Sequence record: SRR31156797_1360
Reading direction: 5' to 3' (one strand)
DNA: 64,000 bases
Shown here: positions 1-64,000 of the stretch, one piece after another
Layout: every line of letters begins with the position of its first letter
Position numbering within the stretch: the stretch's first letter is position 1
The notes under the pieces: model-generated
Told to the model about the DNA's origin: nothing
The model's database searches: none
The model's input: the letters and a program-made list of their open reading frames with translations, nothing else
Position numbers and translations under genes: made by a program

Positions 1-136
1 CCTGCAGGAAGAAAAATACACCCCTGAAAATCCTTCCTGTAGGCTGTAGGAAAGAAAATACAGGTTGCAAAAACCTTCCTGCAAGTTGCAGGAAACAATT
101 TACACCTTGTGTAATGCTTGCAGCAGCCTGCATAAG
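1..136. repeat. Degenerate 42-bp-period tandem array with palindromic core TTCCTG(C/T)A-N3-TG(C/T)AGGAA, truncated by the window edge
   Basis: (C/T)TG(C/T)AGGAA-like half-sites start at 2, 44, 86 and 128, exactly 42 nt apart; the sequence between cores varies. Confidence 0.8.
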
Positions 137-219
137 ATGATTGCACTTACTATGCTCATTTGCTATCTGTGAATAATTGATATCAGGATATTAATTGTGA
201 AAAATCATTTGTCTTACTT

Positions 220-245
220 TGCATCTTTAGCATTAGAACATCGTC
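220..245 (+). promoter_or_regulatory. Putative ECF (SigZ-like) promoter TGCATC-N16-CGTC upstream of arsR
   Basis: Same -35 hexamer, TTT start of spacer, 16-nt spacing and CGnC element as at 3971-3996 and 6338-6363. Confidence 0.65.
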
Positions 246-486
246 TTATTAGTGTAAATATCATTATTCATAAATGAAAAAATAAATAAGACTATGGTTG
301 ATTTGTAATATCGTTTTAATTACATAGAGAGTAGTGGGATGTTTCTTTAATGTTTTAAACAATAGTGTTTTATATATGCTTACGAGTACATTTTAATCAT
401 AGGATCTACATTATTTCCCCGATAGCAGCTTATGTCTTGTTATCGGGGTTTACTTATTAATTAAAAGTTGAATAAAAAATAGAATA

Positions 487-834
487 ATGAGCTGTAAGAT
501 TCCGATAAAGTACATGAATTTGTCATTGGAATTGGCTACAATGTTGAACGCAATGGCACATCCGGCTCGTGTTCAAATTATAATGCATTTGGCAAAATAC
601 GATGAATGTGAAGCTGGAGGAATATCAGAGAATATACCATTGGCAAAATCAACTGTATCGGAGCATTTGAATAAATTAAAGGAGCTTGGCTTAATATATT
701 GTACTCCCAAGCACAATTACTTGTTGTATAGTTTGAATCAAGATAAATTTCAAAAATTAGTCGACCTATTTAGTAACTTTAAATTACAGGTTACTAACTC
801 TGTAAATAATAAGAATAAATGCACTTGTAAGTAG
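487..834 (+). CDS. ArsR/SmtB family transcriptional regulator
   Basis: AMAHPARVQII helix, LAKSTVSEHLNKLKELGLI HTH, several Cys including C-terminal CTC. Confidence 0.9.
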   Translation: MSCKIPIKYMNLSLELATMLNAMAHPARVQIIMHLAKYDECEAGGISENIPLAKSTVSEHLNKLKELGLIYCTPKHNYLLYSLNQDKFQKLVDLFSNFKLQVTNSVNNKNKCTCK

Positions 835-867
835 ATTTATTTTTATTTGAAGAATTCTTACTTAAAT

Positions 868-908
868 AAAAAAATGGATTGCATTTTCTATGCAATCCAT
901 TTTTTTTG
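868..908. terminator. Bidirectional intrinsic terminator
   Basis: AAAAAAATGGATTGCAT...ATGCAATCCATTTTTTTTT between convergent arsR and GST genes. Confidence 0.85.
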
Positions 909-936
909 ATCACTATAATAAACTACGTAATAGATT

Positions 937-1626
937 TCAAATTGACATTTTTATAAAGTTTTCTGGCAATTTCTTTTTTATTCTACACAAATAGTAGGTA
1001 AGATTATTTAAATAAAATTCGTCAAATACATCGATAAAATCCTTTGGTACTGACCGTTCAGGTATTCCTGTCTCCATAAGATATTTTTGCCACTGTTTCA
1101 GATTTGGAAATTCATTCAGAAAATCATATCCAGTTCTATCTTTTACAATTTGAGCACGATGCAATACAGGAATCCAGGCAACATCAACCATCGATAATTT
1201 ATCACTTTGGAAATATCGGCTTGTTCCAATAAGTGCTTCCATTCTATCCAAACTGTTGAAAAACGGAATTCCATTCTTTAGCATTGAGCTTAAATCAATA
1301 CTTCGCTGTGTATTGCATTGATTGATGTATTGTTCTATAGCTAAGTCCAACCATCTTTGATTGTGATCTTTATAGTTTGTATCCATATCCCCAAAAAATG
1401 GATAATATTGTTTCTCGATGTAATGAATTACTTCTTTTAAACCTGAAATATAATTACCCATTTCAGTTTGAATAGCCGGTTCGATTTCTGGCGAAATGTC
1501 AAGAAACCATTGAGGAATGTTATCTAAATTGAGAAATTCCGATTCATAAGGAAGCCTTATTATTTCCAAAAGTGCTGATATTTTTTGGTAACAAGGACAT
1601 ATTTTAAAACTTATAATCTTTAGCAT
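937..1626 (-). CDS. Glutathione S-transferase family protein (omega-like)
   Basis: N-terminal SFKICPCY active-site-like motif, PQWFLDISP, C-terminal LSMVDVAWIPVLHR and FPNLKQW. Confidence 0.8.
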   Translation of the reverse strand: MLKIISFKICPCYQKISALLEIIRLPYESEFLNLDNIPQWFLDISPEIEPAIQTEMGNYISGLKEVIHYIEKQYYPFFGDMDTNYKDHNQRWLDLAIEQYINQCNTQRSIDLSSMLKNGIPFFNSLDRMEALIGTSRYFQSDKLSMVDVAWIPVLHRAQIVKDRTGYDFLNEFPNLKQWQKYLMETGIPERSVPKDFIDVFDEFYLNNLTYYLCRIKKKLPENFIKMSI

Positions 1627-1635
1627 GATAAATTT

Positions 1636-2376
1636 TTAATGTGTTGAATAGATGGTAAGAATCAGTGATAAAACACTAAGAATTGTAAAAATTATTTTGG
1701 TCCAAAGTATATTGCTTTTCACCAGGAATAATTTGCCTGTGCAACTGCCCAAAAGAACTATAATTACAAGGATACCTGTCTGACTAAAGTTTAAACTTGC
1801 ACCTGTGTTCGATGATAGAATTATACTTGCTAAGCCTATCGATACTACAATTAGATTTTGAAAATGAAGGTATGGTATAGCTTTTTTCATGTCTATTTTT
1901 AATTGGTTGCTTAAAAATGGGATGAGTAATAAGGAAGGTGACAAACCAACATAGGCACTCATACCAGATGCAAACGTGCTATACAAACCTGTTTTGCCGT
2001 GCAATAAATTAGAATCTTTTTTAAGGATTTGGCTTGGAAACCAAAGATAAAGAAGAGAGGTTATCCCAATAAAAAGAAGAATGCCTGTAAAAAGTGTTCC
2101 ATTTACTTTGTGATTGACTAAACCCATTAGAAAATAGGTAATCAGAGAAGGCATTAGGATTTTATAAATAATGGTTTTATCAATTATTTGTATTGCCTTT
2201 TTTATGTGAGGAAGCGAAGTGGTGATAATGAGAATAAAGGATAAAATTTTACTCTCGGCAGATAAACCATTAAAGTAAATTAATATACTCAGGTAAATTA
2301 AACCTCCACCTCTTCCGGTAATCGAAGATAATAATGAAATGATAAAAAAGAATAAGCCAATTTGTAGTGTGTTCAT
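1636..2376 (-). CDS. Sulfite exporter TauE/SafE family membrane protein
   Basis: About 8 TM helices, GRGGGLIY in first repeat and degenerate VGLSPSLLLIP in second. Confidence 0.7.
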   Translation of the reverse strand: MNTLQIGLFFFIISLLSSITGRGGGLIYLSILIYFNGLSAESKILSFILIITTSLPHIKKAIQIIDKTIIYKILMPSLITYFLMGLVNHKVNGTLFTGILLFIGITSLLYLWFPSQILKKDSNLLHGKTGLYSTFASGMSAYVGLSPSLLLIPFLSNQLKIDMKKAIPYLHFQNLIVVSIGLASIILSSNTGASLNFSQTGILVIIVLLGSCTGKLFLVKSNILWTKIIFTILSVLSLILTIYSTH

Positions 2377-2595
2377 TTTTTATTTGAAAAAACGACCTGT
2401 TCCATCAAACGCCATATCCACAAAAGAATATTCCTCAATAGTAAAGCCTTTAATTTTACAGATCGTTTAGTGTAACAATTGCTCAAAATCCTAATATCAA
2501 ACCAATTCTTACAAAAATATAGTGTATAGGTTCTTGCTTTTAGTTAGTGATTATGTCTGATTTTCAATCGAAACCTATACACCGATTCAAATGGA

Positions 2596-2760
2596 TCAAC
2601 CACAGCATTCACCATTCGATTTGTTATCCTCTTTTACTTCTTCAATTTTTATATCACAACAGCTGTTTGCTGCTGGCTTTTTCTTTTTGTCTTCTTTTAC
2701 TTCTTCAATTTGAATAGAACAACAGCTTGAGTTCTTCTTCGATTTTCCAAATAATCCCAT
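2596..2760 (-). CDS. Unannotated 54-aa Cys-rich protein with three CC pairs (MGLFGKSKKNSSCCSIQIEEVKEDKKKKPAANSCCDIKIEEVKEDNKSNGECCG)
   Basis: Manual translation ATG 2760 to TGA 2596; A at -3; internal duplicated SCCxIxIEEVKED; directly downstream of the permease. Confidence 0.85.
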   Translation of the reverse strand: MGLFGKSKKNSSCCSIQIEEVKEDKKKKPAANSCCDIKIEEVKEDNKSNGECCG

Positions 2761-2822
2761 AATCTTAAAATTTTAAAAATGTTATTTCAGCGATTAACGT
2801 TCAGTTCTTAGCTAATCGGTAT

Positions 2823-3803
2823 TTACATGATAATATTAAATGCATAGCCCGTGATTACTGCTACAAGGAAGATGACTCCGATGAATGAAAGCAGTAATTT
2901 TCTTTTGAATATTTTGGCTAGCATTGTCATTTCAGGAATTGCCATTCCGGCACCACCTATAATTAAGGCTATGGCTGTACCCATACCCACACCTTTCGAT
3001 ATTAGGGACATAGCAATCGGAATAGCTGTTTCAGCACGTATGTATAGAGGAATCCCAACTACAGATGCAATAGGCACTGCAAAAATATTTCCATCACCGG
3101 CATATTTAGCTATGGTTTCGCCTTTTGGTAAGTAGCCGTAAATGGCTGCACCAACGGCAACACCAGCAAATAGATAAGGAAGAATTGGAACCAAAGAATC
3201 CCAACCAGCCTTAAGAGATAATCTTGTTTTTTCACCAATGGATAGGGCTCTTCTGGTATCTATACCATTATTAACCGAATGTGCTCCACCTGAAATTTTC
3301 ACTGATTTAACGTGCTTTGAAAAGCCAAATTTATTAAGCAAATAGCCAAATACTACTGATAGCGAAAAGGCGAAAGCAAAGTAGATTGCTGCATTTTGAA
3401 CACCTACGGTTGCTGCTAACATGGCAACAATAATTGGGTTTAACAGAGGCGATGAAATTAAAAATGACATTACCGACCCGAAAGGTACCTTAGCGTTTAG
3501 GAAACCAACTGTCATTGGAATGGTGGAGCAGGCACAAAATGGTGTTACTGCTCCAAATAGAGCTGCTGCAATATTTCCAATTACTCCCTTGCCTTCGAAC
3601 AATTTCTGTAGTTTATTTTGGTTTACATGCATCATGATGTACTCGATGATTGCAGTAATGGCAATAAACAAAATGAATAACTCGAGTGTGATAAATACAA
3701 AATTACCCAGAGTTTTAGTTAAGCCGTCGTAGAATGGAGTTTGAATTACCCCGAATGTATTGTAAAATAAATTTTTGAATACTAGTATTAAACTTTCTTG
3801 CAT
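2823..3803 (-). CDS. ArsP/DUF318 family permease (likely start MQESL at 3803)
   Basis: AVTPFCACSTIP, FLISSPLLNP, GIPLYIRAE and GAGMAIPE motifs. Confidence 0.9.
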   Translation of the reverse strand: MQESLILVFKNLFYNTFGVIQTPFYDGLTKTLGNFVFITLELFILFIAITAIIEYIMMHVNQNKLQKLFEGKGVIGNIAAALFGAVTPFCACSTIPMTVGFLNAKVPFGSVMSFLISSPLLNPIIVAMLAATVGVQNAAIYFAFAFSLSVVFGYLLNKFGFSKHVKSVKISGGAHSVNNGIDTRRALSIGEKTRLSLKAGWDSLVPILPYLFAGVAVGAAIYGYLPKGETIAKYAGDGNIFAVPIASVVGIPLYIRAETAIPIAMSLISKGVGMGTAIALIIGGAGMAIPEMTMLAKIFKRKLLLSFIGVIFLVAVITGYAFNIIM

Positions 3804-3857
3804 GATATTTTTCTTGTTGTTTGTAATAAAATAATTGTCTGTTCTTCTGCACAATTA

Positions 3858-3935
3858 TTAACCCGGACAACAAGCGGTCTTTCCGCTTCTTCCATAAATC
3901 TGCTTAAAGCAGATTATAGATTCGTTCTTCGCCAT
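3858..3935 (-). CDS. Putative 25-aa leader/micro-peptide MAKNESIICFKQIYGRSGKTACCPG
   Basis: ATG 3935 with A at -3, about 35 nt downstream of the ECF-type -10 element; ends CCPG followed by TAA TAA. Confidence 0.5.
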   Translation of the reverse strand: MAKNESIICFKQIYGRSGKTACCPG

Positions 3936-3970
3936 CTTGTAATTCGTTTAAAATTGAAACTCTTAGTAAA

Positions 3971-3996
3971 GGCGTAGAGAAAGTGTGAAAGATGCA
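3971..3996 (-). promoter_or_regulatory. Putative ECF (SigZ-like) promoter TGCATC-N16-CGCC for the permease operon
   Basis: Minus strand TGCATC TTTCACACTTTCTCTA CGCC. Confidence 0.7.
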
Positions 3997-3998
3997 AG

Positions 3999-4031
3999 AA
4001 GGGGTGATTTTTTTTCAAAAACCACCCCTTT
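3999..4031 (-). terminator. Hairpin, probable terminator downstream of sigma factor gene
   Basis: AAGGGGTG...CACCCCTT inverted repeat. Confidence 0.6.
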
Positions 4032-4052
4032 GCTGTATAATTCTACTGTGTA

Positions 4053-4625
4053 TTAGTCTTTTTTGTTTATCTTTTTTTCGAGTAAAGGTGTACAATGGCT
4101 CTTTATTACGCACGTAATGATATTGCCTTGTGCATCGAATTCCATATTGCAGCATTCATAAAACAGATCGCGTAGTTTTCTGCGTGCACGTTGTACTCTT
4201 GATTTTGCACCTGGTAAGCTAATCTCTAATTTTTCGGCGATTTCTTTTTGAGGAATACCCTCAATATCACTCCATTTTAATGGAGTGGCATACTCTTCAG
4301 GTAAAAGATCTATCATATCAGAAATATCCTCCGAAAGTATTTGTTGGAAATCTATAGAATTCAAATGATTTAGATTGATGTAGTCATCCTCTTGTATGGA
4401 TTTGTTCTGGAGTCTAAAGTAATCCACAATTGTATTTCTAGCTACAAAGAACAACCAACTTTTCAGATTTCTGATTTCTGTATCGCGAAGACAGGTTTCC
4501 ATAGCTTTAAGAAAAACTTCCTGCAAGACATCGTCAGCTGTTGATTCATCTTTTATCTGTTGGCGAATAAAAGCCAATAAATGCGTACTGTATTGTTGAT
4601 AGATGCTATGAATATCGCATTGCAT
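4053..4625 (-). CDS. sigZ: ECF RNA polymerase sigma factor, SigZ-like, with Cys-rich C-terminal tail
   Basis: ADDVLQEVFLK and WLFFVARNTIVDYFR (sigma2); QKEIAEKLEISLPGAKSRVQRAR (sigma4); tail ECC...GNIITC...HC. Confidence 0.85.
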   Translation of the reverse strand: MQCDIHSIYQQYSTHLLAFIRQQIKDESTADDVLQEVFLKAMETCLRDTEIRNLKSWLFFVARNTIVDYFRLQNKSIQEDDYINLNHLNSIDFQQILSEDISDMIDLLPEEYATPLKWSDIEGIPQKEIAEKLEISLPGAKSRVQRARRKLRDLFYECCNMEFDAQGNIITCVIKSHCTPLLEKKINKKD

Positions 4626-4741
4626 GATCCTTCGGTGTTTGTTTGAAGTATAAATTAGAAAAATATTTTTTGCAAAACAAAATCAGATTAAAAGGATGAG
4701 TTTGTGCTGAATTTACACTTTTGGTTTGATTTTGGATGATA

Positions 4742-4782
4742 ACGCAAAAGCCCCACATTTATATAATGTGGAGCTTTTGCGT
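4742..4782 (-). terminator. Intrinsic terminator after the outer-membrane protein gene
   Basis: ACGCAAAAGCCCCACATT...AATGTGGAGCTTTTGCGT. Confidence 0.75.
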
Positions 4783-4813
4783 AAATACAAACCAGAACAA
4801 AGGTAAATTATTA

Positions 4814-5533
4814 CTAAAATGAAAATCCAACAATTAAATTGGCTTTTTCTGCTTCTGGATTGATTGTAACTTTTGCCCAAACGGGAATTTTTAACTGCTC
4901 ATTTATTTTAAGATCCTGACTGGCTATTAAGCCAATGTTTACAATATTGGTGTGATCTGCATATAAACTGTTTTCAAAAACATTAGTACCAAGATTAAAG
5001 GTCACGTTTGTTTTATTTATTCTTACCCGATAGTTTAGCTCCAAATAAGAGGAGAAATTCTGATTCAAATTTTCATCCAAATCTCTACCCCAAATTAAAG
5101 TACTCCAGAAAATAGTCAGAGGCAATTTGTCGTTAAAATCATATTTTATACTGGCATCAATAAGATGATTTGTCGTATTTCGATCAAAGTCAAAATATTG
5201 GTAATCGTTTAGTGAAGCTCTGTCTCGTGAGGCATACAAATCCCAAACTTCAAGAGTTAAATGTCTGGTAATAGCATATCCCAAGTGAAAGTCGAATTCG
5301 GAATAGGTATTGTCAAAAGCATAACCTCCCCAAGCTCCAAAGTTGAATTTTTCCGATTTTAGAACTAAATCTCCTTCATAATTTATTGCATCGCTAACCA
5401 TTATTCCACGCCAATAATGACGTGTTGTAATACTTGAATTAAGATTGATATTGGTTTGTGATTTGGCTTTTGTTACAGGTATCAGTTGAGAGGATAATAG
5501 AATCAGTAAAAAAATGCTTCTCTTTAATTTCAT
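4814..5533 (-). CDS. Putative outer-membrane beta-barrel protein (TorF-like)
   Basis: Signal peptide, HYWRG, GAWG and EFD motifs, alternating beta pattern, C-terminal Phe (VGFSF). Confidence 0.65.
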   Translation of the reverse strand: MKLKRSIFLLILLSSQLIPVTKAKSQTNINLNSSITTRHYWRGIMVSDAINYEGDLVLKSEKFNFGAWGGYAFDNTYSEFDFHLGYAITRHLTLEVWDLYASRDRASLNDYQYFDFDRNTTNHLIDASIKYDFNDKLPLTIFWSTLIWGRDLDENLNQNFSSYLELNYRVRINKTNVTFNLGTNVFENSLYADHTNIVNIGLIASQDLKINEQLKIPVWAKVTINPEAEKANLIVGFSF

Positions 5534-5535
5534 AC

Positions 5536-6303
5536 TTACTTTGTCTGGGTTATTTCATATCTAGCATCTGTAATGAGCTGCTTTAATTGATCAAGAGTAA
5601 TTTCCTTCTTGTTGTATTTTATACCAATCACTTTTTTATCTGCACCGATATTATAGAATTTGATTCCCGGTTGTGCTTTCAATTTTTTAATAAAAGGTTT
5701 AATGCAACATTGAGAAGCCATTCCATTTATATGGAAATAAACGGTTCGCAGGTTATTGGAAGCTGAGCAGCAACTTGACTTTGTCTCTTTCGAAAGAGAT
5801 TTAAATTCTGGTTTCGATTGGGTAGAACGCAATGCTTTGGGAACCGAAGTACACAGATTGCAATCGTCCGCAGTCTTTTCTGTTTTAAGGGTGCTTGTTT
5901 CTGGTTTAGAACAACAAGAAGTTTTCTCTATCTTTTGATTTTCTGATGGTGTATCTGCCTTCATATTGTTGGTATAAATCAGCATACCAAGAGTAAATAC
6001 AGTTACTATCCAAAGGAATATTTTTGATTTTTTGTTGTTTGGGGCTGAGGCTGATTTTTCATTGGTACCACAACAGCTGGTATTTTTCTTAAAATAAAGA
6101 CGATAAAAGGCAATTACCAGTGAAAATAGAGCAAAGGCAATAAGGTATGGTTGTATTGAATTTAAAAAATTAAGCTGACTTGCTCCTATACCTACCGATG
6201 CCAAAATACCAGCTGCAATTGGCGCGCCACAACAGGTAATACTTCCTAATATTGCTAAAAATGCAGCTCCGAGTCCTGCAAATGTTGATTTTTCTTTTTT
6301 CAT
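5536..6303 (-). CDS. MerT-like membrane protein fused to Cys-rich linker and C-terminal HMA-like domain
   Basis: TM1 SITCCGAP, QPYLIA...AFYRLY, repeated SCC motifs, FHINGMASQCC ferredoxin-like end domain. Confidence 0.8.
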   Translation of the reverse strand: MKKEKSTFAGLGAAFLAILGSITCCGAPIAAGILASVGIGASQLNFLNSIQPYLIAFALFSLVIAFYRLYFKKNTSCCGTNEKSASAPNNKKSKIFLWIVTVFTLGMLIYTNNMKADTPSENQKIEKTSCCSKPETSTLKTEKTADDCNLCTSVPKALRSTQSKPEFKSLSKETKSSCCSASNNLRTVYFHINGMASQCCIKPFIKKLKAQPGIKFYNIGADKKVIGIKYNKKEITLDQLKQLITDARYEITQTK

Positions 6304-6337
6304 TTTTAAAACTTTAATAGTGAAAACACATATTTAA

Positions 6338-6363
6338 GTCGGAGTGAGCTATGGAAAGATGCA
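6338..6363 (-). promoter_or_regulatory. Putative ECF (SigZ-like) promoter TGCATC-N16-CGAC for the merT-like operon
   Basis: Minus strand TGCATC TTTCCATAGCTCACTC CGAC, about 35 nt before ATG 6303. Confidence 0.7.
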
Positions 6364-6408
6364 ATTGCGGAGATAAAAATCAGGAAAGAGAGGAAGATAT
6401 CTTTCTTT

Positions 6409-6422
6409 GTAACAAATGTTAC
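6409..6422. promoter_or_regulatory. Palindromic operator GTAAC-AAAT-GTTAC (Crp/Fnr-family-like geometry) upstream of cupin
   Basis: Perfect 5-4-5 inverted repeat about 70 nt upstream of the cupin ATG. Confidence 0.55.
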
Positions 6423-6489
6423 TGTTTTTTAGATGAGGATGTTCGACCTTTACCAAAAAGGGAGATAAAATAAGTTAATACTGTAAGTC

Positions 6490-6816
6490 ATGGAAATAAA
6501 AAAGATATTTGAAACGGAATCATTTGTAAATCATCATGGTGTTGAAGCCAGAAAAATTCACCAGAACGATCACCTATTTATGGTGCATCTGAATTTAAAA
6601 CCTGGCGATACAATAGGCAAGCATGCAGCTCCTGTTGATGTTTGTTTTTTGGTTCTGGAGGGAAAAGGAATAGTTGAAATTGGTGGTGAATGCCAGGAAG
6701 TGGAGGCAAATACTTTAATTCAAAGTCCTGCAAATTTAGGACACGGCTGGAGAAATGAGAGCGAGGATGTATTACGTATTTTGGTGATGAAAACACCAAA
6801 TCCAAATAAGAAGTAG
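6490..6816 (+). CDS. Cupin domain protein
   Basis: LKPGDTIGKH...FLVLEGKG...PANLGHGWRN cupin motifs. Confidence 0.9.
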   Translation: MEIKKIFETESFVNHHGVEARKIHQNDHLFMVHLNLKPGDTIGKHAAPVDVCFLVLEGKGIVEIGGECQEVEANTLIQSPANLGHGWRNESEDVLRILVMKTPNPNKK

Positions 6817-6837
6817 GCAATAATTAATCCGTTTTGT

Positions 6838-6872
6838 AAAAACTCATCAGTGTTTTCACTGATGAGCTTTTC
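6838..6872. terminator. Bidirectional terminator
   Basis: AAAACTCATCAGTG...CACTGATGAGCTTTT. Confidence 0.8.
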
Positions 6873-6887
6873 TATTTTTACAATTTA

Positions 6888-8600
6888 TTATTTGCTTTCG
6901 TTTAAAGTTACCATTCCCGAGTAGTTAATTCTTTTGATGCCTGCACTTAAGAGTTGATTTTTGATCTGTTCGACCTTCTCATTTTTAAGTGGAGAATCCA
7001 GTACTCGTATTTCAGCTACTGTTTTGCCATTGTTCTGCATTAACGCTTTCACACGGTCAGTAATTTTATCGATTGAACAAGGCTTCTGGTTTATAAAAAT
7101 ACCTTTTGCTGATACAATTAACTGAATTGCACTTTTTGATGGAATTATGGCAGTGAAGGGTGCCATTCGAATTGGAATTCTCTCATCAATTTCTAATTTT
7201 TGATCCTCAGATAAATTAAAATAATCCTTCTTGAATAATTCCTGTGACTTCTCTGATCTTACTGCCAGATAAGCTTTACCAATGGTTTTCATACTATAGG
7301 CAACAGACTCTTTAGGAGTTCCTCTGTCAACCTGATAACTTATGGCAATTTGATTTACGGGTGCTGATGTACCATTGCTAAGTTTACTTGAAATGATTTC
7401 TGGATTAGCTCTACTCCAATAATCTTTGCCATTAAGAAAGGATTTGACAACCGCTTTTAACTCTTTTTTTGCCACTAACTCCCCATTAACAAGTAATGCG
7501 CCACGCTTGTTTTGCAAAATGGCTAACACATTTCTTTTTTTAATTGGTTTATTCTTCCAGCTTAGATCAGGTTTAGTGATAGGCTGATTGCCATAGAAAA
7601 TTCCTGCATTCAGATTGGCGATGTTGTCATATCTCCATTCGTTTAGCCAGTTTTCATTATCAGTTGCCTGAACAATTAGCTTTGGTAATGTATCTACCTT
7701 TTTATTGACTTCAGGATTCGCAAATGCTTGTAAAAGCAGAAATCCTGCAGGTAAAAAGAATAGTATTTTTGCAACGCTCCATCGTGAAATTTGTTTCTTT
7801 TTCATCATTTTTAATCGTTTTGAGATTGAACCTTGTTTGAAATGATTTGCTGAAGCAAAACGTCTTTTACCTACAGCTTTTTCTAAAATCAACAGTTGAT
7901 ATTGTGTTGCATCGATGCCTGTGTTGAGTACGGCCTGATCGGCCTGAAATTCATGAACCAGTTTTAATTCCTTTTTGAGTAACCATGCAAATGGATTGAA
8001 CCATTGCAGGTAACAAACCAGTTCTATAAAAACTACATCAATTGTATGATGTAATTTTAGATGTGCTTCTTCGTGAAGAAGAATAGGAGTTTTATTGTCT
8101 TGGTAATCTTCTTTGGAAAGTACGATGTATTTCCAAAACGAGAATGCCTGTATACTATCGTTTACAATTGCTAGCAAAATATCTTTATAGGGTTTTATTC
8201 TTGCTCTTTTTAGCCATTTAAAAATACTTTGGTAGGATATTAAAAATCGAAAACAAAGAACAGATAGAATAAACCAATAAAATAGAACAGACCAATTAAT
8301 TTGATATGAACTGTTATTTTCAATTACAGTAGCCGTAGGTGTGGAGTTGGTTACAACGGTTTCTATCAACGGCAATTCAATTAGCTCGCGAACATTTGCA
8401 ATTGCTTCAGAATCAATTTCCTTGGCAGAAACAAATTGAGCCAATATAGGAATTACAAAAGCGGCTCCAATTGATATCAGAAGTACCACTCTTTTGTAGG
8501 CATGTCCGCTATCCTTACTCAATAACAATTTGAATAGTAGGTAAACCAATGCCAAGCCTATGCCAGCTTTTATCATGTATGTAATGAAACTAAACATCAT
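6888..8600 (-). CDS. M56 (BlaR1/MecR1-like) metallopeptidase with ExbD-like C-terminal domains
   Basis: HEEAH zinc motif, WFNPFAW, HEFQAD, KRLKMM; ATGA overlap with blaI-like stop. Confidence 0.9.
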   Translation of the reverse strand: MMFSFITYMIKAGIGLALVYLLFKLLLSKDSGHAYKRVVLLISIGAAFVIPILAQFVSAKEIDSEAIANVRELIELPLIETVVTNSTPTATVIENNSSYQINWSVLFYWFILSVLCFRFLISYQSIFKWLKRARIKPYKDILLAIVNDSIQAFSFWKYIVLSKEDYQDNKTPILLHEEAHLKLHHTIDVVFIELVCYLQWFNPFAWLLKKELKLVHEFQADQAVLNTGIDATQYQLLILEKAVGKRRFASANHFKQGSISKRLKMMKKKQISRWSVAKILFFLPAGFLLLQAFANPEVNKKVDTLPKLIVQATDNENWLNEWRYDNIANLNAGIFYGNQPITKPDLSWKNKPIKKRNVLAILQNKRGALLVNGELVAKKELKAVVKSFLNGKDYWSRANPEIISSKLSNGTSAPVNQIAISYQVDRGTPKESVAYSMKTIGKAYLAVRSEKSQELFKKDYFNLSEDQKLEIDERIPIRMAPFTAIIPSKSAIQLIVSAKGIFINQKPCSIDKITDRVKALMQNNGKTVAEIRVLDSPLKNEKVEQIKNQLLSAGIKRINYSGMVTLNESK

Positions 8601-8965
8601 TTGTTTTCTTTATTACCCTCGATATCCTGAATTAACTTTTTAAGTTCATCAATCGACAACTTCTCTTCTTCAACAAACATTGACACTACGCGCTTGTAGG
8701 AGTTGTCGAAATATTTGTGTACCACTTTTCCCATGGTTTTCTTGCGATAATCCTCTTCACTAATCGAAGCAAAATAGCGATGAGTTTTCCCGAATGATTC
8801 ATGAGCAATAAAGGCTTTTTCCTCCAAGGCTCTTACCATAGTCGACAGAGTATTGTAATGTAGTTTCTGGTCAGGAAATATTTTTTGGAGTTCTTTGACG
8901 AACATGGGACCTTCCGACCAAAATAATTTCATAATTTCCTCTTCTTTTTGTGTTAACTTCTTCAT
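8597..8965 (-). CDS. BlaI/MecI/CopY family repressor (likely start MKKLT)
   Basis: LTQKEEEIMKLFW, HYNTLSTMVRALEEK, KYFDNS. Confidence 0.92.
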   Translation of the reverse strand: MKKLTQKEEEIMKLFWSEGPMFVKELQKIFPDQKLHYNTLSTMVRALEEKAFIAHESFGKTHRYFASISEEDYRKKTMGKVVHKYFDNSYKRVVSMFVEEEKLSIDELKKLIQDIEGNKENK

Positions 8966-8990
8966 GTCGCAATATATTTTAATCAAATAT

Positions 8991-9048
8991 AACTATAAAA
9001 TCTAGTTAAACAACTAAAATAATAGTTTTAAAACTAAAAAATGTAGTT
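8991..9048. promoter_or_regulatory. Three tandem AACTA-N6/7-TAGTT palindromes, probable BlaI operators
   Basis: Copies at 8991-9007, 9012-9027 and 9032-9048 immediately upstream of the repressor gene. Confidence 0.75.
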
Positions 9049-9260
9049 CGTTTAAGTGGATGCCAGCTGTAAGATGTTAGATATCTGTAGTAAAAGAAGA
9101 TTTCGAACTGCAATTTTTTTATTTTATCCAAAGTGTCTAAAGGGAATTTTTAATTTTACTCTATGTTTATTGTTGATCTGCCTATTTCAATTTGTATTTA
9201 TTAATCTCAGAATTCCTACATCTTTTTCTTCTTAAAAGTCTAAGGGCTTACTAATTTTTT

Positions 9261-9268
9261 TATATTTG
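9261..9268 (+). promoter_or_regulatory. Bacteroidota primary-sigma -7 box TATATTTG
   Basis: Matches TAnnTTTG about 70 nt upstream of the rhodanese ATG. Confidence 0.55.
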
Positions 9269-9336
9269 ATAGGGAATGCGGAGGGTTAATAAAATTTCCC
9301 TTCCATAGTTTTAAACCCAATTAAAAACTATCGAAT

Positions 9337-9690
9337 ATGAGTATATTTTCAAATAATGATAACGGCCCAAAAACAAGTTTTACAGCTCTTGAACTAATGG
9401 AGGAGTTGGATAAACGTGATGATATTTTGCTAATTGACATTCGTGAACCTCACGAATTGGCGAAGGATGGAATTGAAAATGCTATGCATGTTCCTATGGG
9501 TGAAATTCAAAATAAAATCCCAGGCTTACCTAAGGATAAGGATATTATTATTTTCTGTCACTTGGGATTCAGAAGCAAACAGGTAAGAAATTATCTTCGT
9601 AAGATTGGTTTCCACAAAGCGGCTCATTTAAAAGGTGGATTGTATAGCTGGAATCGTCAAATGAAAAAGATTAAGGCAGCAGCCTATTAA
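9337..9690 (+). CDS. Single-domain rhodanese-like protein
   Basis: LIDIREPHE, active loop FCHLGFRS, HLKGGLYSW. Confidence 0.92.
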   Translation: MSIFSNNDNGPKTSFTALELMEELDKRDDILLIDIREPHELAKDGIENAMHVPMGEIQNKIPGLPKDKDIIIFCHLGFRSKQVRNYLRKIGFHKAAHLKGGLYSWNRQMKKIKAAAY

Positions 9691-9701
9691 AGCATAAAAG
9701 T

Positions 9702-9731
9702 AAAGCTCAATAATTTAATTTATTGAGCTTT
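9702..9731. terminator. Bidirectional terminator
   Basis: AAAGCTCAATAA...TTATTGAGCTTT. Confidence 0.8.
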
Positions 9732-9755
9732 ATTTATTCTATATCCACTGTTGAT

Positions 9756-10463
9756 TTACACAAACTTTTCCCTACGTTGCATATTGATTAAACTCCACAA
9801 TACGCAAATAACCGATCCTATCATCAGCATCATTCTATTTTGGTAAAGAACGTTTTGCCAAATGCTGTAACTCATATCGCCCGGAACATCGAAAGGATTT
9901 AAGAAAATATTCCATTTACTATTTTCAAGAGGTTCCGCCAGGATCAAAAAGATTAATCCGATAATGACCATGATTACCGCTGCACCACTGGCATTTTTTA
10001 CCAGCGAAGCCAATAGAAAAGCCAAACTTGCCAAAAATAATAGGCAATACATCAGTTCATATACCATGTGAAAAACAGGTATTTTTATCACAACAAATAC
10101 CGTTATCCATGACATTAGACACATAATGGCAAATAGTAGTAGTATGCTTAAAATAAAGCGTACCAAATAGACTTTATACCTGTAATTGGGAATTCCGAAT
10201 ATGATTTCGAGCATTCGGGTATCCTTGTCGCTTTGTATGTTGTAAATTACCGGATAGAAGAGTATTAGTATACCTGGGAAAATTAAAGTTCCGTAGATGT
10301 CTGCCTCTTCAGGACTGGTATCGTTGAATAGCATGATGCCCAATACCATCAGGAAGAATGCAAATGCAGCTATCAGGAAGTATATGAACTTGTTCGCAAA
10401 AATGATTTTTACATTGTAGCGAACAAAGTCGGTTAGTAGTTTAAATTGTTCTATTGCTTTCAT
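9756..10463 (-). CDS. Six-TM membrane protein, ABC-2 permease-like
   Basis: Six hydrophobic helices, coupling-helix-like DKDTRMLEIIFGIP, last gene of the transport operon. Confidence 0.65.
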   Translation of the reverse strand: MKAIEQFKLLTDFVRYNVKIIFANKFIYFLIAAFAFFLMVLGIMLFNDTSPEEADIYGTLIFPGILILFYPVIYNIQSDKDTRMLEIIFGIPNYRYKVYLVRFILSILLLFAIMCLMSWITVFVVIKIPVFHMVYELMYCLLFLASLAFLLASLVKNASGAAVIMVIIGLIFLILAEPLENSKWNIFLNPFDVPGDMSYSIWQNVLYQNRMMLMIGSVICVLWSLINMQRREKFV

Positions 10464-10506
10464 ACATTTTTATTATTCCTCCAGATAAATCTGGAGTCAA
10501 TTGATA

Positions 10507-13500
10507 TTATGCATTAACCATTGTTATTTTTTTCTCATCTGAATCGTTCAGCAAGCACAGGTAGGCATCTTCGAGATTGGCTTTGGTGTGTACTGCATCG
10601 TATCCCGGATTTTCGTCTGACAGGCAACGAACACGAATCGTATCCTTATCGCGCATGTGATGAATGATAACATGTTCGGTTTTCAATTGCTCAAATTCTT
10701 CAGGCGATACATTCAGCATCCAAACTTTCTGATCGGCAATTCCTGCCATATGAACAGGCTCGCCCAGATATTTTAAGTCTCCCTTTTTCATTACGGCAAC
10801 TCGGTTACACGAGCTGGCTACATCTTCGATAATGTGAGTTGAAAAAATCACAATTCTATCCTGACTCAATTCAACCAATAAGTTTCTAAAGCGGATTCTT
10901 TCGCGAGGATCCAATCCTGCTGTTGGTTCATCTACCACCAATATTCTTGGCAAGTGAAGGAGTATTTGTGCAATACCTATCCTCTGTTTCATACCTCCTG
11001 AGAAGGAACCAATTTTCTCATCTTTCTGATCGAGCATGTGAACAGCTTTTAGCACATATTCTACACGTTCTTTTCTGATCTTATTGTCCTTTAGGTTTTT
11101 CAGAATTCCCATATAGTTTAAGAAATCCCAGGCACTCATGTTTTCGTACATGCCAAATTCCTGAGGCAGATAGCCTATCAATCCCTGCAATTCTTCACGT
11201 TTCTCACGAACATCTATTCCGTTAATGGTAATCTGTCCGTAACTCTGTTCCAAGATTCCACAGATTACTCTCATCAGAGTAGATTTACCAGCACCATTTG
11301 GTCCCAATAATCCGAACATACCGTTTCCGATATCAAATGAAACTCCTTTAACTGCTTTAAACGGAACTTTCTTTTTACCGATAATTGGGATAATCAGCAC
11401 AAAGCGATAAAAGAATTTGCGCAAACCACTAAACGATCCTTTTAAGCGGTTAATGTTGATATTTTCGCGATAAATTTTATTCGAAGTCACCTTAATTTGT
11501 AAGGCTAAATACCAAATGATTCCTACAGGTATCAATAATCCCACCAATTGATATTTTTGGTAGAAATAGACGAATAATATCAGTGGAAATGCCCAATAAA
11601 TTGTTCTGTGTAGAACGAATATCATTACACGACCAATTTTTCCTTTTTTTCGTTCTTGTAGATTTTTACGATACTCCATAATTGGAGCCATAAAGTACAA
11701 GAGCATAATCTGGAAAAGTATGGATAGAAACAGCATCCAATATTCGTTTTCGAGATGATAGTAGTTAAAGAACACCACAAACGCTATTAATGGCAGCTGC
11801 CATATTAGAGTCACAAAATCTTTAAATGTATTGTATGATTCTTTTAAACCCAATCGTTCCCGAATTTTTAATCCTGATTTCCACTCACGAGTAAAACGCC
11901 CGTCCCAATCGTAAATTTTCACCAAATTTCTAATTTCGATATGCAATGGTTCGTCGGCAGCAATTAACTCTTCGTTGGCTTTTCTTAAACCAGCCTGAAC
12001 AAAGTAAGTGCATGCCGGAACCGAGATCAACAATACCAGAAAATCGATAATTTGCCATATTTTACTGTCTACCTCGGTGTAAATGAAATAAGCTCCGGCT
12101 ACCCATGCAATAATTTGTATTGCTTTAACCCAAACTTCCTGACTTTGCATCCAGTTTAAACTGGTTCGCAATCCGGCATATAAGGTTGGAATGAATACCA
12201 AAGTTAAAACTGTACTTAAACTTAAGCCTCCAATAACGGTAATGGCAAAAGGAACACCAATTTGGGTAACGTATTCAGCGCGTCCCAATGCTAGTGGCAT
12301 TAGTGCAATAATGGTAGTAATTGCAGTAATCAAAATCGGACGAATACGAGCCAATCCAGCCATCATTAATGCACGAGATTCACGATATCCTCGTTTTTGC
12401 AATACGTTGGAATAATCAATCATAATAATTCCGTTGTTGACTACAATTCCCAGTAGAATGATTAAGCCCGTAAATACATTTGCATTCATTAAAGAGGTTC
12501 CGGTTACAATTAGTGCAAGCAATGAACCAATAGCTGCCATAGGTATGGAAAACATCATTACAATTGGCATGGTAAAGGATTCGAATACTGAGGCAAGAAT
12601 CATAAAAATCAGAACAATTGCCATGAGCATTAAAAAGCTGAACTCTCCAAGAGTATTGTCTTCATGAATGATTTCAACTGCAATTCCCGATGGCAATGTC
12701 ATTCGCTCGACTATTTCGTCAACATCAACTCTTCCGGCGGTAAGCAGATCTTTTTCATCATTAACTTCATCCAGAAAGCTGTATTGAACTTCCAGTTGTT
12801 TTTCCTGATTGGTTCTTTTAATAGTTGACAATCCATCAGTGAAATTGAGCTTACTGATGGATTGCAATTCGAACTCAGCACCCTGGCTGCCACGAATTGT
12901 TAACTGTCGTAAATCCTTGGCGTCTCTGGTTTCTTGTTCTGTATCGTTAATGGTTTTTATAATGATATCGTACTCTTCAATTCCATCTTTAAAGGTTGCT
13001 CCACTGGCAAATTCTTTTTGAAAGGAATTCAATTCCGATAAAACAGAGCTAACAGGAATATCATACAAAGCCATAACTTGCTTGTCGAGTTCCAGTAGCA
13101 ATTCCGGTCTTTTGGCAGGAATCCTAACGTTCACATTTTTAATTGAACTCAACTGGCTTAGATAATATTCCAAATCCTCGGACAGATCCAGCATCTTATC
13201 AAAATCCTGTCCTTTAATTACCAATTTCTCTTGTTGTGTTCCAATTCCCAGCATCTCCATAAATGGATTGTCGCCACCGAAATTACCTCCGCCACCGCCA
13301 AATCGGCGACCTTGTGCAGGAGGTTCCCAGCTAAATGATGCTTTTGGTAAATCGTCTAAACGCTCCAGAATATTTTGCTTGATCCCAGGAACTGATAAAT
13401 TTTGCTTCTCGCGATAATCATCAATCAAGGAAATCGTAAGCACTGCTTCTTCTTCGTAAACCTGACTTGTAATGTCTTTTTTCTCTTCGAGAGATTCCAG

Positions 13501-15246
13501 TTTTCCTTCGACCTCTCGAATAAACAGATCGGTATTTTTAAGAGTTGTTCCCCCTGGAAGGGTTACATACAATTTCAGATCTTTGGTCTCAGTCTCTTCT
13601 GTAGATATAAAACTCAATCCTAAACTGATCAGTAAGGTGATAAAGAACAATCCCAGTGCGCCCAAAATGGTTCTTCCTGGATGACGCATACAAGACTTTA
13701 GCATCACCAAATAAATCTGAACCAAACGATTGTGATAGGAGATGTTCTCGAAATTAACTGTGCGAATGCCACCTTTTCTCTTCAGAAAACTATGGGTAAT
13801 CATTGGAATTAGTAGAAGAGCAACAACAAGCGAAACCAATAGGGTGGAGATAATGGAAACACCAATGTGCTTGCCCATTAATCCAATTAAGAAATTGGAT
13901 GAAAAGGTAAAGGGAAGGAATACAGTAATTGTTGTAAGCGTTGCCGCAAATATCGATCTCCAAACTTCACGAGTTCCTTGAATTACCGCTGTGTCGGGAT
14001 CTTTCTTTTGAGCCGCGAGTCGATATATGTTTTCGAGAACTACAATACTATTATCCAGAAGCATCCCAATTGCTAATGCCATTCCCAAAAGAGTAAGCGT
14101 GTTTACACTAATACCATAGGCATAAAAGAAATTGAAAGCGGTATAAACCGATATCGGAATCGCCAGGGCAATAGCAGCCACCAAGCGGATGTTTTTAAGG
14201 AATATCCACAATATGAAAATAGCTAAAACACCGCCAACCAATGCCAGTTCGATAATTAAATCGATATTGGTTTCCATGGTTTCAGCCATATTGGTTTGCA
14301 CCACAATTTCAATATCCTTGCCTTTCAGTTCTTCATTTAATTCCTCAATTTTTTCGAGGGTAATTGCCGATAATTTAATAATGTTCGATTGAGCATCCCT
14401 GGTTACCTGCATGGTAACAGCTTCCTTACCATTTACACGGCTGTATGATGTTTGCTCCTTAACACCAAAACTAATGTAGGCGATATCTTTTAATCTGATA
14501 TCTCCCTGTTTTTTCACAACAAGTTCATGCAATTCTTTAATATCGGTATACTCCGATACCACATTTACAAAGTGTATTTTGTCGTTTTCGATTACCTTGC
14601 CGGCAAATGTTCTGGAGTTACTGTTCTGGTTTAGTACCGACCTTACCTCTGATGGACTAATGCCATAACTTTTGCAAATATCATCGCGAAGCAATATTTC
14701 TATCGACTTTTCGCGACCTCCAAAAACAGCAGCATTTGCAATCCCTTCTATATTTTGGAACTTATCCAGAATTTCATTTTCGGTAATTTGTCGCACTCTG
14801 TCAACACCTCCACTTCCACGTACCTGAACGGTCATGAACATGTTGTTGAGTTGCTCCATATCAAATTTTAAAACTTGTACTTGAAATTCTGCCGGCAGAT
14901 CTTTCTTTACCTCTTCAACCTTTTCGGCAAGCTTTAAATAGGCATATTTGATATTGGTTCCCTGTTCGAAGGAAATTTCAATACTTCCACGTTGCTGTCC
15001 TGCTGTTGAGGAAATTTTCTCAACTCCTTCCAAACTTCCTGCTACTCCTTCTAAAGGGATAATTGCCTGACTCTCCATATAGCGAGGATCAACCTCTATG
15101 CCTGTTCCAACCTGAACAAAAAGCATGGGAAGATTGGCATTAGGAATCAACTCAACGGGCAACTGCTTGTAAGAGAAATACCCCAACATGCTTAAACCCG
15201 TGAAGAGCATTGCAATTAAAACCTTTCTTTTTATGATGAAATTCAT
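10507..15246 (-). CDS. RND (AcrB/HAE1-like) permease fused to extra TM helices and a C-terminal ABC ATPase (likely start MNFIIKRK, 1579 aa)
   Basis: RND motifs GMLLDNSIVVLENIYR and RIRPILITAITT; in-frame Walker A GPNGAGKST, LPQ, FSGGMKQR, ILVVDEP, STH. Confidence 0.92.
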   Translation of the reverse strand: MNFIIKRKVLIAMLFTGLSMLGYFSYKQLPVELIPNANLPMLFVQVGTGIEVDPRYMESQAIIPLEGVAGSLEGVEKISSTAGQQRGSIEISFEQGTNIKYAYLKLAEKVEEVKKDLPAEFQVQVLKFDMEQLNNMFMTVQVRGSGGVDRVRQITENEILDKFQNIEGIANAAVFGGREKSIEILLRDDICKSYGISPSEVRSVLNQNSNSRTFAGKVIENDKIHFVNVVSEYTDIKELHELVVKKQGDIRLKDIAYISFGVKEQTSYSRVNGKEAVTMQVTRDAQSNIIKLSAITLEKIEELNEELKGKDIEIVVQTNMAETMETNIDLIIELALVGGVLAIFILWIFLKNIRLVAAIALAIPISVYTAFNFFYAYGISVNTLTLLGMALAIGMLLDNSIVVLENIYRLAAQKKDPDTAVIQGTREVWRSIFAATLTTITVFLPFTFSSNFLIGLMGKHIGVSIISTLLVSLVVALLLIPMITHSFLKRKGGIRTVNFENISYHNRLVQIYLVMLKSCMRHPGRTILGALGLFFITLLISLGLSFISTEETETKDLKLYVTLPGGTTLKNTDLFIREVEGKLESLEEKKDITSQVYEEEAVLTISLIDDYREKQNLSVPGIKQNILERLDDLPKASFSWEPPAQGRRFGGGGGNFGGDNPFMEMLGIGTQQEKLVIKGQDFDKMLDLSEDLEYYLSQLSSIKNVNVRIPAKRPELLLELDKQVMALYDIPVSSVLSELNSFQKEFASGATFKDGIEEYDIIIKTINDTEQETRDAKDLRQLTIRGSQGAEFELQSISKLNFTDGLSTIKRTNQEKQLEVQYSFLDEVNDEKDLLTAGRVDVDEIVERMTLPSGIAVEIIHEDNTLGEFSFLMLMAIVLIFMILASVFESFTMPIVMMFSIPMAAIGSLLALIVTGTSLMNANVFTGLIILLGIVVNNGIIMIDYSNVLQKRGYRESRALMMAGLARIRPILITAITTIIALMPLALGRAEYVTQIGVPFAITVIGGLSLSTVLTLVFIPTLYAGLRTSLNWMQSQEVWVKAIQIIAWVAGAYFIYTEVDSKIWQIIDFLVLLISVPACTYFVQAGLRKANEELIAADEPLHIEIRNLVKIYDWDGRFTREWKSGLKIRERLGLKESYNTFKDFVTLIWQLPLIAFVVFFNYYHLENEYWMLFLSILFQIMLLYFMAPIMEYRKNLQERKKGKIGRVMIFVLHRTIYWAFPLILFVYFYQKYQLVGLLIPVGIIWYLALQIKVTSNKIYRENININRLKGSFSGLRKFFYRFVLIIPIIGKKKVPFKAVKGVSFDIGNGMFGLLGPNGAGKSTLMRVICGILEQSYGQITINGIDVREKREELQGLIGYLPQEFGMYENMSAWDFLNYMGILKNLKDNKIRKERVEYVLKAVHMLDQKDEKIGSFSGGMKQRIGIAQILLHLPRILVVDEPTAGLDPRERIRFRNLLVELSQDRIVIFSTHIIEDVASSCNRVAVMKKGDLKYLGEPVHMAGIADQKVWMLNVSPEEFEQLKTEHVIIHHMRDKDTIRVRCLSDENPGYDAVHTKANLEDAYLCLLNDSDEKKITMVNA

Positions 15247-15310
15247 ATAATCTAAGCTTAAAGCCTGTAGCCTTTGGCTGTTTGGCTTGTTACTGTTTGC
15301 TGATATCTGT

Positions 15311-18300
15311 TTACTCTTTTGTGTAGTTAAGCCTTTCCTTTCTTGATTCAAGGAAAAAAGTTTGCACTCTATCGAAAGCATAGTATACACACGGTATTAC
15401 AACCAATGTAAGTAAGGTGGAAGTCACCAAACCAGCAATAACTGCAATCGCCATAGGTGCTCGTAAAGCAGCACTCTCTCCAAAACCAATGGTTAAAGGA
15501 AGTAAGGCTAATATGGTCGTAATACTTGTCATGATGATTGGGCGAATTCTATTTTCTCCTGCCATCACAATTGAATCTTTAAGAGAATTGCCTTGTTGCT
15601 TGAACTGATTGATAGCATCAACCAGAATAATAGAATCGTTTACAGCAATACCTCCCAGCATAATAATACCAATGTAAGCCATGATATTCATTGGAATTCC
15701 CAATATAAAGAATGCCCAAACAGCTCCAACTCCAGCCAAAGGAATGGTTAGTAAAATGGTAAACGGATGGATTAAAGATTCAAACTGAGAAGCCATAACC
15801 ATGTAGACCAAAATGATGGATAGCATTAATGCAAAACTAAGATTTGAAAGTGCTTCCTGTCTTTTTTGTTCTTCTCCAATCAAGCTTACCTGATAACCTT
15901 GTGGCAACTCAACATTTGCCAACTTGCCGTTGATTTTTCCGATGACCTGATCAAAAGCAGCATCTCCCTGAATATCGGCGCTAATTTTACCGATTCGTGT
16001 TTGATTTCTTCTCAACATTTGCTTTGGAGAAGAAGATTTTTTAATGTTCGCCACTTCGTAAAGAGGAATTTCAGCATCACCACTTTTCAATAAAAGGGTA
16101 TTCAATTCAGATAAACCTGGTTCAGGCATGTGAATGCTAATGTCATTCATTTCCCCACCTTTTTCAAACTTCCCGGCATTTTTTCCCATCAACATATCTT
16201 GTAATTGACCGGTAATGGCATCAGTTGAAAGATTGAAAATTCCAGCTTTATAACGATCGATAATTACATCTATTTCAGGAGCTCCTTCTTCTATATTGGT
16301 TTTTACATTTGCCAAATCAGGAACCTGAACCAATTGGGCTTTAATTTCATTGGAAAGTCTTTCCAATATCTCAATATCTTTCCCTTTTACTTCTACCTCA
16401 ATTGGAGCATTTTCGGTTCCAATGGTCGACTGAAGTGCGGTTTCATCTCGAATAATTGAAATTTCAGCATTTGGAATATCGCTAAGCAGAATTCCTACAT
16501 TTTTAAGAATACTTTCCGATTGAGCTATATATTCATCTTTCAAGCGAATTTTAATATTGGCGGTATTTTCATTTTGGAAAACTGCCTTGTCAGAATTACT
16601 GCCACTACCCGGTCCAACCTGAGTATAAATATTGGCAATTTGGTCGCCCATAGATTGACGAAGCATAGATTCCACAGCTTCAACAGTTTGAGATGTTCTA
16701 TCTAGCTGTGTTCCTTCTTTTAATTCAATATCCAAACTAAATTCTCCAACACCACTCTTTGGTAGATATTCATTTCCAACATAAGGAAGAATTAATCCGG
16801 TAAGAACTATTAACACACAAGCTCCACCAATTACCAAACTTCTTCGGTTCAAAAGTGTGGTAAGTAGGTCTCCATACCATCCTATTTTTACGGATTTGAA
16901 TTCTATTTTTTTCTTTTTCCCTTTGTATGCATAATTGAATAGCATCGGAATAACCAGAATCGCAACAAAAAGGGAAGCAATCAAGGAAAATGCAACAGTC
17001 CAAGCCTGATCTTTAAACAAAGCGCCTGATGCTCCATGCAAATAAACGATTGGTAAGAAAACAACAATTGTTGTTAGGGTTGAGGCAACAATGGCACCTC
17101 CAACTTCTGATGTTCCTTCAATGGCTGCATCCTTTACGGATAAGCCCATTTCCATTTTGCGGAAAATATTTTCAATTACCACAATGGCATTATCAACCAG
17201 CATACCAGCACCCAAAGCCAGTCCGCCCAAAGTCATAATATTTAGACTTAGACCATTAAAGTACATCAGATTGAATGTGGCAATAATGGAGATTGGAATG
17301 GCAAAACTTACGATTGCAGTTACTTTCATTCTTCTTAAAAAGACAAACAGAACAAGTATTGCAATCAACACACCAATAAGTGCGGTTTCTTCCACTTCAT
17401 CAATTGCTTTTTGAATGAATTTGCCTTGATTTTGCACTACGATGAATTGATAACCAGGCAATGCTTTTTTAATGGAAGTCATTGTCTTCTCGAAATCCTC
17501 TACTGCTTTTACCGTATTCGATCCTGTTTCTTTGTATATGGATAAGCCTACACATCTTTCGCCATTAATTCGAACCAGATTTTGAGCCTTTTTAGGAGCA
17601 AAACTAACCTTAGCAACATCCTTCAGTAAGATTGGAACCCTGTTTTTAATCGATGCCTGTTGACTGTTCGTTTGATTTGCTGAAGTTGCAGGATTCGCAG
17701 TTGACTGTTTTATACCGACAATCACATTTTCTATCTCTTCAACATTTCGAATTAAACCAGATCCTTTGATGATGTATTTCGTTCCCATCTCAACAATGCT
17801 TCCTCCGGAAACATTCTGGTTCAGGTTTTGAATTTTTTGTACAATTTCATCTACGGTAATATTGTGAGCATCCAAAAGGTACTGATTTGTTTCAATTCGA
17901 ATTTCTTTTTCCTGAGTACCTGTTAGTTCAACTTCTGCAATCCCTTCCAAACGAATCAACTCGTTGCGAATATAGTTTTCACCCACTTTTCGCAATTCAT
18001 CCATGTCTTTAATTTCCGGATGAAGCATCCCTAGAATTAGAATTGGCGAAGCATTTGGATCATGCTGAGTAATGGTGAATTCATCTATCTCAGCATCCTG
18101 GCTATATGTGGTTAATGCTTTCTGTAAATCGAGAAATGCTTCATCCATATCGCTACCCCAGGTGTACTCAACTGTTACTCTCGCCGAACCTACCATACAA
18201 ACCGACGACACTTGACTAACACCTTTCTGACGAATGGACTGTGCTTCTATACTTTCAATAAATTGCTTCTCTATTTCTTCGGGTGGACGTTCTCCTGCTT

Positions 18301-18451
18301 TTATTTCAACAAAAATGCGTGGAGCATTCATCTCGGGAAACAAATCAACATTGAGTTTGCCTAAGGAGACATATCCTAATAGCAATATCGCCATAACAAT
18401 CATAGAGACTGTTACCGGGTAATTGACCGAAAATTGCGTTATTTTCTTCAT
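15311..18451 (-). CDS. RND (AcrB/HAE1-like) permease
   Basis: 1046 aa; DLFPEMNAP, GMLVDNAIVVIENIFR, RIRPIIMTSITT. Confidence 0.95.
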   Translation of the reverse strand: MKKITQFSVNYPVTVSMIVMAILLLGYVSLGKLNVDLFPEMNAPRIFVEIKAGERPPEEIEKQFIESIEAQSIRQKGVSQVSSVCMVGSARVTVEYTWGSDMDEAFLDLQKALTTYSQDAEIDEFTITQHDPNASPILILGMLHPEIKDMDELRKVGENYIRNELIRLEGIAEVELTGTQEKEIRIETNQYLLDAHNITVDEIVQKIQNLNQNVSGGSIVEMGTKYIIKGSGLIRNVEEIENVIVGIKQSTANPATSANQTNSQQASIKNRVPILLKDVAKVSFAPKKAQNLVRINGERCVGLSIYKETGSNTVKAVEDFEKTMTSIKKALPGYQFIVVQNQGKFIQKAIDEVEETALIGVLIAILVLFVFLRRMKVTAIVSFAIPISIIATFNLMYFNGLSLNIMTLGGLALGAGMLVDNAIVVIENIFRKMEMGLSVKDAAIEGTSEVGGAIVASTLTTIVVFLPIVYLHGASGALFKDQAWTVAFSLIASLFVAILVIPMLFNYAYKGKKKKIEFKSVKIGWYGDLLTTLLNRRSLVIGGACVLIVLTGLILPYVGNEYLPKSGVGEFSLDIELKEGTQLDRTSQTVEAVESMLRQSMGDQIANIYTQVGPGSGSNSDKAVFQNENTANIKIRLKDEYIAQSESILKNVGILLSDIPNAEISIIRDETALQSTIGTENAPIEVEVKGKDIEILERLSNEIKAQLVQVPDLANVKTNIEEGAPEIDVIIDRYKAGIFNLSTDAITGQLQDMLMGKNAGKFEKGGEMNDISIHMPEPGLSELNTLLLKSGDAEIPLYEVANIKKSSSPKQMLRRNQTRIGKISADIQGDAAFDQVIGKINGKLANVELPQGYQVSLIGEEQKRQEALSNLSFALMLSIILVYMVMASQFESLIHPFTILLTIPLAGVGAVWAFFILGIPMNIMAYIGIIMLGGIAVNDSIILVDAINQFKQQGNSLKDSIVMAGENRIRPIIMTSITTILALLPLTIGFGESAALRAPMAIAVIAGLVTSTLLTLVVIPCVYYAFDRVQTFFLESRKERLNYTKE

Positions 18452-18503
18452 TTTGAATTCTTTTAATCGTGTGAATAAAGCTAAGTCTGTGGAAAAGGAC
18501 CTG

Positions 18504-19553
18504 CTATTTCACAACTTTAATTTTCGATCTGTTTCTTAGCGTTTCAAAGCCTTTAACCACCAATCGATCTTTCTTCTCCAAGCCTGAAATTACCTGAACT
18601 ACATCAGGGTTTTCAAGACCAAACTCAATGATTCTCTCCTCGGCTAATCCTTTGTTCACAACAAATACAGTATGCCCCTTTTGTTTGTTAAGAATTACAT
18701 CCTTAGGAATTACAATTGTAGAATCGGCACTAGCAACAATAATTTCACCTTTGGCAAACATACCTGGGCGAAGCTTTAATTTTGAGTTGTTGATATTCAC
18801 AATGGCTTTAAACGATCTTGTTTCAGAGTCGATCGCCGGCGAAATTTGAGCCAATACTGCTTGTAACGTATCACCTGGAAGAGTGTAATTTACTATTTTA
18901 ACTTCCTGACCAGTTTTAATTGAACCCATATTCTTCTCTGCCAACTGAATTTCCATATGTAGTTTACTGTAATCCATCATGCTTAGCACCGGAGAAGCAG
19001 CTTCAATACGAGTATTTTCAGTATAGTAATTCAGGTTGGTGATAATGCCTGAAAATGGCGCTTGTACTTTCAACTTCGCTAAACGGTATAAAGCATCTTC
19101 GTAAGAATATTTTGCGTTGATTAAATCAATTTCAGCATTTTTCAACTCAGAAAGGGTAACACCTCCTTTTTTATAAAGCGATTGTTGTTTCTCAAATACT
19201 TGCTTAGAAATTTCCAATCTCAGTTCCAAGGATTTGATTTTAATATTGTTCTCGTATTCTTTATCCTCTAAAACAATTACATCGATTCCTTCCTGCACAT
19301 AGTCGCCCAATTCAAATTTCCTGTTGGTTCTCGGATTGATCATCAGGTGGTATTTTCCTCCAACCTCACTCTTTAAATCAACAGTTTTAATCGGATTTAC
19401 AGTACCAGTTGTACTGATGTATTTTTCGATTCCTTTGGGAACAACTTCCTCTACAGATACCTGTACGGCGATATCTTTATTCAATTCGGTATCTTTTTCG
19501 TTACAGGCTGTAAATAAGGCTAAACTAACGATGATAAATGCAATTCGTTTCAT
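18504..19553 (-). CDS. RND periplasmic adaptor (membrane fusion lipoprotein; likely start MKRIAF)
   Basis: Lipobox LFTAC, VQAPFSGII, LRPGMF, ISGLEKKDRLVVKG. Confidence 0.92.
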   Translation of the reverse strand: MKRIAFIIVSLALFTACNEKDTELNKDIAVQVSVEEVVPKGIEKYISTTGTVNPIKTVDLKSEVGGKYHLMINPRTNRKFELGDYVQEGIDVIVLEDKEYENNIKIKSLELRLEISKQVFEKQQSLYKKGGVTLSELKNAEIDLINAKYSYEDALYRLAKLKVQAPFSGIITNLNYYTENTRIEAASPVLSMMDYSKLHMEIQLAEKNMGSIKTGQEVKIVNYTLPGDTLQAVLAQISPAIDSETRSFKAIVNINNSKLKLRPGMFAKGEIIVASADSTIVIPKDVILNKQKGHTVFVVNKGLAEERIIEFGLENPDVVQVISGLEKKDRLVVKGFETLRNRSKIKVVK

Positions 19554-19593
19554 ATTGTAGGCGTTTGTATGGTGTGTCATGATTGTTTATAAA

Positions 19594-21093
19594 TTATTCC
19601 ATTATCAGATTTTCCTGAAGTTCCTGAGGAACAAAAGATCTGTCGTTTTCAAAATCCCAAAGAGATTGAATTTTTAAATTCAGCAATTCAAGCTTGTAAT
19701 TGATCAGGGAGTTAGCCAGGTTCATTTTCTTTTCGGATAACTGGTTCTGGAATCGCTCCAAATCGATACTGGTTAAATCTCCGTTTTTATATCGCTCTAA
19801 ATTAATATCGTAAGTCAATTCAGCATTCTTTTCATTTTGCTTGGCAATGTCTATTTGCTGAATCAAATTCTGTAGGTTTCTATAAATTTTCCTGATATTA
19901 ATTGTAATGTCATCTTTCAAGACATTCTTATCAATTTCACGACTTTCCACTTCCAGCTCGGCAGCTCTTATTCTGGCTTTTCTTTCTCCCCAATCAAAAA
20001 TTGGAATGGAAAAAGTAATTTCTGCTTTAGGACTCTTGGTTGGTCGGTTGTATACATCTGCCAATTTTTCGTTATTTCCCATAATCCCAATCGAAAGACT
20101 TACATTTCCTTTGAATTCATTTACTGCAGAGGTTTGAATCAAATCGAATTTGGCATTGTTTAGGTCAATTTCACGCTGTGTTAATTCCAACCTTTGACTT
20201 AATCCATTTTGGATCGCTTTTTCTAAATTAACAACTACTGGAACATATTTAATATCAGTACTCACAGTAATATCTTCGTAAAGAGAGATTCCCAAAAGCA
20301 ATTTGAATTCGTCTTTTGCATTTTCCAATTCAACCCGATTGTTATCCAAATTGGATTTGCTGGTAGCAAAATTTAACTCAGCCTGATACAATTCTTCTTT
20401 AGCCGACAAACCACCTTCAACCTTACTTGCAATAATATCCTTACTTATTACCTGATTGTCGAATTCCTCCTCGGCAATTTTTAAAGCCATCTGTTTTTGG
20501 TAGATTGAATAAAATGCTTGATTTACTTGTCGCTCCATATTCAACATTTGAATGGAGTAGGCAAGAGTTGCATTTTCAAGATTCAACTCATTGCGGGTTA
20601 AATCCATTTTGGTTTTATTGTAGGTGAATAGCGGCTGATCATACTGCATATAAAGTGAATTGTTATATCCTGAGTAGGAAGAATTACTTGCTTCAGAGTA
20701 GTTATCCTGATAGCCAAATTCATTTCTTAAAGACAATCTACCATCGGTATATTTTATAGGTTGAGAAACAATAAATGTTCCATTTGCTCCTTTATTTTCC
20801 GACGTATTCCATTTTGAAAAATACTCTTCATAGCTTTCTGTTTTGCTATAAGATAATGGAGTTAAATCGAATGAAAATCGGGAACGCAAAGATGCCAACT
20901 GAGCATTCAATTGTTCTTTGTTTTGCATCATATTAATCCTCGATTTTTTAATGTCAGGACTATTTTCAAAAGCAATTAAAAGAGATTCCTCTAAGGTGAT
21001 TTCTTTTTGTGCATTTGCTTTTGTCGAGCTTAAAAATATTGCTCCAATACATATTGCAAGTACAAGTGAGAGCTTTGTTTTGGTAATGATCAT
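19594..21093 (-). CDS. TolC family outer-membrane channel
   Basis: Signal peptide, ITLEESLLIAFENSP, YDQPLFT, FSIPIFDWG, ERYKNG. Confidence 0.92.
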   Translation of the reverse strand: MIITKTKLSLVLAICIGAIFLSSTKANAQKEITLEESLLIAFENSPDIKKSRINMMQNKEQLNAQLASLRSRFSFDLTPLSYSKTESYEEYFSKWNTSENKGANGTFIVSQPIKYTDGRLSLRNEFGYQDNYSEASNSSYSGYNNSLYMQYDQPLFTYNKTKMDLTRNELNLENATLAYSIQMLNMERQVNQAFYSIYQKQMALKIAEEEFDNQVISKDIIASKVEGGLSAKEELYQAELNFATSKSNLDNNRVELENAKDEFKLLLGISLYEDITVSTDIKYVPVVVNLEKAIQNGLSQRLELTQREIDLNNAKFDLIQTSAVNEFKGNVSLSIGIMGNNEKLADVYNRPTKSPKAEITFSIPIFDWGERKARIRAAELEVESREIDKNVLKDDITINIRKIYRNLQNLIQQIDIAKQNEKNAELTYDINLERYKNGDLTSIDLERFQNQLSEKKMNLANSLINYKLELLNLKIQSLWDFENDRSFVPQELQENLIME

Positions 21094-21115
21094 CGCCTAT
21101 AAGTATTTGTATATT

Positions 21116-24100
21116 TTATTTATTTTCTATCCATTTTATTGCATCAGCAAAAAGATAGGGACCTACCGATTTATTTATAAGTTCCACTTTTGCTGTTTCA
21201 GGAGTGATGTAGTAACTACCTAAATAATTCCATCCATTGTCCAACTCCTGATCGGATTTATTCACCTCTTCAAAACCATCTTCATGATAAATTTTAAAGT
21301 TGTAATCCGCTTTGGATTTTCGTTTTCGTCCCCAGTGTTCTACCTTTTCAATATGGCAGTAGATATCGTAATAACCTTTGTTTTTTACTTCTGATTTCCA
21401 ACTGGCAGTTCTTTCTCCTTGTCCGGATTTGGTGAAAAATGCGGATCGCACATATTTTCCAAAGAAACCTGATCGAAGTACATTTTTCCATTCGTTTGGC
21501 GGATTCCAGGTTCTCAATCGCGAATATTCTTCTTCTGATCCTCTTCTTTCATCAACCCATTTTTTCAGTTGACTTTTATTTGATATCTGAACGTATTCGA
21601 ATCCTTTGTCCTCATTGTCCACCACAAATTCATTATCGGCAAGAATTCCTTCGAAAGGAGCAACATCTTTTACTTCATTAAAAAACTGACTCTTTTTGGT
21701 TTCTGAAAAATCACTGAAATCATATATTAAACTGTTGGGTAAATTCTCAGAAATATGTGTGAAAACATTCATTCTTCCGGGTTGAGATGGAAATACAAAA
21801 CCTAACTCTCGAGCTGAATTTGCCGGAATAAAAATAGACTTGGTAAAATCGGGATTTTTATTGCCTTGATTTCTTCTTCCTCGTCTACGATTCTGACCGC
21901 CAGTTTCGATATTTACACTTACGATTCCATCAACCGATTCCGGATTTGAAATCTTAAAACGGATTTGATATTTAATGTGATCGCCATCTTTTACTTTATA
22001 GGTTTCCAGATCTTTAATTAAAAAACCAGGCAGTTTTTTAGTGGTGTACCAATCCTTTACCTCTTCCTCTATTGATGCATCGAAATTGGATTTTATTGCT
22101 TGATCGAATTCATTGAAATCGCTATTTTGAAACTGATGAGTATCAACATAGTTAATAAGGAAATCTGTAAAATCCTTTTCACCATATCGAGCATTTAGTA
22201 AAGAAAACAGATGAGTTCCTTTAGCTCTTAAAACATCATTCACATAAATCTGTTCATCATTGTCATCAGCTTTTTTAACTCTGGCAATCGTAAGTTCCTT
22301 AAGTGTAGATTTCTTTAATTCCAGATTGATTCGTTCTGTTTTACTTATTCCATCGAAACGCCAGCGAGATTGCCTTTGAGTAGTTTCATGCTTTTCTTTT
22401 AAGTAAACTCCTAATGCAAAATTTAATGCCGAATATTCTTTTGAGTTTAAATCGGTTGTAAATGTATAATAATTCGGAAATAGTGAATAGGTGTTTCTAT
22501 CCACATGATCGAATTGATACCATTCCGTTGTTGGAGGCATAAAATTTCCACGAATAAATCGTTTCAGCATTCTTGCTTGTAATTCTTCGTCAGAAACTTC
22601 TTCATTATCACGCTTCATTCTTTTCTCGAAACGATTTCTTCTTCTTTTAAAATCTGTTTCTTCCATTACAACACCTTTTTCAGGATAGAAAATAATCTCT
22701 GGTTGCACTGCATCACTTGCTATAGACCAAATGTGTTTGTCTAAAGCAAATTGAATTGGAACCTCGGCAAGAGAAAATCTTTTAAAAGGATATTCCAAAC
22801 CATGTGTGGTTTCATATTCGTTCTTCAATTCACGAATCAAGCTTGGCAAGCTATCCTGTATGGCATCGAAGTGCTTTAGGAAAAATTCATTTCCTTGAAT
22901 TGAAAATATGGAATAGTCAATAGAATCAACTGTGGTTGTATACTTTTTATAATCACCTATCAACAAACTGATTTGAGGCAGTTTATTTTCAGGGCGAAAC
23001 TCATAAACTCCATCTTCAGTTGTTTTAAGATTTCCTTGTGAAACCGGAACTAAAGAATTCGAAGTATGTACATCAAGGGAATATTGTGTAAAGTCCGGAG
23101 AATGTAAAGTTGGATTTTTCGATGAGTAACCTACTCCTGAAATTGGATACCAAAGCGCTTCATTTGTTAGGCAAACAAAGTCTTCTTGCAGGTATGAATA
23201 CCTCTTGCGGATACGAAACATTTCAGCTGTAAAATTCCCAGTCGCCAATTCTGGATCTTGATCTAAAAAGTGAGTTCTTTCATCAATACCACCTCTGTAG
23301 AAAATATCTAAAATCATTTTCTCATCAGAAATTAAACCTTTAGCAGGAATAATTTTTAACACTTGTAATTCTCGTTTAAACTCAAGATTTTCTCCATTAG
23401 AACTTACTGCGGAAACTTGTAAATCAGGATTTAAACTAAAAATTATTGTATCTATCGATGATTTCGAAGAATTTATTATTTCCAGTTTGGCTTTTACAGA
23501 AATCTCTTCTCCGGTATGCGCTAAATCAATGAAATTTGAAACAACATCAACCTTTGGATGATTTATATACTTATCGTTTATGGTTATTAATTGTTCTCTA
23601 TATTCTTGTCCGCCAATTTTAATATCTAAATATTTTTTAGATAATAGTCCGCCTATAATAAAACAGAATATTGCCAGATAAATTGGTAAGGAAACCAATC
23701 GCTTAGCCTGAGGTAAACGTGGTAGTTTTGAAATGGTAAAAAAGATCAATCCAATCCCTAAAAAGAAATAAATACCGCGATGAATTGCTACCTCAACAAT
23801 ATCTCCAAATCCACTAATTGTAGAATTCATCATTGGAACCTGATAGGCGATATAGTCGAATATATGGTAAAATTTTGTATTGAGATAAAAGATAGTTAGG
23901 GCAATATATCCAAGTAAAATGATAAATGTAATTGCTTGATTTTTCAATACAATCATTAAAAAGAAAGCTAAACCAAGTATGTAAATCAATGTAGGAATAG
24001 ATATCAAAAGTGGATAGTAAAATAATACCCAAATGCTTTTTGATGATTCGTTACTAAGAAAGGAAAAGCCGATTCCCATTAATAATATCAATACATTAAG

Positions 24101-24460
24101 AATAACAAATACCATGATAATTCCGAATGACTTACCGAGAATATATTCACTATTGGTCATCGATCGGGCATAAATCACTTCAACGGTATCATTCTTACTA
24201 TCCTGTTTCAAAAATTCGGAAGCCAGGAATACAGCAACAATAGCTTGTCCTAAATTTAAAATGATCAAATTTGCATATGGAATTGCAGCAGGTATAGCTC
24301 TGTAAAGCCAGGGTGCACCACTGTTTTCGACAAAGGCGGCTATGTTAAAACCAGCAACAAATAAAATGGATAAGCCGGCAAATATTCTAAAAAACCAGGA
24401 TCTTAATAAAGTTCTGGTTTCGTATTTGGCAACCGTGCGTATGGTGTGTAGGGAAATCAT
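21116..24460 (-). CDS. ABC-2-type permease fused to a degenerate M1-aminopeptidase-like domain and C-terminal golvesin/xanthan-lyase-like beta domain
   Basis: N-terminal VAKYETRTLLR, about 7 TM helices, EYILGK; KGTHLF..YGEKDF..DWY resembles the M1 helical region but no HExxH seen; VDNEDKGF...GWNYLGSY...ADAIKW end domain. Confidence 0.7.
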   Translation of the reverse strand: MISLHTIRTVAKYETRTLLRSWFFRIFAGLSILFVAGFNIAAFVENSGAPWLYRAIPAAIPYANLIILNLGQAIVAVFLASEFLKQDSKNDTVEVIYARSMTNSEYILGKSFGIIMVFVILNVLILLMGIGFSFLSNESSKSIWVLFYYPLLISIPTLIYILGLAFFLMIVLKNQAITFIILLGYIALTIFYLNTKFYHIFDYIAYQVPMMNSTISGFGDIVEVAIHRGIYFFLGIGLIFFTISKLPRLPQAKRLVSLPIYLAIFCFIIGGLLSKKYLDIKIGGQEYREQLITINDKYINHPKVDVVSNFIDLAHTGEEISVKAKLEIINSSKSSIDTIIFSLNPDLQVSAVSSNGENLEFKRELQVLKIIPAKGLISDEKMILDIFYRGGIDERTHFLDQDPELATGNFTAEMFRIRKRYSYLQEDFVCLTNEALWYPISGVGYSSKNPTLHSPDFTQYSLDVHTSNSLVPVSQGNLKTTEDGVYEFRPENKLPQISLLIGDYKKYTTTVDSIDYSIFSIQGNEFFLKHFDAIQDSLPSLIRELKNEYETTHGLEYPFKRFSLAEVPIQFALDKHIWSIASDAVQPEIIFYPEKGVVMEETDFKRRRNRFEKRMKRDNEEVSDEELQARMLKRFIRGNFMPPTTEWYQFDHVDRNTYSLFPNYYTFTTDLNSKEYSALNFALGVYLKEKHETTQRQSRWRFDGISKTERINLELKKSTLKELTIARVKKADDNDEQIYVNDVLRAKGTHLFSLLNARYGEKDFTDFLINYVDTHQFQNSDFNEFDQAIKSNFDASIEEEVKDWYTTKKLPGFLIKDLETYKVKDGDHIKYQIRFKISNPESVDGIVSVNIETGGQNRRRGRRNQGNKNPDFTKSIFIPANSARELGFVFPSQPGRMNVFTHISENLPNSLIYDFSDFSETKKSQFFNEVKDVAPFEGILADNEFVVDNEDKGFEYVQISNKSQLKKWVDERRGSEEEYSRLRTWNPPNEWKNVLRSGFFGKYVRSAFFTKSGQGERTASWKSEVKNKGYYDIYCHIEKVEHWGRKRKSKADYNFKIYHEDGFEEVNKSDQELDNGWNYLGSYYITPETAKVELINKSVGPYLFADAIKWIENK

Positions 24461-24466
24461 ATTAGG

Positions 24467-25351
24467 CTAATTTAAGGTCGGTGATTTTTCCATAAAATAA
24501 ACATAGGCGTGTTCCAGATTGGGTTCCAGCTCAATCGCATTTTTAAATTGGCTACCATCACCAATTAATTGCACTTCCCATCCTTCTTGGGTGGGAATTG
24601 TGGAAACTACGGCATATTTATCTTTAATCAGATCGTATTCGTAGCCCGAAGTACTTACCTGCCAAACATGTCCTCTGGCTTGTTCAATTAAGTTTTGCGG
24701 TGATCCCTGAAATGCAACCCGTCCGCTATTTAAAAGTGCCAAATTGTTGCAAACACTCGAAATATCACCAACAATATGAGTAGATAGAATAATGATCACA
24801 TCTTGCTGACTGATTTCAGATAGAATATTTCTGAATCGGATTCTTTCTTCAGGATCCAGTCCTGTTGTAGGCTCATCAACAATCACAATTTTAGGATTGC
24901 CAATTAAGGTTTGGGCGATACCTAATCTTCGTTTCATTCCGCCTGATAACTTATTGGCATCGCGTTCTCGCACATCAAACAAACCAACTTTATCAAGCCA
25001 CTCATCTACTTTTTGTCTTCTTATTTTCTTACTTTTTTCACCAGATAAGGAAGCTGCGTAATCTAAAAATTCCCAGGTTTTTAATTTTGTAAAGAATCTG
25101 AAATCTTGAGGCAGGTAGCCAAGCATACTCCTAATTTCTTTTCGGTTTTTCATTAAATCATAGGAATCGACAGTAACAGAACCTTGGGTAGGCTCCATTA
25201 AGCTTACTAAAATCCTCATTAAACTTGATTTTCCTGCACCATTTGGACCCAGCAATCCAAACATGCCGTTTCCAATTTCAAGATTAACATTATCTAATGC
25301 TTTTTTACCATTAGGATATATCTTACTTAGTTGATTTATATTGATCTGCAT
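24467..25351 (-). CDS. ABC transporter ATP-binding protein
   Basis: GPNGAGKSS, LSGGMKRR, IVIVDEP, STH. Confidence 0.95.
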   Translation of the reverse strand: MQININQLSKIYPNGKKALDNVNLEIGNGMFGLLGPNGAGKSSLMRILVSLMEPTQGSVTVDSYDLMKNRKEIRSMLGYLPQDFRFFTKLKTWEFLDYAASLSGEKSKKIRRQKVDEWLDKVGLFDVRERDANKLSGGMKRRLGIAQTLIGNPKIVIVDEPTTGLDPEERIRFRNILSEISQQDVIIILSTHIVGDISSVCNNLALLNSGRVAFQGSPQNLIEQARGHVWQVSTSGYEYDLIKDKYAVVSTIPTQEGWEVQLIGDGSQFKNAIELEPNLEHAYVYFMEKSPTLN

Positions 25352-25399
25352 TAAAGGCTTCTTATTTAGGTTAGCGCACTATTGGTGTGTAATGCAATG

Positions 25400-25407
25400 C
25401 AAAAGTA
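25400..25407 (-). promoter_or_regulatory. Bacteroidota -7 box TACTTTTG for the transport operon
   Basis: Matches TAnnTTTG about 50 nt upstream of ATG 25351. Confidence 0.5.
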
Positions 25408-25824
25408 ATTGGTTGGTTTCCTATCAAATTTACAATTTATGCTAAACTTTACTCCATTATGTTTCGACTTTTCGATGAAGTTGATAGTTTACACGACCTA
25501 CATAAGATATGAGACAAGATATTAGAAGAAATGGTTACAATTTTTTGCAATTATTCTATGTAAATTATCAAAAAAGTGAAAATCATATTTTAAATATGAA
25601 TCTAAATAGAATCTTCTTATGGTTTTTTAATAGATTATTTTTATGATATATAGTGATGCTTGCCAGCATTTTTATAAATGAAATTGGAGATTTCGCAGAA
25701 TAAGTGCAACGATTTATGAAAATCTCGTTTTGTAAAATTATTGTAAATGCAATTTATTACTATTTAGATTTGAATAAAGTGTTGACATCGTTCGGATAAA
25801 GAGGTAATTTATGCTCTATCACAA

Positions 25825-26232
25825 ATGGAGGATGATGATATGAAGCGGAAGAAAATTTATGATGAAATTGAACAAATGTTTGGATTGGTGCCAACAATGT
25901 TCAAGCTGATTCCGGATAGTACTTTGGAATTGGAATGGAATTTATTTAAAAAATTACAGATTGAAGATGGTGTGATTAATGCTAAAAATCGCGAGCTAAT
26001 AGGACTTTCTATTGCAGCTGTTACCAAGTGCAGATATTGTACATATTTTCATGGTGAGATGGCTAAGTTGAATGGAGCAACAGAAGAAGAACTTGAGGAA
26101 GCAGTACATTTTGCAAAAGCAACTGCTGGTTGGAGTGCTTATGTGAATGGAATGCAGTTGGATTACAATGAATTTACAAAGGAAATTGATTCGGCATGCG
26201 ATCATGTAAGATCATTGCATCTGCAAGATTAG
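25825..26232 (+). CDS. Carboxymuconolactone decarboxylase/AhpD-like protein
   Basis: RELIGLSIAAVTKCRYCTYFH, GATEEELEEA. Confidence 0.9.
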   Translation: MEDDDMKRKKIYDEIEQMFGLVPTMFKLIPDSTLELEWNLFKKLQIEDGVINAKNRELIGLSIAAVTKCRYCTYFHGEMAKLNGATEEELEEAVHFAKATAGWSAYVNGMQLDYNEFTKEIDSACDHVRSLHLQD

Positions 26233-26256
26233 TTAATTTATGAAGACCAATAGTAT

Positions 26257-26288
26257 GGAGGGAATCAAATTTGATTCTCTCCTTTTTT
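26257..26288 (+). terminator. Intrinsic terminator
   Basis: GGAGGGAATC...GATTCTCTCC followed by TTTTTT. Confidence 0.8.
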
Positions 26289-26338
26289 CTGAATTCTATC
26301 TATCTTTATATTGATACAAATAGAAAAGTTTAATTATC

Positions 26339-26683
26339 ATGTTTAAAAAAGATCCTTTAGAGAGAAATGAATTTACTCCTCTTGAATTGTTGCAGGAGAT
26401 GGAGAAGAGGCAAGATATGCTGATGTTGGATGTTCGTGAACCTGTTGAAATTCAAATTTGTCATCTAGAAAATGCTATGCATGTGCCAATGGGGCAAATT
26501 CCTGCAAAATTGGAAGAACTTCCTAAAAATAAAGATCTAGTCGTATTCTGTCATATGGGAGTAAGAAGCAGACAGGTAATGAATTATCTGAAAAAAAATG
26601 GTTTTACTCGCGTGTATAATTTAAAGGGAGGAATTGATCGTTGGTCTATTGAGGTGGATTCTAAAATACAGAGATATAGATAA
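26339..26683 (+). CDS. Single-domain rhodanese-like protein (paralog of 9337..9690)
   Basis: LDVREPVE, FCHMGVRS, NLKGGIDRW. Confidence 0.92.
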   Translation: MFKKDPLERNEFTPLELLQEMEKRQDMLMLDVREPVEIQICHLENAMHVPMGQIPAKLEELPKNKDLVVFCHMGVRSRQVMNYLKKNGFTRVYNLKGGIDRWSIEVDSKIQRYR

Positions 26684-26729
26684 TTAAGATCAATCGAGCC
26701 ACAAAATTATTGTGACTCGATTCATAGAT

Positions 26730-28847
26730 TTATTCTATTAAAATACTTTGTTTTAACACAATCGGTTCCCCTTTTTCTGAAATTCCTTCTAGAACCAATT
26801 CATACTCTCCTTTCACATCACTGGATATAAATTCTAACTTAATTTCGTCGTTTTTTGTTAGAGTTAAATTTGGTTCCCAGAGTAGATCTGTTCTAAAATC
26901 AGGTTGATGTTTTTCGGGCTTTTGATAATCTGATTTTTCAATTTCAGAAATAAACAGAGGCAGATAATAGCGTTCTGTATTCTTTGGTAAACTTGACACT
27001 TCGCATGTTTTATTTCTTGAAATAACGTGAACAATACCGTAAAAATGAGAAGATTTATAAAAGTATTCGTAAGGAACTACTTCTATTCTTTCAATTTCAT
27101 TTGGGCTTTTAGCAAGTATTTCAGTAGGATTGGATATAATTAGCCCATCGTAAAGAAATAATGGTTTTTGATTCATCAATCTATGCTGATCATAGTTGTA
27201 GACATTCATTAAAGCCTGTTTTTTACGGTATTTGATTTTTACATGTGAAATTAGTTCATGAAAATACTCATCTAAAGAATCCAGACGAACGTAGTCATCA
27301 ATACTTATTTTTAATTTAGGATCATTAAAGAAATTGCTTTCGGCTCTGTATAAAATTGAATCACTTTGATTATTGAGATCTAGTTGTTTGTATATGTTGC
27401 GAATTTTATAATTTTCCCACTGATTTTTAATAAACTCTTTGTTTTTCTCAGATGAAAGGTTCAGTGCCTTCAACGGATAGAACAATCCTGTTTTATTGTA
27501 TTTCGATTTTAGATCAAATCTTATATCGATTGAATCATTATCAATAACTTGCAGTGATATATCATGCAAACCAGATTTTAAAGGAAGGTGAAAATAAAAT
27601 TTCCCATTTCCTTTGGTTAAGAAAGGTTGGATATCAGCAAATTCACCAATTTTTGATAAGAAAACTTCGGAATTTGATAGAGGAGAATTTGTATCCTTAT
27701 TTACAGCTTGTCCTTCAAGTATGTAATTATCTTTTTCAATATATCTTGAATCAGATTGCAGATATGTTGAATTTACATTTAGCCAAATTGGCAATAGTTT
27801 TTGATTTCCAAGCCATTTATTATTAGTGATTTGATCTAAATTATCATTCGTTTCGTTTGATTGGTAGTTGAAATTTTTATAAAAGTTTTGAAAGGAGATT
27901 ATATTTTTAGCAATAGGAATTGGCTCTTTTTTTATAATACTAGCAGAAACAAAGAGACTATCAGATTGATAGGAAAGATCAGATAAGTGTAAAATGATTT
28001 TATTTTTTTGTCTGCTTTTTACTTTTAATCTGGGTTTTTCAATAATATGTTTGTTCCAAATCTTATCTAAATATAGTGTGTTTTGATAGATGGAGTTTCC
28101 TTCGTGATTGGTAATATTAAGGTAATATATTGGAGATTTTAATTCAGATAGCTTTATGTTTGTGTCCCATTTACCATTCACAAATCTAAACTCTTTTTTC
28201 CATTCAATATCAGTTTGTGATGAAAGTTTAATGTGATGTAACTCGCTGGCGATTATATTGGTATCGGGATGTTCTATGTTTATGGAAAGAATTCGTTCCA
28301 GATCTATCAATTTTGCTTTAACATTCACTTTATTGTTCGAATCGTTAGTAATTGAAGAACTACTTATCCAATCATTGGTTTTTATAATATTGATTTTTGA
28401 ATTGTTGGTTAATGTTTCGAACTTCTGTCCATTAGCGTTATTATTGTAAATATAAATCGGATATACACTGATTAAGTCTTTGCCGATGTTGTTTCCCCAA
28501 TGTGTATATGCGTTTATGGAGTAATAACCACTTGGTAAAAGTTCATTTGTAATAACTCCACCATGTCCTGCTCCGTTCTCTATAATTATACTTTGCTTGG
28601 CAACAGGAAATCCATTTTTATTAACCAATTCTATGTAGGCAATATTACTTAGTTTAGAGAGTTTGTTGTTTGATAAATCAAGACAATATGCTTTAAAGTT
28701 TACATCTTCTCCTGCTATAAAAATGCTTTTTTGCAGGTGAAGATATATTTTTTCGGTAGGGTAACTCTTTTCCTTTTGAGCTACAGCGGATTTACCACTA
28801 AACAAAATGATAATCAGTACTGATATAGTAAAAAATATTTTTCTCAT
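26730..28847 (-). CDS. Secreted Bacteroidota protein with MG2-like N-terminus and plug-like/C-terminal domain (likely start MRKIFF)
   Basis: Signal peptide, EKIYLHLQK..GEDVNFKAY, PLFLYDG..IERIEV, PDFRTDLLWEP, SDVKGEY. Confidence 0.7.
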   Translation of the reverse strand: MRKIFFTISVLIIILFSGKSAVAQKEKSYPTEKIYLHLQKSIFIAGEDVNFKAYCLDLSNNKLSKLSNIAYIELVNKNGFPVAKQSIIIENGAGHGGVITNELLPSGYYSINAYTHWGNNIGKDLISVYPIYIYNNNANGQKFETLTNNSKINIIKTNDWISSSSITNDSNNKVNVKAKLIDLERILSINIEHPDTNIIASELHHIKLSSQTDIEWKKEFRFVNGKWDTNIKLSELKSPIYYLNITNHEGNSIYQNTLYLDKIWNKHIIEKPRLKVKSRQKNKIILHLSDLSYQSDSLFVSASIIKKEPIPIAKNIISFQNFYKNFNYQSNETNDNLDQITNNKWLGNQKLLPIWLNVNSTYLQSDSRYIEKDNYILEGQAVNKDTNSPLSNSEVFLSKIGEFADIQPFLTKGNGKFYFHLPLKSGLHDISLQVIDNDSIDIRFDLKSKYNKTGLFYPLKALNLSSEKNKEFIKNQWENYKIRNIYKQLDLNNQSDSILYRAESNFFNDPKLKISIDDYVRLDSLDEYFHELISHVKIKYRKKQALMNVYNYDQHRLMNQKPLFLYDGLIISNPTEILAKSPNEIERIEVVPYEYFYKSSHFYGIVHVISRNKTCEVSSLPKNTERYYLPLFISEIEKSDYQKPEKHQPDFRTDLLWEPNLTLTKNDEIKLEFISSDVKGEYELVLEGISEKGEPIVLKQSILIE

Positions 28848-28851
28848 AGCT

Positions 28852-31572
28852 CTAAAATTCAATATTATAGGTTACAGTTGGAATTGCCTGCCCGAAAATA
28901 GACAACTTATAACCCGTTACTTCGTTATGATCAGATCTAAAATAAACTGAATAGGCGTTATTTCTTCCGGTTAAATTGTATATGCCAAAGGCTAAAGAAG
29001 AGTGAAAAGCTTTCTTTTTCTTTAAATTACCTTGCATGAGAATGGAAAAGTCCATTCTAAAATAATTCGGTAAACGATAGGCATTTCTTTTCGAATAGTA
29101 TAAAACAGGAATATCTTGTACATAGTATTTTGCAACTGGGTAAGTAGAAGGACGCCCAGTGTGATAGGTAAGGTTTGTAGAGACAATAAATCTTCTAGAC
29201 AGTTTCAAACTTAAGAATGTTTTTAGGTTATGAGGTTTGTCAAATGGAGCTCGATAGAATTCACCATTGTTTACCGCGAATTCACCTGTCTTATCATCTG
29301 ATTTTAAATAGCTTCTTGAATAGGAATAACTAATTGCAGCCTTAAATCTTCCTACATTTTTTCGGTACATTAGTTCAATTCCATAATTCTTACCAGTAGC
29401 ATTTAAGACTTCTGTTTCTGCAAATTCATTTAAATACAATTCTGCCCCATCTTTGTAATCTTTTGCATTTTGTATTCTCTTGTAGTAAACTTCCATTGAA
29501 AATTCTGAAGCTGCATTGTTTATGTTTTTATATAAACCAAGCGAATACTGGTCACCAATTTGCGGTTTTATGTATTTATCGGATAATTTCCACGTATCGG
29601 TTGGTGAAATTGAGGTCGTGTTGGATAAAAGATGAATGTATTGCCTGTTTCTATTGTAACTTGCTTTTATAGATGAGGTAGCGTTTAATGTATAGCTTAA
29701 ACTTAAACGAAATTCAGGTCCATGCTCAAGATTATTGAATCCTGATTTCGTTATTGTATCTAATATGCTATAGCTTCCAGGAGTATTATTTAAATAAACC
29801 AGTTCCTCTTTAGATCCAACATTTCCATACATGGAATATCGCAAACCTGCTTCTAGAGTTAAAGATGGTAGTAAATTAAAATTTCCACCAATAAAAAGTG
29901 CCGATTCAACAGCTTCTTCTGGATCTATTTTATTGTAAGCAACCAGAGAAGAGTCGGAATTAGCTTTTAATTCTCCAGGGGTGATGTTGTAATGTTTAAC
30001 ATCCGCTCCAAATTGGTAACTGGTATTTAGATTTTTCTCGTATGTCCAAACAGATTTTCCACCAGTTTCTTTAACTTCATGTTTCAATTTAAAAGCACTA
30101 CTTGCCACCTCGCTTGTACTCATATCATACGAAAACTGAGTTCTGTATGCTGTATTAACTGTTTTTAATTTCTCAGAAAATCGATGACGCCAGTTTAGTG
30201 ATCCAATGAAATTGTTAAAATTATATAGAGTATCAGAATGCAACTGAAATTCATCATTACTTTTATAGTAGCTCAATTCAATTTGATTGTTGATATTTGG
30301 TTTAAATAAAACTTTCCCATGCAGATCATAAAAATTAGATGAGCTGTTAATTAGTTCTTTAGAATCTATTTTTTCCATGATCCAATCTGAATAGGTAAAT
30401 CGGAATGAATTAATGATAGATAACTTATTTTTTATAAGTGGTGCATCTAAATAAACCTTTGAAGATACAGGACTAACACCTAATTTTGCATGAATTTTAT
30501 CTGTTACTTTTCTGTGGGAGTGAATATCGTACGTTGATGATATTCGACCTCCAAATTGCGTAGGAATACTAGCTTTATAAAGGCTTGCTTCATTTATAAT
30601 ATCACTATTAAAAGGAGAGAAAAATCCAAAAAAGTGTGCCGGATAGTAAATTGGAGCATTATCGATTAGGATAAGGTTCTGATCAGAAGATCCACCTCTT
30701 ACATTAAATCCTATTGATCCTTCACCTGAACTTTCTACTCCAGGTAACATTGTTGTACTTTTTATGATATCAGGTTCACCTAAAGCCGTTGGCAAGCTAT
30801 GAACTTCTTCCATTTTAATATGCTCAGTACCCATCGATGTTCTCCGAACTTTATCATCTTTGGCTGTAACTCTAATTTCTTTTATCTGTCTAATTTCATT
30901 GGTCATTTGGATGTCAAGGCGACCGTCTCCTCGCAAATTAATTTTTCGGCTTGTAGGTTTAAGACCCATGAACCTATAATTCAAAGTATAGCTTCCAGGT
31001 GGAAGTTCTAACTCATAATATCCTTTAGTGTCGGACGTTACGCCTTTCGATTTATTAGGCAGAAATATTTCAACCGACTTTATTGGAGACTGACTCTCAA
31101 AATGAGAAATATATCCAAATAGTTTTACTTTACTTTTTCCAAGTGAAGATCCTATGTAATGAATGATATATTCTTGTTCCTGTAAGTTATTGTAATCTTG
31201 TTCCGATTCATTTCTAACCTGTTTGTCAATAGGAGTTTCGGGAGTTTTGTTGTTTATAGAAAATTCTGATTTAAGATCTATTCCCTTGGTTAATATGATC
31301 ACCTTATCTCTAATGATAAAGTTAATATCCGTATTATTTAAAATATCTTGAATAATATCCCCAATAGGCTGATTCGTATATTTTTTATTCAGTTTAATAT
31401 CAGAAACCCATTCGCTTTTGTAATATATGTTAACCTTGAAATCAGATTTAAGTTTTGTAGAAAATTCTTCAAATGTCATTCCGTCGTATCCAATTGAAAA
31501 ATTTTCCTGTGCCTCTGATATATTGAGAAATAGAATGCAAAAGCACAGTGTGGTTAGGATTATCTTTTTCAT
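28852..31572 (-). CDS. TonB-dependent receptor with N-terminal extension and carboxypeptidase-regulatory-like domain
   Basis: LPGV..FNVRGGSSDQNLILID plug motif, FGGRISS, YNLTGRNN, C-terminal YNIEF. Confidence 0.92.
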   Translation of the reverse strand: MKKIILTTLCFCILFLNISEAQENFSIGYDGMTFEEFSTKLKSDFKVNIYYKSEWVSDIKLNKKYTNQPIGDIIQDILNNTDINFIIRDKVIILTKGIDLKSEFSINNKTPETPIDKQVRNESEQDYNNLQEQEYIIHYIGSSLGKSKVKLFGYISHFESQSPIKSVEIFLPNKSKGVTSDTKGYYELELPPGSYTLNYRFMGLKPTSRKINLRGDGRLDIQMTNEIRQIKEIRVTAKDDKVRRTSMGTEHIKMEEVHSLPTALGEPDIIKSTTMLPGVESSGEGSIGFNVRGGSSDQNLILIDNAPIYYPAHFFGFFSPFNSDIINEASLYKASIPTQFGGRISSTYDIHSHRKVTDKIHAKLGVSPVSSKVYLDAPLIKNKLSIINSFRFTYSDWIMEKIDSKELINSSSNFYDLHGKVLFKPNINNQIELSYYKSNDEFQLHSDTLYNFNNFIGSLNWRHRFSEKLKTVNTAYRTQFSYDMSTSEVASSAFKLKHEVKETGGKSVWTYEKNLNTSYQFGADVKHYNITPGELKANSDSSLVAYNKIDPEEAVESALFIGGNFNLLPSLTLEAGLRYSMYGNVGSKEELVYLNNTPGSYSILDTITKSGFNNLEHGPEFRLSLSYTLNATSSIKASYNRNRQYIHLLSNTTSISPTDTWKLSDKYIKPQIGDQYSLGLYKNINNAASEFSMEVYYKRIQNAKDYKDGAELYLNEFAETEVLNATGKNYGIELMYRKNVGRFKAAISYSYSRSYLKSDDKTGEFAVNNGEFYRAPFDKPHNLKTFLSLKLSRRFIVSTNLTYHTGRPSTYPVAKYYVQDIPVLYYSKRNAYRLPNYFRMDFSILMQGNLKKKKAFHSSLAFGIYNLTGRNNAYSVYFRSDHNEVTGYKLSIFGQAIPTVTYNIEF

Positions 31573-31583
31573 TATATAAGGCT

Positions 31584-32267
31584 TTAAAGATCAAAATTTA
31601 AGATAACAGGTACTATATCCATCGGGTGTTTAGAATTTATTTTCAGTTTATGTAACTGAATGTATTTTTTTATTTCGGTCTTTTGGTCATATAAAAGATT
31701 TAGTAAATCTTTGCGTTTATTGATAGAGTGTATTTTGTTATCCTTAATGATTGACAACTTATTGTATTTTAAGTATTCATATTTACGAGATTTCATCTTT
31801 AATACCTTTTGTTTTTCTCGATGAATAACATAGGTTAAGTTATAAGTTGAAACAACCTGATAGAATGATTTGGGATTTAAGTCTGGGTGAATTAAATCTC
31901 CTTTTTTAAAATGAAATTCCTGACCGTTCTGAATAAATGAAAATTCCTGTAAGCGTGATTTATTAAGTGCAATAATTCGTTTTGTTTTATTAGGAGTAAT
32001 AATGGTTGCCAATACTTCATTCTGTTCTAAATCGTAACCCAAATTAATGTCATGATATAATACGGAATCAAATCGAATATAGCCTTTCATTTGAAGTTCA
32101 CCTAGGAAAAGTTGAGAACCTTCACTATTTAAAATGCTTGGTACCCAAAGCTTGCCATTAATAATATTTTCGTTGTCTTGAATTGGAATGGGTTGACACT
32201 TTGCTTGAAATTTGAGGCATGTTATCAGCAAAATACATAAGACAGAGAGATTTTTAAATGTTTTCAT
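31584..32267 (-). CDS. Hypothetical exported protein of the receptor locus
   Basis: Signal-like N-terminus; co-oriented with 10-11 nt gaps to neighbours. Confidence 0.65.
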   Translation of the reverse strand: MKTFKNLSVLCILLITCLKFQAKCQPIPIQDNENIINGKLWVPSILNSEGSQLFLGELQMKGYIRFDSVLYHDINLGYDLEQNEVLATIITPNKTKRIIALNKSRLQEFSFIQNGQEFHFKKGDLIHPDLNPKSFYQVVSTYNLTYVIHREKQKVLKMKSRKYEYLKYNKLSIIKDNKIHSINKRKDLLNLLYDQKTEIKKYIQLHKLKINSKHPMDIVPVILNFDL

Positions 32268-32277
32268 ATGGGTTCGT

Positions 32278-33396
32278 TTAGGGCCAAAAAGAAGGTTTTA
32301 TAGGAGAATATTTTAGAGAGCAATCATAGCAGAAATTACTTCGTACGATGTATTCGGTTACATGCGCTTGCGGAATTATTTGAATGATTTCATATTCATC
32401 GGGGTTATAAACAATAGTTAGAAATTCTTGACATTCCTCACCCAAAACAGGAAATTCAATATCAAACTGTTTGCTGTTAAATGAACTTCCCATAGTAGCA
32501 TATGATGAAACTTGAAAATAACCTAAAGCCATTTCTTCAGAATCACAACATTGAACATTACCGTATATGTTAGCGGGTATAATGTCAAATAAATTGCCAT
32601 TGGTTTGACTAATTTTTTTAATATTATTCCAAAAGTTATAACACCTTTGACTTACTGAGTAAGCATTAGCTTTTATGTAATATTCGTAATTTAAATTTAC
32701 TTGATCTTCTGCAATTGAAGTTAGGAGTAGTTGGTTTATTGTTTTTTCAGCTAATATTGATGCGTCGTAAAGGTTAACGCTAGAAGATTTTTCTGTGGGA
32801 TAGCAAACATATGCAGGATCTTCTGATTTTGCAATGTTTTTAAATGTTCTCCATTCCCAACTTGCTTCATAATCCCATAAATAGTAATCACTGTCATTAT
32901 TTGGGTTCTCTAAATCAAAATATAGCGAAACTACATCTATTTTTTTATCTATATCAATGGTTAAAGTTTGTTCTTCGCCATAAATTGTTTTGATATTTAT
33001 TGGAGAATTTATTTTTTCCGCAACAGATTCATAGGTCTTACCGCCTAAGGTGGTTATTTCTACCCAATAACTTTTACCAATTTCTCCTTTAAAATTTAAA
33101 TCTGATGTTTGATATGTTCCTGATCTGGATTCTATTAGAGGAATTGAATTACCATCGTCACAATGAATAATTACCGTAGCTCCGGATTCCATTATAAGAG
33201 AATCAGAAGATTCAATATCTACAGTTCGAAATAATTTGACTTCATATGGTCCAGGTTCGTTTGATATTTTACCATCAACAACAAGAATTCCAGAGTTTGA
33301 TTCTATTTCAGGAAAAAACTCTTCGGTGCATGATTGATTTATATTGAATACTATAGTCAATAGTAGAAAAAATGGGAGTTTATTTTTAAATAACAT
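32278..33396 (-). CDS. DUF4249 family lipoprotein (copy 3)
   Basis: SCTE lipobox, LVVDGKI, GNV..LGYF, CYDCSLKYSPIKPSFW. Confidence 0.85.
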   Translation of the reverse strand: MLFKNKLPFFLLLTIVFNINQSCTEEFFPEIESNSGILVVDGKISNEPGPYEVKLFRTVDIESSDSLIMESGATVIIHCDDGNSIPLIESRSGTYQTSDLNFKGEIGKSYWVEITTLGGKTYESVAEKINSPINIKTIYGEEQTLTIDIDKKIDVVSLYFDLENPNNDSDYYLWDYEASWEWRTFKNIAKSEDPAYVCYPTEKSSSVNLYDASILAEKTINQLLLTSIAEDQVNLNYEYYIKANAYSVSQRCYNFWNNIKKISQTNGNLFDIIPANIYGNVQCCDSEEMALGYFQVSSYATMGSSFNSKQFDIEFPVLGEECQEFLTIVYNPDEYEIIQIIPQAHVTEYIVRSNFCYDCSLKYSPIKPSFWP

Positions 33397-33640
33397 ATAC
33401 TATTTAAAATCTTAAATTTGCATTGTGGTGATTATAAATATAATACAAAAAATAGTACGAGTTATGATTTTTTTAGAGGATGAACTTGTTGTATACATAA
33501 TGTTAAGGTCATGTAAAAAGTAATTGTTTTACTCTATAGAGGAATGCTTTGTATTTACAGAGAACTCGAAATTACTTCATGATATCAATATAACTTATTT
33601 ATATAGTATATAAATTAATTTGATGAAATTAATTTCATGA

Positions 33641-34774
33641 TTATGGCCAAAAAGAAGGTTTAGTTGGGGAATATTTTAAGCTACAATCATAACAGAAATT
33701 GTAACGTACATTTAATATTGTTCCTCCTTCAGGTAAGTGGTTAACAGATACAATGTGATGTCTTTCAGGATTGTATGTTAGTGGGCTTATTTCGAATGTT
33801 TTACATTCTGGAGTTATACTTGCAAAATCGACATCATATGACTTTTCATTAAAAGTACCTCCTTTTTGTGCATAGGACGATACCTGAAAATATCCAAGTA
33901 CTTCATCGTCATTATTACAACATTCGATATTACCTTGCACATTGGCAGGTATAATATCGAATAAATTACCATTAGCTTCACTTACTTTTTTGATATTATC
34001 CCAGAAGACATAACACTTTTCGCTTATAGAGTATGCATTTACGGAAATATAATATTCATAAAGTAGGTTAACATGTTTTTCGGTTATTGTGGATAAAGGT
34101 AAATGCTTAATATTTTTTTTACTCAGGATTGATGCATCATATATATTTACATTGTTTGAGGATTCATACGGATAACAAATATAGGCTGGATCTTTTGATT
34201 TTGGGATTTTACTTATTGTATGCCACTCCCAACTCGCCTTGTAATTCCACAAATAGTAATTACTGTTGTTATCTTCATTAATGAGATCAAAATATAATGA
34301 AACAGCTTTTAATGTTTCATCTATGTTTATAATTACTTCATTTTGCTCCCCATATATTGTTGTAATTTCAAAAGGAGATTTGATTTCTTCAGATATAGAT
34401 TCGTAATTGTTTCCATCGCTTGTATTAATCTCAACCCAATAGCTTTTCCCTATTTGCCCTATAAAATTCTGATCAATTGTTTGATATTTTCCGGGTGCTG
34501 ATTCATATAATGGTACCGAATTACCATCATCACAATGAATAAAAACCGTTGCATTTGATTCATTTATTAGAGAATCATTTGATTCTATTTCTACCGTTCT
34601 AAATAGGTTGACTTCATATGGTCCGGGAGTGTTTGTGATTTTCCCATCTACAACTAGCATTCCGCCGGATGAGTTAATTTTTGGAAAATATTTTTCGCTA
34701 CAGGCGAAGTTCGAAATCAATGTGATAATCAATATTACAGAATACAAACTATTTCTTTTGAGCTTAGGTATCAT
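33641..34774 (-). CDS. DUF4249 family lipoprotein (copy 2)
   Basis: FACSE lipobox, LVVDGKI, GNI..LGYF, CYDCSLKYSPTKPSFW. Confidence 0.85.
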   Translation of the reverse strand: MIPKLKRNSLYSVILIITLISNFACSEKYFPKINSSGGMLVVDGKITNTPGPYEVNLFRTVEIESNDSLINESNATVFIHCDDGNSVPLYESAPGKYQTIDQNFIGQIGKSYWVEINTSDGNNYESISEEIKSPFEITTIYGEQNEVIINIDETLKAVSLYFDLINEDNNSNYYLWNYKASWEWHTISKIPKSKDPAYICYPYESSNNVNIYDASILSKKNIKHLPLSTITEKHVNLLYEYYISVNAYSISEKCYVFWDNIKKVSEANGNLFDIIPANVQGNIECCNNDDEVLGYFQVSSYAQKGGTFNEKSYDVDFASITPECKTFEISPLTYNPERHHIVSVNHLPEGGTILNVRYNFCYDCSLKYSPTKPSFWP

Positions 34775-34835
34775 CCTACTAGAATTGTTTAGAAAGGTGA
34801 GGAGTAAGTTTATTTACAAGAAACTAATTAATTTT

Positions 34836-35957
34836 TCAGTACCAAAATGAAGGTTTATTGGGCGAGTATTTTAAACTGCAATCGTAACAGAATGAGGGTC
34901 TAACAGTATAAACTACATCTCCGTTAGGAATCGTTCTCTTACTAATTATATGATGCAATATTGGATCAGGCTCCATAGTTGGAAAAGAAGTACACTCACC
35001 AGGCATATTTCCAGTTGTTAATTCGAATAACTCCGAAGAAAATGCTTTTCCGCGACTTGAATGTGAAGAAACTTGAAAATATCCAAGTACGGGAGTTTTA
35101 TCTTTGCATGATTGAATATTTCCTCTAAGGTTGGCAGGAATAGCATCAAAAAGACTACCGCTATTTTGACTGTTCTTTTTGATATTATCCCAAAATAAAA
35201 AACACTCTTCACTTATTGAATAGACATTTACCTTGAAATAATATTCATAAAATATTTTTGCTGTCCTGTCGGTTAAAGTAACAACAGGTAATTTTTCAAT
35301 GTTTTGAATATCAAATATTGAGGCGTTTATGATATTAATATTATTTGATTTTCCAGTAGGGTAACAAACATATTCAGGATTATCAGTTTTGGGAATGTTT
35401 TCAATAGTTTGAAACTCCCAACTTTCCTGGTAATCCCATATGTAGTATTTACTTTTATTTTGATGTTCTTTCAAATTGTAAAAAAAATTAACTCCATCTA
35501 TTTCATTATCGATATCAATGGTAATTTTTACTTGTTCGGCATATAATGAATCAATTTCTAATTCACCTTGAATTATCTCAGGTATTGATTCATATTTATT
35601 CTCATCAGATGTAATTATTTCCACCCAGTAGGTTTTTCCAATTTCACCTATAAAATTCTCGGTTTGAGTTTCGTATACTCCAGTTTTAATTTCATTGAGT
35701 ATTTCAATATTTCCATCATCACAATTAATAGTGACAATTGCATTTGGTTCTGCAACAATTGAATCTGTAGAATTTATTGCTACTGTTCTAAATAGTTTAA
35801 CCTGATAGGGACTGGGAGAATTTGAAATTCTACCATCTACCACTAACATTCCTTCGGATGAGTTTATTTTAGGACTGTAGATTTCTGTGCATGCAAAATT
35901 GAATTGTAATAGAATTATAGCAAGCAGGAAGAAAACAAATGATTTAATTAATGACAT
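34836..35957 (-). CDS. DUF4249 family lipoprotein (copy 1)
   Basis: FACTE lipobox, LVVDGRI, GNI..LGYF, CYDCSLKYSPNKPSFW. Confidence 0.85.
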   Translation of the reverse strand: MSLIKSFVFFLLAIILLQFNFACTEIYSPKINSSEGMLVVDGRISNSPSPYQVKLFRTVAINSTDSIVAEPNAIVTINCDDGNIEILNEIKTGVYETQTENFIGEIGKTYWVEIITSDENKYESIPEIIQGELEIDSLYAEQVKITIDIDNEIDGVNFFYNLKEHQNKSKYYIWDYQESWEFQTIENIPKTDNPEYVCYPTGKSNNINIINASIFDIQNIEKLPVVTLTDRTAKIFYEYYFKVNVYSISEECFLFWDNIKKNSQNSGSLFDAIPANLRGNIQSCKDKTPVLGYFQVSSHSSRGKAFSSELFELTTGNMPGECTSFPTMEPDPILHHIISKRTIPNGDVVYTVRPSFCYDCSLKYSPNKPSFWY

Positions 35958-36320
35958 AATTTATTTGTAATCATAGTTTTACTAATTGTTTCCTATAAAT
36001 ATAGTGTGAATAATTGAATGTAATGTATTAATAATGTAAGAAAACATATTTTTTCTCAATCTTAATAACAAGTTAATTATGAATACCCTAAATGGTTATC
36101 TGTGTAAAGGGATAATATGTATGAATAATTCAAAAAAATACTTTTGTGCTATTTTATTTTTAAGACGTGTGAAGTTTTGTAGATGTTTATTGGAAAAGAA
36201 ATTTCCTCCCCCGTCAATATTTCTTTTTTATTTAATGAACCGACATGAATAAAATAATTTAGAAACTTGATTATGGGGAGGAAAAAAAGGTTGAAGAGTA
36301 TTCAACCTAAGGATTTAGGG

Positions 36321-36773
36321 TTATACTTTTTCTACAGTTACAATATGATTTTTAGATTTGATAATTTTCACGAAAGATCCTTCGGGAACTTGCTCCCCCA
36401 ATTTGGTTTCAGCTTTCCATATCGAACCATGTATTATTATTTTTCCAAGACCCTTTTTTTGATTTATTTGTTCCATTACATAAGCTTCTCTACCAATGAT
36501 GTTTGTGGTAATGTTATTTGTGTAATTGCCTCTTTTATAAATCAGATGGTTCTTGAAAAGTGGTTTTATTACTAAAAGTATTATCGAATTTATAACGATA
36601 AAAACCAACAATTGAAGTGATAATTCAAAATCGAAGTAAGCTAATAATCCAACAACAAGAGTACTAACACCAATAAATAGTGATGTGAATGTTGAGATAA
36701 AAATTTCAAGAATAAACAATCCTAATGTTAGGCATAGCCATAAGTGCCAAACTTCCAATTCCATTATTGTCAT
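36321..36773 (-). CDS. NfeD family protein
   Basis: N-terminal TM helices then IIGREAYV...GKIIIHGSIWKA...VEKV OB-fold. Confidence 0.88.
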   Translation of the reverse strand: MTIMELEVWHLWLCLTLGLFILEIFISTFTSLFIGVSTLVVGLLAYFDFELSLQLLVFIVINSIILLVIKPLFKNHLIYKRGNYTNNITTNIIGREAYVMEQINQKKGLGKIIIHGSIWKAETKLGEQVPEGSFVKIIKSKNHIVTVEKV

Positions 36774-36945
36774 TTTAATAATATTTTAGTGAAATTATGA
36801 CAAGTATTTATTATTTCCTAGTGTCAAATGTGTCAAGTTAAATCGATTCTGCAGTGTGCCTTATTTTTGTGGAGATCTAGCTATTTCAAGATAATTCTTT
36901 ATTAAAAATGATTCTAAATAATTTCAATTAAATAATCTTTTTAAT

Positions 36946-36953
36946 TAGGTTTG
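36946..36953 (+). promoter_or_regulatory. Bacteroidota -7 box TAGGTTTG
   Basis: Matches TAnnTTTG about 47 nt upstream of the acyl-CoA dehydrogenase ATG. Confidence 0.55.
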
Positions 36954-36999
36954 CGCCTCAATTAAGACCTGAGGGTCTGAATTATTAGAAAATTAATTT

Positions 37000-38145
37000 A
37001 TGAATCCATTTATTACAAAGGAACACGATACTCTTAGAAAAACAGTAAGAGGTTTTGCAGAAAAAGAGATAAAAGACATTGCTTCATACCTGGATGAAAA
37101 AGAAGAATTCAGCACACATTTGACCAAGAGAATGGGTGAATTGGGATTGTTTGGTATTTATCTTCCGGAAAAATATGGAGGACAAGGAAAGGATTATCTC
37201 TCCTTGTTAATTGCTGTTGAGGAAATTGCTCGTATTGATGCTTCCCAGGCTTCTACTTTGGCAGCTCATAATTCGCTGGGAATTGGACCTATTTATCATT
37301 TTGGTAGTGAAGATCAGAAGCGAAAATACTTGCCAAAATTGACTACAGGTAATCATGTGTGGGCTTTTGGTTTAACTGAGGATAATGCTGGTTCCGATTC
37401 TCGAGGAACAGAATCGAAAGCTATGTTTGAGAATGAGAAATGGCTGATTAATGGTACAAAACGGTTTATCTCAAACGCCTCTTCAGATTCTTCAATAGGT
37501 GTAAGTCTGCAAGTTGTTACAGGGGAAAATAATGGGAAAAAGGAATTATCTGCTATCTTAGTAGATAGATGTACTGATGGATTTTCTGCTGTGCCGTTAA
37601 AAGGTAAAATGATGTGGCGAGCCTCTGATACTGCCCTCCTAAAATTTGAAGATTGTAGAGTTCCTAAAGAGAATCTCTTAGGAGAACTAGGTGAGGGTTC
37701 AAAAATAATGCTTAAAACTTTGGATTCGGGAAGGTTGACAATTGCTGCAATGGGTTTAGGTTTAGCTCAGGGAGCATATGAAATGGCTCTAAAGTATGCA
37801 AATCAGCGTGAACAATTTGGTAAGTCAATTGCTAAATTTCAGGCTATAGGTTTTAAATTAGCTGATATGGCTACAAAAATTGAAGCAGCTCGAAATCTAC
37901 TATACAAGGCATGTTGGTTAAAGGATAATGGACATCCTTTTGCAAAGGAAGCAGCTATGGCAAAATTATTTTGTTCTGAAGTGGCACAAGAAGTGGCTAA
38001 TGAGGCTGTTCAGATTCATGGTGCTTATGGTTTGGTAAAAGAATCAGAAATTGAACGCTTTTATCGTGACCAAAGAATATTGCAAATTGGAGAGGGTACA
38101 TCTGAAATTCTTAGATTGGTTATTTCAAGGCATATTGGCTGTTAA
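37000..38145 (+). CDS. Acyl-CoA dehydrogenase (short/branched-chain type)
   Basis: FGLTEDNAGSD, NGTKRFISN, REQFGK, QIHGAYG, IGEGTSEI. Confidence 0.95.
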   Translation: MNPFITKEHDTLRKTVRGFAEKEIKDIASYLDEKEEFSTHLTKRMGELGLFGIYLPEKYGGQGKDYLSLLIAVEEIARIDASQASTLAAHNSLGIGPIYHFGSEDQKRKYLPKLTTGNHVWAFGLTEDNAGSDSRGTESKAMFENEKWLINGTKRFISNASSDSSIGVSLQVVTGENNGKKELSAILVDRCTDGFSAVPLKGKMMWRASDTALLKFEDCRVPKENLLGELGEGSKIMLKTLDSGRLTIAAMGLGLAQGAYEMALKYANQREQFGKSIAKFQAIGFKLADMATKIEAARNLLYKACWLKDNGHPFAKEAAMAKLFCSEVAQEVANEAVQIHGAYGLVKESEIERFYRDQRILQIGEGTSEILRLVISRHIGC

Positions 38146-38154
38146 ATTAGGATT

Positions 38155-39150
38155 ATGGCAGATAGAAAAAAGGATCATATCGAATTGGCATTTCAATCCC
38201 AAACGGATAAGACAATGCTTGATGAAAGGTTTTATTACGAACCTTTGTTAAGCGCTCACCCTAATAATTCAGAATTTACAATTTCTTTTTTAGGGAAGCG
38301 ATTGAAAACCCCAATTTGGGTTTCGAGCATGACTGGAGGAACAGAACTGGCTGGAAAAATAAATCGAAATTTGGCAAAGGCTTGCGCAGAATTTGGTATG
38401 GGAATGGGACTTGGTTCTTGTCGCATGTTGTTAGATAGTGATGAATATTTTAATGATTTTGATGTAAGAGATCTTATTGGAGAAGATTTGCCATTATATG
38501 CGAATTTAGGTATTTGCCAGTTGGAAGAATTAATAGATAATGATGAACTCCATAAAGTGAGGAGTTTGATATCCCGATTAAGGACAGATGGTTTGATCAT
38601 TCATATTAATCCAATGCAGGAATGGTTGCAGCCCGAAGGCGATAGAATTCTTAAGAATCCAATTGAGAGCATTAAGTATTTAATTGATGAGGTTGATTTT
38701 CCAATTGTAGTGAAAGAAGTTGGACAAGGAATGGGACCTGAAAGTATCTGTGAATTGATGAAATTACCTATTCAGGCTATTGAGTTTGCAGCATTTGGTG
38801 GAACTAATTTTGCTAAGATAGAAATGATGAGGAATCCTGATAATCAAGTTCAACTGTTTGATCCTCTTACAAAAATTGGTCATTCGGCAGAACAAATGGT
38901 AGAGTGGTTAAATGAAATTGTTAGAACTAGTGAGCAAATTAAATGCAAAGAGGTAATAATATCTGGTGGGATTAAAAACTTTTTGGATGGACATTACCTA
39001 ATGGAAAAGTGTGATATTTCATCGGTTTATGGGCAAGCATCTGAATTGCTAAAATATGCTAAAGAATCTTATGAAGATCTCCGTAACTATATTGAATCAC
39101 AACGAAAAGGATTGGAACTAGCAAAAACTTATTTGAGAGTTAGAAAGTAA
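38155..39150 (+). CDS. fni: Type 2 isopentenyl-diphosphate delta-isomerase
   Basis: RKKDHI, SSMTGG, HINPMQE, VKEVGQG, GGTNF, SGGI. Confidence 0.92.
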   Translation: MADRKKDHIELAFQSQTDKTMLDERFYYEPLLSAHPNNSEFTISFLGKRLKTPIWVSSMTGGTELAGKINRNLAKACAEFGMGMGLGSCRMLLDSDEYFNDFDVRDLIGEDLPLYANLGICQLEELIDNDELHKVRSLISRLRTDGLIIHINPMQEWLQPEGDRILKNPIESIKYLIDEVDFPIVVKEVGQGMGPESICELMKLPIQAIEFAAFGGTNFAKIEMMRNPDNQVQLFDPLTKIGHSAEQMVEWLNEIVRTSEQIKCKEVIISGGIKNFLDGHYLMEKCDISSVYGQASELLKYAKESYEDLRNYIESQRKGLELAKTYLRVRK

Positions 39151-39265
39151 GTAAATTGCTAAAAAAGCCCATGTTTTTTGGGACAGCTGAATAAAAAATG
39201 TAATTTAGGACTTCGAAGTATTTTATTATTTGCTTTGTTTTTCCCTTAATTCAAAAGATTTGTAT

Positions 39266-40588
39266 ATGAGGCGTAAAGAAATTATCTCAGGATTTTCAAA
39301 GTTATCTCGTGAAGAAAAAGTAGATGCATTGACTCATAATGCAGAAAAAATTAGATCTCAACTTGATAGTTTTCGATTGCAAAATAAAGAGCAACAGGAT
39401 CTTTTGGATGAGATAAGTGAGAATACACTTTCGAATTTTTATTTGCCATTTGGAGTCGCACCAAACTTTGCGATTAACAATCATTTGTATCATATTCCAA
39501 TGGTTATTGAGGAGAGTTCGGTGATTGCTGCAGCTTCTCGATCGGCTAAATTTTGGGCTGAACATGGAGGATTTAATGCTCGTGTAGTTTCGGTAATTAA
39601 ATCGGGACAAGTTCATTTTACCTGGAAAGGAGAGAAGGCGAAACTCCTGGATTTATTACCTGAGTTAAAGTATGAATTGTATCGGTCAACTAAAGAATTA
39701 ACTCGCAATATGCGACAGCGAGGTGGTGGAATTCAAGGTATAAAGTTGGTTGATTTATCTGAAGAGATGAACAACTATTATCAATTGCATGTCACTTTTG
39801 ATACTATGGATTCAATGGGAGCCAACTTTATCAATTCATGTTTGGAGCAGATGGCAAAAACCATGACTAAATTTTTCAAATTCTATAAAGATTTAAAAGA
39901 GGAGGAGAGAGATTTTGAAGTTATCATGTCCATTCTTTCGAATTATACACCAGATTGTTTGGTAGAATGTTGGGTTGAATGCGATGTTGAGAAATTGGAT
40001 AAAATTCAGCCAGGAATGAGTGGAAAAGTTTTTGCTGAAAAATTTATGAAAGCTGCAAAGATTGCCGAATTGGATGTGTACAGAGCTACAACGCACAACA
40101 AAGGAATATTTAATGGAATTGATGCCGTAGCATTAGCTACTGGGAACGATTTCCGTGCTATTGAAGCCAATGGACATGTTTGGGCATCGAAAACGGGTCG
40201 ATATAAAAGTTTAACTCATGCGTCAATATCTTACAATAAATTCAGATATCAATTGACATTACCATTATCATTGGGTACAGTGGGAGGATTAACAAATCTA
40301 CATCCATTGGCAAAATTTGGATTGGAATTGTTAGGAAAACCTTCGGCGAAAGAGTTGATGATGATTACTGCAGCAGCTGGTCTGGCTAATAATTTTGGAG
40401 CATTACGCTCCTTGGTTACTACTGGTATTCAACAGGGACATATGAAAATGCATTTGTCGAATTTACTAAACTCGCTTAAAGCGGATTATGAAGAAAAGAA
40501 GCAGGCAATAGAGTATTTTGCTCATAAAACGGTTTCCTATAGCGAAGTGGAAGCTTTTATTAAATCCATTCGTACAAAGCTGCAATAA
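39266..40588 (+). CDS. mvaA: Class II HMG-CoA reductase (likely start MRRKE)
   Basis: EESSVIAA, DSMGAN, RATTHNKG, GNDFRA, GIQQGHMKMH. Confidence 0.93.
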   Translation: MRRKEIISGFSKLSREEKVDALTHNAEKIRSQLDSFRLQNKEQQDLLDEISENTLSNFYLPFGVAPNFAINNHLYHIPMVIEESSVIAAASRSAKFWAEHGGFNARVVSVIKSGQVHFTWKGEKAKLLDLLPELKYELYRSTKELTRNMRQRGGGIQGIKLVDLSEEMNNYYQLHVTFDTMDSMGANFINSCLEQMAKTMTKFFKFYKDLKEEERDFEVIMSILSNYTPDCLVECWVECDVEKLDKIQPGMSGKVFAEKFMKAAKIAELDVYRATTHNKGIFNGIDAVALATGNDFRAIEANGHVWASKTGRYKSLTHASISYNKFRYQLTLPLSLGTVGGLTNLHPLAKFGLELLGKPSAKELMMITAAAGLANNFGALRSLVTTGIQQGHMKMHLSNLLNSLKADYEEKKQAIEYFAHKTVSYSEVEAFIKSIRTKLQ

Positions 40589-40589
40589 T

Positions 40590-41516
40590 TTGAAATTACT
40601 ACACAAATATTATTCGAATGCCAAGTTACTTTTAACTGGTGAATATCTGGTTTTGCATGGCGCCTTAGCATTTGCTGTACCTCTTAAGTATGGGCAGATG
40701 TTGGAAGTTTACGATTCTGATCAGTCAGAATTGGAATGGATTGCATATGAAAAAGGAAAAGAATGGCTACATTTTTTAATCTCACCTTCCGAGATTGAAA
40801 ATCAAACTGAAAAAGGGAATACGGAAAAAGAATTTGTTTGCTATTTATTGAACAGAGCCAAATTTTTAAATGCTGGTTTTCTGAAATCGGACTCAGTTAA
40901 AGTAAAAACAAAAATCGATTTTGATAGAGCCTGGGGGCTAGGAACCAGTTCGAGTCTTATTAATAATGTAGCTCAATGGGCAGATGTTAATTCCTATGAA
41001 CTTCATGCAATGGTTTCGAATGGATCTGGTTATGATATTGCTTGTGCAAATTATTGCAAGCCAATTTTGTTTCGTCGTCAGGGAAATCATCCAATGATTT
41101 ATCCTGTCGATTTTGATCCTTCATTTCTAAATCAACTCCATTTTGTTTATCGTGGCAACAAACAGAATAGTGAGGAGAGTGTAAAGAAATTTTTGAATGG
41201 AAAGCCAGTTTCGAATACTGATTTGGAGAGCATTTCTTTAATTAGTAAAAGAATATTACAATCCGAAAATACATATGAATTTGATGCTTTAATTTCAGAA
41301 CATGAACGATTCATTTCTCAGATTTTAGAATGTAAAGCAATAAAGGGAGAGAAATTTCCTGATTTTAAGGGAAGTATTAAATCTCTTGGTGCCTGGGGAG
41401 GTGATTTTATATTGGTTCGTACTGATATGGACAAAAGAGAACTACATAGTTATTTTTTTGAGAAGGGCTTAACAACCATTTTCTCATGGACAGATCTGGT
41501 ATTAGGCACAAATTAA
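40590..41516 (+). CDS. GYDIA-family GHMP kinase (probable phosphomevalonate kinase role; likely TTG start)
   Basis: KLLLTGEY, WGLGTSS, GSGYDIA, KSLGAWGGDF. Confidence 0.85.
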   Translation: MKLLHKYYSNAKLLLTGEYLVLHGALAFAVPLKYGQMLEVYDSDQSELEWIAYEKGKEWLHFLISPSEIENQTEKGNTEKEFVCYLLNRAKFLNAGFLKSDSVKVKTKIDFDRAWGLGTSSSLINNVAQWADVNSYELHAMVSNGSGYDIACANYCKPILFRRQGNHPMIYPVDFDPSFLNQLHFVYRGNKQNSEESVKKFLNGKPVSNTDLESISLISKRILQSENTYEFDALISEHERFISQILECKAIKGEKFPDFKGSIKSLGAWGGDFILVRTDMDKRELHSYFFEKGLTTIFSWTDLVLGTN

Positions 41517-41532
41517 ATAGGGTGATATAAAA

Positions 41533-42582
41533 ATGATTGATAAGAATAAGAAAGGTTCAGTTGCATGGGAAAGTCCGTCCAATATTGCCCTGGTAAAATA
41601 TTGGGGCAAAAAAGGAATACAGATTCCATGTAATCCATCTATTAGCATGACTTTAAAAAATGCTGTTACAAAAATGAAGATGGATTATTATCCCAGACAG
41701 AAAGGGAATCATTTAAATTTTAAGTTTGAAGGAAAGGCTCAGCCAATTTTCGAACAAAGAATTTCTAAATTTTTAGATGGTTTGAATGATGATTTTTCTT
41801 TTATTCAAGATTATAGTTTTTCGATATCCTCAGAAAATACTTTTCCACATTCAACAGGAATAGCAAGTTCGGCTTCAGCAATGAGTGCTTTGGCATTATG
41901 TCTTTGTTCAATGCAAGAAGATGTCTATGGTGTAAAATCAGAAGTAGATGAATTTAATAGAAAAGCTAGTTATATTGCTCGATTAGGGTCTGGTTCTGCT
42001 TCTCGGTCTATTTATGGAGGTTATGCAGTATGGGGAGAAAGTAGTGCTTTCTCGAAATCTTCCAATGATTATGCCGTTCCTTTTGCAAAATATCTTCATC
42101 CGATTTTCGATACTTACCAGGATATGATTTTACTAGTAAGTTCAGAGAAAAAAAAAGTGTCGAGTACTGCAGGACATCAGCTGATGAAAAATCATCCATA
42201 TGCAGATGCTAGGTTTGCTCAGGCTAATGCTAATTTTGAGAAAACTTTGGGCGTTTTGCGCAGTGGCGATTTGGAAAATTTCGTTGAATTAGTGGAAAAT
42301 GAAGCTTTAAGTTTACACGGTTTAATGATGAATTCAAATCCTTCTTTTACCTTGTTAAAACCGAATACCTTGGAGGCGATTGAAAGAATTCGGAAGTATA
42401 GAGTTGAAACCAAAATCCCACTTTGTTTTACATTGGATGCAGGTCCTAATATTCATCTGTTATTTCCAAAATCAGACTTTGAAAAAGTGAATAGCTTTGT
42501 GAATTCCGAATTGGTAGACTTGTTAGAAAATGGAAATTATTTGTTGGATGAAAAGGGCGATGGTCCAAGAAAATTAAATTAG
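41533..42582 (+). CDS. mvaD: Diphosphomevalonate decarboxylase
   Basis: PSNIALVKYWGK, GIASSAS, RLGSGSASRS, TLDAGPN. Confidence 0.93.
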   Translation: MIDKNKKGSVAWESPSNIALVKYWGKKGIQIPCNPSISMTLKNAVTKMKMDYYPRQKGNHLNFKFEGKAQPIFEQRISKFLDGLNDDFSFIQDYSFSISSENTFPHSTGIASSASAMSALALCLCSMQEDVYGVKSEVDEFNRKASYIARLGSGSASRSIYGGYAVWGESSAFSKSSNDYAVPFAKYLHPIFDTYQDMILLVSSEKKKVSSTAGHQLMKNHPYADARFAQANANFEKTLGVLRSGDLENFVELVENEALSLHGLMMNSNPSFTLLKPNTLEAIERIRKYRVETKIPLCFTLDAGPNIHLLFPKSDFEKVNSFVNSELVDLLENGNYLLDEKGDGPRKLN

Positions 42583-42584
42583 AA

Positions 42585-43541
42585 GTGAAAAATCATCCAG
42601 ACCTGTTTTACGCAAAAATATTACTCTTTGGGGAGTATTCTGTCTTGTTAAATTCAATGGGATTAAGTATTCCATACGCTCACTTTAAAGGAGAACTTAC
42701 CTTTATTGATGAGGATAAATATACCGATAGAAATTTTGCTAGAAGATCAAATGAAGAATTGAAAAAGTATTTTGAATTTCTCGATTCTAATAGCGAGTTT
42801 GGCTCTATTATCAAGCTAAGACAATTCAATCAGGACATTCAAAATGGATTGTATTTTGAATCCTCTATTCCTGAAAGTTACGGCTTGGGTAGTTCGGGTG
42901 CTTTATGTGCAGCCATTTACAAACGTTATGCAAACAATTCCGATTTATCTAGAGATATCAATGATGAAAAAATTCTTCGAATTAAGGAGTATCTTTCAAA
43001 ACTTGAATCTGGTTTTCATGGTAGAAGTTCAGGTTTAGATCCTTTAAATTCTTATCTAAAATCACCATTGCTAATTCATAATCATGATAAAATTGAAATG
43101 GTACAGCTTCCGGGAGAGAAGTTTGGAAGTGAAAGTGCTATTTTTTTGATTGATACAAAGCAAACAGGAAATACAGCACCTTTGGTTCAAACTTTCCTCG
43201 AAAATTGTAAAGATAAGGAGTATGAAAGGTTGATTTGTGAAACTTTAATTCCGTTAAATAATTCTTGTATCATCGATCTTATTGCTGGGAAGTTGGACTC
43301 CTTTTTTGATCATCTTACTCATTTATCTCAATTTCAAATTAAGTACTTTAAAAGTTTAATTCCGGAATCTTGCCTTAAATTATGGCAAGAAGGATTGGAT
43401 TCAGATAAGTATTGTTTAAAACTTTGTGGCTCCGGCGGTGGAGGATTCTTACTTGGTTTCACGAAAAACTTCCACGAGGTAAAAAGTATTCTTCAACAAA
43501 GAAATATAGAACCTATACCCGTTTTTCAGAAGCGAACTTAA
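42585..43541 (+). CDS. Mevalonate kinase
   Basis: KILLFGEY, GLGSSGAL, FHGRSSGLDP, KLCGSGGGG. Confidence 0.88.
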   Translation: MKNHPDLFYAKILLFGEYSVLLNSMGLSIPYAHFKGELTFIDEDKYTDRNFARRSNEELKKYFEFLDSNSEFGSIIKLRQFNQDIQNGLYFESSIPESYGLGSSGALCAAIYKRYANNSDLSRDINDEKILRIKEYLSKLESGFHGRSSGLDPLNSYLKSPLLIHNHDKIEMVQLPGEKFGSESAIFLIDTKQTGNTAPLVQTFLENCKDKEYERLICETLIPLNNSCIIDLIAGKLDSFFDHLTHLSQFQIKYFKSLIPESCLKLWQEGLDSDKYCLKLCGSGGGGFLLGFTKNFHEVKSILQQRNIEPIPVFQKRT

Positions 43542-45451
43542 ATGTTGTTTACAGTTAAAGGTATAGAGTAACTAACTTTAGTTCCATGTAAATTGGGGTT
43601 AATATATTTCAAATCTACAATTTCAAAATGCATTTTTTTGGACGATTTGAAATTGTAAATTTTAACACGATCCATAGCTATAGAAGTAGCCAATGATTTA
43701 TGACTTTTTTTTAGACTTTGTTTTTTGGCTTCTTCTATTCCAATACCATTATCAGTGATACTGAAAATGACCGACTGTTTGTTTTCAGTTAAAGAGATAT
43801 CTATATTAATTTTAGCCTCAGGATTAGAGCGTAATCTGCCATGTATAAGTGCATTTTCTACAAATGGCTGCGCAAGCATTGGAGGTACTAGAACATGATT
43901 CTCATCGATAGTGTTACTCATTGTAATTTCATATGTAATGTCATTATCGAATCTCAATTTTTGTAAATCAATATAATCTTTTAAAGTGGAAATTTCTACG
44001 TTTAAGGAAACAAACTCTTCACGAGAATTTTCTAGAATACCTCGCACCAAACTTGCTAGTCTGGATAAGTAATTGTTTGCGTCATCATTTTTCTGATCAA
44101 GAATAAAACTTTGAATTGCCGTTAATGAATTGAATAAGAAGTGCGGATTCATTTGAGTTAACAGAACCTTCTGACGCAAATCCATTATTTTATGATCGGC
44201 TCTTAAGCGATTGATTCTTAGTGAAACCAAAACGGCAACAATCCCCAGAATCATAACGATAGTAAGTATAATTATCCAGGCATTTTTTTGTGTTAATTCC
44301 AGATTTTGAATTTGTGTTTTTTGTTGTAAGATTTCAAATTCTTTGGCTTTCTTCTCAGATTCATATAAAGCTGTTAGTTCAGCTACTTTTTCTTCCTGAA
44401 AAATGCTGGTTATTGAATCTTTAAGTTTGATGTATTTTTTATAGTATAAAATCGAATTTGGAAAATCACGATTAGATTCCAAAAATTCGGAATAGTATAA
44501 ATAAGTATCCGCAAGATCTTCAATTAAATCATTCTCTTTATTCGCATTTTCTGCCTTTTTAAAGTAATCTTTAGCAAGTTGATTTTGTTTGGTTTTACTA
44601 TATAAAACAGCTTTAAAGGTAAAAATCTTACCAAGACCCCAAATGTCATTTAATTTTAACCTAAGATTCTCGCATTGAGAATAATAGTCAAGAGCTTTAT
44701 CAAACTCTTCCAATCCTTCATAGGCTTGACCAATGTTTAAAAGAATTATGGCTTTATCGCGCACGGTTCCTAATTCTTCATTTAGTGCCAGAGCTTCATA
44801 TTGAATGTTTAAGGATTCCTGGAATTTATTTTGACTGTATTTTATGACTCCAATATTGATAAGTGATTGTAGCAACCTGGATTTATTATCCAATTTCTCA
44901 AAAGTATTTTTGGCATGTACATAGAAACTTAAAGCATTCTCTAAATTTCCAAGCATATGATATACTCCGCCAATATTAAAATAGGTTGAGGCTAATCCTT
45001 TTTGATTATCTAAAGATTCATACAATTTTATAGCCTTGAAATATTGTTTTAAAGCTTGATCATATTTGCAAGTTCTGCGATAAATAATCCCCATATTACC
45101 TATAATCTTGCATACATTTAAAGAATCTCCAGTGATGGTAAATTGTTCAATGGCTTTATTGTAATAGTACATTGAGGAATCGAATGTTCCTTTGTGTATG
45201 TAGGTGTTTCCTAGGGATTTATATGAGGCTCCAAGTTTTGCCGGAGAATGTAATGAATCAGCAAATGAAATTGCTTGTTTTCCTACCTTAATACTTGCAT
45301 CGAAAGAGGAATCACGAAGTTGTATCGCCCGATTTAATAGGTTCTGAAATTTTGTATTGTTTTGTAACTCAGGAATTGTATCCGAAAAGTTAAACGCATA
45401 GGAATTTAAATTTACAAGTATAGAAAATAGGGTCAGAAAAAATATCTTCAT
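43538..45451 (-). CDS. TPR-repeat LytS-type sensor histidine kinase
   Basis: Signal peptide, TPR repeats, one TM, QMNPHFLFNSL, QPFVENALIHG, DNGIG. Confidence 0.9.
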   Translation of the reverse strand: MKIFFLTLFSILVNLNSYAFNFSDTIPELQNNTKFQNLLNRAIQLRDSSFDASIKVGKQAISFADSLHSPAKLGASYKSLGNTYIHKGTFDSSMYYYNKAIEQFTITGDSLNVCKIIGNMGIIYRRTCKYDQALKQYFKAIKLYESLDNQKGLASTYFNIGGVYHMLGNLENALSFYVHAKNTFEKLDNKSRLLQSLINIGVIKYSQNKFQESLNIQYEALALNEELGTVRDKAIILLNIGQAYEGLEEFDKALDYYSQCENLRLKLNDIWGLGKIFTFKAVLYSKTKQNQLAKDYFKKAENANKENDLIEDLADTYLYYSEFLESNRDFPNSILYYKKYIKLKDSITSIFQEEKVAELTALYESEKKAKEFEILQQKTQIQNLELTQKNAWIIILTIVMILGIVAVLVSLRINRLRADHKIMDLRQKVLLTQMNPHFLFNSLTAIQSFILDQKNDDANNYLSRLASLVRGILENSREEFVSLNVEISTLKDYIDLQKLRFDNDITYEITMSNTIDENHVLVPPMLAQPFVENALIHGRLRSNPEAKINIDISLTENKQSVIFSITDNGIGIEEAKKQSLKKSHKSLATSIAMDRVKIYNFKSSKKMHFEIVDLKYINPNLHGTKVSYSIPLTVNNI

Positions 45452-45546
45452 AAATTAGATCAGATTGATAACCTTAGGGCAAAACTAATCTAAATATCTT
45501 CTTTAAAGAAACGGTATCGAACAAAAAATGCGAATAGTAAATTAAC

Positions 45547-47457
45547 TTATGATTTAATGCTTTGAGGAATGCTAAAAGTAACCTGCGTGCCGTGTAAGTT
45601 TGAATCGATATGCTTAAGGTCAGTGATTTCAAAATTCATCTTTTTAGATGATTTGAAATTATATATTTTCACACGATCTAAAGCTATTGAAGTAGCCAGT
45701 GATTTGTGATTTTTTTTAAATGTTTGTTTTTTAGCTTCATCAATACCAATTCCATTATCTGTTATGCAAAACTTAAGGATTTCCTTATCCGAAGATTGAG
45801 ATATACTAATGTTTATTAAAGCTTTAGGATTTGTTCTTAATCGACCATGAATTAATGCATTTTCAACAAATGGTTGAGCCAGCATAGGAGGAACCATAAT
45901 TAAATTTTGATCTATATTTTGATCTACATCGAATTGGTAAGCAATATCATTTTCGAACCTTAATTTTTGCAAGCCAATATAGTCTTCCAGAGTATTTAAT
46001 TCTGTTTTTAAGGAAACAAATTCTTCTCTTGAATTTTCAAGAATACCTCTAACCAAACTGGCTAATCTTGCCAAATAACTGTTTGCTTTATCATTTTTAT
46101 CATCTAAAATAAAACTTTGAATTGCGGTTAAAGAATTGAACAGAAAGTGAGGATTCATTTGTGTTAACAATACCTTCTGTCGTAAATCCATTATTTTATG
46201 ATCTGCCCTTAGGCGATTTATTCGTAAGGAAACCAAAACCGCAACTATGCCTAAAATCATAACCACTAGTAGGATGATAATCCATGCATTTTTCTGTCCT
46301 AATTCTAGATTTTGAATTTGAGTTTTTTGCTGTAACAATTCAAATTCTTTTTCTTTTTGTTCCGAAAGAAATTTTGCGTTTATTTCATTAAAACGCTGTT
46401 CTACCTCTGCATCTTTAATCGAATCATTAAGTTGAATCATTAATGATTGAGTTTTAAATGCCTCTTCATATTTGTTCTGTTGTTGATAGTTTTCTGTTAG
46501 GTATAAAAGAATTTCTGCTTGCCAATGCGACATATTATTAGCTATCGCAATACTTTCTGCTTCCTTGATGTATTTCTCGGCGCTTTTAAAATTATTTTGA
46601 CTCGCCAAAATGCGACCAAGTTCTATTTTACAGCTTATATTTCCGTTTAAATCGCCAATTTGAGTTCTGATTTCTTCTGATTTTTTAACTTCTTGAAAAG
46701 CAATATCCAGCTTCCCTTGAGCATGATAAACATATCCAATGTTGAATAGAAGTTTTGATTTGAATAATTCATCATTCAATTTACTGTTTTCCTGTAGAGA
46801 TTTATCATAGTAATCCAGACTCAATTGGTAATTCTTCCTTTTTTCGTTGATTACTCCAAGATTACAATAGGCATTAGCAAGTTCCTTTATATTCTTGTGT
46901 TTTTTGAAGTTTTTTAAGGCTAAAAGGTAGAACTCTTCTGCCTGTTTTAGTTCTTCTTGTTCGTGATATAGATTCGCGATATTATTTAAAACACTGCCTC
47001 TACCTTTGTCATATTTAGCCTCTTCGTAAATGGTTAAATTTTGAATATAATATTCTAAAGCTTTATCGTACTTTGCTTGTCTTTTGTAGAGTAAGCCTAT
47101 ATTTCCAAGGACCTTTCCAATATCTACTTTTGAATCTATAGCTTCAAATTGAGAAATCGCTTTATCGTAGTAGACAAAAGCAGAGTCGTTGTTGCCAAGG
47201 AAATAATAATTGATTCCTTGTGTTTTATATAGTTTAGATAATGTTTGAGGGTTATTTTCTGTTTCGGCTATATCTACAGCTTGTTGGCAAATAGCAATGC
47301 TTTCAACCAAAGAGACATTTCGTAGGTTTAATGAAGAATCTAAAAGGATAGATATTTTCTTAGATACGATATCTTCACTATTTACACTCGCTATAGAAAT
47401 TGTGCAGTAATAAAAAGTACTTACTATTATTAAAATGATTGATTTTAAATTAATCAT
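45547..47457 (-). CDS. TPR-repeat LytS-type sensor histidine kinase (paralog)
   Basis: Same architecture and near-identical kinase core. Confidence 0.9.
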   Translation of the reverse strand: MINLKSIILIIVSTFYYCTISIASVNSEDIVSKKISILLDSSLNLRNVSLVESIAICQQAVDIAETENNPQTLSKLYKTQGINYYFLGNNDSAFVYYDKAISQFEAIDSKVDIGKVLGNIGLLYKRQAKYDKALEYYIQNLTIYEEAKYDKGRGSVLNNIANLYHEQEELKQAEEFYLLALKNFKKHKNIKELANAYCNLGVINEKRKNYQLSLDYYDKSLQENSKLNDELFKSKLLFNIGYVYHAQGKLDIAFQEVKKSEEIRTQIGDLNGNISCKIELGRILASQNNFKSAEKYIKEAESIAIANNMSHWQAEILLYLTENYQQQNKYEEAFKTQSLMIQLNDSIKDAEVEQRFNEINAKFLSEQKEKEFELLQQKTQIQNLELGQKNAWIIILLVVMILGIVAVLVSLRINRLRADHKIMDLRQKVLLTQMNPHFLFNSLTAIQSFILDDKNDKANSYLARLASLVRGILENSREEFVSLKTELNTLEDYIGLQKLRFENDIAYQFDVDQNIDQNLIMVPPMLAQPFVENALIHGRLRTNPKALINISISQSSDKEILKFCITDNGIGIDEAKKQTFKKNHKSLATSIALDRVKIYNFKSSKKMNFEITDLKHIDSNLHGTQVTFSIPQSIKS

Positions 47458-47566
47458 TCGACTTGGCTGAAGTTTGATTTATAGTCTTTTGGATCTTTAC
47501 AGACTGCAAAATATAAAAAAATACTTAATCGATAGCTTTAAAATGATCTATTTGAAACATCTGGTA

Positions 47567-47597
47567 TAAAAAAAGCCTGATCATTTGATCAGGCTTT
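47567..47597. terminator. Intrinsic terminator downstream of fadL-like gene
   Basis: AAAAAAAGCCTGATCA TT TGATCAGGCTTT. Confidence 0.85.
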
Positions 47598-47617
47598 AAT
47601 GTTGAGACGATTAGGTC

Positions 47618-48871
47618 TTATAAGTTGTAAGTAATACCAATTCCGGGTAGGAATCCAGTATTTTTATATTTTCCACCAAAACCACTATTGGTATCCATTC
47701 CATTAACCTCTTCACCTTCAATATAAAGAAGAGAAACATCTAAACTTAGCTTCTCATTTAGCATGTAAGAAGCACCTGCAGAAAGACCAATTTTATTAGC
47801 TCCTGGTGTTTCTGGAGTGTAGTAGTTTTTATTTGTTGGTGTTTCATCGTAATAGAAACCAGCTCTAAGATCTAATTTATCATTAGCCGAATATTGTGCT
47901 CCAATACGATAAATCATTGTATTATCCCAGTTTCTAAGGCTTTTAGAATCTAGAACGCCTGCTGGATCATTTTCAAAATCAAAATCTAAGGATTTGTATT
48001 CATCCCATTTAACAAAATTTACATCAGCTGAAACTAACCACTTTTCATTAATTTCATATGCCAGACCAATGTTAAAGCTTGCAGGCAGAGGAAGAGTCGC
48101 AGAAATTCCACCATCAGGGAAAGCGCCTGCAAATGGAGCCAAACTTGAAGGTAGGGTAAAATCTGCGTCACCTTCAGAATAATCTAAATCAATATCAACT
48201 TGAGAACGATAAGATAATCCGATATTTAATTTTTCATTAGGTTGTAAAAAGATTCCTAAATTATAACCATATTTTATTTTGTCACCTTTTAAATTAACAT
48301 TTCCATCAGCGATGTAAGAACCATCTGCAGGATTCAAAACAGGAAAATTTCGGTTTAAATCGAATTGTCCATATACAATATTTAATCCAGCACCAACGCT
48401 AATCCAATCTGCTAATTTGTAAGAAATGGTAGGTTGAATATAAATGGCTTTTAAGCTAATATCTTGAATTAGATATTTACCAGACCATTCTTTGCCCCAA
48501 TCTACTTTATTACCAAATGGAGTATAAACTCCTAAACCCAATGCAAGCTTGTCATTTACTTTCATTGATCCGTATAAATAGAATGGTGTTCCTGTTGGAT
48601 TATCTGTTTCTTCAACACCTGCTGCTCCTGTATATTCAGTTTTGATTAGAGTTGCAAAGCCACCAACAGAAAAACTATACTTTTGATCTATGGTTGCCAA
48701 GGCTCCTGGGTTCCATTGCATACTACTAGCATCGAAGTTTAATGCAGTTCCAACATGTCCCATACCGGTTTGTTTAACACCTTGGACATTCACAGCATAA
48801 CCTTCTGCTTTTACATTTACATTGTATGCCATTACAATAACTGCAATCGCTAAACAAATCTTTCTTATCAT
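47618..48871 (-). CDS. OmpP1/FadL family outer-membrane transporter (likely start MIRKI)
   Basis: GYAVNVQG..GMG..G, NPGAL, GVYTPFG, LRAGFYYDETP, C-terminal YNL. Confidence 0.9.
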   Translation of the reverse strand: MIRKICLAIAVIVMAYNVNVKAEGYAVNVQGVKQTGMGHVGTALNFDASSMQWNPGALATIDQKYSFSVGGFATLIKTEYTGAAGVEETDNPTGTPFYLYGSMKVNDKLALGLGVYTPFGNKVDWGKEWSGKYLIQDISLKAIYIQPTISYKLADWISVGAGLNIVYGQFDLNRNFPVLNPADGSYIADGNVNLKGDKIKYGYNLGIFLQPNEKLNIGLSYRSQVDIDLDYSEGDADFTLPSSLAPFAGAFPDGGISATLPLPASFNIGLAYEINEKWLVSADVNFVKWDEYKSLDFDFENDPAGVLDSKSLRNWDNTMIYRIGAQYSANDKLDLRAGFYYDETPTNKNYYTPETPGANKIGLSAGASYMLNEKLSLDVSLLYIEGEEVNGMDTNSGFGGKYKNTGFLPGIGITYNL

Positions 48872-49090
48872 AAGTTGATGTTTTAAAATTCGGTCTGAAT
48901 ATAATTTATTTTCTTTTGCATACAAGAAGTTTTGAATTGAATTGAACAATGTTGATTGGATAAGTATCAGTAGTACAGATGAATGTATGTATTTATATTT
49001 ATTGATATGAAAAACATTTTCCTTAAAGGGGATTGGATTTTATTAAATTTTAATACTTTTATCTTGAATAAAACATCCTTATTCAATCAT

Positions 49091-50245
49091 ATGAGTGTTA
49101 AGTTGAATAAAAAAACGCAAGGAAATTTTGCTTATCAAAGTTTTAAAGAGGGCTATCGTAGTGTAACTCCCTCATTGATTAATCGTTCGTTCGAGTGGAA
49201 AGATAAGCAAATAAATATTTTATTGGAATCCGCAATGTTGGAATTGGGAGAGTTGAATGCTTATTCAAAGTTTTTCCCAAATATAAATCAACATGTGCCT
49301 TTATTTGTAGCACAAGAGTCTGTAGCTTCCAACTTGATTGAAGGTAGCAAGTGTAATATCTCACAAGCTTTTGTACCTGAAACTTCGAGAAGTTTTAAAC
49401 GGATTTATGAGCAAAAGGAGATTACAAATCATATTGAAGCTATAAATTGGGGAGTAAAGGAGTTACGTAGATTTCCTCTTTCTATTAGACTAATTAAAGA
49501 ATCTCATAGATTGTTGTGTTCTGACCTGCCTCAAAAAGAAGATTTTGGAGGTAAAATTCGACCTTTTTATGATTCCAACGATAGAAAATTTGATTCAGAT
49601 TTTAAATACACTCCACCTAATAAACATGAGTTAAAAATCTTGATTAACGACGCCAAGAAATTCTGGCGTAATGATGATTTAGAATTGCCTTTGTTAATAA
49701 AAATGGCAATTTCACTTTATCAGTTTGAAAATATTCTTCCTTTTCTTGATGGTAATGGAAGAACGGCCAGAACATTGATTCTTTTTGAAATGTTGGAGTT
49801 AAAATTTGTTTACAAACCTGTGTTTTGCTTATCTGTATTTTTTGAAAAGAACAGATTGGAATATTACAACCGACTAAATTTAATTCGTTCAAAAAATGAT
49901 ATTGAACAATGGATAAAGTTTTTTTTGACTGGAATTCGAGAATCAGCGATTCACAGTAAAGAGATTTTAGCACAATTAAAGAAACTAATAGATACGTACA
50001 ATACACGGATCGAATCTCAGATGGGTAAGAAAAGACATCAAACGGCTAAATTGTTAATGTTGGAATTTTATAGTAAACCATTCTTAACAGTGAATGAAGT
50101 TAAAGAAAAACTTAACCTTAGTTTTCAATCAGCAAATCAATTGATCAAAGAATTTGAATCGACTGGTTTAATAAAAGAATTGATTGGTGCCCGTAGAAAC
50201 AGAATATTTTATTTGTGGGAGTATCTGGGTTTATTTGAATTATAA
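49091..50245 (+). CDS. Fic family protein (N-terminal DUF4172-like, C-terminal HTH) with degenerate active site (likely start MSVKL)
   Basis: SNLIEG inhibitory motif; LPFLDGNGRTAR in place of HPFxDGNGRxxR; C-terminal RRNRIF. Confidence 0.85.
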   Translation: MSVKLNKKTQGNFAYQSFKEGYRSVTPSLINRSFEWKDKQINILLESAMLELGELNAYSKFFPNINQHVPLFVAQESVASNLIEGSKCNISQAFVPETSRSFKRIYEQKEITNHIEAINWGVKELRRFPLSIRLIKESHRLLCSDLPQKEDFGGKIRPFYDSNDRKFDSDFKYTPPNKHELKILINDAKKFWRNDDLELPLLIKMAISLYQFENILPFLDGNGRTARTLILFEMLELKFVYKPVFCLSVFFEKNRLEYYNRLNLIRSKNDIEQWIKFFLTGIRESAIHSKEILAQLKKLIDTYNTRIESQMGKKRHQTAKLLMLEFYSKPFLTVNEVKEKLNLSFQSANQLIKEFESTGLIKELIGARRNRIFYLWEYLGLFEL

Positions 50246-50250
50246 GTAAG

Positions 50251-50280
50251 AAAAAAGGTTGATTCAATGAACCAACCTTT
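50251..50280. terminator. Bidirectional terminator
   Basis: AAAAAAGGTTGATTCA..TGAACCAACCTTT between convergent genes. Confidence 0.7.
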
Positions 50281-50299
50281 CTATATGTTTGAGATTATT

Positions 50300-51175
50300 T
50301 TAAGCTAAAACTTCTTTCATTTTTTTACCTATATCGGCAGGAGAACTAACTACGTGAATTCCTGCAGCAGCTAATGCCTTCATTTTTTCTTCAGCAGTAC
50401 CTTTTCCGCCAGCAATAATTGCGCCTGCGTGTCCCATACGTTTACCCGGAGGCGCAGTTTGACCTGCAATAAATGCAACAACAGGTTTATCAACATTTTT
50501 AGCAATGTATTCAGCAGCAGTTTCTTCATCAGAACCGCCAATTTCGCCAATTAAAACAATTGCTTCGGTTTTTGGATCATCATTCAATAATTTTACCGCA
50601 TCAATGTGTTTGGTTCCAATAATTGGATCTCCACCAATACCAATTGCAGTAGATTGTCCAAAACCAGCCTCACCTAATTGGTGAACAGCTTCGTAGGTTA
50701 ATGTACCCGAACGAGAAACAATACCTATGGTTCCAGGATTGTGAATAAATCCAGGCATGATACCAATTTTAGCTTCGCCTGGAGTAATAACACCAGGACA
50801 GTTCGGACCGACTAAAGTGGTTTCAGGATATTTCTTTAGAAATTCGTGAACTTTTAACATATCAAAAGTTGGAATTCCTTCAGTAATACAAATAACCAAT
50901 TCAACACCAGCTTCGGCAGCTTCCATAATTGCATCAGCAGCAAATGGAGGTGGAACAAAAATAACAGATGCATTAGCTCCTGTTTTTTCCACAGCACCTT
51001 TCATGGTATTGTGAATTGGAATTTTATCCATAAATAGCTGACCGCCTTTACCAGGAGTAACTCCAGCAACTACATTCGTTCCATATTCGATCATTTGTTG
51101 GGTATGGAAAGCCCCTTCAGAACCAGTGATTCCCTGAACCACTAACTTTGTATTTTTATCGACTAATACGCTCAT
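50300..51175 (-). CDS. sucD: Succinate--CoA ligase alpha subunit
   Basis: [30 protein letters not shown]. Confidence 0.97.
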
Positions 51176-52344
51176 TATGCTTCAATTGTTTTAAGGGTGG
51201 CTACTACTTTTTTAGCTGCATCTTCTAATTCTGTTGCAGCAATAATATTCATTCCAGATGCCTCTAAAAGCTTCTTGCCTTCTTCAGCATTGGTTCCTTG
51301 TAAGCGAACCACAATTGGCACTTTTGTATCGATATTTTTGATTGCTTCAATAACTCCTTTTGCAACTCTGTCGCAACGAACAATACCACCAAAAATGTTG
51401 ATTAGAACAGCTTTTACGCTACCATCTGATAGAATAATTCTAAAACCTTTCTCAACAGTCTCAGCAGAAGCTCCTCCTCCAACATCAAGGAAGTTAGCAG
51501 GTTCACCACCAGTAAGTTTAATAATATCCATGGTTCCCATTGCTAAACCAGCACCGTTTACCATACATCCTATATTACCATCTAGCTTAATGTAATTTAA
51601 TCCAGATCTACCAGCTTCAATTTCTAGAGGTTCTTCTTCGTCTAAATCGCGAAGAGCAGCAATTTCTTTATGGCGATACAAGGCATTTTCATCGAAATTT
51701 GCTTTTGCATCAAGTGCGATAACATCTCCTTCTTTTGTAACCACCAATGGGTTGATTTCAAAAATAGAAGCATCAGTTCCCATGTATGCCTTATAAAGTG
51801 CCATTAAAAATTTTACACCATTTTTAAAAGCATCACCAGTTAAATCAAGTGCGAAAGCCATTTGTCTGGCTTGAAAAGCTTGTAAACCAACTGCAGTATC
51901 AACAACTACTTTTACAATTTTTTCAGGAGTTTCCTCAGCTACTTTTTCAATTTCCATACCACCTTCGGTAGATACCATAAAGGTAACAGCAGAAGTAGCA
52001 CGATCCATTACAATACCTGCATACAACTCACGGTCGATATTCGATGCCGCTTCAATTAGAACTTTTTTTACTAGATTTCCTTCAGGACCAGTTTGATGTG
52101 TTATCAGTGTCATTCCTAATATGTCATTTGCATATCTGGATACATCCTGAGCTGTAGGTGCGAATTTAACTCCTCCACCTTTACCTCTACCACCGGCATG
52201 AATTTGGGCTTTAACAACAACGGGCAATCCAATTTCGGTTGCAGCATCTTCAGCTTCCTTTACCGAAAAAGCAATTTTGCTTTCCGGAACAGGAACACCA
52301 AACGACCGTAAAATTTCTTTTGCTTGATATTCGTGAATCTTCAT
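51175..52344 (-). CDS. sucC: Succinate--CoA ligase beta subunit (start MKIHEYQ)
   Basis: [37 protein letters not shown]. Confidence 0.97.
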
Positions 52345-52695
52345 TCTGTATAATTTTTTGTTAGGCTTGGAAATGACCTGCAAAAGCTCTGCTAGTATTG
52401 TTTTAATTGATTTTGAACAGGTTTAGGCAAGTCGGTTAATAAAATACAATTGTTTAAATTTTTGATGAACCTAAATATATAAATATCTGCATGGAATAAA
52501 AAGGACATTTATTGGAAATTTAAAGATTTTCGCATCTTTAAATGGCTGATTGTTTTAACTGTTTGATTGCCATGGCTTATGATGTGTGTTATTCTTTTTC
52601 GATATGGATATAGATTCCAATGATACTATCGCATAAAGTTTTCTGCATTTATTTTTTCTAATAAAACACTAACTTCATGAAAAATTGAAAATAGT

Positions 52696-53850
52696 ATGTA
52701 TCCTGTAGAATTACGATTAGATTTTTTTGCTCTATTAATATTATTGGGTGTATTCCAAGGCTTTTTTCTCACCTATTTTTTCTTGAATAAGGAGAATCGA
52801 AAAATCGTTTCCAATCGCCTGTATGGATTGCTTATTGGATCGTTATCGATTATGATTTTGGAGCATTGGTTGAATTATACAGGATACATTGCCCAAATTA
52901 TTTGGATTGATAATTACTCCGAACCATTTAATTTTTTCATAGCACCAATTGCTTTTTTATTCGTGAAAACGAATCTCAAACCTCGTTTTGATAAAAAAGA
53001 TTTGCTTCATTTAATACCATTTGCGATTTACTTTTGCTATTCATTTTTCTATTTTTTGCAGACCGACGAATTTAAATTCAATTCATTTTTGTGGGTTAAC
53101 CATCCCGATTGGGAAAGAATTGTGGCAATTGAACGATTTAACTCAGATCCTTTAGGATTAAGATCTATAGTTAATGATATGACATTGGTACATTTTGTAA
53201 TTTACAATTTCATGTCAATGAGATTGGTTGTATTGGAGGTGAAAAAAGAGAAGTTGAAATTTTGGAAGCTAACAAATACCAGATTAAGGTGGTTACGCAA
53301 CTTGATTTTCCATTTTATCATGATCATTTTGATTTTTGTTTTTGCTAAAAGCTACTATGGTAGAGATTTGGGTGATCATTTAATTGGAGCGTATACTGCA
53401 TTAATTATATATCTAATAAGCATTCAGGCTTTTAATGAATCTGCTTTTTTTAAGAAATCAGGTGAAATGGTTAAGGTTTCCAAATACACAAAATCTTCTT
53501 TATCAGAAGAACAAAAAGATGAAATATTAATCAACTTACAGAAGGAGATGAGAGAGAATGAATATTTTACCAACAACATGGCTTCTCTTCCTGATTTGGC
53601 TAAAAGAGTATCTTCAGTTTCGCATCACGTTTCTCAAGTGATCAATGAGCGATTGGGAAAAAGCTTTTTTGAGTGGTTGGCAGAAAATAGAATTGAGAAG
53701 GCTAAGCAGATTCTATCAACACCTAAAACTGCAAAAATAACTATAGAAGAATTGGCTGAACTTGTTGGTTACAATTCAAAATCATCATTCAATAAATCCT
53801 TTAAAAAGTATACTGGGCAAACTCCAAGTCAATTTCGAGATGCTTCTTAA
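52696..53850 (+). CDS. Membrane-anchored AraC family regulator
   Basis: About 7 TM N-terminus; VSQVINE...VGYNSKSSFNKSFKKYTGQTPSQF. Confidence 0.9.
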   Translation: MYPVELRLDFFALLILLGVFQGFFLTYFFLNKENRKIVSNRLYGLLIGSLSIMILEHWLNYTGYIAQIIWIDNYSEPFNFFIAPIAFLFVKTNLKPRFDKKDLLHLIPFAIYFCYSFFYFLQTDEFKFNSFLWVNHPDWERIVAIERFNSDPLGLRSIVNDMTLVHFVIYNFMSMRLVVLEVKKEKLKFWKLTNTRLRWLRNLIFHFIMIILIFVFAKSYYGRDLGDHLIGAYTALIIYLISIQAFNESAFFKKSGEMVKVSKYTKSSLSEEQKDEILINLQKEMRENEYFTNNMASLPDLAKRVSSVSHHVSQVINERLGKSFFEWLAENRIEKAKQILSTPKTAKITIEELAELVGYNSKSSFNKSFKKYTGQTPSQFRDAS

Positions 53851-53995
53851 GTCTCATGAAATCAGTTATTGATGGTGTGTTTTAAGGTGTTGCCTTATAA
53901 GGGAACACAGTCACCCAATAGGGAGATTCTAATTTAACGATGTATCTGACTTTACTTTGTTTTAGAAATCAAAGTTGAATGAAATTTTTATCGAA

Positions 53996-55147
53996 ATGGA
54001 AAAGTCAGAAAGAAGATACGAAGTAGATTGGTTACGAATATTATTAATTCTTAGTGTGTTTATATTTCATATTGGAATGTTCTTTAATACGTTTGGTTGG
54101 CATGTTAAAAATAATGTACAAGTAAGCGAATTGAGTGGAATAATGTCCTTCCTTCATATTTGGAGAATGCCATTGTTATTTTTTGTATCGGGTGCTGGAA
54201 CTCATTTTGCTTTGGGGAATAAAACTTTGAGAAAATATGCTTCAGAAAGAAACAAGCGATTGATGCTTCCATTTTTGTTTGGGATATTCACTTTGGTACC
54301 GATTCAAGTATACCTTGAAAAATTCGATCAGTACTCCTCTCTTTTAAATTTTTATTCTCACATGTTCGAAGGAGCTTATCCCGAAGGTAATATGAGCTGG
54401 CATCATCTGTGGTTTATTCTGTACTTGTTTATTGTATCGATGCTATCTATTCCAGTAATCAAATGGTTTAGGAGTTCAAAATCTAGATTATTTTTTAAGT
54501 TGATAGATAAACTTGCCAGTAAAAAAGCTGGATTATTGTGGCTAGCAATTCCAATAATCATATCACAAATGATTCTTAGGCCATATTTTCCGGAGAGTAC
54601 ACATGCTTTGGTAGATGATTGGGCATATATGGCGATGTATTTTATATTCTTTATTTATGGTTATGTATTTGCTCAAAGTAAAATGTTTTCCCAAAATATA
54701 GTAAGTCAGCGATATATCCATTTGTTTGCTTCTATTCTTGTAACAATTTTGCTTTTTAACAGTTCCAATTTAATTGAAAACAAGTATTGGGCTGGATACC
54801 TATATGGAGTATTATCAATTCTAGTAGCTTGGTTTGTTGGATTAACTGCAATGGGATTTTGTTTTAAGTATCTAACATTTAATTCAAAACTTAGAAAATA
54901 TGCTAACGAAGCCGTTTATCCTTTCTATTTGCTGCATCAGCCAATTATTCTATTAATTGGTTTTTATATGAAGGATTTGGAAATGAGTGTTACATTGAAA
55001 GCAATTTATCTTACTGTAGCTAGTTTTACAGCTAGTGTAGGAATTTACATATTATTGATTCGCCCATTTAATTTAATGAGGATTGTATTTGGATTGAAAG
55101 CACGTAAACAAAAAGAAATTGAGTTAAGTGTGATAGGCAATAAATAA
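53996..55147 (+). CDS. Acyltransferase family 3 protein (OpgC/MdoC-like; likely start MEKSE)
   Basis: DWLR, WRMPLLFFVSG, HHLWFILYL, YPFYLLHQ. Confidence 0.9.
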   Translation: MEKSERRYEVDWLRILLILSVFIFHIGMFFNTFGWHVKNNVQVSELSGIMSFLHIWRMPLLFFVSGAGTHFALGNKTLRKYASERNKRLMLPFLFGIFTLVPIQVYLEKFDQYSSLLNFYSHMFEGAYPEGNMSWHHLWFILYLFIVSMLSIPVIKWFRSSKSRLFFKLIDKLASKKAGLLWLAIPIIISQMILRPYFPESTHALVDDWAYMAMYFIFFIYGYVFAQSKMFSQNIVSQRYIHLFASILVTILLFNSSNLIENKYWAGYLYGVLSILVAWFVGLTAMGFCFKYLTFNSKLRKYANEAVYPFYLLHQPIILLIGFYMKDLEMSVTLKAIYLTVASFTASVGIYILLIRPFNLMRIVFGLKARKQKEIELSVIGNK

Positions 55148-55169
55148 TAACCTTTAATCAAGCTTTGAG

Positions 55170-55198
55170 AGGTTCATCTGATAAGGTGAACCTTTGTT
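55170..55198 (+). terminator. Probable terminator
   Basis: AGGTTCATCT...AGGTGAACCT followed by TTGTT. Confidence 0.65.
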
Positions 55199-55448
55199 GT
55201 ATTCTAAAATTTCTCCAATGTATTTCTTCAAATTTCAGGAAAACATGTAAAAACTCCCATTTATCGATTTTTTTGAAGATTCTCCCGATTAAATAATGTC
55301 TGTATGCTGCGGATTTAGTAATTTCAAACTCAAACCTTAAAAATCAGGGAAGTTGAAGAAATGTCTTTAGTGGCCATAACAGATAAATATTTCTTCAAGA
55401 GGATAAATTGTTCTAATTTTAATTAATTCAATTTTAAAACTAAAAAAA

Positions 55449-55844
55449 ATGAGTGCATATTATAACAAGGTAAAAGATTACCTATTGAATTTAGAATACA
55501 ATATTGTTCAGGAAGATACAACAGAAGAACTTTTTGTAGTAGAAAATCCTGAAGGTGGAATTGCAAATCTGATTGTAGATTGTGAGGATCCAATTTTAAT
55601 TATTGAAGGATTACTTTTTGAAATATCTGATGAAAATCCTGATATCTATAAATCATTATTGATTAAGAATCGAGAAATCATACATGGAGCTTTTACTTTG
55701 GATGAATCAGGTAAGAAAGTTATTTTCAGGGATACTCTTCAGTTAGAGAATTTGGATCAGAATGAATTGGAAGCAACATTAAACTCATTAGAGATGTTGT
55801 TGAGTGAATATTCTGAGGAGATTATTTCATTTTCAAAATTGTAA
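55449..55844 (+). CDS. YbjN/CesT-Tir chaperone-like protein
   Basis: LLIKNREIIHGAF..D...FRDTLQLENLD; precedes pspA. Confidence 0.75.
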   Translation: MSAYYNKVKDYLLNLEYNIVQEDTTEELFVVENPEGGIANLIVDCEDPILIIEGLLFEISDENPDIYKSLLIKNREIIHGAFTLDESGKKVIFRDTLQLENLDQNELEATLNSLEMLLSEYSEEIISFSKL

Positions 55845-55864
55845 ACGAATAAAATAAAATACAA

Positions 55865-56569
55865 ATGGGAATTTTTAGTAGACTTTTTAACGTGGGCAAA
55901 GCAGAAGCTCACTCAGCTATAGATAAATTGGAAGATCCAATTAAGATGACCGAGCAGGGAATCAGAGATCTTAAAAAGGATTTAGATAAAAGCTTACAAG
56001 CATTAGCAGAAGTTAAAGCTTTGGCAATTCGCAGTAAGAGAGAATTAAATGAACAATCATCTGTTGCTAAAAATTACGAGCAAAAAGCAATGTTGTTATT
56101 GCAAAAAGCTGAGAAAGGTGATTTAGAAATGTCGGAAGCTGAACGTTTGGCTACAGAAGCTCTTACTCGTAAAGAGGAAGCAACTGCAAATGCAGCCCGA
56201 GCTCAGGAAGAGGTAAGCAAGTTTGATACGAACATTAGCCAGTTAGATGCAAATGTGAAGAAGCTGAAATCGACAATTACTCGTTACGAGAATGAGTTGA
56301 GAACTCTAAAAGCACGTGCTCGAGTAAGTTCGGCTACTCAGAAAATTAACAAACAACTTTCAGGAATCGATAGCTCGGGAACAGTTTCTATGCTTGAGAA
56401 AATGAAAGATAAAGTTGCTCAACAAGAAGCAATGGCTGAAGCTTATGGCGAAATTTCGATGGAGAACAGAAGTTTAGATGACGAAATTGATGCAACATTA
56501 AGCGATACGAATGTGAAAGCCTCAAACGCCCTGGAAGAATTAAAGGCGAAAATGAAGAACAAAGCATAG
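55865..56569 (+). CDS. pspA: PspA/IM30 family protein
   Basis: MGIFSRL amphipathic start, DKLEDP, long coiled coil, LEELKAKM end. Confidence 0.92.
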   Translation: MGIFSRLFNVGKAEAHSAIDKLEDPIKMTEQGIRDLKKDLDKSLQALAEVKALAIRSKRELNEQSSVAKNYEQKAMLLLQKAEKGDLEMSEAERLATEALTRKEEATANAARAQEEVSKFDTNISQLDANVKKLKSTITRYENELRTLKARARVSSATQKINKQLSGIDSSGTVSMLEKMKDKVAQQEAMAEAYGEISMENRSLDDEIDATLSDTNVKASNALEELKAKMKNKA

Positions 56570-56598
56570 CTGTTTTACAAATTTGAACGATAACAAAA

Positions 56599-57144
56599 AT
56601 GGGAATATCCGATTTTTTTAAAAGAAAAAAACAGCCTAAGTACGACAGCACCAATATCCGGGTAACCGACCTGGATATTGGTTTTGTTTTTGAATACGAC
56701 TTGGAAAGCTGGGAAGTACAGGCTTGTTACGAGTACGATTGGGGAGATAATTTTTTCACTCAGGAATTCAAGATTTTTAATGGTGTTAAAACCTTGTTTC
56801 TTTCTGTTGAGGATGATGATGAGATATCTATTTCAGTATCTACTAAAATTAAAACTCGTCAACTAGGAACACAGGTTCATGAAGATTTGTTGAACCGTCA
56901 AAAAGCACCAACATCTTTCGAATATGAAGGAAGAAAGTACTTTTTTGAGAAGGAAGCTCCAGGTTATTTTAACGATGTAGCTAAAGGAGAGGAGTGGTTG
57001 GAATTTGTATCCTGGGATTTTGAAGATGAAACCGGAGAATACATTGTAACTATTGAGCAGTGGGACGAAAAGGAATTCGAAGCCTCAGCTGGTAAAGTGA
57101 TTAAAGAATTCGAAATCTCGAACATTCTACCTTTTGAGAATTAA
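56599..57144 (+). CDS. DUF4178 domain protein
   Basis: MGISDFF start, aromatic/acidic pattern YDWG..LSVEDDDE..IEQW..GKVI; pspA context. Confidence 0.75.
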   Translation: MGISDFFKRKKQPKYDSTNIRVTDLDIGFVFEYDLESWEVQACYEYDWGDNFFTQEFKIFNGVKTLFLSVEDDDEISISVSTKIKTRQLGTQVHEDLLNRQKAPTSFEYEGRKYFFEKEAPGYFNDVAKGEEWLEFVSWDFEDETGEYIVTIEQWDEKEFEASAGKVIKEFEISNILPFEN

Positions 57145-57183
57145 TAATATTGCCAATAACCTAATATTTAAAAGCTATCATTT

Positions 57184-58011
57184 ATGAATACTGCAGCAAA
57201 AATAGTCATTGGGATTATTGTGGTGTTTTTTATTGCTAAAACTTGTGGAAGAGATAATTCTTCAAGTTCTAGCTATAAATCATCATCATCCCAAACCGCA
57301 AAAACATGGGAGAAATCTCCAGTTGATGACTTGATAAAGGATTTGAATGGGGAACAGAACTTTTCAATCATCCTTTTTGATATGGATGCTGATGAGAATG
57401 GAAATACCTACCGTCATCAATATCAAACGATCATCCAACGTCCTGATACGGTTATCGAAAGCAAAACCGATTGGAAAAATGTAAGTGAAGCTTTCTTTTC
57501 TCAGAATATCAATAATATGGGAATGGAGATTGCTTCGAAAAAAGATGGTAAAGTTACCAAGCAAGCAGTTCCTGCCGGATACAATCATTACGTTGGTAAT
57601 GAGAAATACGGGCGATGGGAAAATCGTGGAGGTTCCTCTTTCTGGGCTTTTTATGGGCAGTATGCTTTTATGTCGTCTATGTTTAATATGATGACTTATC
57701 GTCGATCGTATTGGGATGATTACAACCGAGGGGGATATTATGGAGGTTCTCGCGGATATTATGGACCTCGAGGAAGTAATCCGGTATACGGAACCAAGAG
57801 TTACACTTCGTCAAGCTCTGGAAGTAAAAGTAAATGGGCAAGCAAACCATCTACTTTTAAAGATAGAGTTCGCAGTAAGGTAAGCCGATCTTCTTCTACG
57901 AGCAATTCAAAATTCTCGAAGCAAAGAACAACTACAAAAACAAAAAGAAGTTCATCAAGATACAGTTCAAGTCGATCCACTCGATCAAGAAGTGGTGGAT
58001 TTGGAAAATAA
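57184..58011 (+). CDS. Hypothetical membrane-anchored protein/lipoprotein with Gly/Ser/Arg-rich tail
   Basis: Hydrophobic N-terminus followed by KTCG; YVGNEKYGRW..SFWAFYGQY; tail ends RSRSGGFGK. Confidence 0.7.
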   Translation: MNTAAKIVIGIIVVFFIAKTCGRDNSSSSSYKSSSSQTAKTWEKSPVDDLIKDLNGEQNFSIILFDMDADENGNTYRHQYQTIIQRPDTVIESKTDWKNVSEAFFSQNINNMGMEIASKKDGKVTKQAVPAGYNHYVGNEKYGRWENRGGSSFWAFYGQYAFMSSMFNMMTYRRSYWDDYNRGGYYGGSRGYYGPRGSNPVYGTKSYTSSSSGSKSKWASKPSTFKDRVRSKVSRSSSTSNSKFSKQRTTTKTKRSSSRYSSSRSTRSRSGGFGK

Positions 58012-58042
58012 ACCCAGTGTATAATTCATAGATTAAAATATT

Positions 58043-58915
58043 ATGATGTCATTATCAGAAATTTCGTTTATCGTTTATGATGCTGTGGTTTATATAGCCG
58101 TGGCTTTTGCTATTTTCCTCATTGGAAAATTTGTTTACCAATTGCTTCATCCTTCGTTTAAGGTGAAAGAGGAGTTGGTTAAGAAAGATAATTTTGCTTT
58201 TGCAATTGCTCATGTAGGTTACTATGTAGGATTGCTTTTGGCAATTGGTAGTGCAATAGTTGGTCCATCGAACGGATTGGTTGCCGATATTATCGATATC
58301 GCAGTATATGGTTTGCTGGCAATTGTACTATTGAACTGTTCCATTTTTATTTCAGATTATCTGATGCTTCGTAACTTCTCAATTCGCAAAGAGATTATTG
58401 AGGATCAGAATGCAGGAACAGGAATTGTAGAAGGTGCTGTTTCGGTAGCTTCCGGATTGATTATTTTTGGAGCTGTTTCTGGTGAAAGTGGAGATCTGCT
58501 ATTTGGAATTTTAACCGCAGTAGTGTTTTGGGCATTCGGACAGTTGGCTCTGATTATTACGACCAGATTCTACAATTGGATTACGCCTTACAACCTTCAT
58601 GAGCACATTGAAAAAGACAATGTTGCTGTTGGTGTCGGTTTTGCCGGAGCTATTATCGCTATTGCCAATTTAATTCGTTTTGGATTGGCTGGTGATTTCG
58701 AAGGTTGGTTGCCATCCTTTACCGAAACAGGTTTCGAATTACTTGTTGGATTAATTCTTCTTCCTGTAATGCGTTTGATTACAGATAAAATTTTACTTCC
58801 AGGTGAAAGGTTGACTGACGAAATTATCAATCAGGAACATCCAAATGTGGGTGCTGCTTTGGTAGAAGCTTTTGCTTATATCGGAGGATCGGTACTAATC
58901 ACATGGTGCTTGTAA
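58043..58915 (+). CDS. DUF350 domain membrane protein (duplicated)
   Basis: Repeated motifs EELVKKDNFA, EIIEDQNAG, EHIEKDNVA, EIINQEHPNVG between TM pairs. Confidence 0.85.
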   Translation: MMSLSEISFIVYDAVVYIAVAFAIFLIGKFVYQLLHPSFKVKEELVKKDNFAFAIAHVGYYVGLLLAIGSAIVGPSNGLVADIIDIAVYGLLAIVLLNCSIFISDYLMLRNFSIRKEIIEDQNAGTGIVEGAVSVASGLIIFGAVSGESGDLLFGILTAVVFWAFGQLALIITTRFYNWITPYNLHEHIEKDNVAVGVGFAGAIIAIANLIRFGLAGDFEGWLPSFTETGFELLVGLILLPVMRLITDKILLPGERLTDEIINQEHPNVGAALVEAFAYIGGSVLITWCL

Positions 58916-58972
58916 ACAAGTAAAAGGTAACAAGTATAAAGATACAAGATATCCTTGATCGGTTTGGACTTT

Positions 58973-59008
58973 CTCCCTTTTTATGGGAGATCCCGACAGG
59001 GAGAGGGG
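58973..59008. repeat. REP-like GC-rich palindromic element
   Basis: CTCCC-N7-GGGAG then TCCCGACAGGGA-GAGGGG, in an AT-rich intergenic gap. Confidence 0.5.
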
Positions 59009-59042
59009 TGTTTTAAGAATTAGAATTCATAAGTAAAGAATT

Positions 59043-60581
59043 GTGTTTAAAAGTAAATCTACATTATTAAAGGCAGCAATATTTGCCACCGGATTTTCGG
59101 GTGTGGTGGCAGAATATATTCTGTCTACTATGGCTACCTATTTTTTAGGAGATTCCAATTTTCAATGGATAATGACCATCTCGTTGATGTTATTTTCAAT
59201 GGGATTGGGAAGTCGTTTAAGTAAGAATTTTGATAAGAACTTGTTAAAACTCTTTTTGTTTACTGAGTTTGCCTTATCTATAATTGTTTCCTTTGCTCCA
59301 TTATTGGTTTATACAGCTTCGGCATACACACAAGCTGTAGGAATATTGATTTATTCTTTAGCAATACTAGTCGGTTTGCTCATTGGGATGGAGATTCCAT
59401 TGGTAATCCGTATTAACGATGATTACGAGAAACTGCGTTTTAATATTTCCAATATCTTGGAAAATGATTACTATGGCAGTTTATTGGGAGGTATGTTCTT
59501 TGCCTTTATTGGTTTGCCAATTTTTGGGCTGATTTACACACCATTCATACTCGGTTTCGTTAATTTTTCTGTCTCAATTGTTGTATTGATTTTCCTTTGG
59601 AACTTATTGAAAGCAGGAGAGCAAAAAAGCCTGGTCGCAGTTGGTAGTTTTATATTGATATTTTTAACCTCAGGAGTTTTTGTTGCCGATAATGTAATTA
59701 CCTATGGGGAGCAGCGAAAATATGCCGATAAGGTGATTTATGCTGAGCAAACCAAGTATCAAAGAATTGTAATTACCCAATGGAAGAATGATTATTGGTT
59801 GTATTTAAACGGCAACCAGCAATTGTGTACTCGCGATGAAATCATGTATCACGAGCCTTTGGTTCATCCAGCAATGACTATGCATCCTAACCCAACCGAT
59901 GTTTTGGTTTTAGGTGGTGGCGATGGTTGTGCTGTTCGTGAGATTTTGAAGTATCCAAAAGTGGAAGAAATCACCTTGGTAGATTTGGATCCGGCAATGA
60001 CTAACTTAGGGAAAAGTAATCCTATTTTGACCGAGCTAAATCAAAATTCGTTGAGTAACGAAAAAGTGAAGATACTGAATGATGATGGATATAAATACTT
60101 GCTGGCAACTGATAATTATTACGATATAATTATTATCGATTTACCAGATCCTCGTTCGGTTGAATTGGGCAGATTGTATTCACATGAATTCTATAAAGTT
60201 TGCTACAAACATTTACGCCCTGGTGGTGTAATTATCACACAAGCTGGGAGTCCATATTTTGCCACACAGGCTTTTACCTGTATTTTGGAAACTATGAAAA
60301 GTGCTGGTTTCGAAACGGTGCCTATGCACAATCAGGTAATAACACTTGGTGAGTGGGGATGGAGTTTAGGAGTTAAACAGCCAAACTCAAATGTGAAAAA
60401 GCAATTGCAGAAACTGGAATTTGATGTGCCTACAAAATGGATAAATAATGAAGCAATGGCATTGATCACTTCTTTTGGTAAAGATTTTTATCCTTGGGTA
60501 AAAGACAGTGTATATGTCAATAGAATTCACGAACCAGTTTTGTACAAGTACTATTTAAAGGGGAATTGGGACCTGTATTGA
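59043..60581 (+). CDS. speE: Polyamine aminopropyltransferase (spermidine synthase) with N-terminal membrane domain
   Basis: About 7 TM, TKYQRI, YHEPLVHP, VLVLGGGDG, DLPDP. Confidence 0.9.
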   Translation: MFKSKSTLLKAAIFATGFSGVVAEYILSTMATYFLGDSNFQWIMTISLMLFSMGLGSRLSKNFDKNLLKLFLFTEFALSIIVSFAPLLVYTASAYTQAVGILIYSLAILVGLLIGMEIPLVIRINDDYEKLRFNISNILENDYYGSLLGGMFFAFIGLPIFGLIYTPFILGFVNFSVSIVVLIFLWNLLKAGEQKSLVAVGSFILIFLTSGVFVADNVITYGEQRKYADKVIYAEQTKYQRIVITQWKNDYWLYLNGNQQLCTRDEIMYHEPLVHPAMTMHPNPTDVLVLGGGDGCAVREILKYPKVEEITLVDLDPAMTNLGKSNPILTELNQNSLSNEKVKILNDDGYKYLLATDNYYDIIIIDLPDPRSVELGRLYSHEFYKVCYKHLRPGGVIITQAGSPYFATQAFTCILETMKSAGFETVPMHNQVITLGEWGWSLGVKQPNSNVKKQLQKLEFDVPTKWINNEAMALITSFGKDFYPWVKDSVYVNRIHEPVLYKYYLKGNWDLY

Positions 60582-60609
60582 TAATGATCAATTATTAATG
60601 AGTAATTAA

Positions 60610-60960
60610 ATGGAGTCAGAAACAAAAATATTAGCAGCAAAAATTCACAACCTTCGCTTTTGGGTATCGGAATGCAATCCGGATATCTTAAAAGAAACTT
60701 TCCAAAATTATTTGGAACAGGTTAAATTTGTGATTTTGAATTGTTCCGATCATCATTTTCCGGTGCAAGGATATACTGCATTTTGGTTGTTGGCAGAATC
60801 GCATTTAGCCATTCATACATTTCCAGATAAAGGATGGTCGTACGTAGAATTGAGTTCTTGCAATCAATTAAAATCGAAGAATTTTAAGGAACTGGTTGAA
60901 CAAAGCAATTTGGATGTAAATTGGAATGGAAATGGTATAGAAATTTGTTTACCTGAATAA
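60610..60960 (+). CDS. speD: S-adenosylmethionine decarboxylase proenzyme family protein
   Basis: F..QGYT, LLAESHLAIHTFP self-cleavage motif, ELSSC. Confidence 0.85.
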   Translation: MESETKILAAKIHNLRFWVSECNPDILKETFQNYLEQVKFVILNCSDHHFPVQGYTAFWLLAESHLAIHTFPDKGWSYVELSSCNQLKSKNFKELVEQSNLDVNWNGNGIEICLPE

Positions 60961-60970
60961 GTCAATTCTT

Positions 60971-61996
60971 ATGAATAAAAAACTCGGGTTTTTAATTGCC
61001 TTTTTGGTATATGTTATTGCGATTTTAGCGATTCATTGGTTCGAAAGTCAATCGGCAGAATCCAATATCAAAACCATTGGTGATGCCTTTTGGTATGCTA
61101 TTGTAACACTTACTACGGTTGGCTATGGTGATTTTTATCCAGTGACTTTACCAGGGAAAATTATCGGTTTAATTGTAATTATTGGTAGTCTAGGAATTTT
61201 AGGATTTATTATTGGAGAAGTAACGGTAAGATTCAATCAGTATATGGAAAAGAAAAAAAGTGGTTTTTGGGGAACCGATTTTGACAATCATTATGTGATT
61301 ATTGGTTGGAATGAATTCGGACAGAAAGTGGCAAATCAAATTATTCATGCAGGACAAAAGGTTGCATTTGTAACCAATTCAAAAGCCGATTTAGATTTGA
61401 TTACGGATTTGTATTCTTCAAAAGATGTCTTCTGTTTATTTGCCGATTACTCTAATATTGATGCCTACACTAAAATCAATATCGAGAGCTCGAAACGAGT
61501 ATTTGTAAATTTTGTTGAGGATTCGGAAACTCTGGTTTTTGTAATCAATTTAAAAAAGCAATATCCTACTGCAAATGTTGTGGTAACCTGCACTAACCCA
61601 AGTTTGAAAGAGACTTTCCTAAATGCAGGAATCGATCATGTGATTGCTCAAAACGAGGTGGCTTCTAAATTGGTTGCTTCCTATTTATTTGAACCTCATG
61701 TTGCAACCTATACCGAAGATTTAATAGCTACAAGTGTTGCAGAAGAAGATTCTGATATTCAGCAATATTTAATTACAGAAGAATGTGATTTTTCAGGTTC
61801 TGACTACATGAATGCTTTTATGAAACTGAAATTGGATTACAATTCCATTTTGATTGGTTTGGTGAAGGATGATAAAATCATTAAAAATCCGGTAAAAGGA
61901 ACGACGATAAATGCCGGAAATTATTTAATACTAATTTCTACAGGAGACAGCAAGCAAGGTCTTGAGAACTTTTTTGGAGTTAAAGAAGGAGAATAG
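60971..61996 (+). CDS. Two-TM potassium channel with RCK/TrkA domains
   Basis: TTVGYGD selectivity filter, HYVIIGW, C-terminal NP RCK-C. Confidence 0.92.
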   Translation: MNKKLGFLIAFLVYVIAILAIHWFESQSAESNIKTIGDAFWYAIVTLTTVGYGDFYPVTLPGKIIGLIVIIGSLGILGFIIGEVTVRFNQYMEKKKSGFWGTDFDNHYVIIGWNEFGQKVANQIIHAGQKVAFVTNSKADLDLITDLYSSKDVFCLFADYSNIDAYTKINIESSKRVFVNFVEDSETLVFVINLKKQYPTANVVVTCTNPSLKETFLNAGIDHVIAQNEVASKLVASYLFEPHVATYTEDLIATSVAEEDSDIQQYLITEECDFSGSDYMNAFMKLKLDYNSILIGLVKDDKIIKNPVKGTTINAGNYLILISTGDSKQGLENFFGVKEGE

Positions 61997-62054
61997 TATT
62001 GATTTCAATGTATTAAATACTGTCACTATTCACCAGTATAAGTATTAATGCTTC

Positions 62055-62126
62055 CACAGCCTAAGTGTTGACAGTGTCATAGCTTAAGTGTGAAGACTGT
62101 CATAGCCTAAGGGCGAACAGTCTCAT
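62055..62126. repeat. Three degenerate 23-bp tandem repeats
   Basis: CACAGCCTAAGTGTTGACAGTGT / CATAGCTTAAGTGTGAAGACTGT / CATAGCCTAAGGGCGAACAGTCT starting at 62055, 62078, 62101. Confidence 0.8.
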
Positions 62127-62152
62127 ATTATAAATTGGCGTATTTCAGAAAT

Positions 62153-62611
62153 TTACTCCGGATTGTATCCCACATCATCCGGAAGGTTGGGTGCCTGCGA
62201 AGCCATAACTGCAAGTTCATCTGCTCGTTCGTTGCCTGGAATATTCGAATGACCTTTCACCCACACAAATTTCACATTGTGTTTCTTATAGATCTCAAGA
62301 AAACGCATCCATAAATCAGCATTTTTCTTTCCTTTAAAACGTTTTTTCACCCAACCGAATACCCACTTTTTATCTACTGAATCTATCACGTATTTTGAAT
62401 CAGAATAAATCGTAACATCGCAGCCAGGATTTTTTAGGCTTTCCAAACCCACGATAACAGCCAGTAATTCCATTCTGTTATTGGTAGTAAGTTTATAACC
62501 CTGGTTTAAATCTTTACGGTGTTTCCCCGATATTAAAACAACTCCATATCCTCCCGGTCCGGGATTTCCACTTGCTGCACCATCCGTAAACATTGTAATT
62601 TTTGCTGACAT
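62153..62611 (-). CDS. rnhA: Ribonuclease HI
   Basis: FTDGAASGNPGPGG, TTNNRMEL, SDSKYV, WVKGH, NERADELA. Confidence 0.97.
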   Translation of the reverse strand: MSAKITMFTDGAASGNPGPGGYGVVLISGKHRKDLNQGYKLTTNNRMELLAVIVGLESLKNPGCDVTIYSDSKYVIDSVDKKWVFGWVKKRFKGKKNADLWMRFLEIYKKHNVKFVWVKGHSNIPGNERADELAVMASQAPNLPDDVGYNPE

Positions 62612-62682
62612 CTTTGTTGGTTTGGGATTTCTAAATCAAAAGTAAGAAAATTTACCTTCCATTTCTCGATTTGCAAACATAG

Positions 62683-62715
62683 AAAAAGGATGCCCGAAAA
62701 TTCGAACATCCTTTT
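62683..62715 (-). terminator. Intrinsic terminator after S46 peptidase gene
   Basis: AAAAAGGATG-CCCGAAAATTCGAA-CATCCTTTT. Confidence 0.7.
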
Positions 62716-62737
62716 GATTTATTTTGTGAGTGGTTAA

Positions 62738-64000
62738 TTACTTCACAATAGTTAATTCGTCGATGATGTTTTGAGCACCTGCAAACTTATCGATGATGAA
62801 AAGTGTGTAACGAATATCAAGGTTGATACATCTTTGTAGGTTTTCTTCAAAATCGATATCACCAGACATCGCTTCAGAGTTACCGTCGAAAGCTGTACCA
62901 ATTAACTCACCATTACCGTTGATTACAGGAGAACCTGAGTTACCACCAGTAATGTCGTTGTTTGTAAGGAAACAAGCTGGTAAGTGACCATTCTTGTCAG
63001 CATACATACCGAAGTCTTTCTTTTCGTACAATTCCTTCAATTTAGCAGGAACAACGAATTCAGGATTTGTTGGATCTTCCTTCTCCATTACACCTTTTAA
63101 GGTAGTGTAGTGGTAGTAGTAAGCACCATCTTTAGGAGCATATCCACCAACAGTTCCGTAAGTTAAACGAAGGGTTGAATTGGCATCTGGAGCAAGATTT
63201 TTCTCTTTGTTGATTTGCAATAAACCATCAACGAATAAACGCATACCTTTATTTAACTCATCAGCACCTGCACTCATTTTTTCGTAGCTTGCGCCATAAG
63301 ATTTTCTTACAGAAAGACCAATATTTAGAAGTAAATCATTTTCTAATACAGTCAATTCAGGCGCTTCAATAAATTTGTTGAATTTCTCCTCAGATGCGAA
63401 CACTGAATTTGCATAAACTTCTTCAGCAAACTTATCAAAGTCATTGTTGTATTCTTCAGCAATAGTTTTGAAGATTTCAGGACTTTCTTCTACAGCAATT
63501 TTATCAGCATACATTTTATACAATCCAGCCATTAACTTTTGATCGGTTGGAGCATTGTAATCTTTATAGAATCTTTTTGCAGATGCTTTTAGTTTGGTAA
63601 TTGCTTTTTCAATTGCTACGGTATCTTGCTTTTCTGCGGCTAATAATTTTTTCAAACTCTTAGCTCTTGAAGCAAACATAGGAGCTTCAGCACCTTGTGC
63701 AAGTGCTTCACCAATGTATGAACTTGCAAATCTCGCATCTTTTCTGTCTGCGTAAGATTTTTTAATCATATTTAAAGCCTCAGCATATTTTGCTGCACGT
63801 TTTGGCTTCTCATTAGCCCAATCAAGAAATTCTTTTTCAATATCCTCTTTGGCACCTTTTGTATTTAATTTTTTTAATGCTTTGTTCTGCTCGTTAGAGT
63901 ATTTCCAGTAGTTAGCACTTCCTGCATGCTTCGAAGCATACTGAATTCTAACCTTAGGATCTTTAAGCATATCTTTCTTCATGATATCCAACTTTAAAGT
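62738..64000 (-). CDS. S46 family dipeptidyl peptidase (DPP7-like), 5' part outside window
   Basis: PDANSTLRLTYG, DITGGNSGSPV catalytic Ser, AFDGN (Gly at the position that is Arg in DPP11). Confidence 0.92.
   Translation of the reverse strand, partial: TLKLDIMKKDMLKDPKVRIQYASKHAGSANYWKYSNEQNKALKKLNTKGAKEDIEKEFLDWANEKPKRAAKYAEALNMIKKSYADRKDARFASSYIGEALAQGAEAPMFASRAKSLKKLLAAEKQDTVAIEKAITKLKASAKRFYKDYNAPTDQKLMAGLYKMYADKIAVEESPEIFKTIAEEYNNDFDKFAEEVYANSVFASEEKFNKFIEAPELTVLENDLLLNIGLSVRKSYGASYEKMSAGADELNKGMRLFVDGLLQINKEKNLAPDANSTLRLTYGTVGGYAPKDGAYYYHYTTLKGVMEKEDPTNPEFVVPAKLKELYEKKDFGMYADKNGHLPACFLTNNDITGGNSGSPVINGNGELIGTAFDGNSEAMSGDIDFEENLQRCINLDIRYTLFIIDKFAGAQNIIDELTIVK

What the first reader, a model, noticed from the sequence alone, without database searches (positions are those of the whole stretch)
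9756..25351. Hybrid RND-ABC envelope transport machine: seven-gene operon with an RND-ATPase fusion
Seen: one co-oriented, tightly spaced run encoding ABC ATPase, ABC-2 permease with a very large periplasmic domain, TolC, MFP, RND-1, RND-2 fused to a second ABC ATPase, and a small 6-TM permease. Established: RND pumps (AcrB, MdtBC) are proton-driven, whereas tripartite ABC pumps (MacAB-TolC, HlyBD) are ATP-driven, and the two normally form separate machines. Inference: the parts list gives two NBDs plus two TMDs (a heterodimeric ABC-2 transporter) and one TolC/MFP/heteromeric RND, covalently linked through RND-2. This suggests a supercomplex in which an ABC module hands substrate to, gates or energises the RND-TolC conduit. 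I know of no characterised system like this.
Basis: partly seen in the sequence, partly recalled or inferred. Interest (0 to 1): 0.92.

Follow-up and report, generated by a model that had tools for sequence, protein, structure and literature searches.

The report
Conserved RND pump fused to ABC ATPase
A seven-gene operon found in many marine Bacteroidota builds an outer-membrane efflux pump in which a proton-driven RND transporter is fused in one protein to an ATP-driven ABC motor, a combination with no described example in the papers searched.

Summary
Window 9756-25351 (minus strand) carries seven tightly spaced genes: ABC ATPase, ABC-2-like permease with a large ectodomain, TolC-like channel, RND adaptor, RND-1, RND-2 fused to a second ABC ATPase, and a small permease.

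- **Fusion is real.** The frame stays open for at least 1544 codons in 69 of 70 related loci. The full gene order recurs down to 54% identity.
- **New anatomy.** Six extra membrane helices join RND-2 to the ATPase. Four of them are inserted inside the ATPase fold, between its first two strands.
- **ATPases look active.** Both keep all catalytic motifs, and each is the other's nearest paralogue.
- **Small permease.** It is predicted to dock on the fused ATPase at the usual permease-ATPase interface (score 0.68, best control 0.00).
- **Large permease.** It occurs in exactly the same 4 of 401 sampled Bacteroidota genomes as the fusion. Its ectodomain has an M1-aminopeptidase fold but no zinc site.

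Best reading (about 0.5): an ATP-driven ABC module tethered to a proton-driven RND/TolC pump forms a two-stage exporter. The substrate is unknown. ATP energising the RND is weakened, because unfused RND paralogues show the same unusual relay residues. Six literature searches found no description.

The parts
24467..25351 (-). ABC1: free ABC ATPase, 294 aa, of the ABC-2/DrrA/GldA-like kind
   Evidence: PF00005, 109.8 bits. The best NCBIfam matches, GldA and DrrA, fall below their cut-offs. Walker A, LSGGM, DEP and STH are present here and in 9 of 9 orthologues checked. It is 41% identical to the fused ATPase and is that ATPase's best paralogue in 3 of 3 genomes.
23567..24460 (-). PermM1 membrane domain (residues 1-298): an N-terminal amphipathic helix, then about seven long helices
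   Evidence: Helices H4-20, 22-47, 60-85, 92-99, 103-135, 144-172, 175-211, 221-245 and 253-298 in the model (mean pLDDT 66.6). No Pfam hit. It aligns colinearly with Perm2 by hhalign, but the match is not significant (E 0.11).
21116..23566 (-). PermM1 ectodomain (residues 299-1114, plus stop): M1-aminopeptidase-like fold without a zinc site, a beta-sandwich, and a Golvesin_C domain
   Evidence: Foldseek matches IRAP, ERAP1 and PepN at E 6.6e-18 to 1e-16 over about 650 columns. PF25275 scores 42.3 bits. PF01433 scores 23.2, below its 27.7 cut-off. No invariant His lies between residues 316 and 1058 in 10 orthologues.
19594..21093 (-). TolC-like outer membrane factor, 499 aa
   Evidence: PF02321 with two stretches, 125.9 bits.
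18504..19580 (-). RND-type periplasmic adaptor (MFP), 358 aa
   Evidence: TIGR01730, 184.8 bits against a cut-off of 94.9. HlyD_D23 and HlyD_3 also match.
15311..18451 (-). RND-1, 1046 aa
   Evidence: PF00873 positions 1-1020 of 1021, 710.7 bits. TM4 reads 'DN' in 67 of 67 sequences. TM10 reads 'ND' in 59 of 67, 'NN' in 7 and 'SN' in 1.
12145..15246 (-). RND-2 core of the fused protein (ORF residues 49-1082)
   Evidence: PF00873 positions 2-1018 of 1021, 543.5 bits. The best solved relative is MdtB, 9lyq_B, at E 1.1e-65. TM4 reads 'DN' in 69 of 69 and TM10 'NN' in 69 of 69.
11974..12135 (-). Two extra membrane helices after RND TM12 (ORF residues 1086-1139)
   Evidence: Helices 26-46 and 50-79 of the model, pLDDT 84-90 in those blocks. 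They carry invariant W52, P65, F70, L75 and A78 in 32 sequences.
11911..11940 (-). First beta strand of the ATPase domain ('IEIRNLVKIY'), separated from the rest of the domain
   Evidence: Strand 91-100 in the model. Solved ATPase domains align from their residue 1-2 onto model residues 87-90. The strand resembles the ABC1 start 'ININQLSKIY'.
11362..11910 (-). Insertion inside the ATPase domain: an amphipathic helix plus four membrane helices (ORF residues 1161-1343)
   Evidence: Helices 105-119, 129-152, 156-186, 191-220 and 223-249. A profile of the whole linker finds only 142 representatives among 1.84 billion proteins. Chain 1vpl aligns 235 residues to a 467-residue span of the model, so the insertion is skipped.
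10507..11361 (-). Remainder of the fused ABC ATPase (NBD2), with its C-terminal domain and stop codon
   Evidence: PF00005, 103.8 bits. Walker A, Q-loop Q350, SGGMKQ, D427-E428 and H459 are invariant in 32 sequences. VIA gives Z 27-29 against solved ABC ATPases.
9756..10463 (-). Perm2: small ABC-2-type permease, 235 aa
   Evidence: PF12698, 31.7 bits against a cut-off of 31.6. It lies directly downstream of the fusion in 63 of 65 loci that reach far enough. It is predicted to dock on NBD2: ipSAE 0.68, best of 3 controls 0.00.
9698..9735 (.). Hairpin between the end of the operon and a convergent rhodanese gene, resembling a two-way terminator
   Evidence: 16-pair stem on the plus strand and 13-pair stem on the minus strand. 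This is a consensus match only.
25400..25428 (-). Possible Bacteroidota-type promoter (TTTG ... TAnnTTTG), 49-77 nt upstream of ABC1
   Evidence: One of 6 matches in the window, where 9.6 are expected by chance, so it is a weak hint only. No other minus-strand match lies inside the operon. The motif is recalled from memory.

Best explanation
This is one conserved envelope export system that joins two kinds of pump.

RND-1 and RND-2 most likely form a heteromeric RND trimer. With the RND-type adaptor and the TolC-like channel, it would carry substrate from the periplasmic side or outer leaflet to the outside, driven by the proton gradient.

RND-2 carries an ABC ATPase at its C-terminus. Two extra membrane helices come first. 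Four more are inserted between the first and second strand of the ATPase fold. This ATPase works with the small ABC-2-type permease Perm2 as an ATP-driven exporter or flippase held beside the RND. It would lift the substrate out of the cytoplasm or inner leaflet and release it where the RND can take it. That makes a covalently tethered two-stage relay.

The paralogous pair ABC1 and PermM1 belongs to the same system. PermM1 has an M1-aminopeptidase-like ectodomain that is probably not catalytic. The pair is either the second half of the same ABC transporter or a second ABC module using the same adaptor and channel.

Shown here: gene content, the fusion, its conservation, intact catalytic motifs, and co-occurrence of the parts. 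Supported by prediction only: Perm2 docking on the fused ATPase. Inferred: the heteromeric RND, the hand-off, stoichiometry, proton use and the substrate.
For: Fusion and conservation:
- One frame holds ACR_tran and ABC_tran.
- All 120 listed database relatives carry PF00873 and PF00005. 115 of the 120 are 1544-1591 aa.
- In 69 of 70 stop-bounded frames the frame is at least 1544 codons.
- 246 stretches in species-representative genomes encode a relative of the linker-ATPase part.

Gene order next to the fusion, among loci long enough to show it:
- RND-1: 66 of 66.
- Adaptor: 61 of 64.
- TolC: 60 of 63.
- Perm2: 63 of 65.
- End of PermM1: 51 of 63. Nine of the 12 misses are loci that stop inside or at TolC.
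- ABC1 plus full PermM1 lie directly upstream of TolC in 5 of 5 genomes checked.

Co-occurrence:
- The linker and PermM1 occur in the same 4 of 401 sampled Bacteroidota genomes, on the same contigs about 8.8 kb apart.
- In the five loci that break the order, the missing part is elsewhere in the same genome in 5 of 5.

ATPases:
- Motifs are invariant in NBD2 (32 sequences) and present in ABC1 (9 of 9).
- ABC1 is the best paralogue of NBD2 in 3 of 3 genomes.

Predicted Perm2 docking:
- ipSAE 0.68, 0.67 and 0.69 in three runs; best of 3 controls 0.00.
- That mark was reached by 51 of 78 solved complexes and 2 of 108 mismatched pairs.
- The runs agree in at least 64% of contacts, and partner pLDDT is at least 76.
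- The interface joins the Q-loop and helical region of NBD2 to Perm2 residues 5-23 and 82-98. These overlap the invariant columns of both proteins.

RND relay:
- Both RNDs keep the TM4 Asp and TM11 Arg.
Against: - No result here shows physical hand-off, the heteromeric trimer or any substrate.
- An RND trimer and an ABC dimer have mismatched symmetry, so the stoichiometry is unsolved.
- The confident contacts are all cytoplasmic. No confident contact joins the six linker helices to Perm2.
- The pass may reflect likeness to solved ABC-2 complexes. The alignments I supplied were not used.
- In one clade ABC1-PermM1-TolC-adaptor sits at one locus and RND-1-fusion-Perm2 at another. The first set could therefore be a self-sufficient ABC pump.
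- Neither RND has the AcrB-type second Asp or the Lys, so proton use is assumed rather than read from known residues.
- Expression evidence is weak. Short contigs from two RNA libraries of one study lie on all seven genes, but such libraries can hold DNA.
Confidence: 0.5

Rival explanations
1. Two pumps share parts but have no hand-off. ABC1-PermM1 with the adaptor and TolC is a tripartite ABC pump, comparable to MacAB-TolC. RND-1/RND-2 is an ordinary RND pump using the same adaptor and channel. The fused ATPase with Perm2 is a third, independent exporter. The fusion serves only co-expression, co-localisation or fixed subunit ratios.
For: - In the clade of L066, L067 and L072, ABC1-PermM1-TolC-adaptor forms its own locus with no RND gene within the 6.4 kb sequenced past the adaptor. 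RND-1-fusion-Perm2 lies on another contig.
- Each ATPase gene sits next to its own permease gene.
- Both ATPases have fully canonical motifs, as expected of homodimers.
Against: - The RND locus of the split clade has no adaptor or channel gene next to it, so it still depends on parts encoded elsewhere.
- PermM1 and the fusion co-occur strictly: the same 4 of 401 genomes, with 0 of the other 397 having either.
- A fusion kept from 98% down to 54% identity, together with a conserved six-helix linker, is hard to explain by co-expression alone.
Confidence: 0.25
2. ATP acts on the RND pump itself. Closure of the fused ATPase dimer is passed through the linker helices, or through the PermM1 ectodomain and the adaptor, to gate, assemble or energise the RND/TolC conduit. 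This would resemble the way MacB, LolCDE and FtsEX use ATP for mechanical work without carrying substrate across the inner membrane.
For: - The ATPase is wired directly to TM12 of RND-2, and four membrane helices are inserted into its fold.
- RND-2 has only one acidic residue in the relay region, reading 'DN' and 'NN' in 69 of 69 sequences.
- PermM1 has a very large periplasmic domain with no catalytic site, which would suit a mechanical or binding role.
Against: - The same 'DN' plus 'NN' pattern occurs in 3 of 22 RND paralogues of two related genomes. These three are unfused, sit beside an adaptor gene, and have no ATPase gene within about 8 kb. The pattern is therefore not tied to an ATPase.
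- Perm2 is a conventional ABC-2-type permease, predicted to dock at the usual coupling site. This points to ordinary ABC transport.
- The linker helices have no conserved charged residues within the membrane.
Confidence: 0.2
3. The fusion is an artefact: an assembly chimera, a missed stop or a frameshift. RND-2 and the ATPase would really be separate genes.
For: One related locus, L068, has a shorter frame of 1369 codons.
Against: - 69 of 70 frames are intact.
- 19 full-length representatives at 50% clustering carry the linker at about residues 1005-1307.
- Three of the four short hits checked have full-length cluster mates of 1565-1570 aa. The fourth is a single fragment on a 4.7-kb contig.
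- Contigs of a different metagenome (X2) cover 10506-11930 and 12040-15647. Their only 1-nt gap, at 15283, lies in the spacer between RND-1 and RND-2.
Confidence: 0.01

Closest known systems
MdtABC-TolC of E. coli (two RND paralogues in one pump; its heterotrimer composition is recalled, not tested here)
   Same: Two tandem RND genes follow an RND-type adaptor gene. The best solved relative of RND-2 is MdtB (9lyq_B, E 1.1e-65). NCBIfam MdtB and MdtC models match both RNDs, below their cut-offs.
   Different: Mdt has no ATPase, no ABC permeases and no extra membrane helices. In the alignment MdtB shows Asp-Asp in TM4 and Lys in TM10, where RND-2 has Asp-Asn and Asn.
MacAB-TolC and other tripartite ABC pumps (review PMC8277102, passages only; PMC5673888 and PMC5985334, abstracts in the search listing)
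   Same: An ABC ATPase and a permease with a large periplasmic domain are encoded with an adaptor and a TolC-like channel. In the split clade ABC1-PermM1-TolC-adaptor stands as its own locus.
   Different: [quoted passage not shown] PermM1 has about seven predicted helices and a C-terminal ectodomain of about 815 aa. Its ATPase is a separate protein of the ABC-2 kind. The adaptor scores as RND-type, not MacA (57.8 bits against a cut-off of 342).
YbhGFSR of E. coli (ABC-2-type exporter; abstracts of PMC13739795 and PMC7190983 in the search listing; the YbhG adaptor is recalled)
   Same: It uses ABC-2-type permeases with a DrrA-like ATPase, and it shows that ABC-2 exporters can have unusual subunit fusions.
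   Different: There the two ATPase domains are fused to each other, not to an RND protein. No RND is part of that system.
Co-operation of single-component inner-membrane pumps with AcrAB-TolC, or two-step efflux (recalled from the literature, not read here)
   Same: The same proposed logic applies: one transporter moves substrate out of the cytoplasm and an RND/TolC pump takes it from the periplasmic side.
   Different: There the partners are separate proteins with no known physical link. Here one partner is covalently joined to the RND.
Proteins automatically named 'ABC transporter permease/M1 family aminopeptidase' (name from the atlas clusters)
   Same: An N-terminal ABC-2-like membrane domain precedes an M1-like ectodomain. 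PermM1 scores 0.87-0.88 by features against such clusters.
   Different: PermM1's nearest clusters (0.99) carry Golvesin_C rather than Peptidase_M1. PermM1 falls below the Pfam M1 cut-off and has no conserved zinc motif. I found no described function for either group.

Membership tests
RND permease (Pfam ACR_tran, PF00873) | Full-length match to the family profile, covering twelve membrane helices and two large periplasmic loops | tested here: met
   RND-1 matches positions 1-1020 of 1021 at 710.7 bits. RND-2 matches 2-1018 of 1021 at 543.5 bits. The cut-off is 28.
AcrB-type (HAE-1) RND pump | Proton relay Asp407, Asp408 (TM4) and Lys940 (TM10), with Arg971 (TM11). The residue numbers are recalled. 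| tested here: not met
   In the alignments to MdtB and MdtF, 'dd' aligns with 'dn' and 'k' with 'n'. TM4 reads 'DN' in 67 of 67 RND-1 and 69 of 69 RND-2 sequences. TM10 reads 'ND' in 59 of 67 RND-1 and 'NN' in 69 of 69 RND-2. The TM11 Arg is kept in all sequences displayed: 65 of 67 RND-1 (two patterns were not printed) and 69 of 69 RND-2.
ABC ATPase (PF00005) | Walker A, Q-loop, LSGGQ-type signature, Walker B Asp-Glu and H-loop | tested here: met
   In NBD2 the motif GPNGAGK-T, Q350, SGGMKQ, D427-E428 and H459 are invariant in 32 sequences. ABC1 has them in the window and in 9 of 9 orthologues.
ABC ATPase (PF00005) | Continuous RecA-like and helical subdomain fold | tested here: inconclusive
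   The fold is present: Z 27.6, rmsd 1.7 A, with 235 of 238 residues of 1vpl aligned. It is interrupted, however, by an insertion of about 183 residues with four membrane helices between strands 1 and 2. This rests on a predicted model of mean pLDDT 81.5.
ABC-2 (type V) permease | Match to an ABC2_membrane profile | tested here: met
   Perm2 scores 31.7 bits on PF12698 against a cut-off of 31.6, so it only just passes. The PermM1 membrane domain has no Pfam hit. Its hhalign match to Perm2 is colinear over 203 columns but not significant (E 0.11), so PermM1 remains inconclusive.
ABC-2 (type V) permease | An N-terminal interface helix and a coupling helix that dock on the ATPase | tested here: met
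   This is a prediction only. Perm2 residues 5-23 and 82-98 contact NBD2 residues 342-376. ipSAE is 0.68 and the best of 3 controls 0.00. The mark was reached by 51 of 78 solved complexes and 2 of 108 mismatches. The pass may reflect likeness to solved complexes.
RND-type periplasmic adaptor (TIGR01730) | Score above the curated cut-off | tested here: met
   184.8 bits against 94.9.
Outer membrane factor (PF02321, OEP) | Two OEP repeats | tested here: met
   Two stretches, 125.9 bits against a cut-off of 22. The TIGR01844 TolC subfamily model scores 86, below its 225 cut-off.
M1 zinc aminopeptidase | HExxH plus a distal Glu as the zinc site, and the family profile | tested here: not met
   PF01433 scores 23.2, below its 27.7 cut-off, and only the profile's last part (130-218) matches. 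No invariant His lies between residues 316 and 1058 in 10 orthologues. The fold itself is M1-like (Foldseek E 6.6e-18).
MacB-type (type VII) ABC transporter | Four membrane helices with the periplasmic domain between helices 1 and 2, and the ATPase fused at the N-terminus (recalled in part; the fusion is stated in a PMC8277102 passage) | tested here: not met
   PermM1 has about seven predicted helices followed by a C-terminal ectodomain (mean pLDDT 66.6). Its ATPase is a separate gene.

The most novel reading that the evidence does not exclude
This is a single dual-energy machine. One RND-2 protomer of an RND-1/RND-2 trimer carries, through its six linker helices, a heterodimeric ABC transporter. 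That transporter consists of the fused ATPase with Perm2 on one side and ABC1 with PermM1 on the other. ATP hydrolysis and the proton gradient act in one assembly. The ABC half feeds substrate directly into the RND/adaptor/TolC conduit or gates it. The M1-like ectodomain of PermM1 contacts the adaptor or the RND porter domain.
Probability: 0.3. Interest if true: 0.92.

Novelty: new variant of a known kind. Interest (0 to 1): 0.8.

Why it matters
RND pumps take substrates from the periplasmic side. How molecules made or trapped in the cytoplasm or inner leaflet reach them is usually explained by loose co-operation with separate inner-membrane transporters. A natural, conserved fusion of an RND protein to an ABC ATPase would be the first fixed physical link between the two pump classes. 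It offers a direct system for testing two-stage efflux and for asking whether ATP and the proton gradient can be used in one machine.

The ATPase domain with four membrane helices inserted between its first two strands is also unusual in itself. A profile of the linker region that holds it finds nothing outside this family (142 representatives of 1.84 billion proteins).

At least one host is a named culture-collection strain of a non-pathogen (Marinifilum flexuosum DSM 21950, title of locus L006). That should make biochemical and genetic tests possible.

Tried and rejected
- **Lost proton relay as a sign of ATP drive.** Rejected as a specific sign. A control of 22 RND paralogues in two related genomes found the same 'DN' plus 'NN' pattern in three unfused RNDs. 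None has an ATPase gene within about 8 kb.
- **Linker helices as a known permease.** Foldseek and VIA matched only the ATPase part. Whole-length matches to Atm1 and Sav1866 had rmsd 21-26 A. hhalign of the linker against Perm2 found nothing (E 0.13 over 16 columns). The membrane part was not folded and searched alone, so a known fold is not excluded.
- **Free-standing linker-ATPase proteins.** Short hits looked like candidates. Three of the four checked (P0152, P0193, P0250) have full-length cluster mates, and all four lie on contigs of 2.4-4.7 kb. I treat them as fragments. I did not run the 'shorter' or 'longer' option of the search for homologous proteins.
- **PermM1 as an active peptidase.** Rejected, because no conserved zinc motif is present.
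- **PDB sequence search with PermM1.** Nothing below E 0.025.
- **Sigma-70 promoter scan.** 61 sites against 64.8 expected, so uninformative.
- **Recalled Bacteroidota promoter motif.** It occurs no more often than chance in the window (6 against 9.6).
- **RNA evidence.** Only short contigs at 90-100% likeness from two libraries of one study. One, at 18381-18580, spans the adaptor/RND-1 gap. The tool notes that DNA can be present in such libraries and that a contig across two genes shows no single transcript. Parts without cover are not evidence.
- **Own genome and earlier findings.** No genome is held for this window.
- **Literature.** Six searches and a term search within review PMC8277102, of which only the first 300,000 characters are held, found no description. 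Subscription journals, TCDB and supplements were not searchable.

Full report
**What is there.** The minus strand of window 9756-25351 carries seven ORFs separated by 6, 22, 13, 52, 64 and 43 nt. In order they are:
- an ABC ATPase (ABC1, 294 aa);
- a 1114-aa membrane protein (PermM1);
- a TolC-like outer membrane factor (499 aa);
- an RND-type adaptor (358 aa);
- RND-1 (1046 aa);
- a 1627-codon ORF with a full-length RND domain followed by an ABC ATPase domain;
- a 235-aa ABC-2-type permease (Perm2).

The long ORF begins at an upstream GTG. The likely start is Met49 (nt 15246), giving 1579 aa, the length of its 98%-identical database relative P0002. The run is bounded by a hairpin at 9698-9735, facing a convergent rhodanese gene, and by a 473-nt spacer before a divergent CMD-family gene. 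A match to the recalled Bacteroidota promoter motif lies 49-77 nt upstream of ABC1. That motif is not enriched in the window, so it is only a hint.

**The fusion is real and conserved.**
- A search with the C-terminal 568 residues listed 120 best proteins. All carry PF00873 and PF00005. 115 are 1544-1591 aa and the other five are 1025-1433 aa. Source names include Marinifilum, Labilibaculum, Ancylomarina and many Bacteroidales MAGs.
- In species-representative genomes, 246 stretches encode a relative. 80 loci were kept, at 54-98% identity. The window is 98% identical to a locus titled uncultured Marinifilum sp..
- In 69 of the 70 loci where an upstream stop bounds the frame, the frame holding the ATPase is 1544-1648 codons. 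L068 has 1369.
- A profile of the linker alone, run against 1.84 billion representatives, found only 142 proteins. 19 are 1550-1590 aa with the linker at about residues 1005-1307. The rest are shorter pieces.
- Four of the short ones were looked up. Three have full-length cluster mates of 1565-1570 aa, and all four lie on contigs of 2.4-4.7 kb. One full-length representative is named from candidate division KSB1, and some relatives are clearly high-GC.
- Contigs of an unrelated metagenome (X2) cover 10506-11930 and 12040-15647. Their single 1-nt gap lies in the RND-1/RND-2 spacer.

**Anatomy of the junction.**
- After RND TM12 come two hydrophobic helices, then the sequence 'IEIRNLVKIY'. This resembles the first strand of ABC1, 'ININQLSKIY'.
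- Next come an amphipathic helix and four more hydrophobic helices. Only then do the second strand and Walker A follow.
- The model (mean pLDDT 81.5, 32-sequence alignment) shows exactly this order.
- Solved ATPase domains align from their residue 1-2 onto model residues 87-90 and continue after the insertion. For example, 1vpl aligns 235 of its 238 residues at rmsd 1.7 A and Z 27.6, over a model span of 89-555.
- The ATPase fold is therefore split by a four-helix membrane insertion. The even numbers of helices (two, then four) keep both parts of the ATPase in the cytoplasm.
- The linker is well conserved (mean column identity 60%). It has invariant Trp, Pro and Gly residues but no conserved charge within the helices.
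- All catalytic motifs of the fused ATPase are invariant in 32 sequences.

**The other parts belong to the same system.** Among loci long enough to show each neighbour:
- RND-1 lies directly upstream in 66 of 66.
- The adaptor is there in 61 of 64.
- TolC is there in 60 of 63.
- Perm2 lies directly downstream in 63 of 65.
- The end of PermM1 is seen in 51 of 63. Nine of the 12 misses are loci that stop at or inside TolC.

Further evidence:
- ABC1 and full-length PermM1 lie directly upstream of TolC in 5 of 5 genomes spanning 54-80% identity of the fusion.
- In an even sample of 401 Bacteroidota genomes the linker profile hit 4, all in frames of 1572-1584 aa. PermM1 hit the same 4, on the same contigs about 8.8 kb away. 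Only a few first-look candidates per genome were scored, so 'not found' is not 'absent'.
- The exceptions are informative. In L066, L067 and L072 the operon is split. RND-1-fusion-Perm2 sits at one place and ABC1-PermM1-TolC-adaptor on another contig.
- In L014 and L059, both from MAGs, Perm2 lies on another contig.
- All parts looked for were present in 5 of 5 of these genomes.

**The two ABC modules.**
- ABC1 and the fused ATPase are 41% identical over 274 residues, including the C-terminal domain.
- ABC1 is the best paralogue of the fused ATPase in 3 of 3 genomes, clearly so in two of them.
- ABC1 motifs are intact in 9 of 9 orthologues.
- Perm2 is predicted to bind the fused ATPase. ipSAE was 0.68, 0.67 and 0.69, with the best of three controls at 0.00. 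That mark was reached by 51 of 78 solved complexes and 2 of 108 mismatched pairs. The runs share at least 64% of contacts and partner pLDDT is at least 76.
- The interface is the Q-loop and helical region of the ATPase against Perm2 residues 5-23 and 82-98, plus the C-terminal tip. This is the usual docking mode of ABC-2 permeases, so the pass may partly reflect likeness to solved complexes. My alignments were not used.
- The interface residues coincide with invariant columns in both families.
- Whether the two modules form one heterodimer or two homodimers is open. Gene adjacency and the split clade favour two modules. Strict co-occurrence is compatible with either.

**PermM1.**
- The model (mean pLDDT 66.6, 10 sequences) has an N-terminal amphipathic helix and about seven long helices. 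A beta domain, a helical domain, a beta sandwich and the Golvesin_C domain follow.
- Foldseek matches M1 aminopeptidases (IRAP, ERAP1, PepN) at E 6.6e-18 to 1e-16 over about 650 columns at 10-14% identity.
- The Pfam M1 score is below its cut-off and covers only the last part of the profile.
- Ten orthologues share no invariant His in that region. The domain is most likely a non-catalytic binding or structural module.
- An odd number of helices would place it in the periplasm. That is inferred from the model only.

**The RND pair.**
- RND-1 and RND-2 are about 27% identical.
- Aligned to MdtB and MdtF, RND-2 has Asp-Asn where those have Asp-Asp, and Asn where they have Lys.
- Across orthologues, TM4 is 'DN' in 67 of 67 RND-1 and 69 of 69 RND-2. 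TM10 is 'ND' in 59 of 67 RND-1 (seven 'NN', one 'SN') and 'NN' in 69 of 69 RND-2. The TM11 Arg is kept in every sequence displayed.
- This could suggest a pump that no longer runs on protons, but the control speaks against it. Among 22 RND paralogues in two related genomes, three unfused ones have the same 'DN' plus 'NN' pattern. Each has an adaptor gene beside it and no ATPase gene within about 8 kb.
- Only the fusion orthologues in those two genomes have frames over 1500 aa.

**How it most likely works.** I favour, at about 0.5, a tethered two-stage exporter.
- The fused ATPase with Perm2 moves a substrate out of the cytoplasm or inner leaflet, next to the RND.
- The RND-1/RND-2 trimer, with the adaptor and TolC, expels it.
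- ABC1-PermM1 is either the second half of that ABC transporter or a second ABC module on the same adaptor and channel.

Rivals:
- Separate pumps that merely share parts (0.25).
- ATP acting mechanically on the RND or adaptor (0.2).
- An artefact (0.01).

The substrate is unknown. Flanking genes are not conserved beyond close relatives and give no clue.

**Expression.** Short contigs from two RNA libraries of one marine-sediment study lie on all seven genes at 90-100% likeness. One, at 18381-18580 with no differences, spans the adaptor/RND-1 spacer. The tool warns that DNA may be present in such libraries, so this is a weak hint of transcription.

**Comparison and novelty.**
- Every part belongs to a known family: RND, RND adaptor, outer membrane factor, ABC ATPase and ABC-2 permease.
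- The nearest systems are MdtABC-TolC for the RND pair, MacAB-TolC for ABC-with-adaptor logic, and YbhFSR for an ABC-2 exporter with fused subunits.
- What I did not find described is the covalent RND-ABC link, the six-helix linker with four helices inside the ATPase fold, and the fixed seven-gene set.
- Full-text searches found nothing. A term search in the 2021 tripartite-pump review, whose first 300,000 characters are held, showed no such fusion. Subscription journals, TCDB and supplements could not be searched.
- The proteins are already in public databases under automatic names such as 'multidrug efflux pump subunit AcrB/ABC-type multidrug transport system ATPase subunit'.
- I rate it a new variant of a known kind, with a 0.3 chance that it is a true dual-energy single machine.

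Noticed in passing
window 6888-8986 (minus strand): A BlaI/BlaR1-like pair lies downstream of the operon: Penicillinase_R repressor (129 aa) and Peptidase_M56 sensor (570 aa). It follows the operon in Marinifilum and some Ancylomarina loci but not in more distant ones.
   Followed up: partly
window 9337-9690, 25825-26232 and 26339-26683 (plus strand): Two small rhodanese-domain genes and a carboxymuconolactone-decarboxylase-family gene flank the operon on the opposite strand.
   Followed up: no
window 26730-31572 (minus strand): Two large ORFs of 710 and 906 aa. The first has only a weak MG2-domain hit (E 0.0013, below cut-off), which might point to an alpha-2-macroglobulin-like protein.
   Followed up: no
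L093, L096, L097 (related genomes G002 and G003): Unfused RND paralogues of 1045-1153 aa have Asp-Asn in TM4 and Asn-Asn in TM10, so they lack both the second Asp and the Lys of the AcrB-type relay. Each has an adaptor gene next door. How such RNDs couple to protons is unexplained.
   Followed up: partly
G002:C4:82890-83705 and G002:C2:810914-811735: Two further close paralogues (40% identity, full length) of the ABC1/fused-ATPase subfamily occur in Marinifilum flexuosum, outside the operon. Their neighbours were not examined.
   Followed up: no
L068: This is the only related locus with a shortened fusion frame: 1369 codons, with the RND-2 core matched over 72%. It may be a frameshift or an assembly error in that MAG.
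   Followed up: no
L040 and L042: Two 3.47-kb contigs of near-equal length, apparently of one project by their accession prefix, give identical match coordinates and near-identical scores. One is labelled Candidatus Neomarinimicrobiota and the other Bacteroidetes, so the first label may be a binning error.
   Followed up: no
window 15247-15390: The long ORF overlaps the end of RND-1 by 80 nt only because of an in-frame upstream GTG. The conserved start is Met49.
   Followed up: yes
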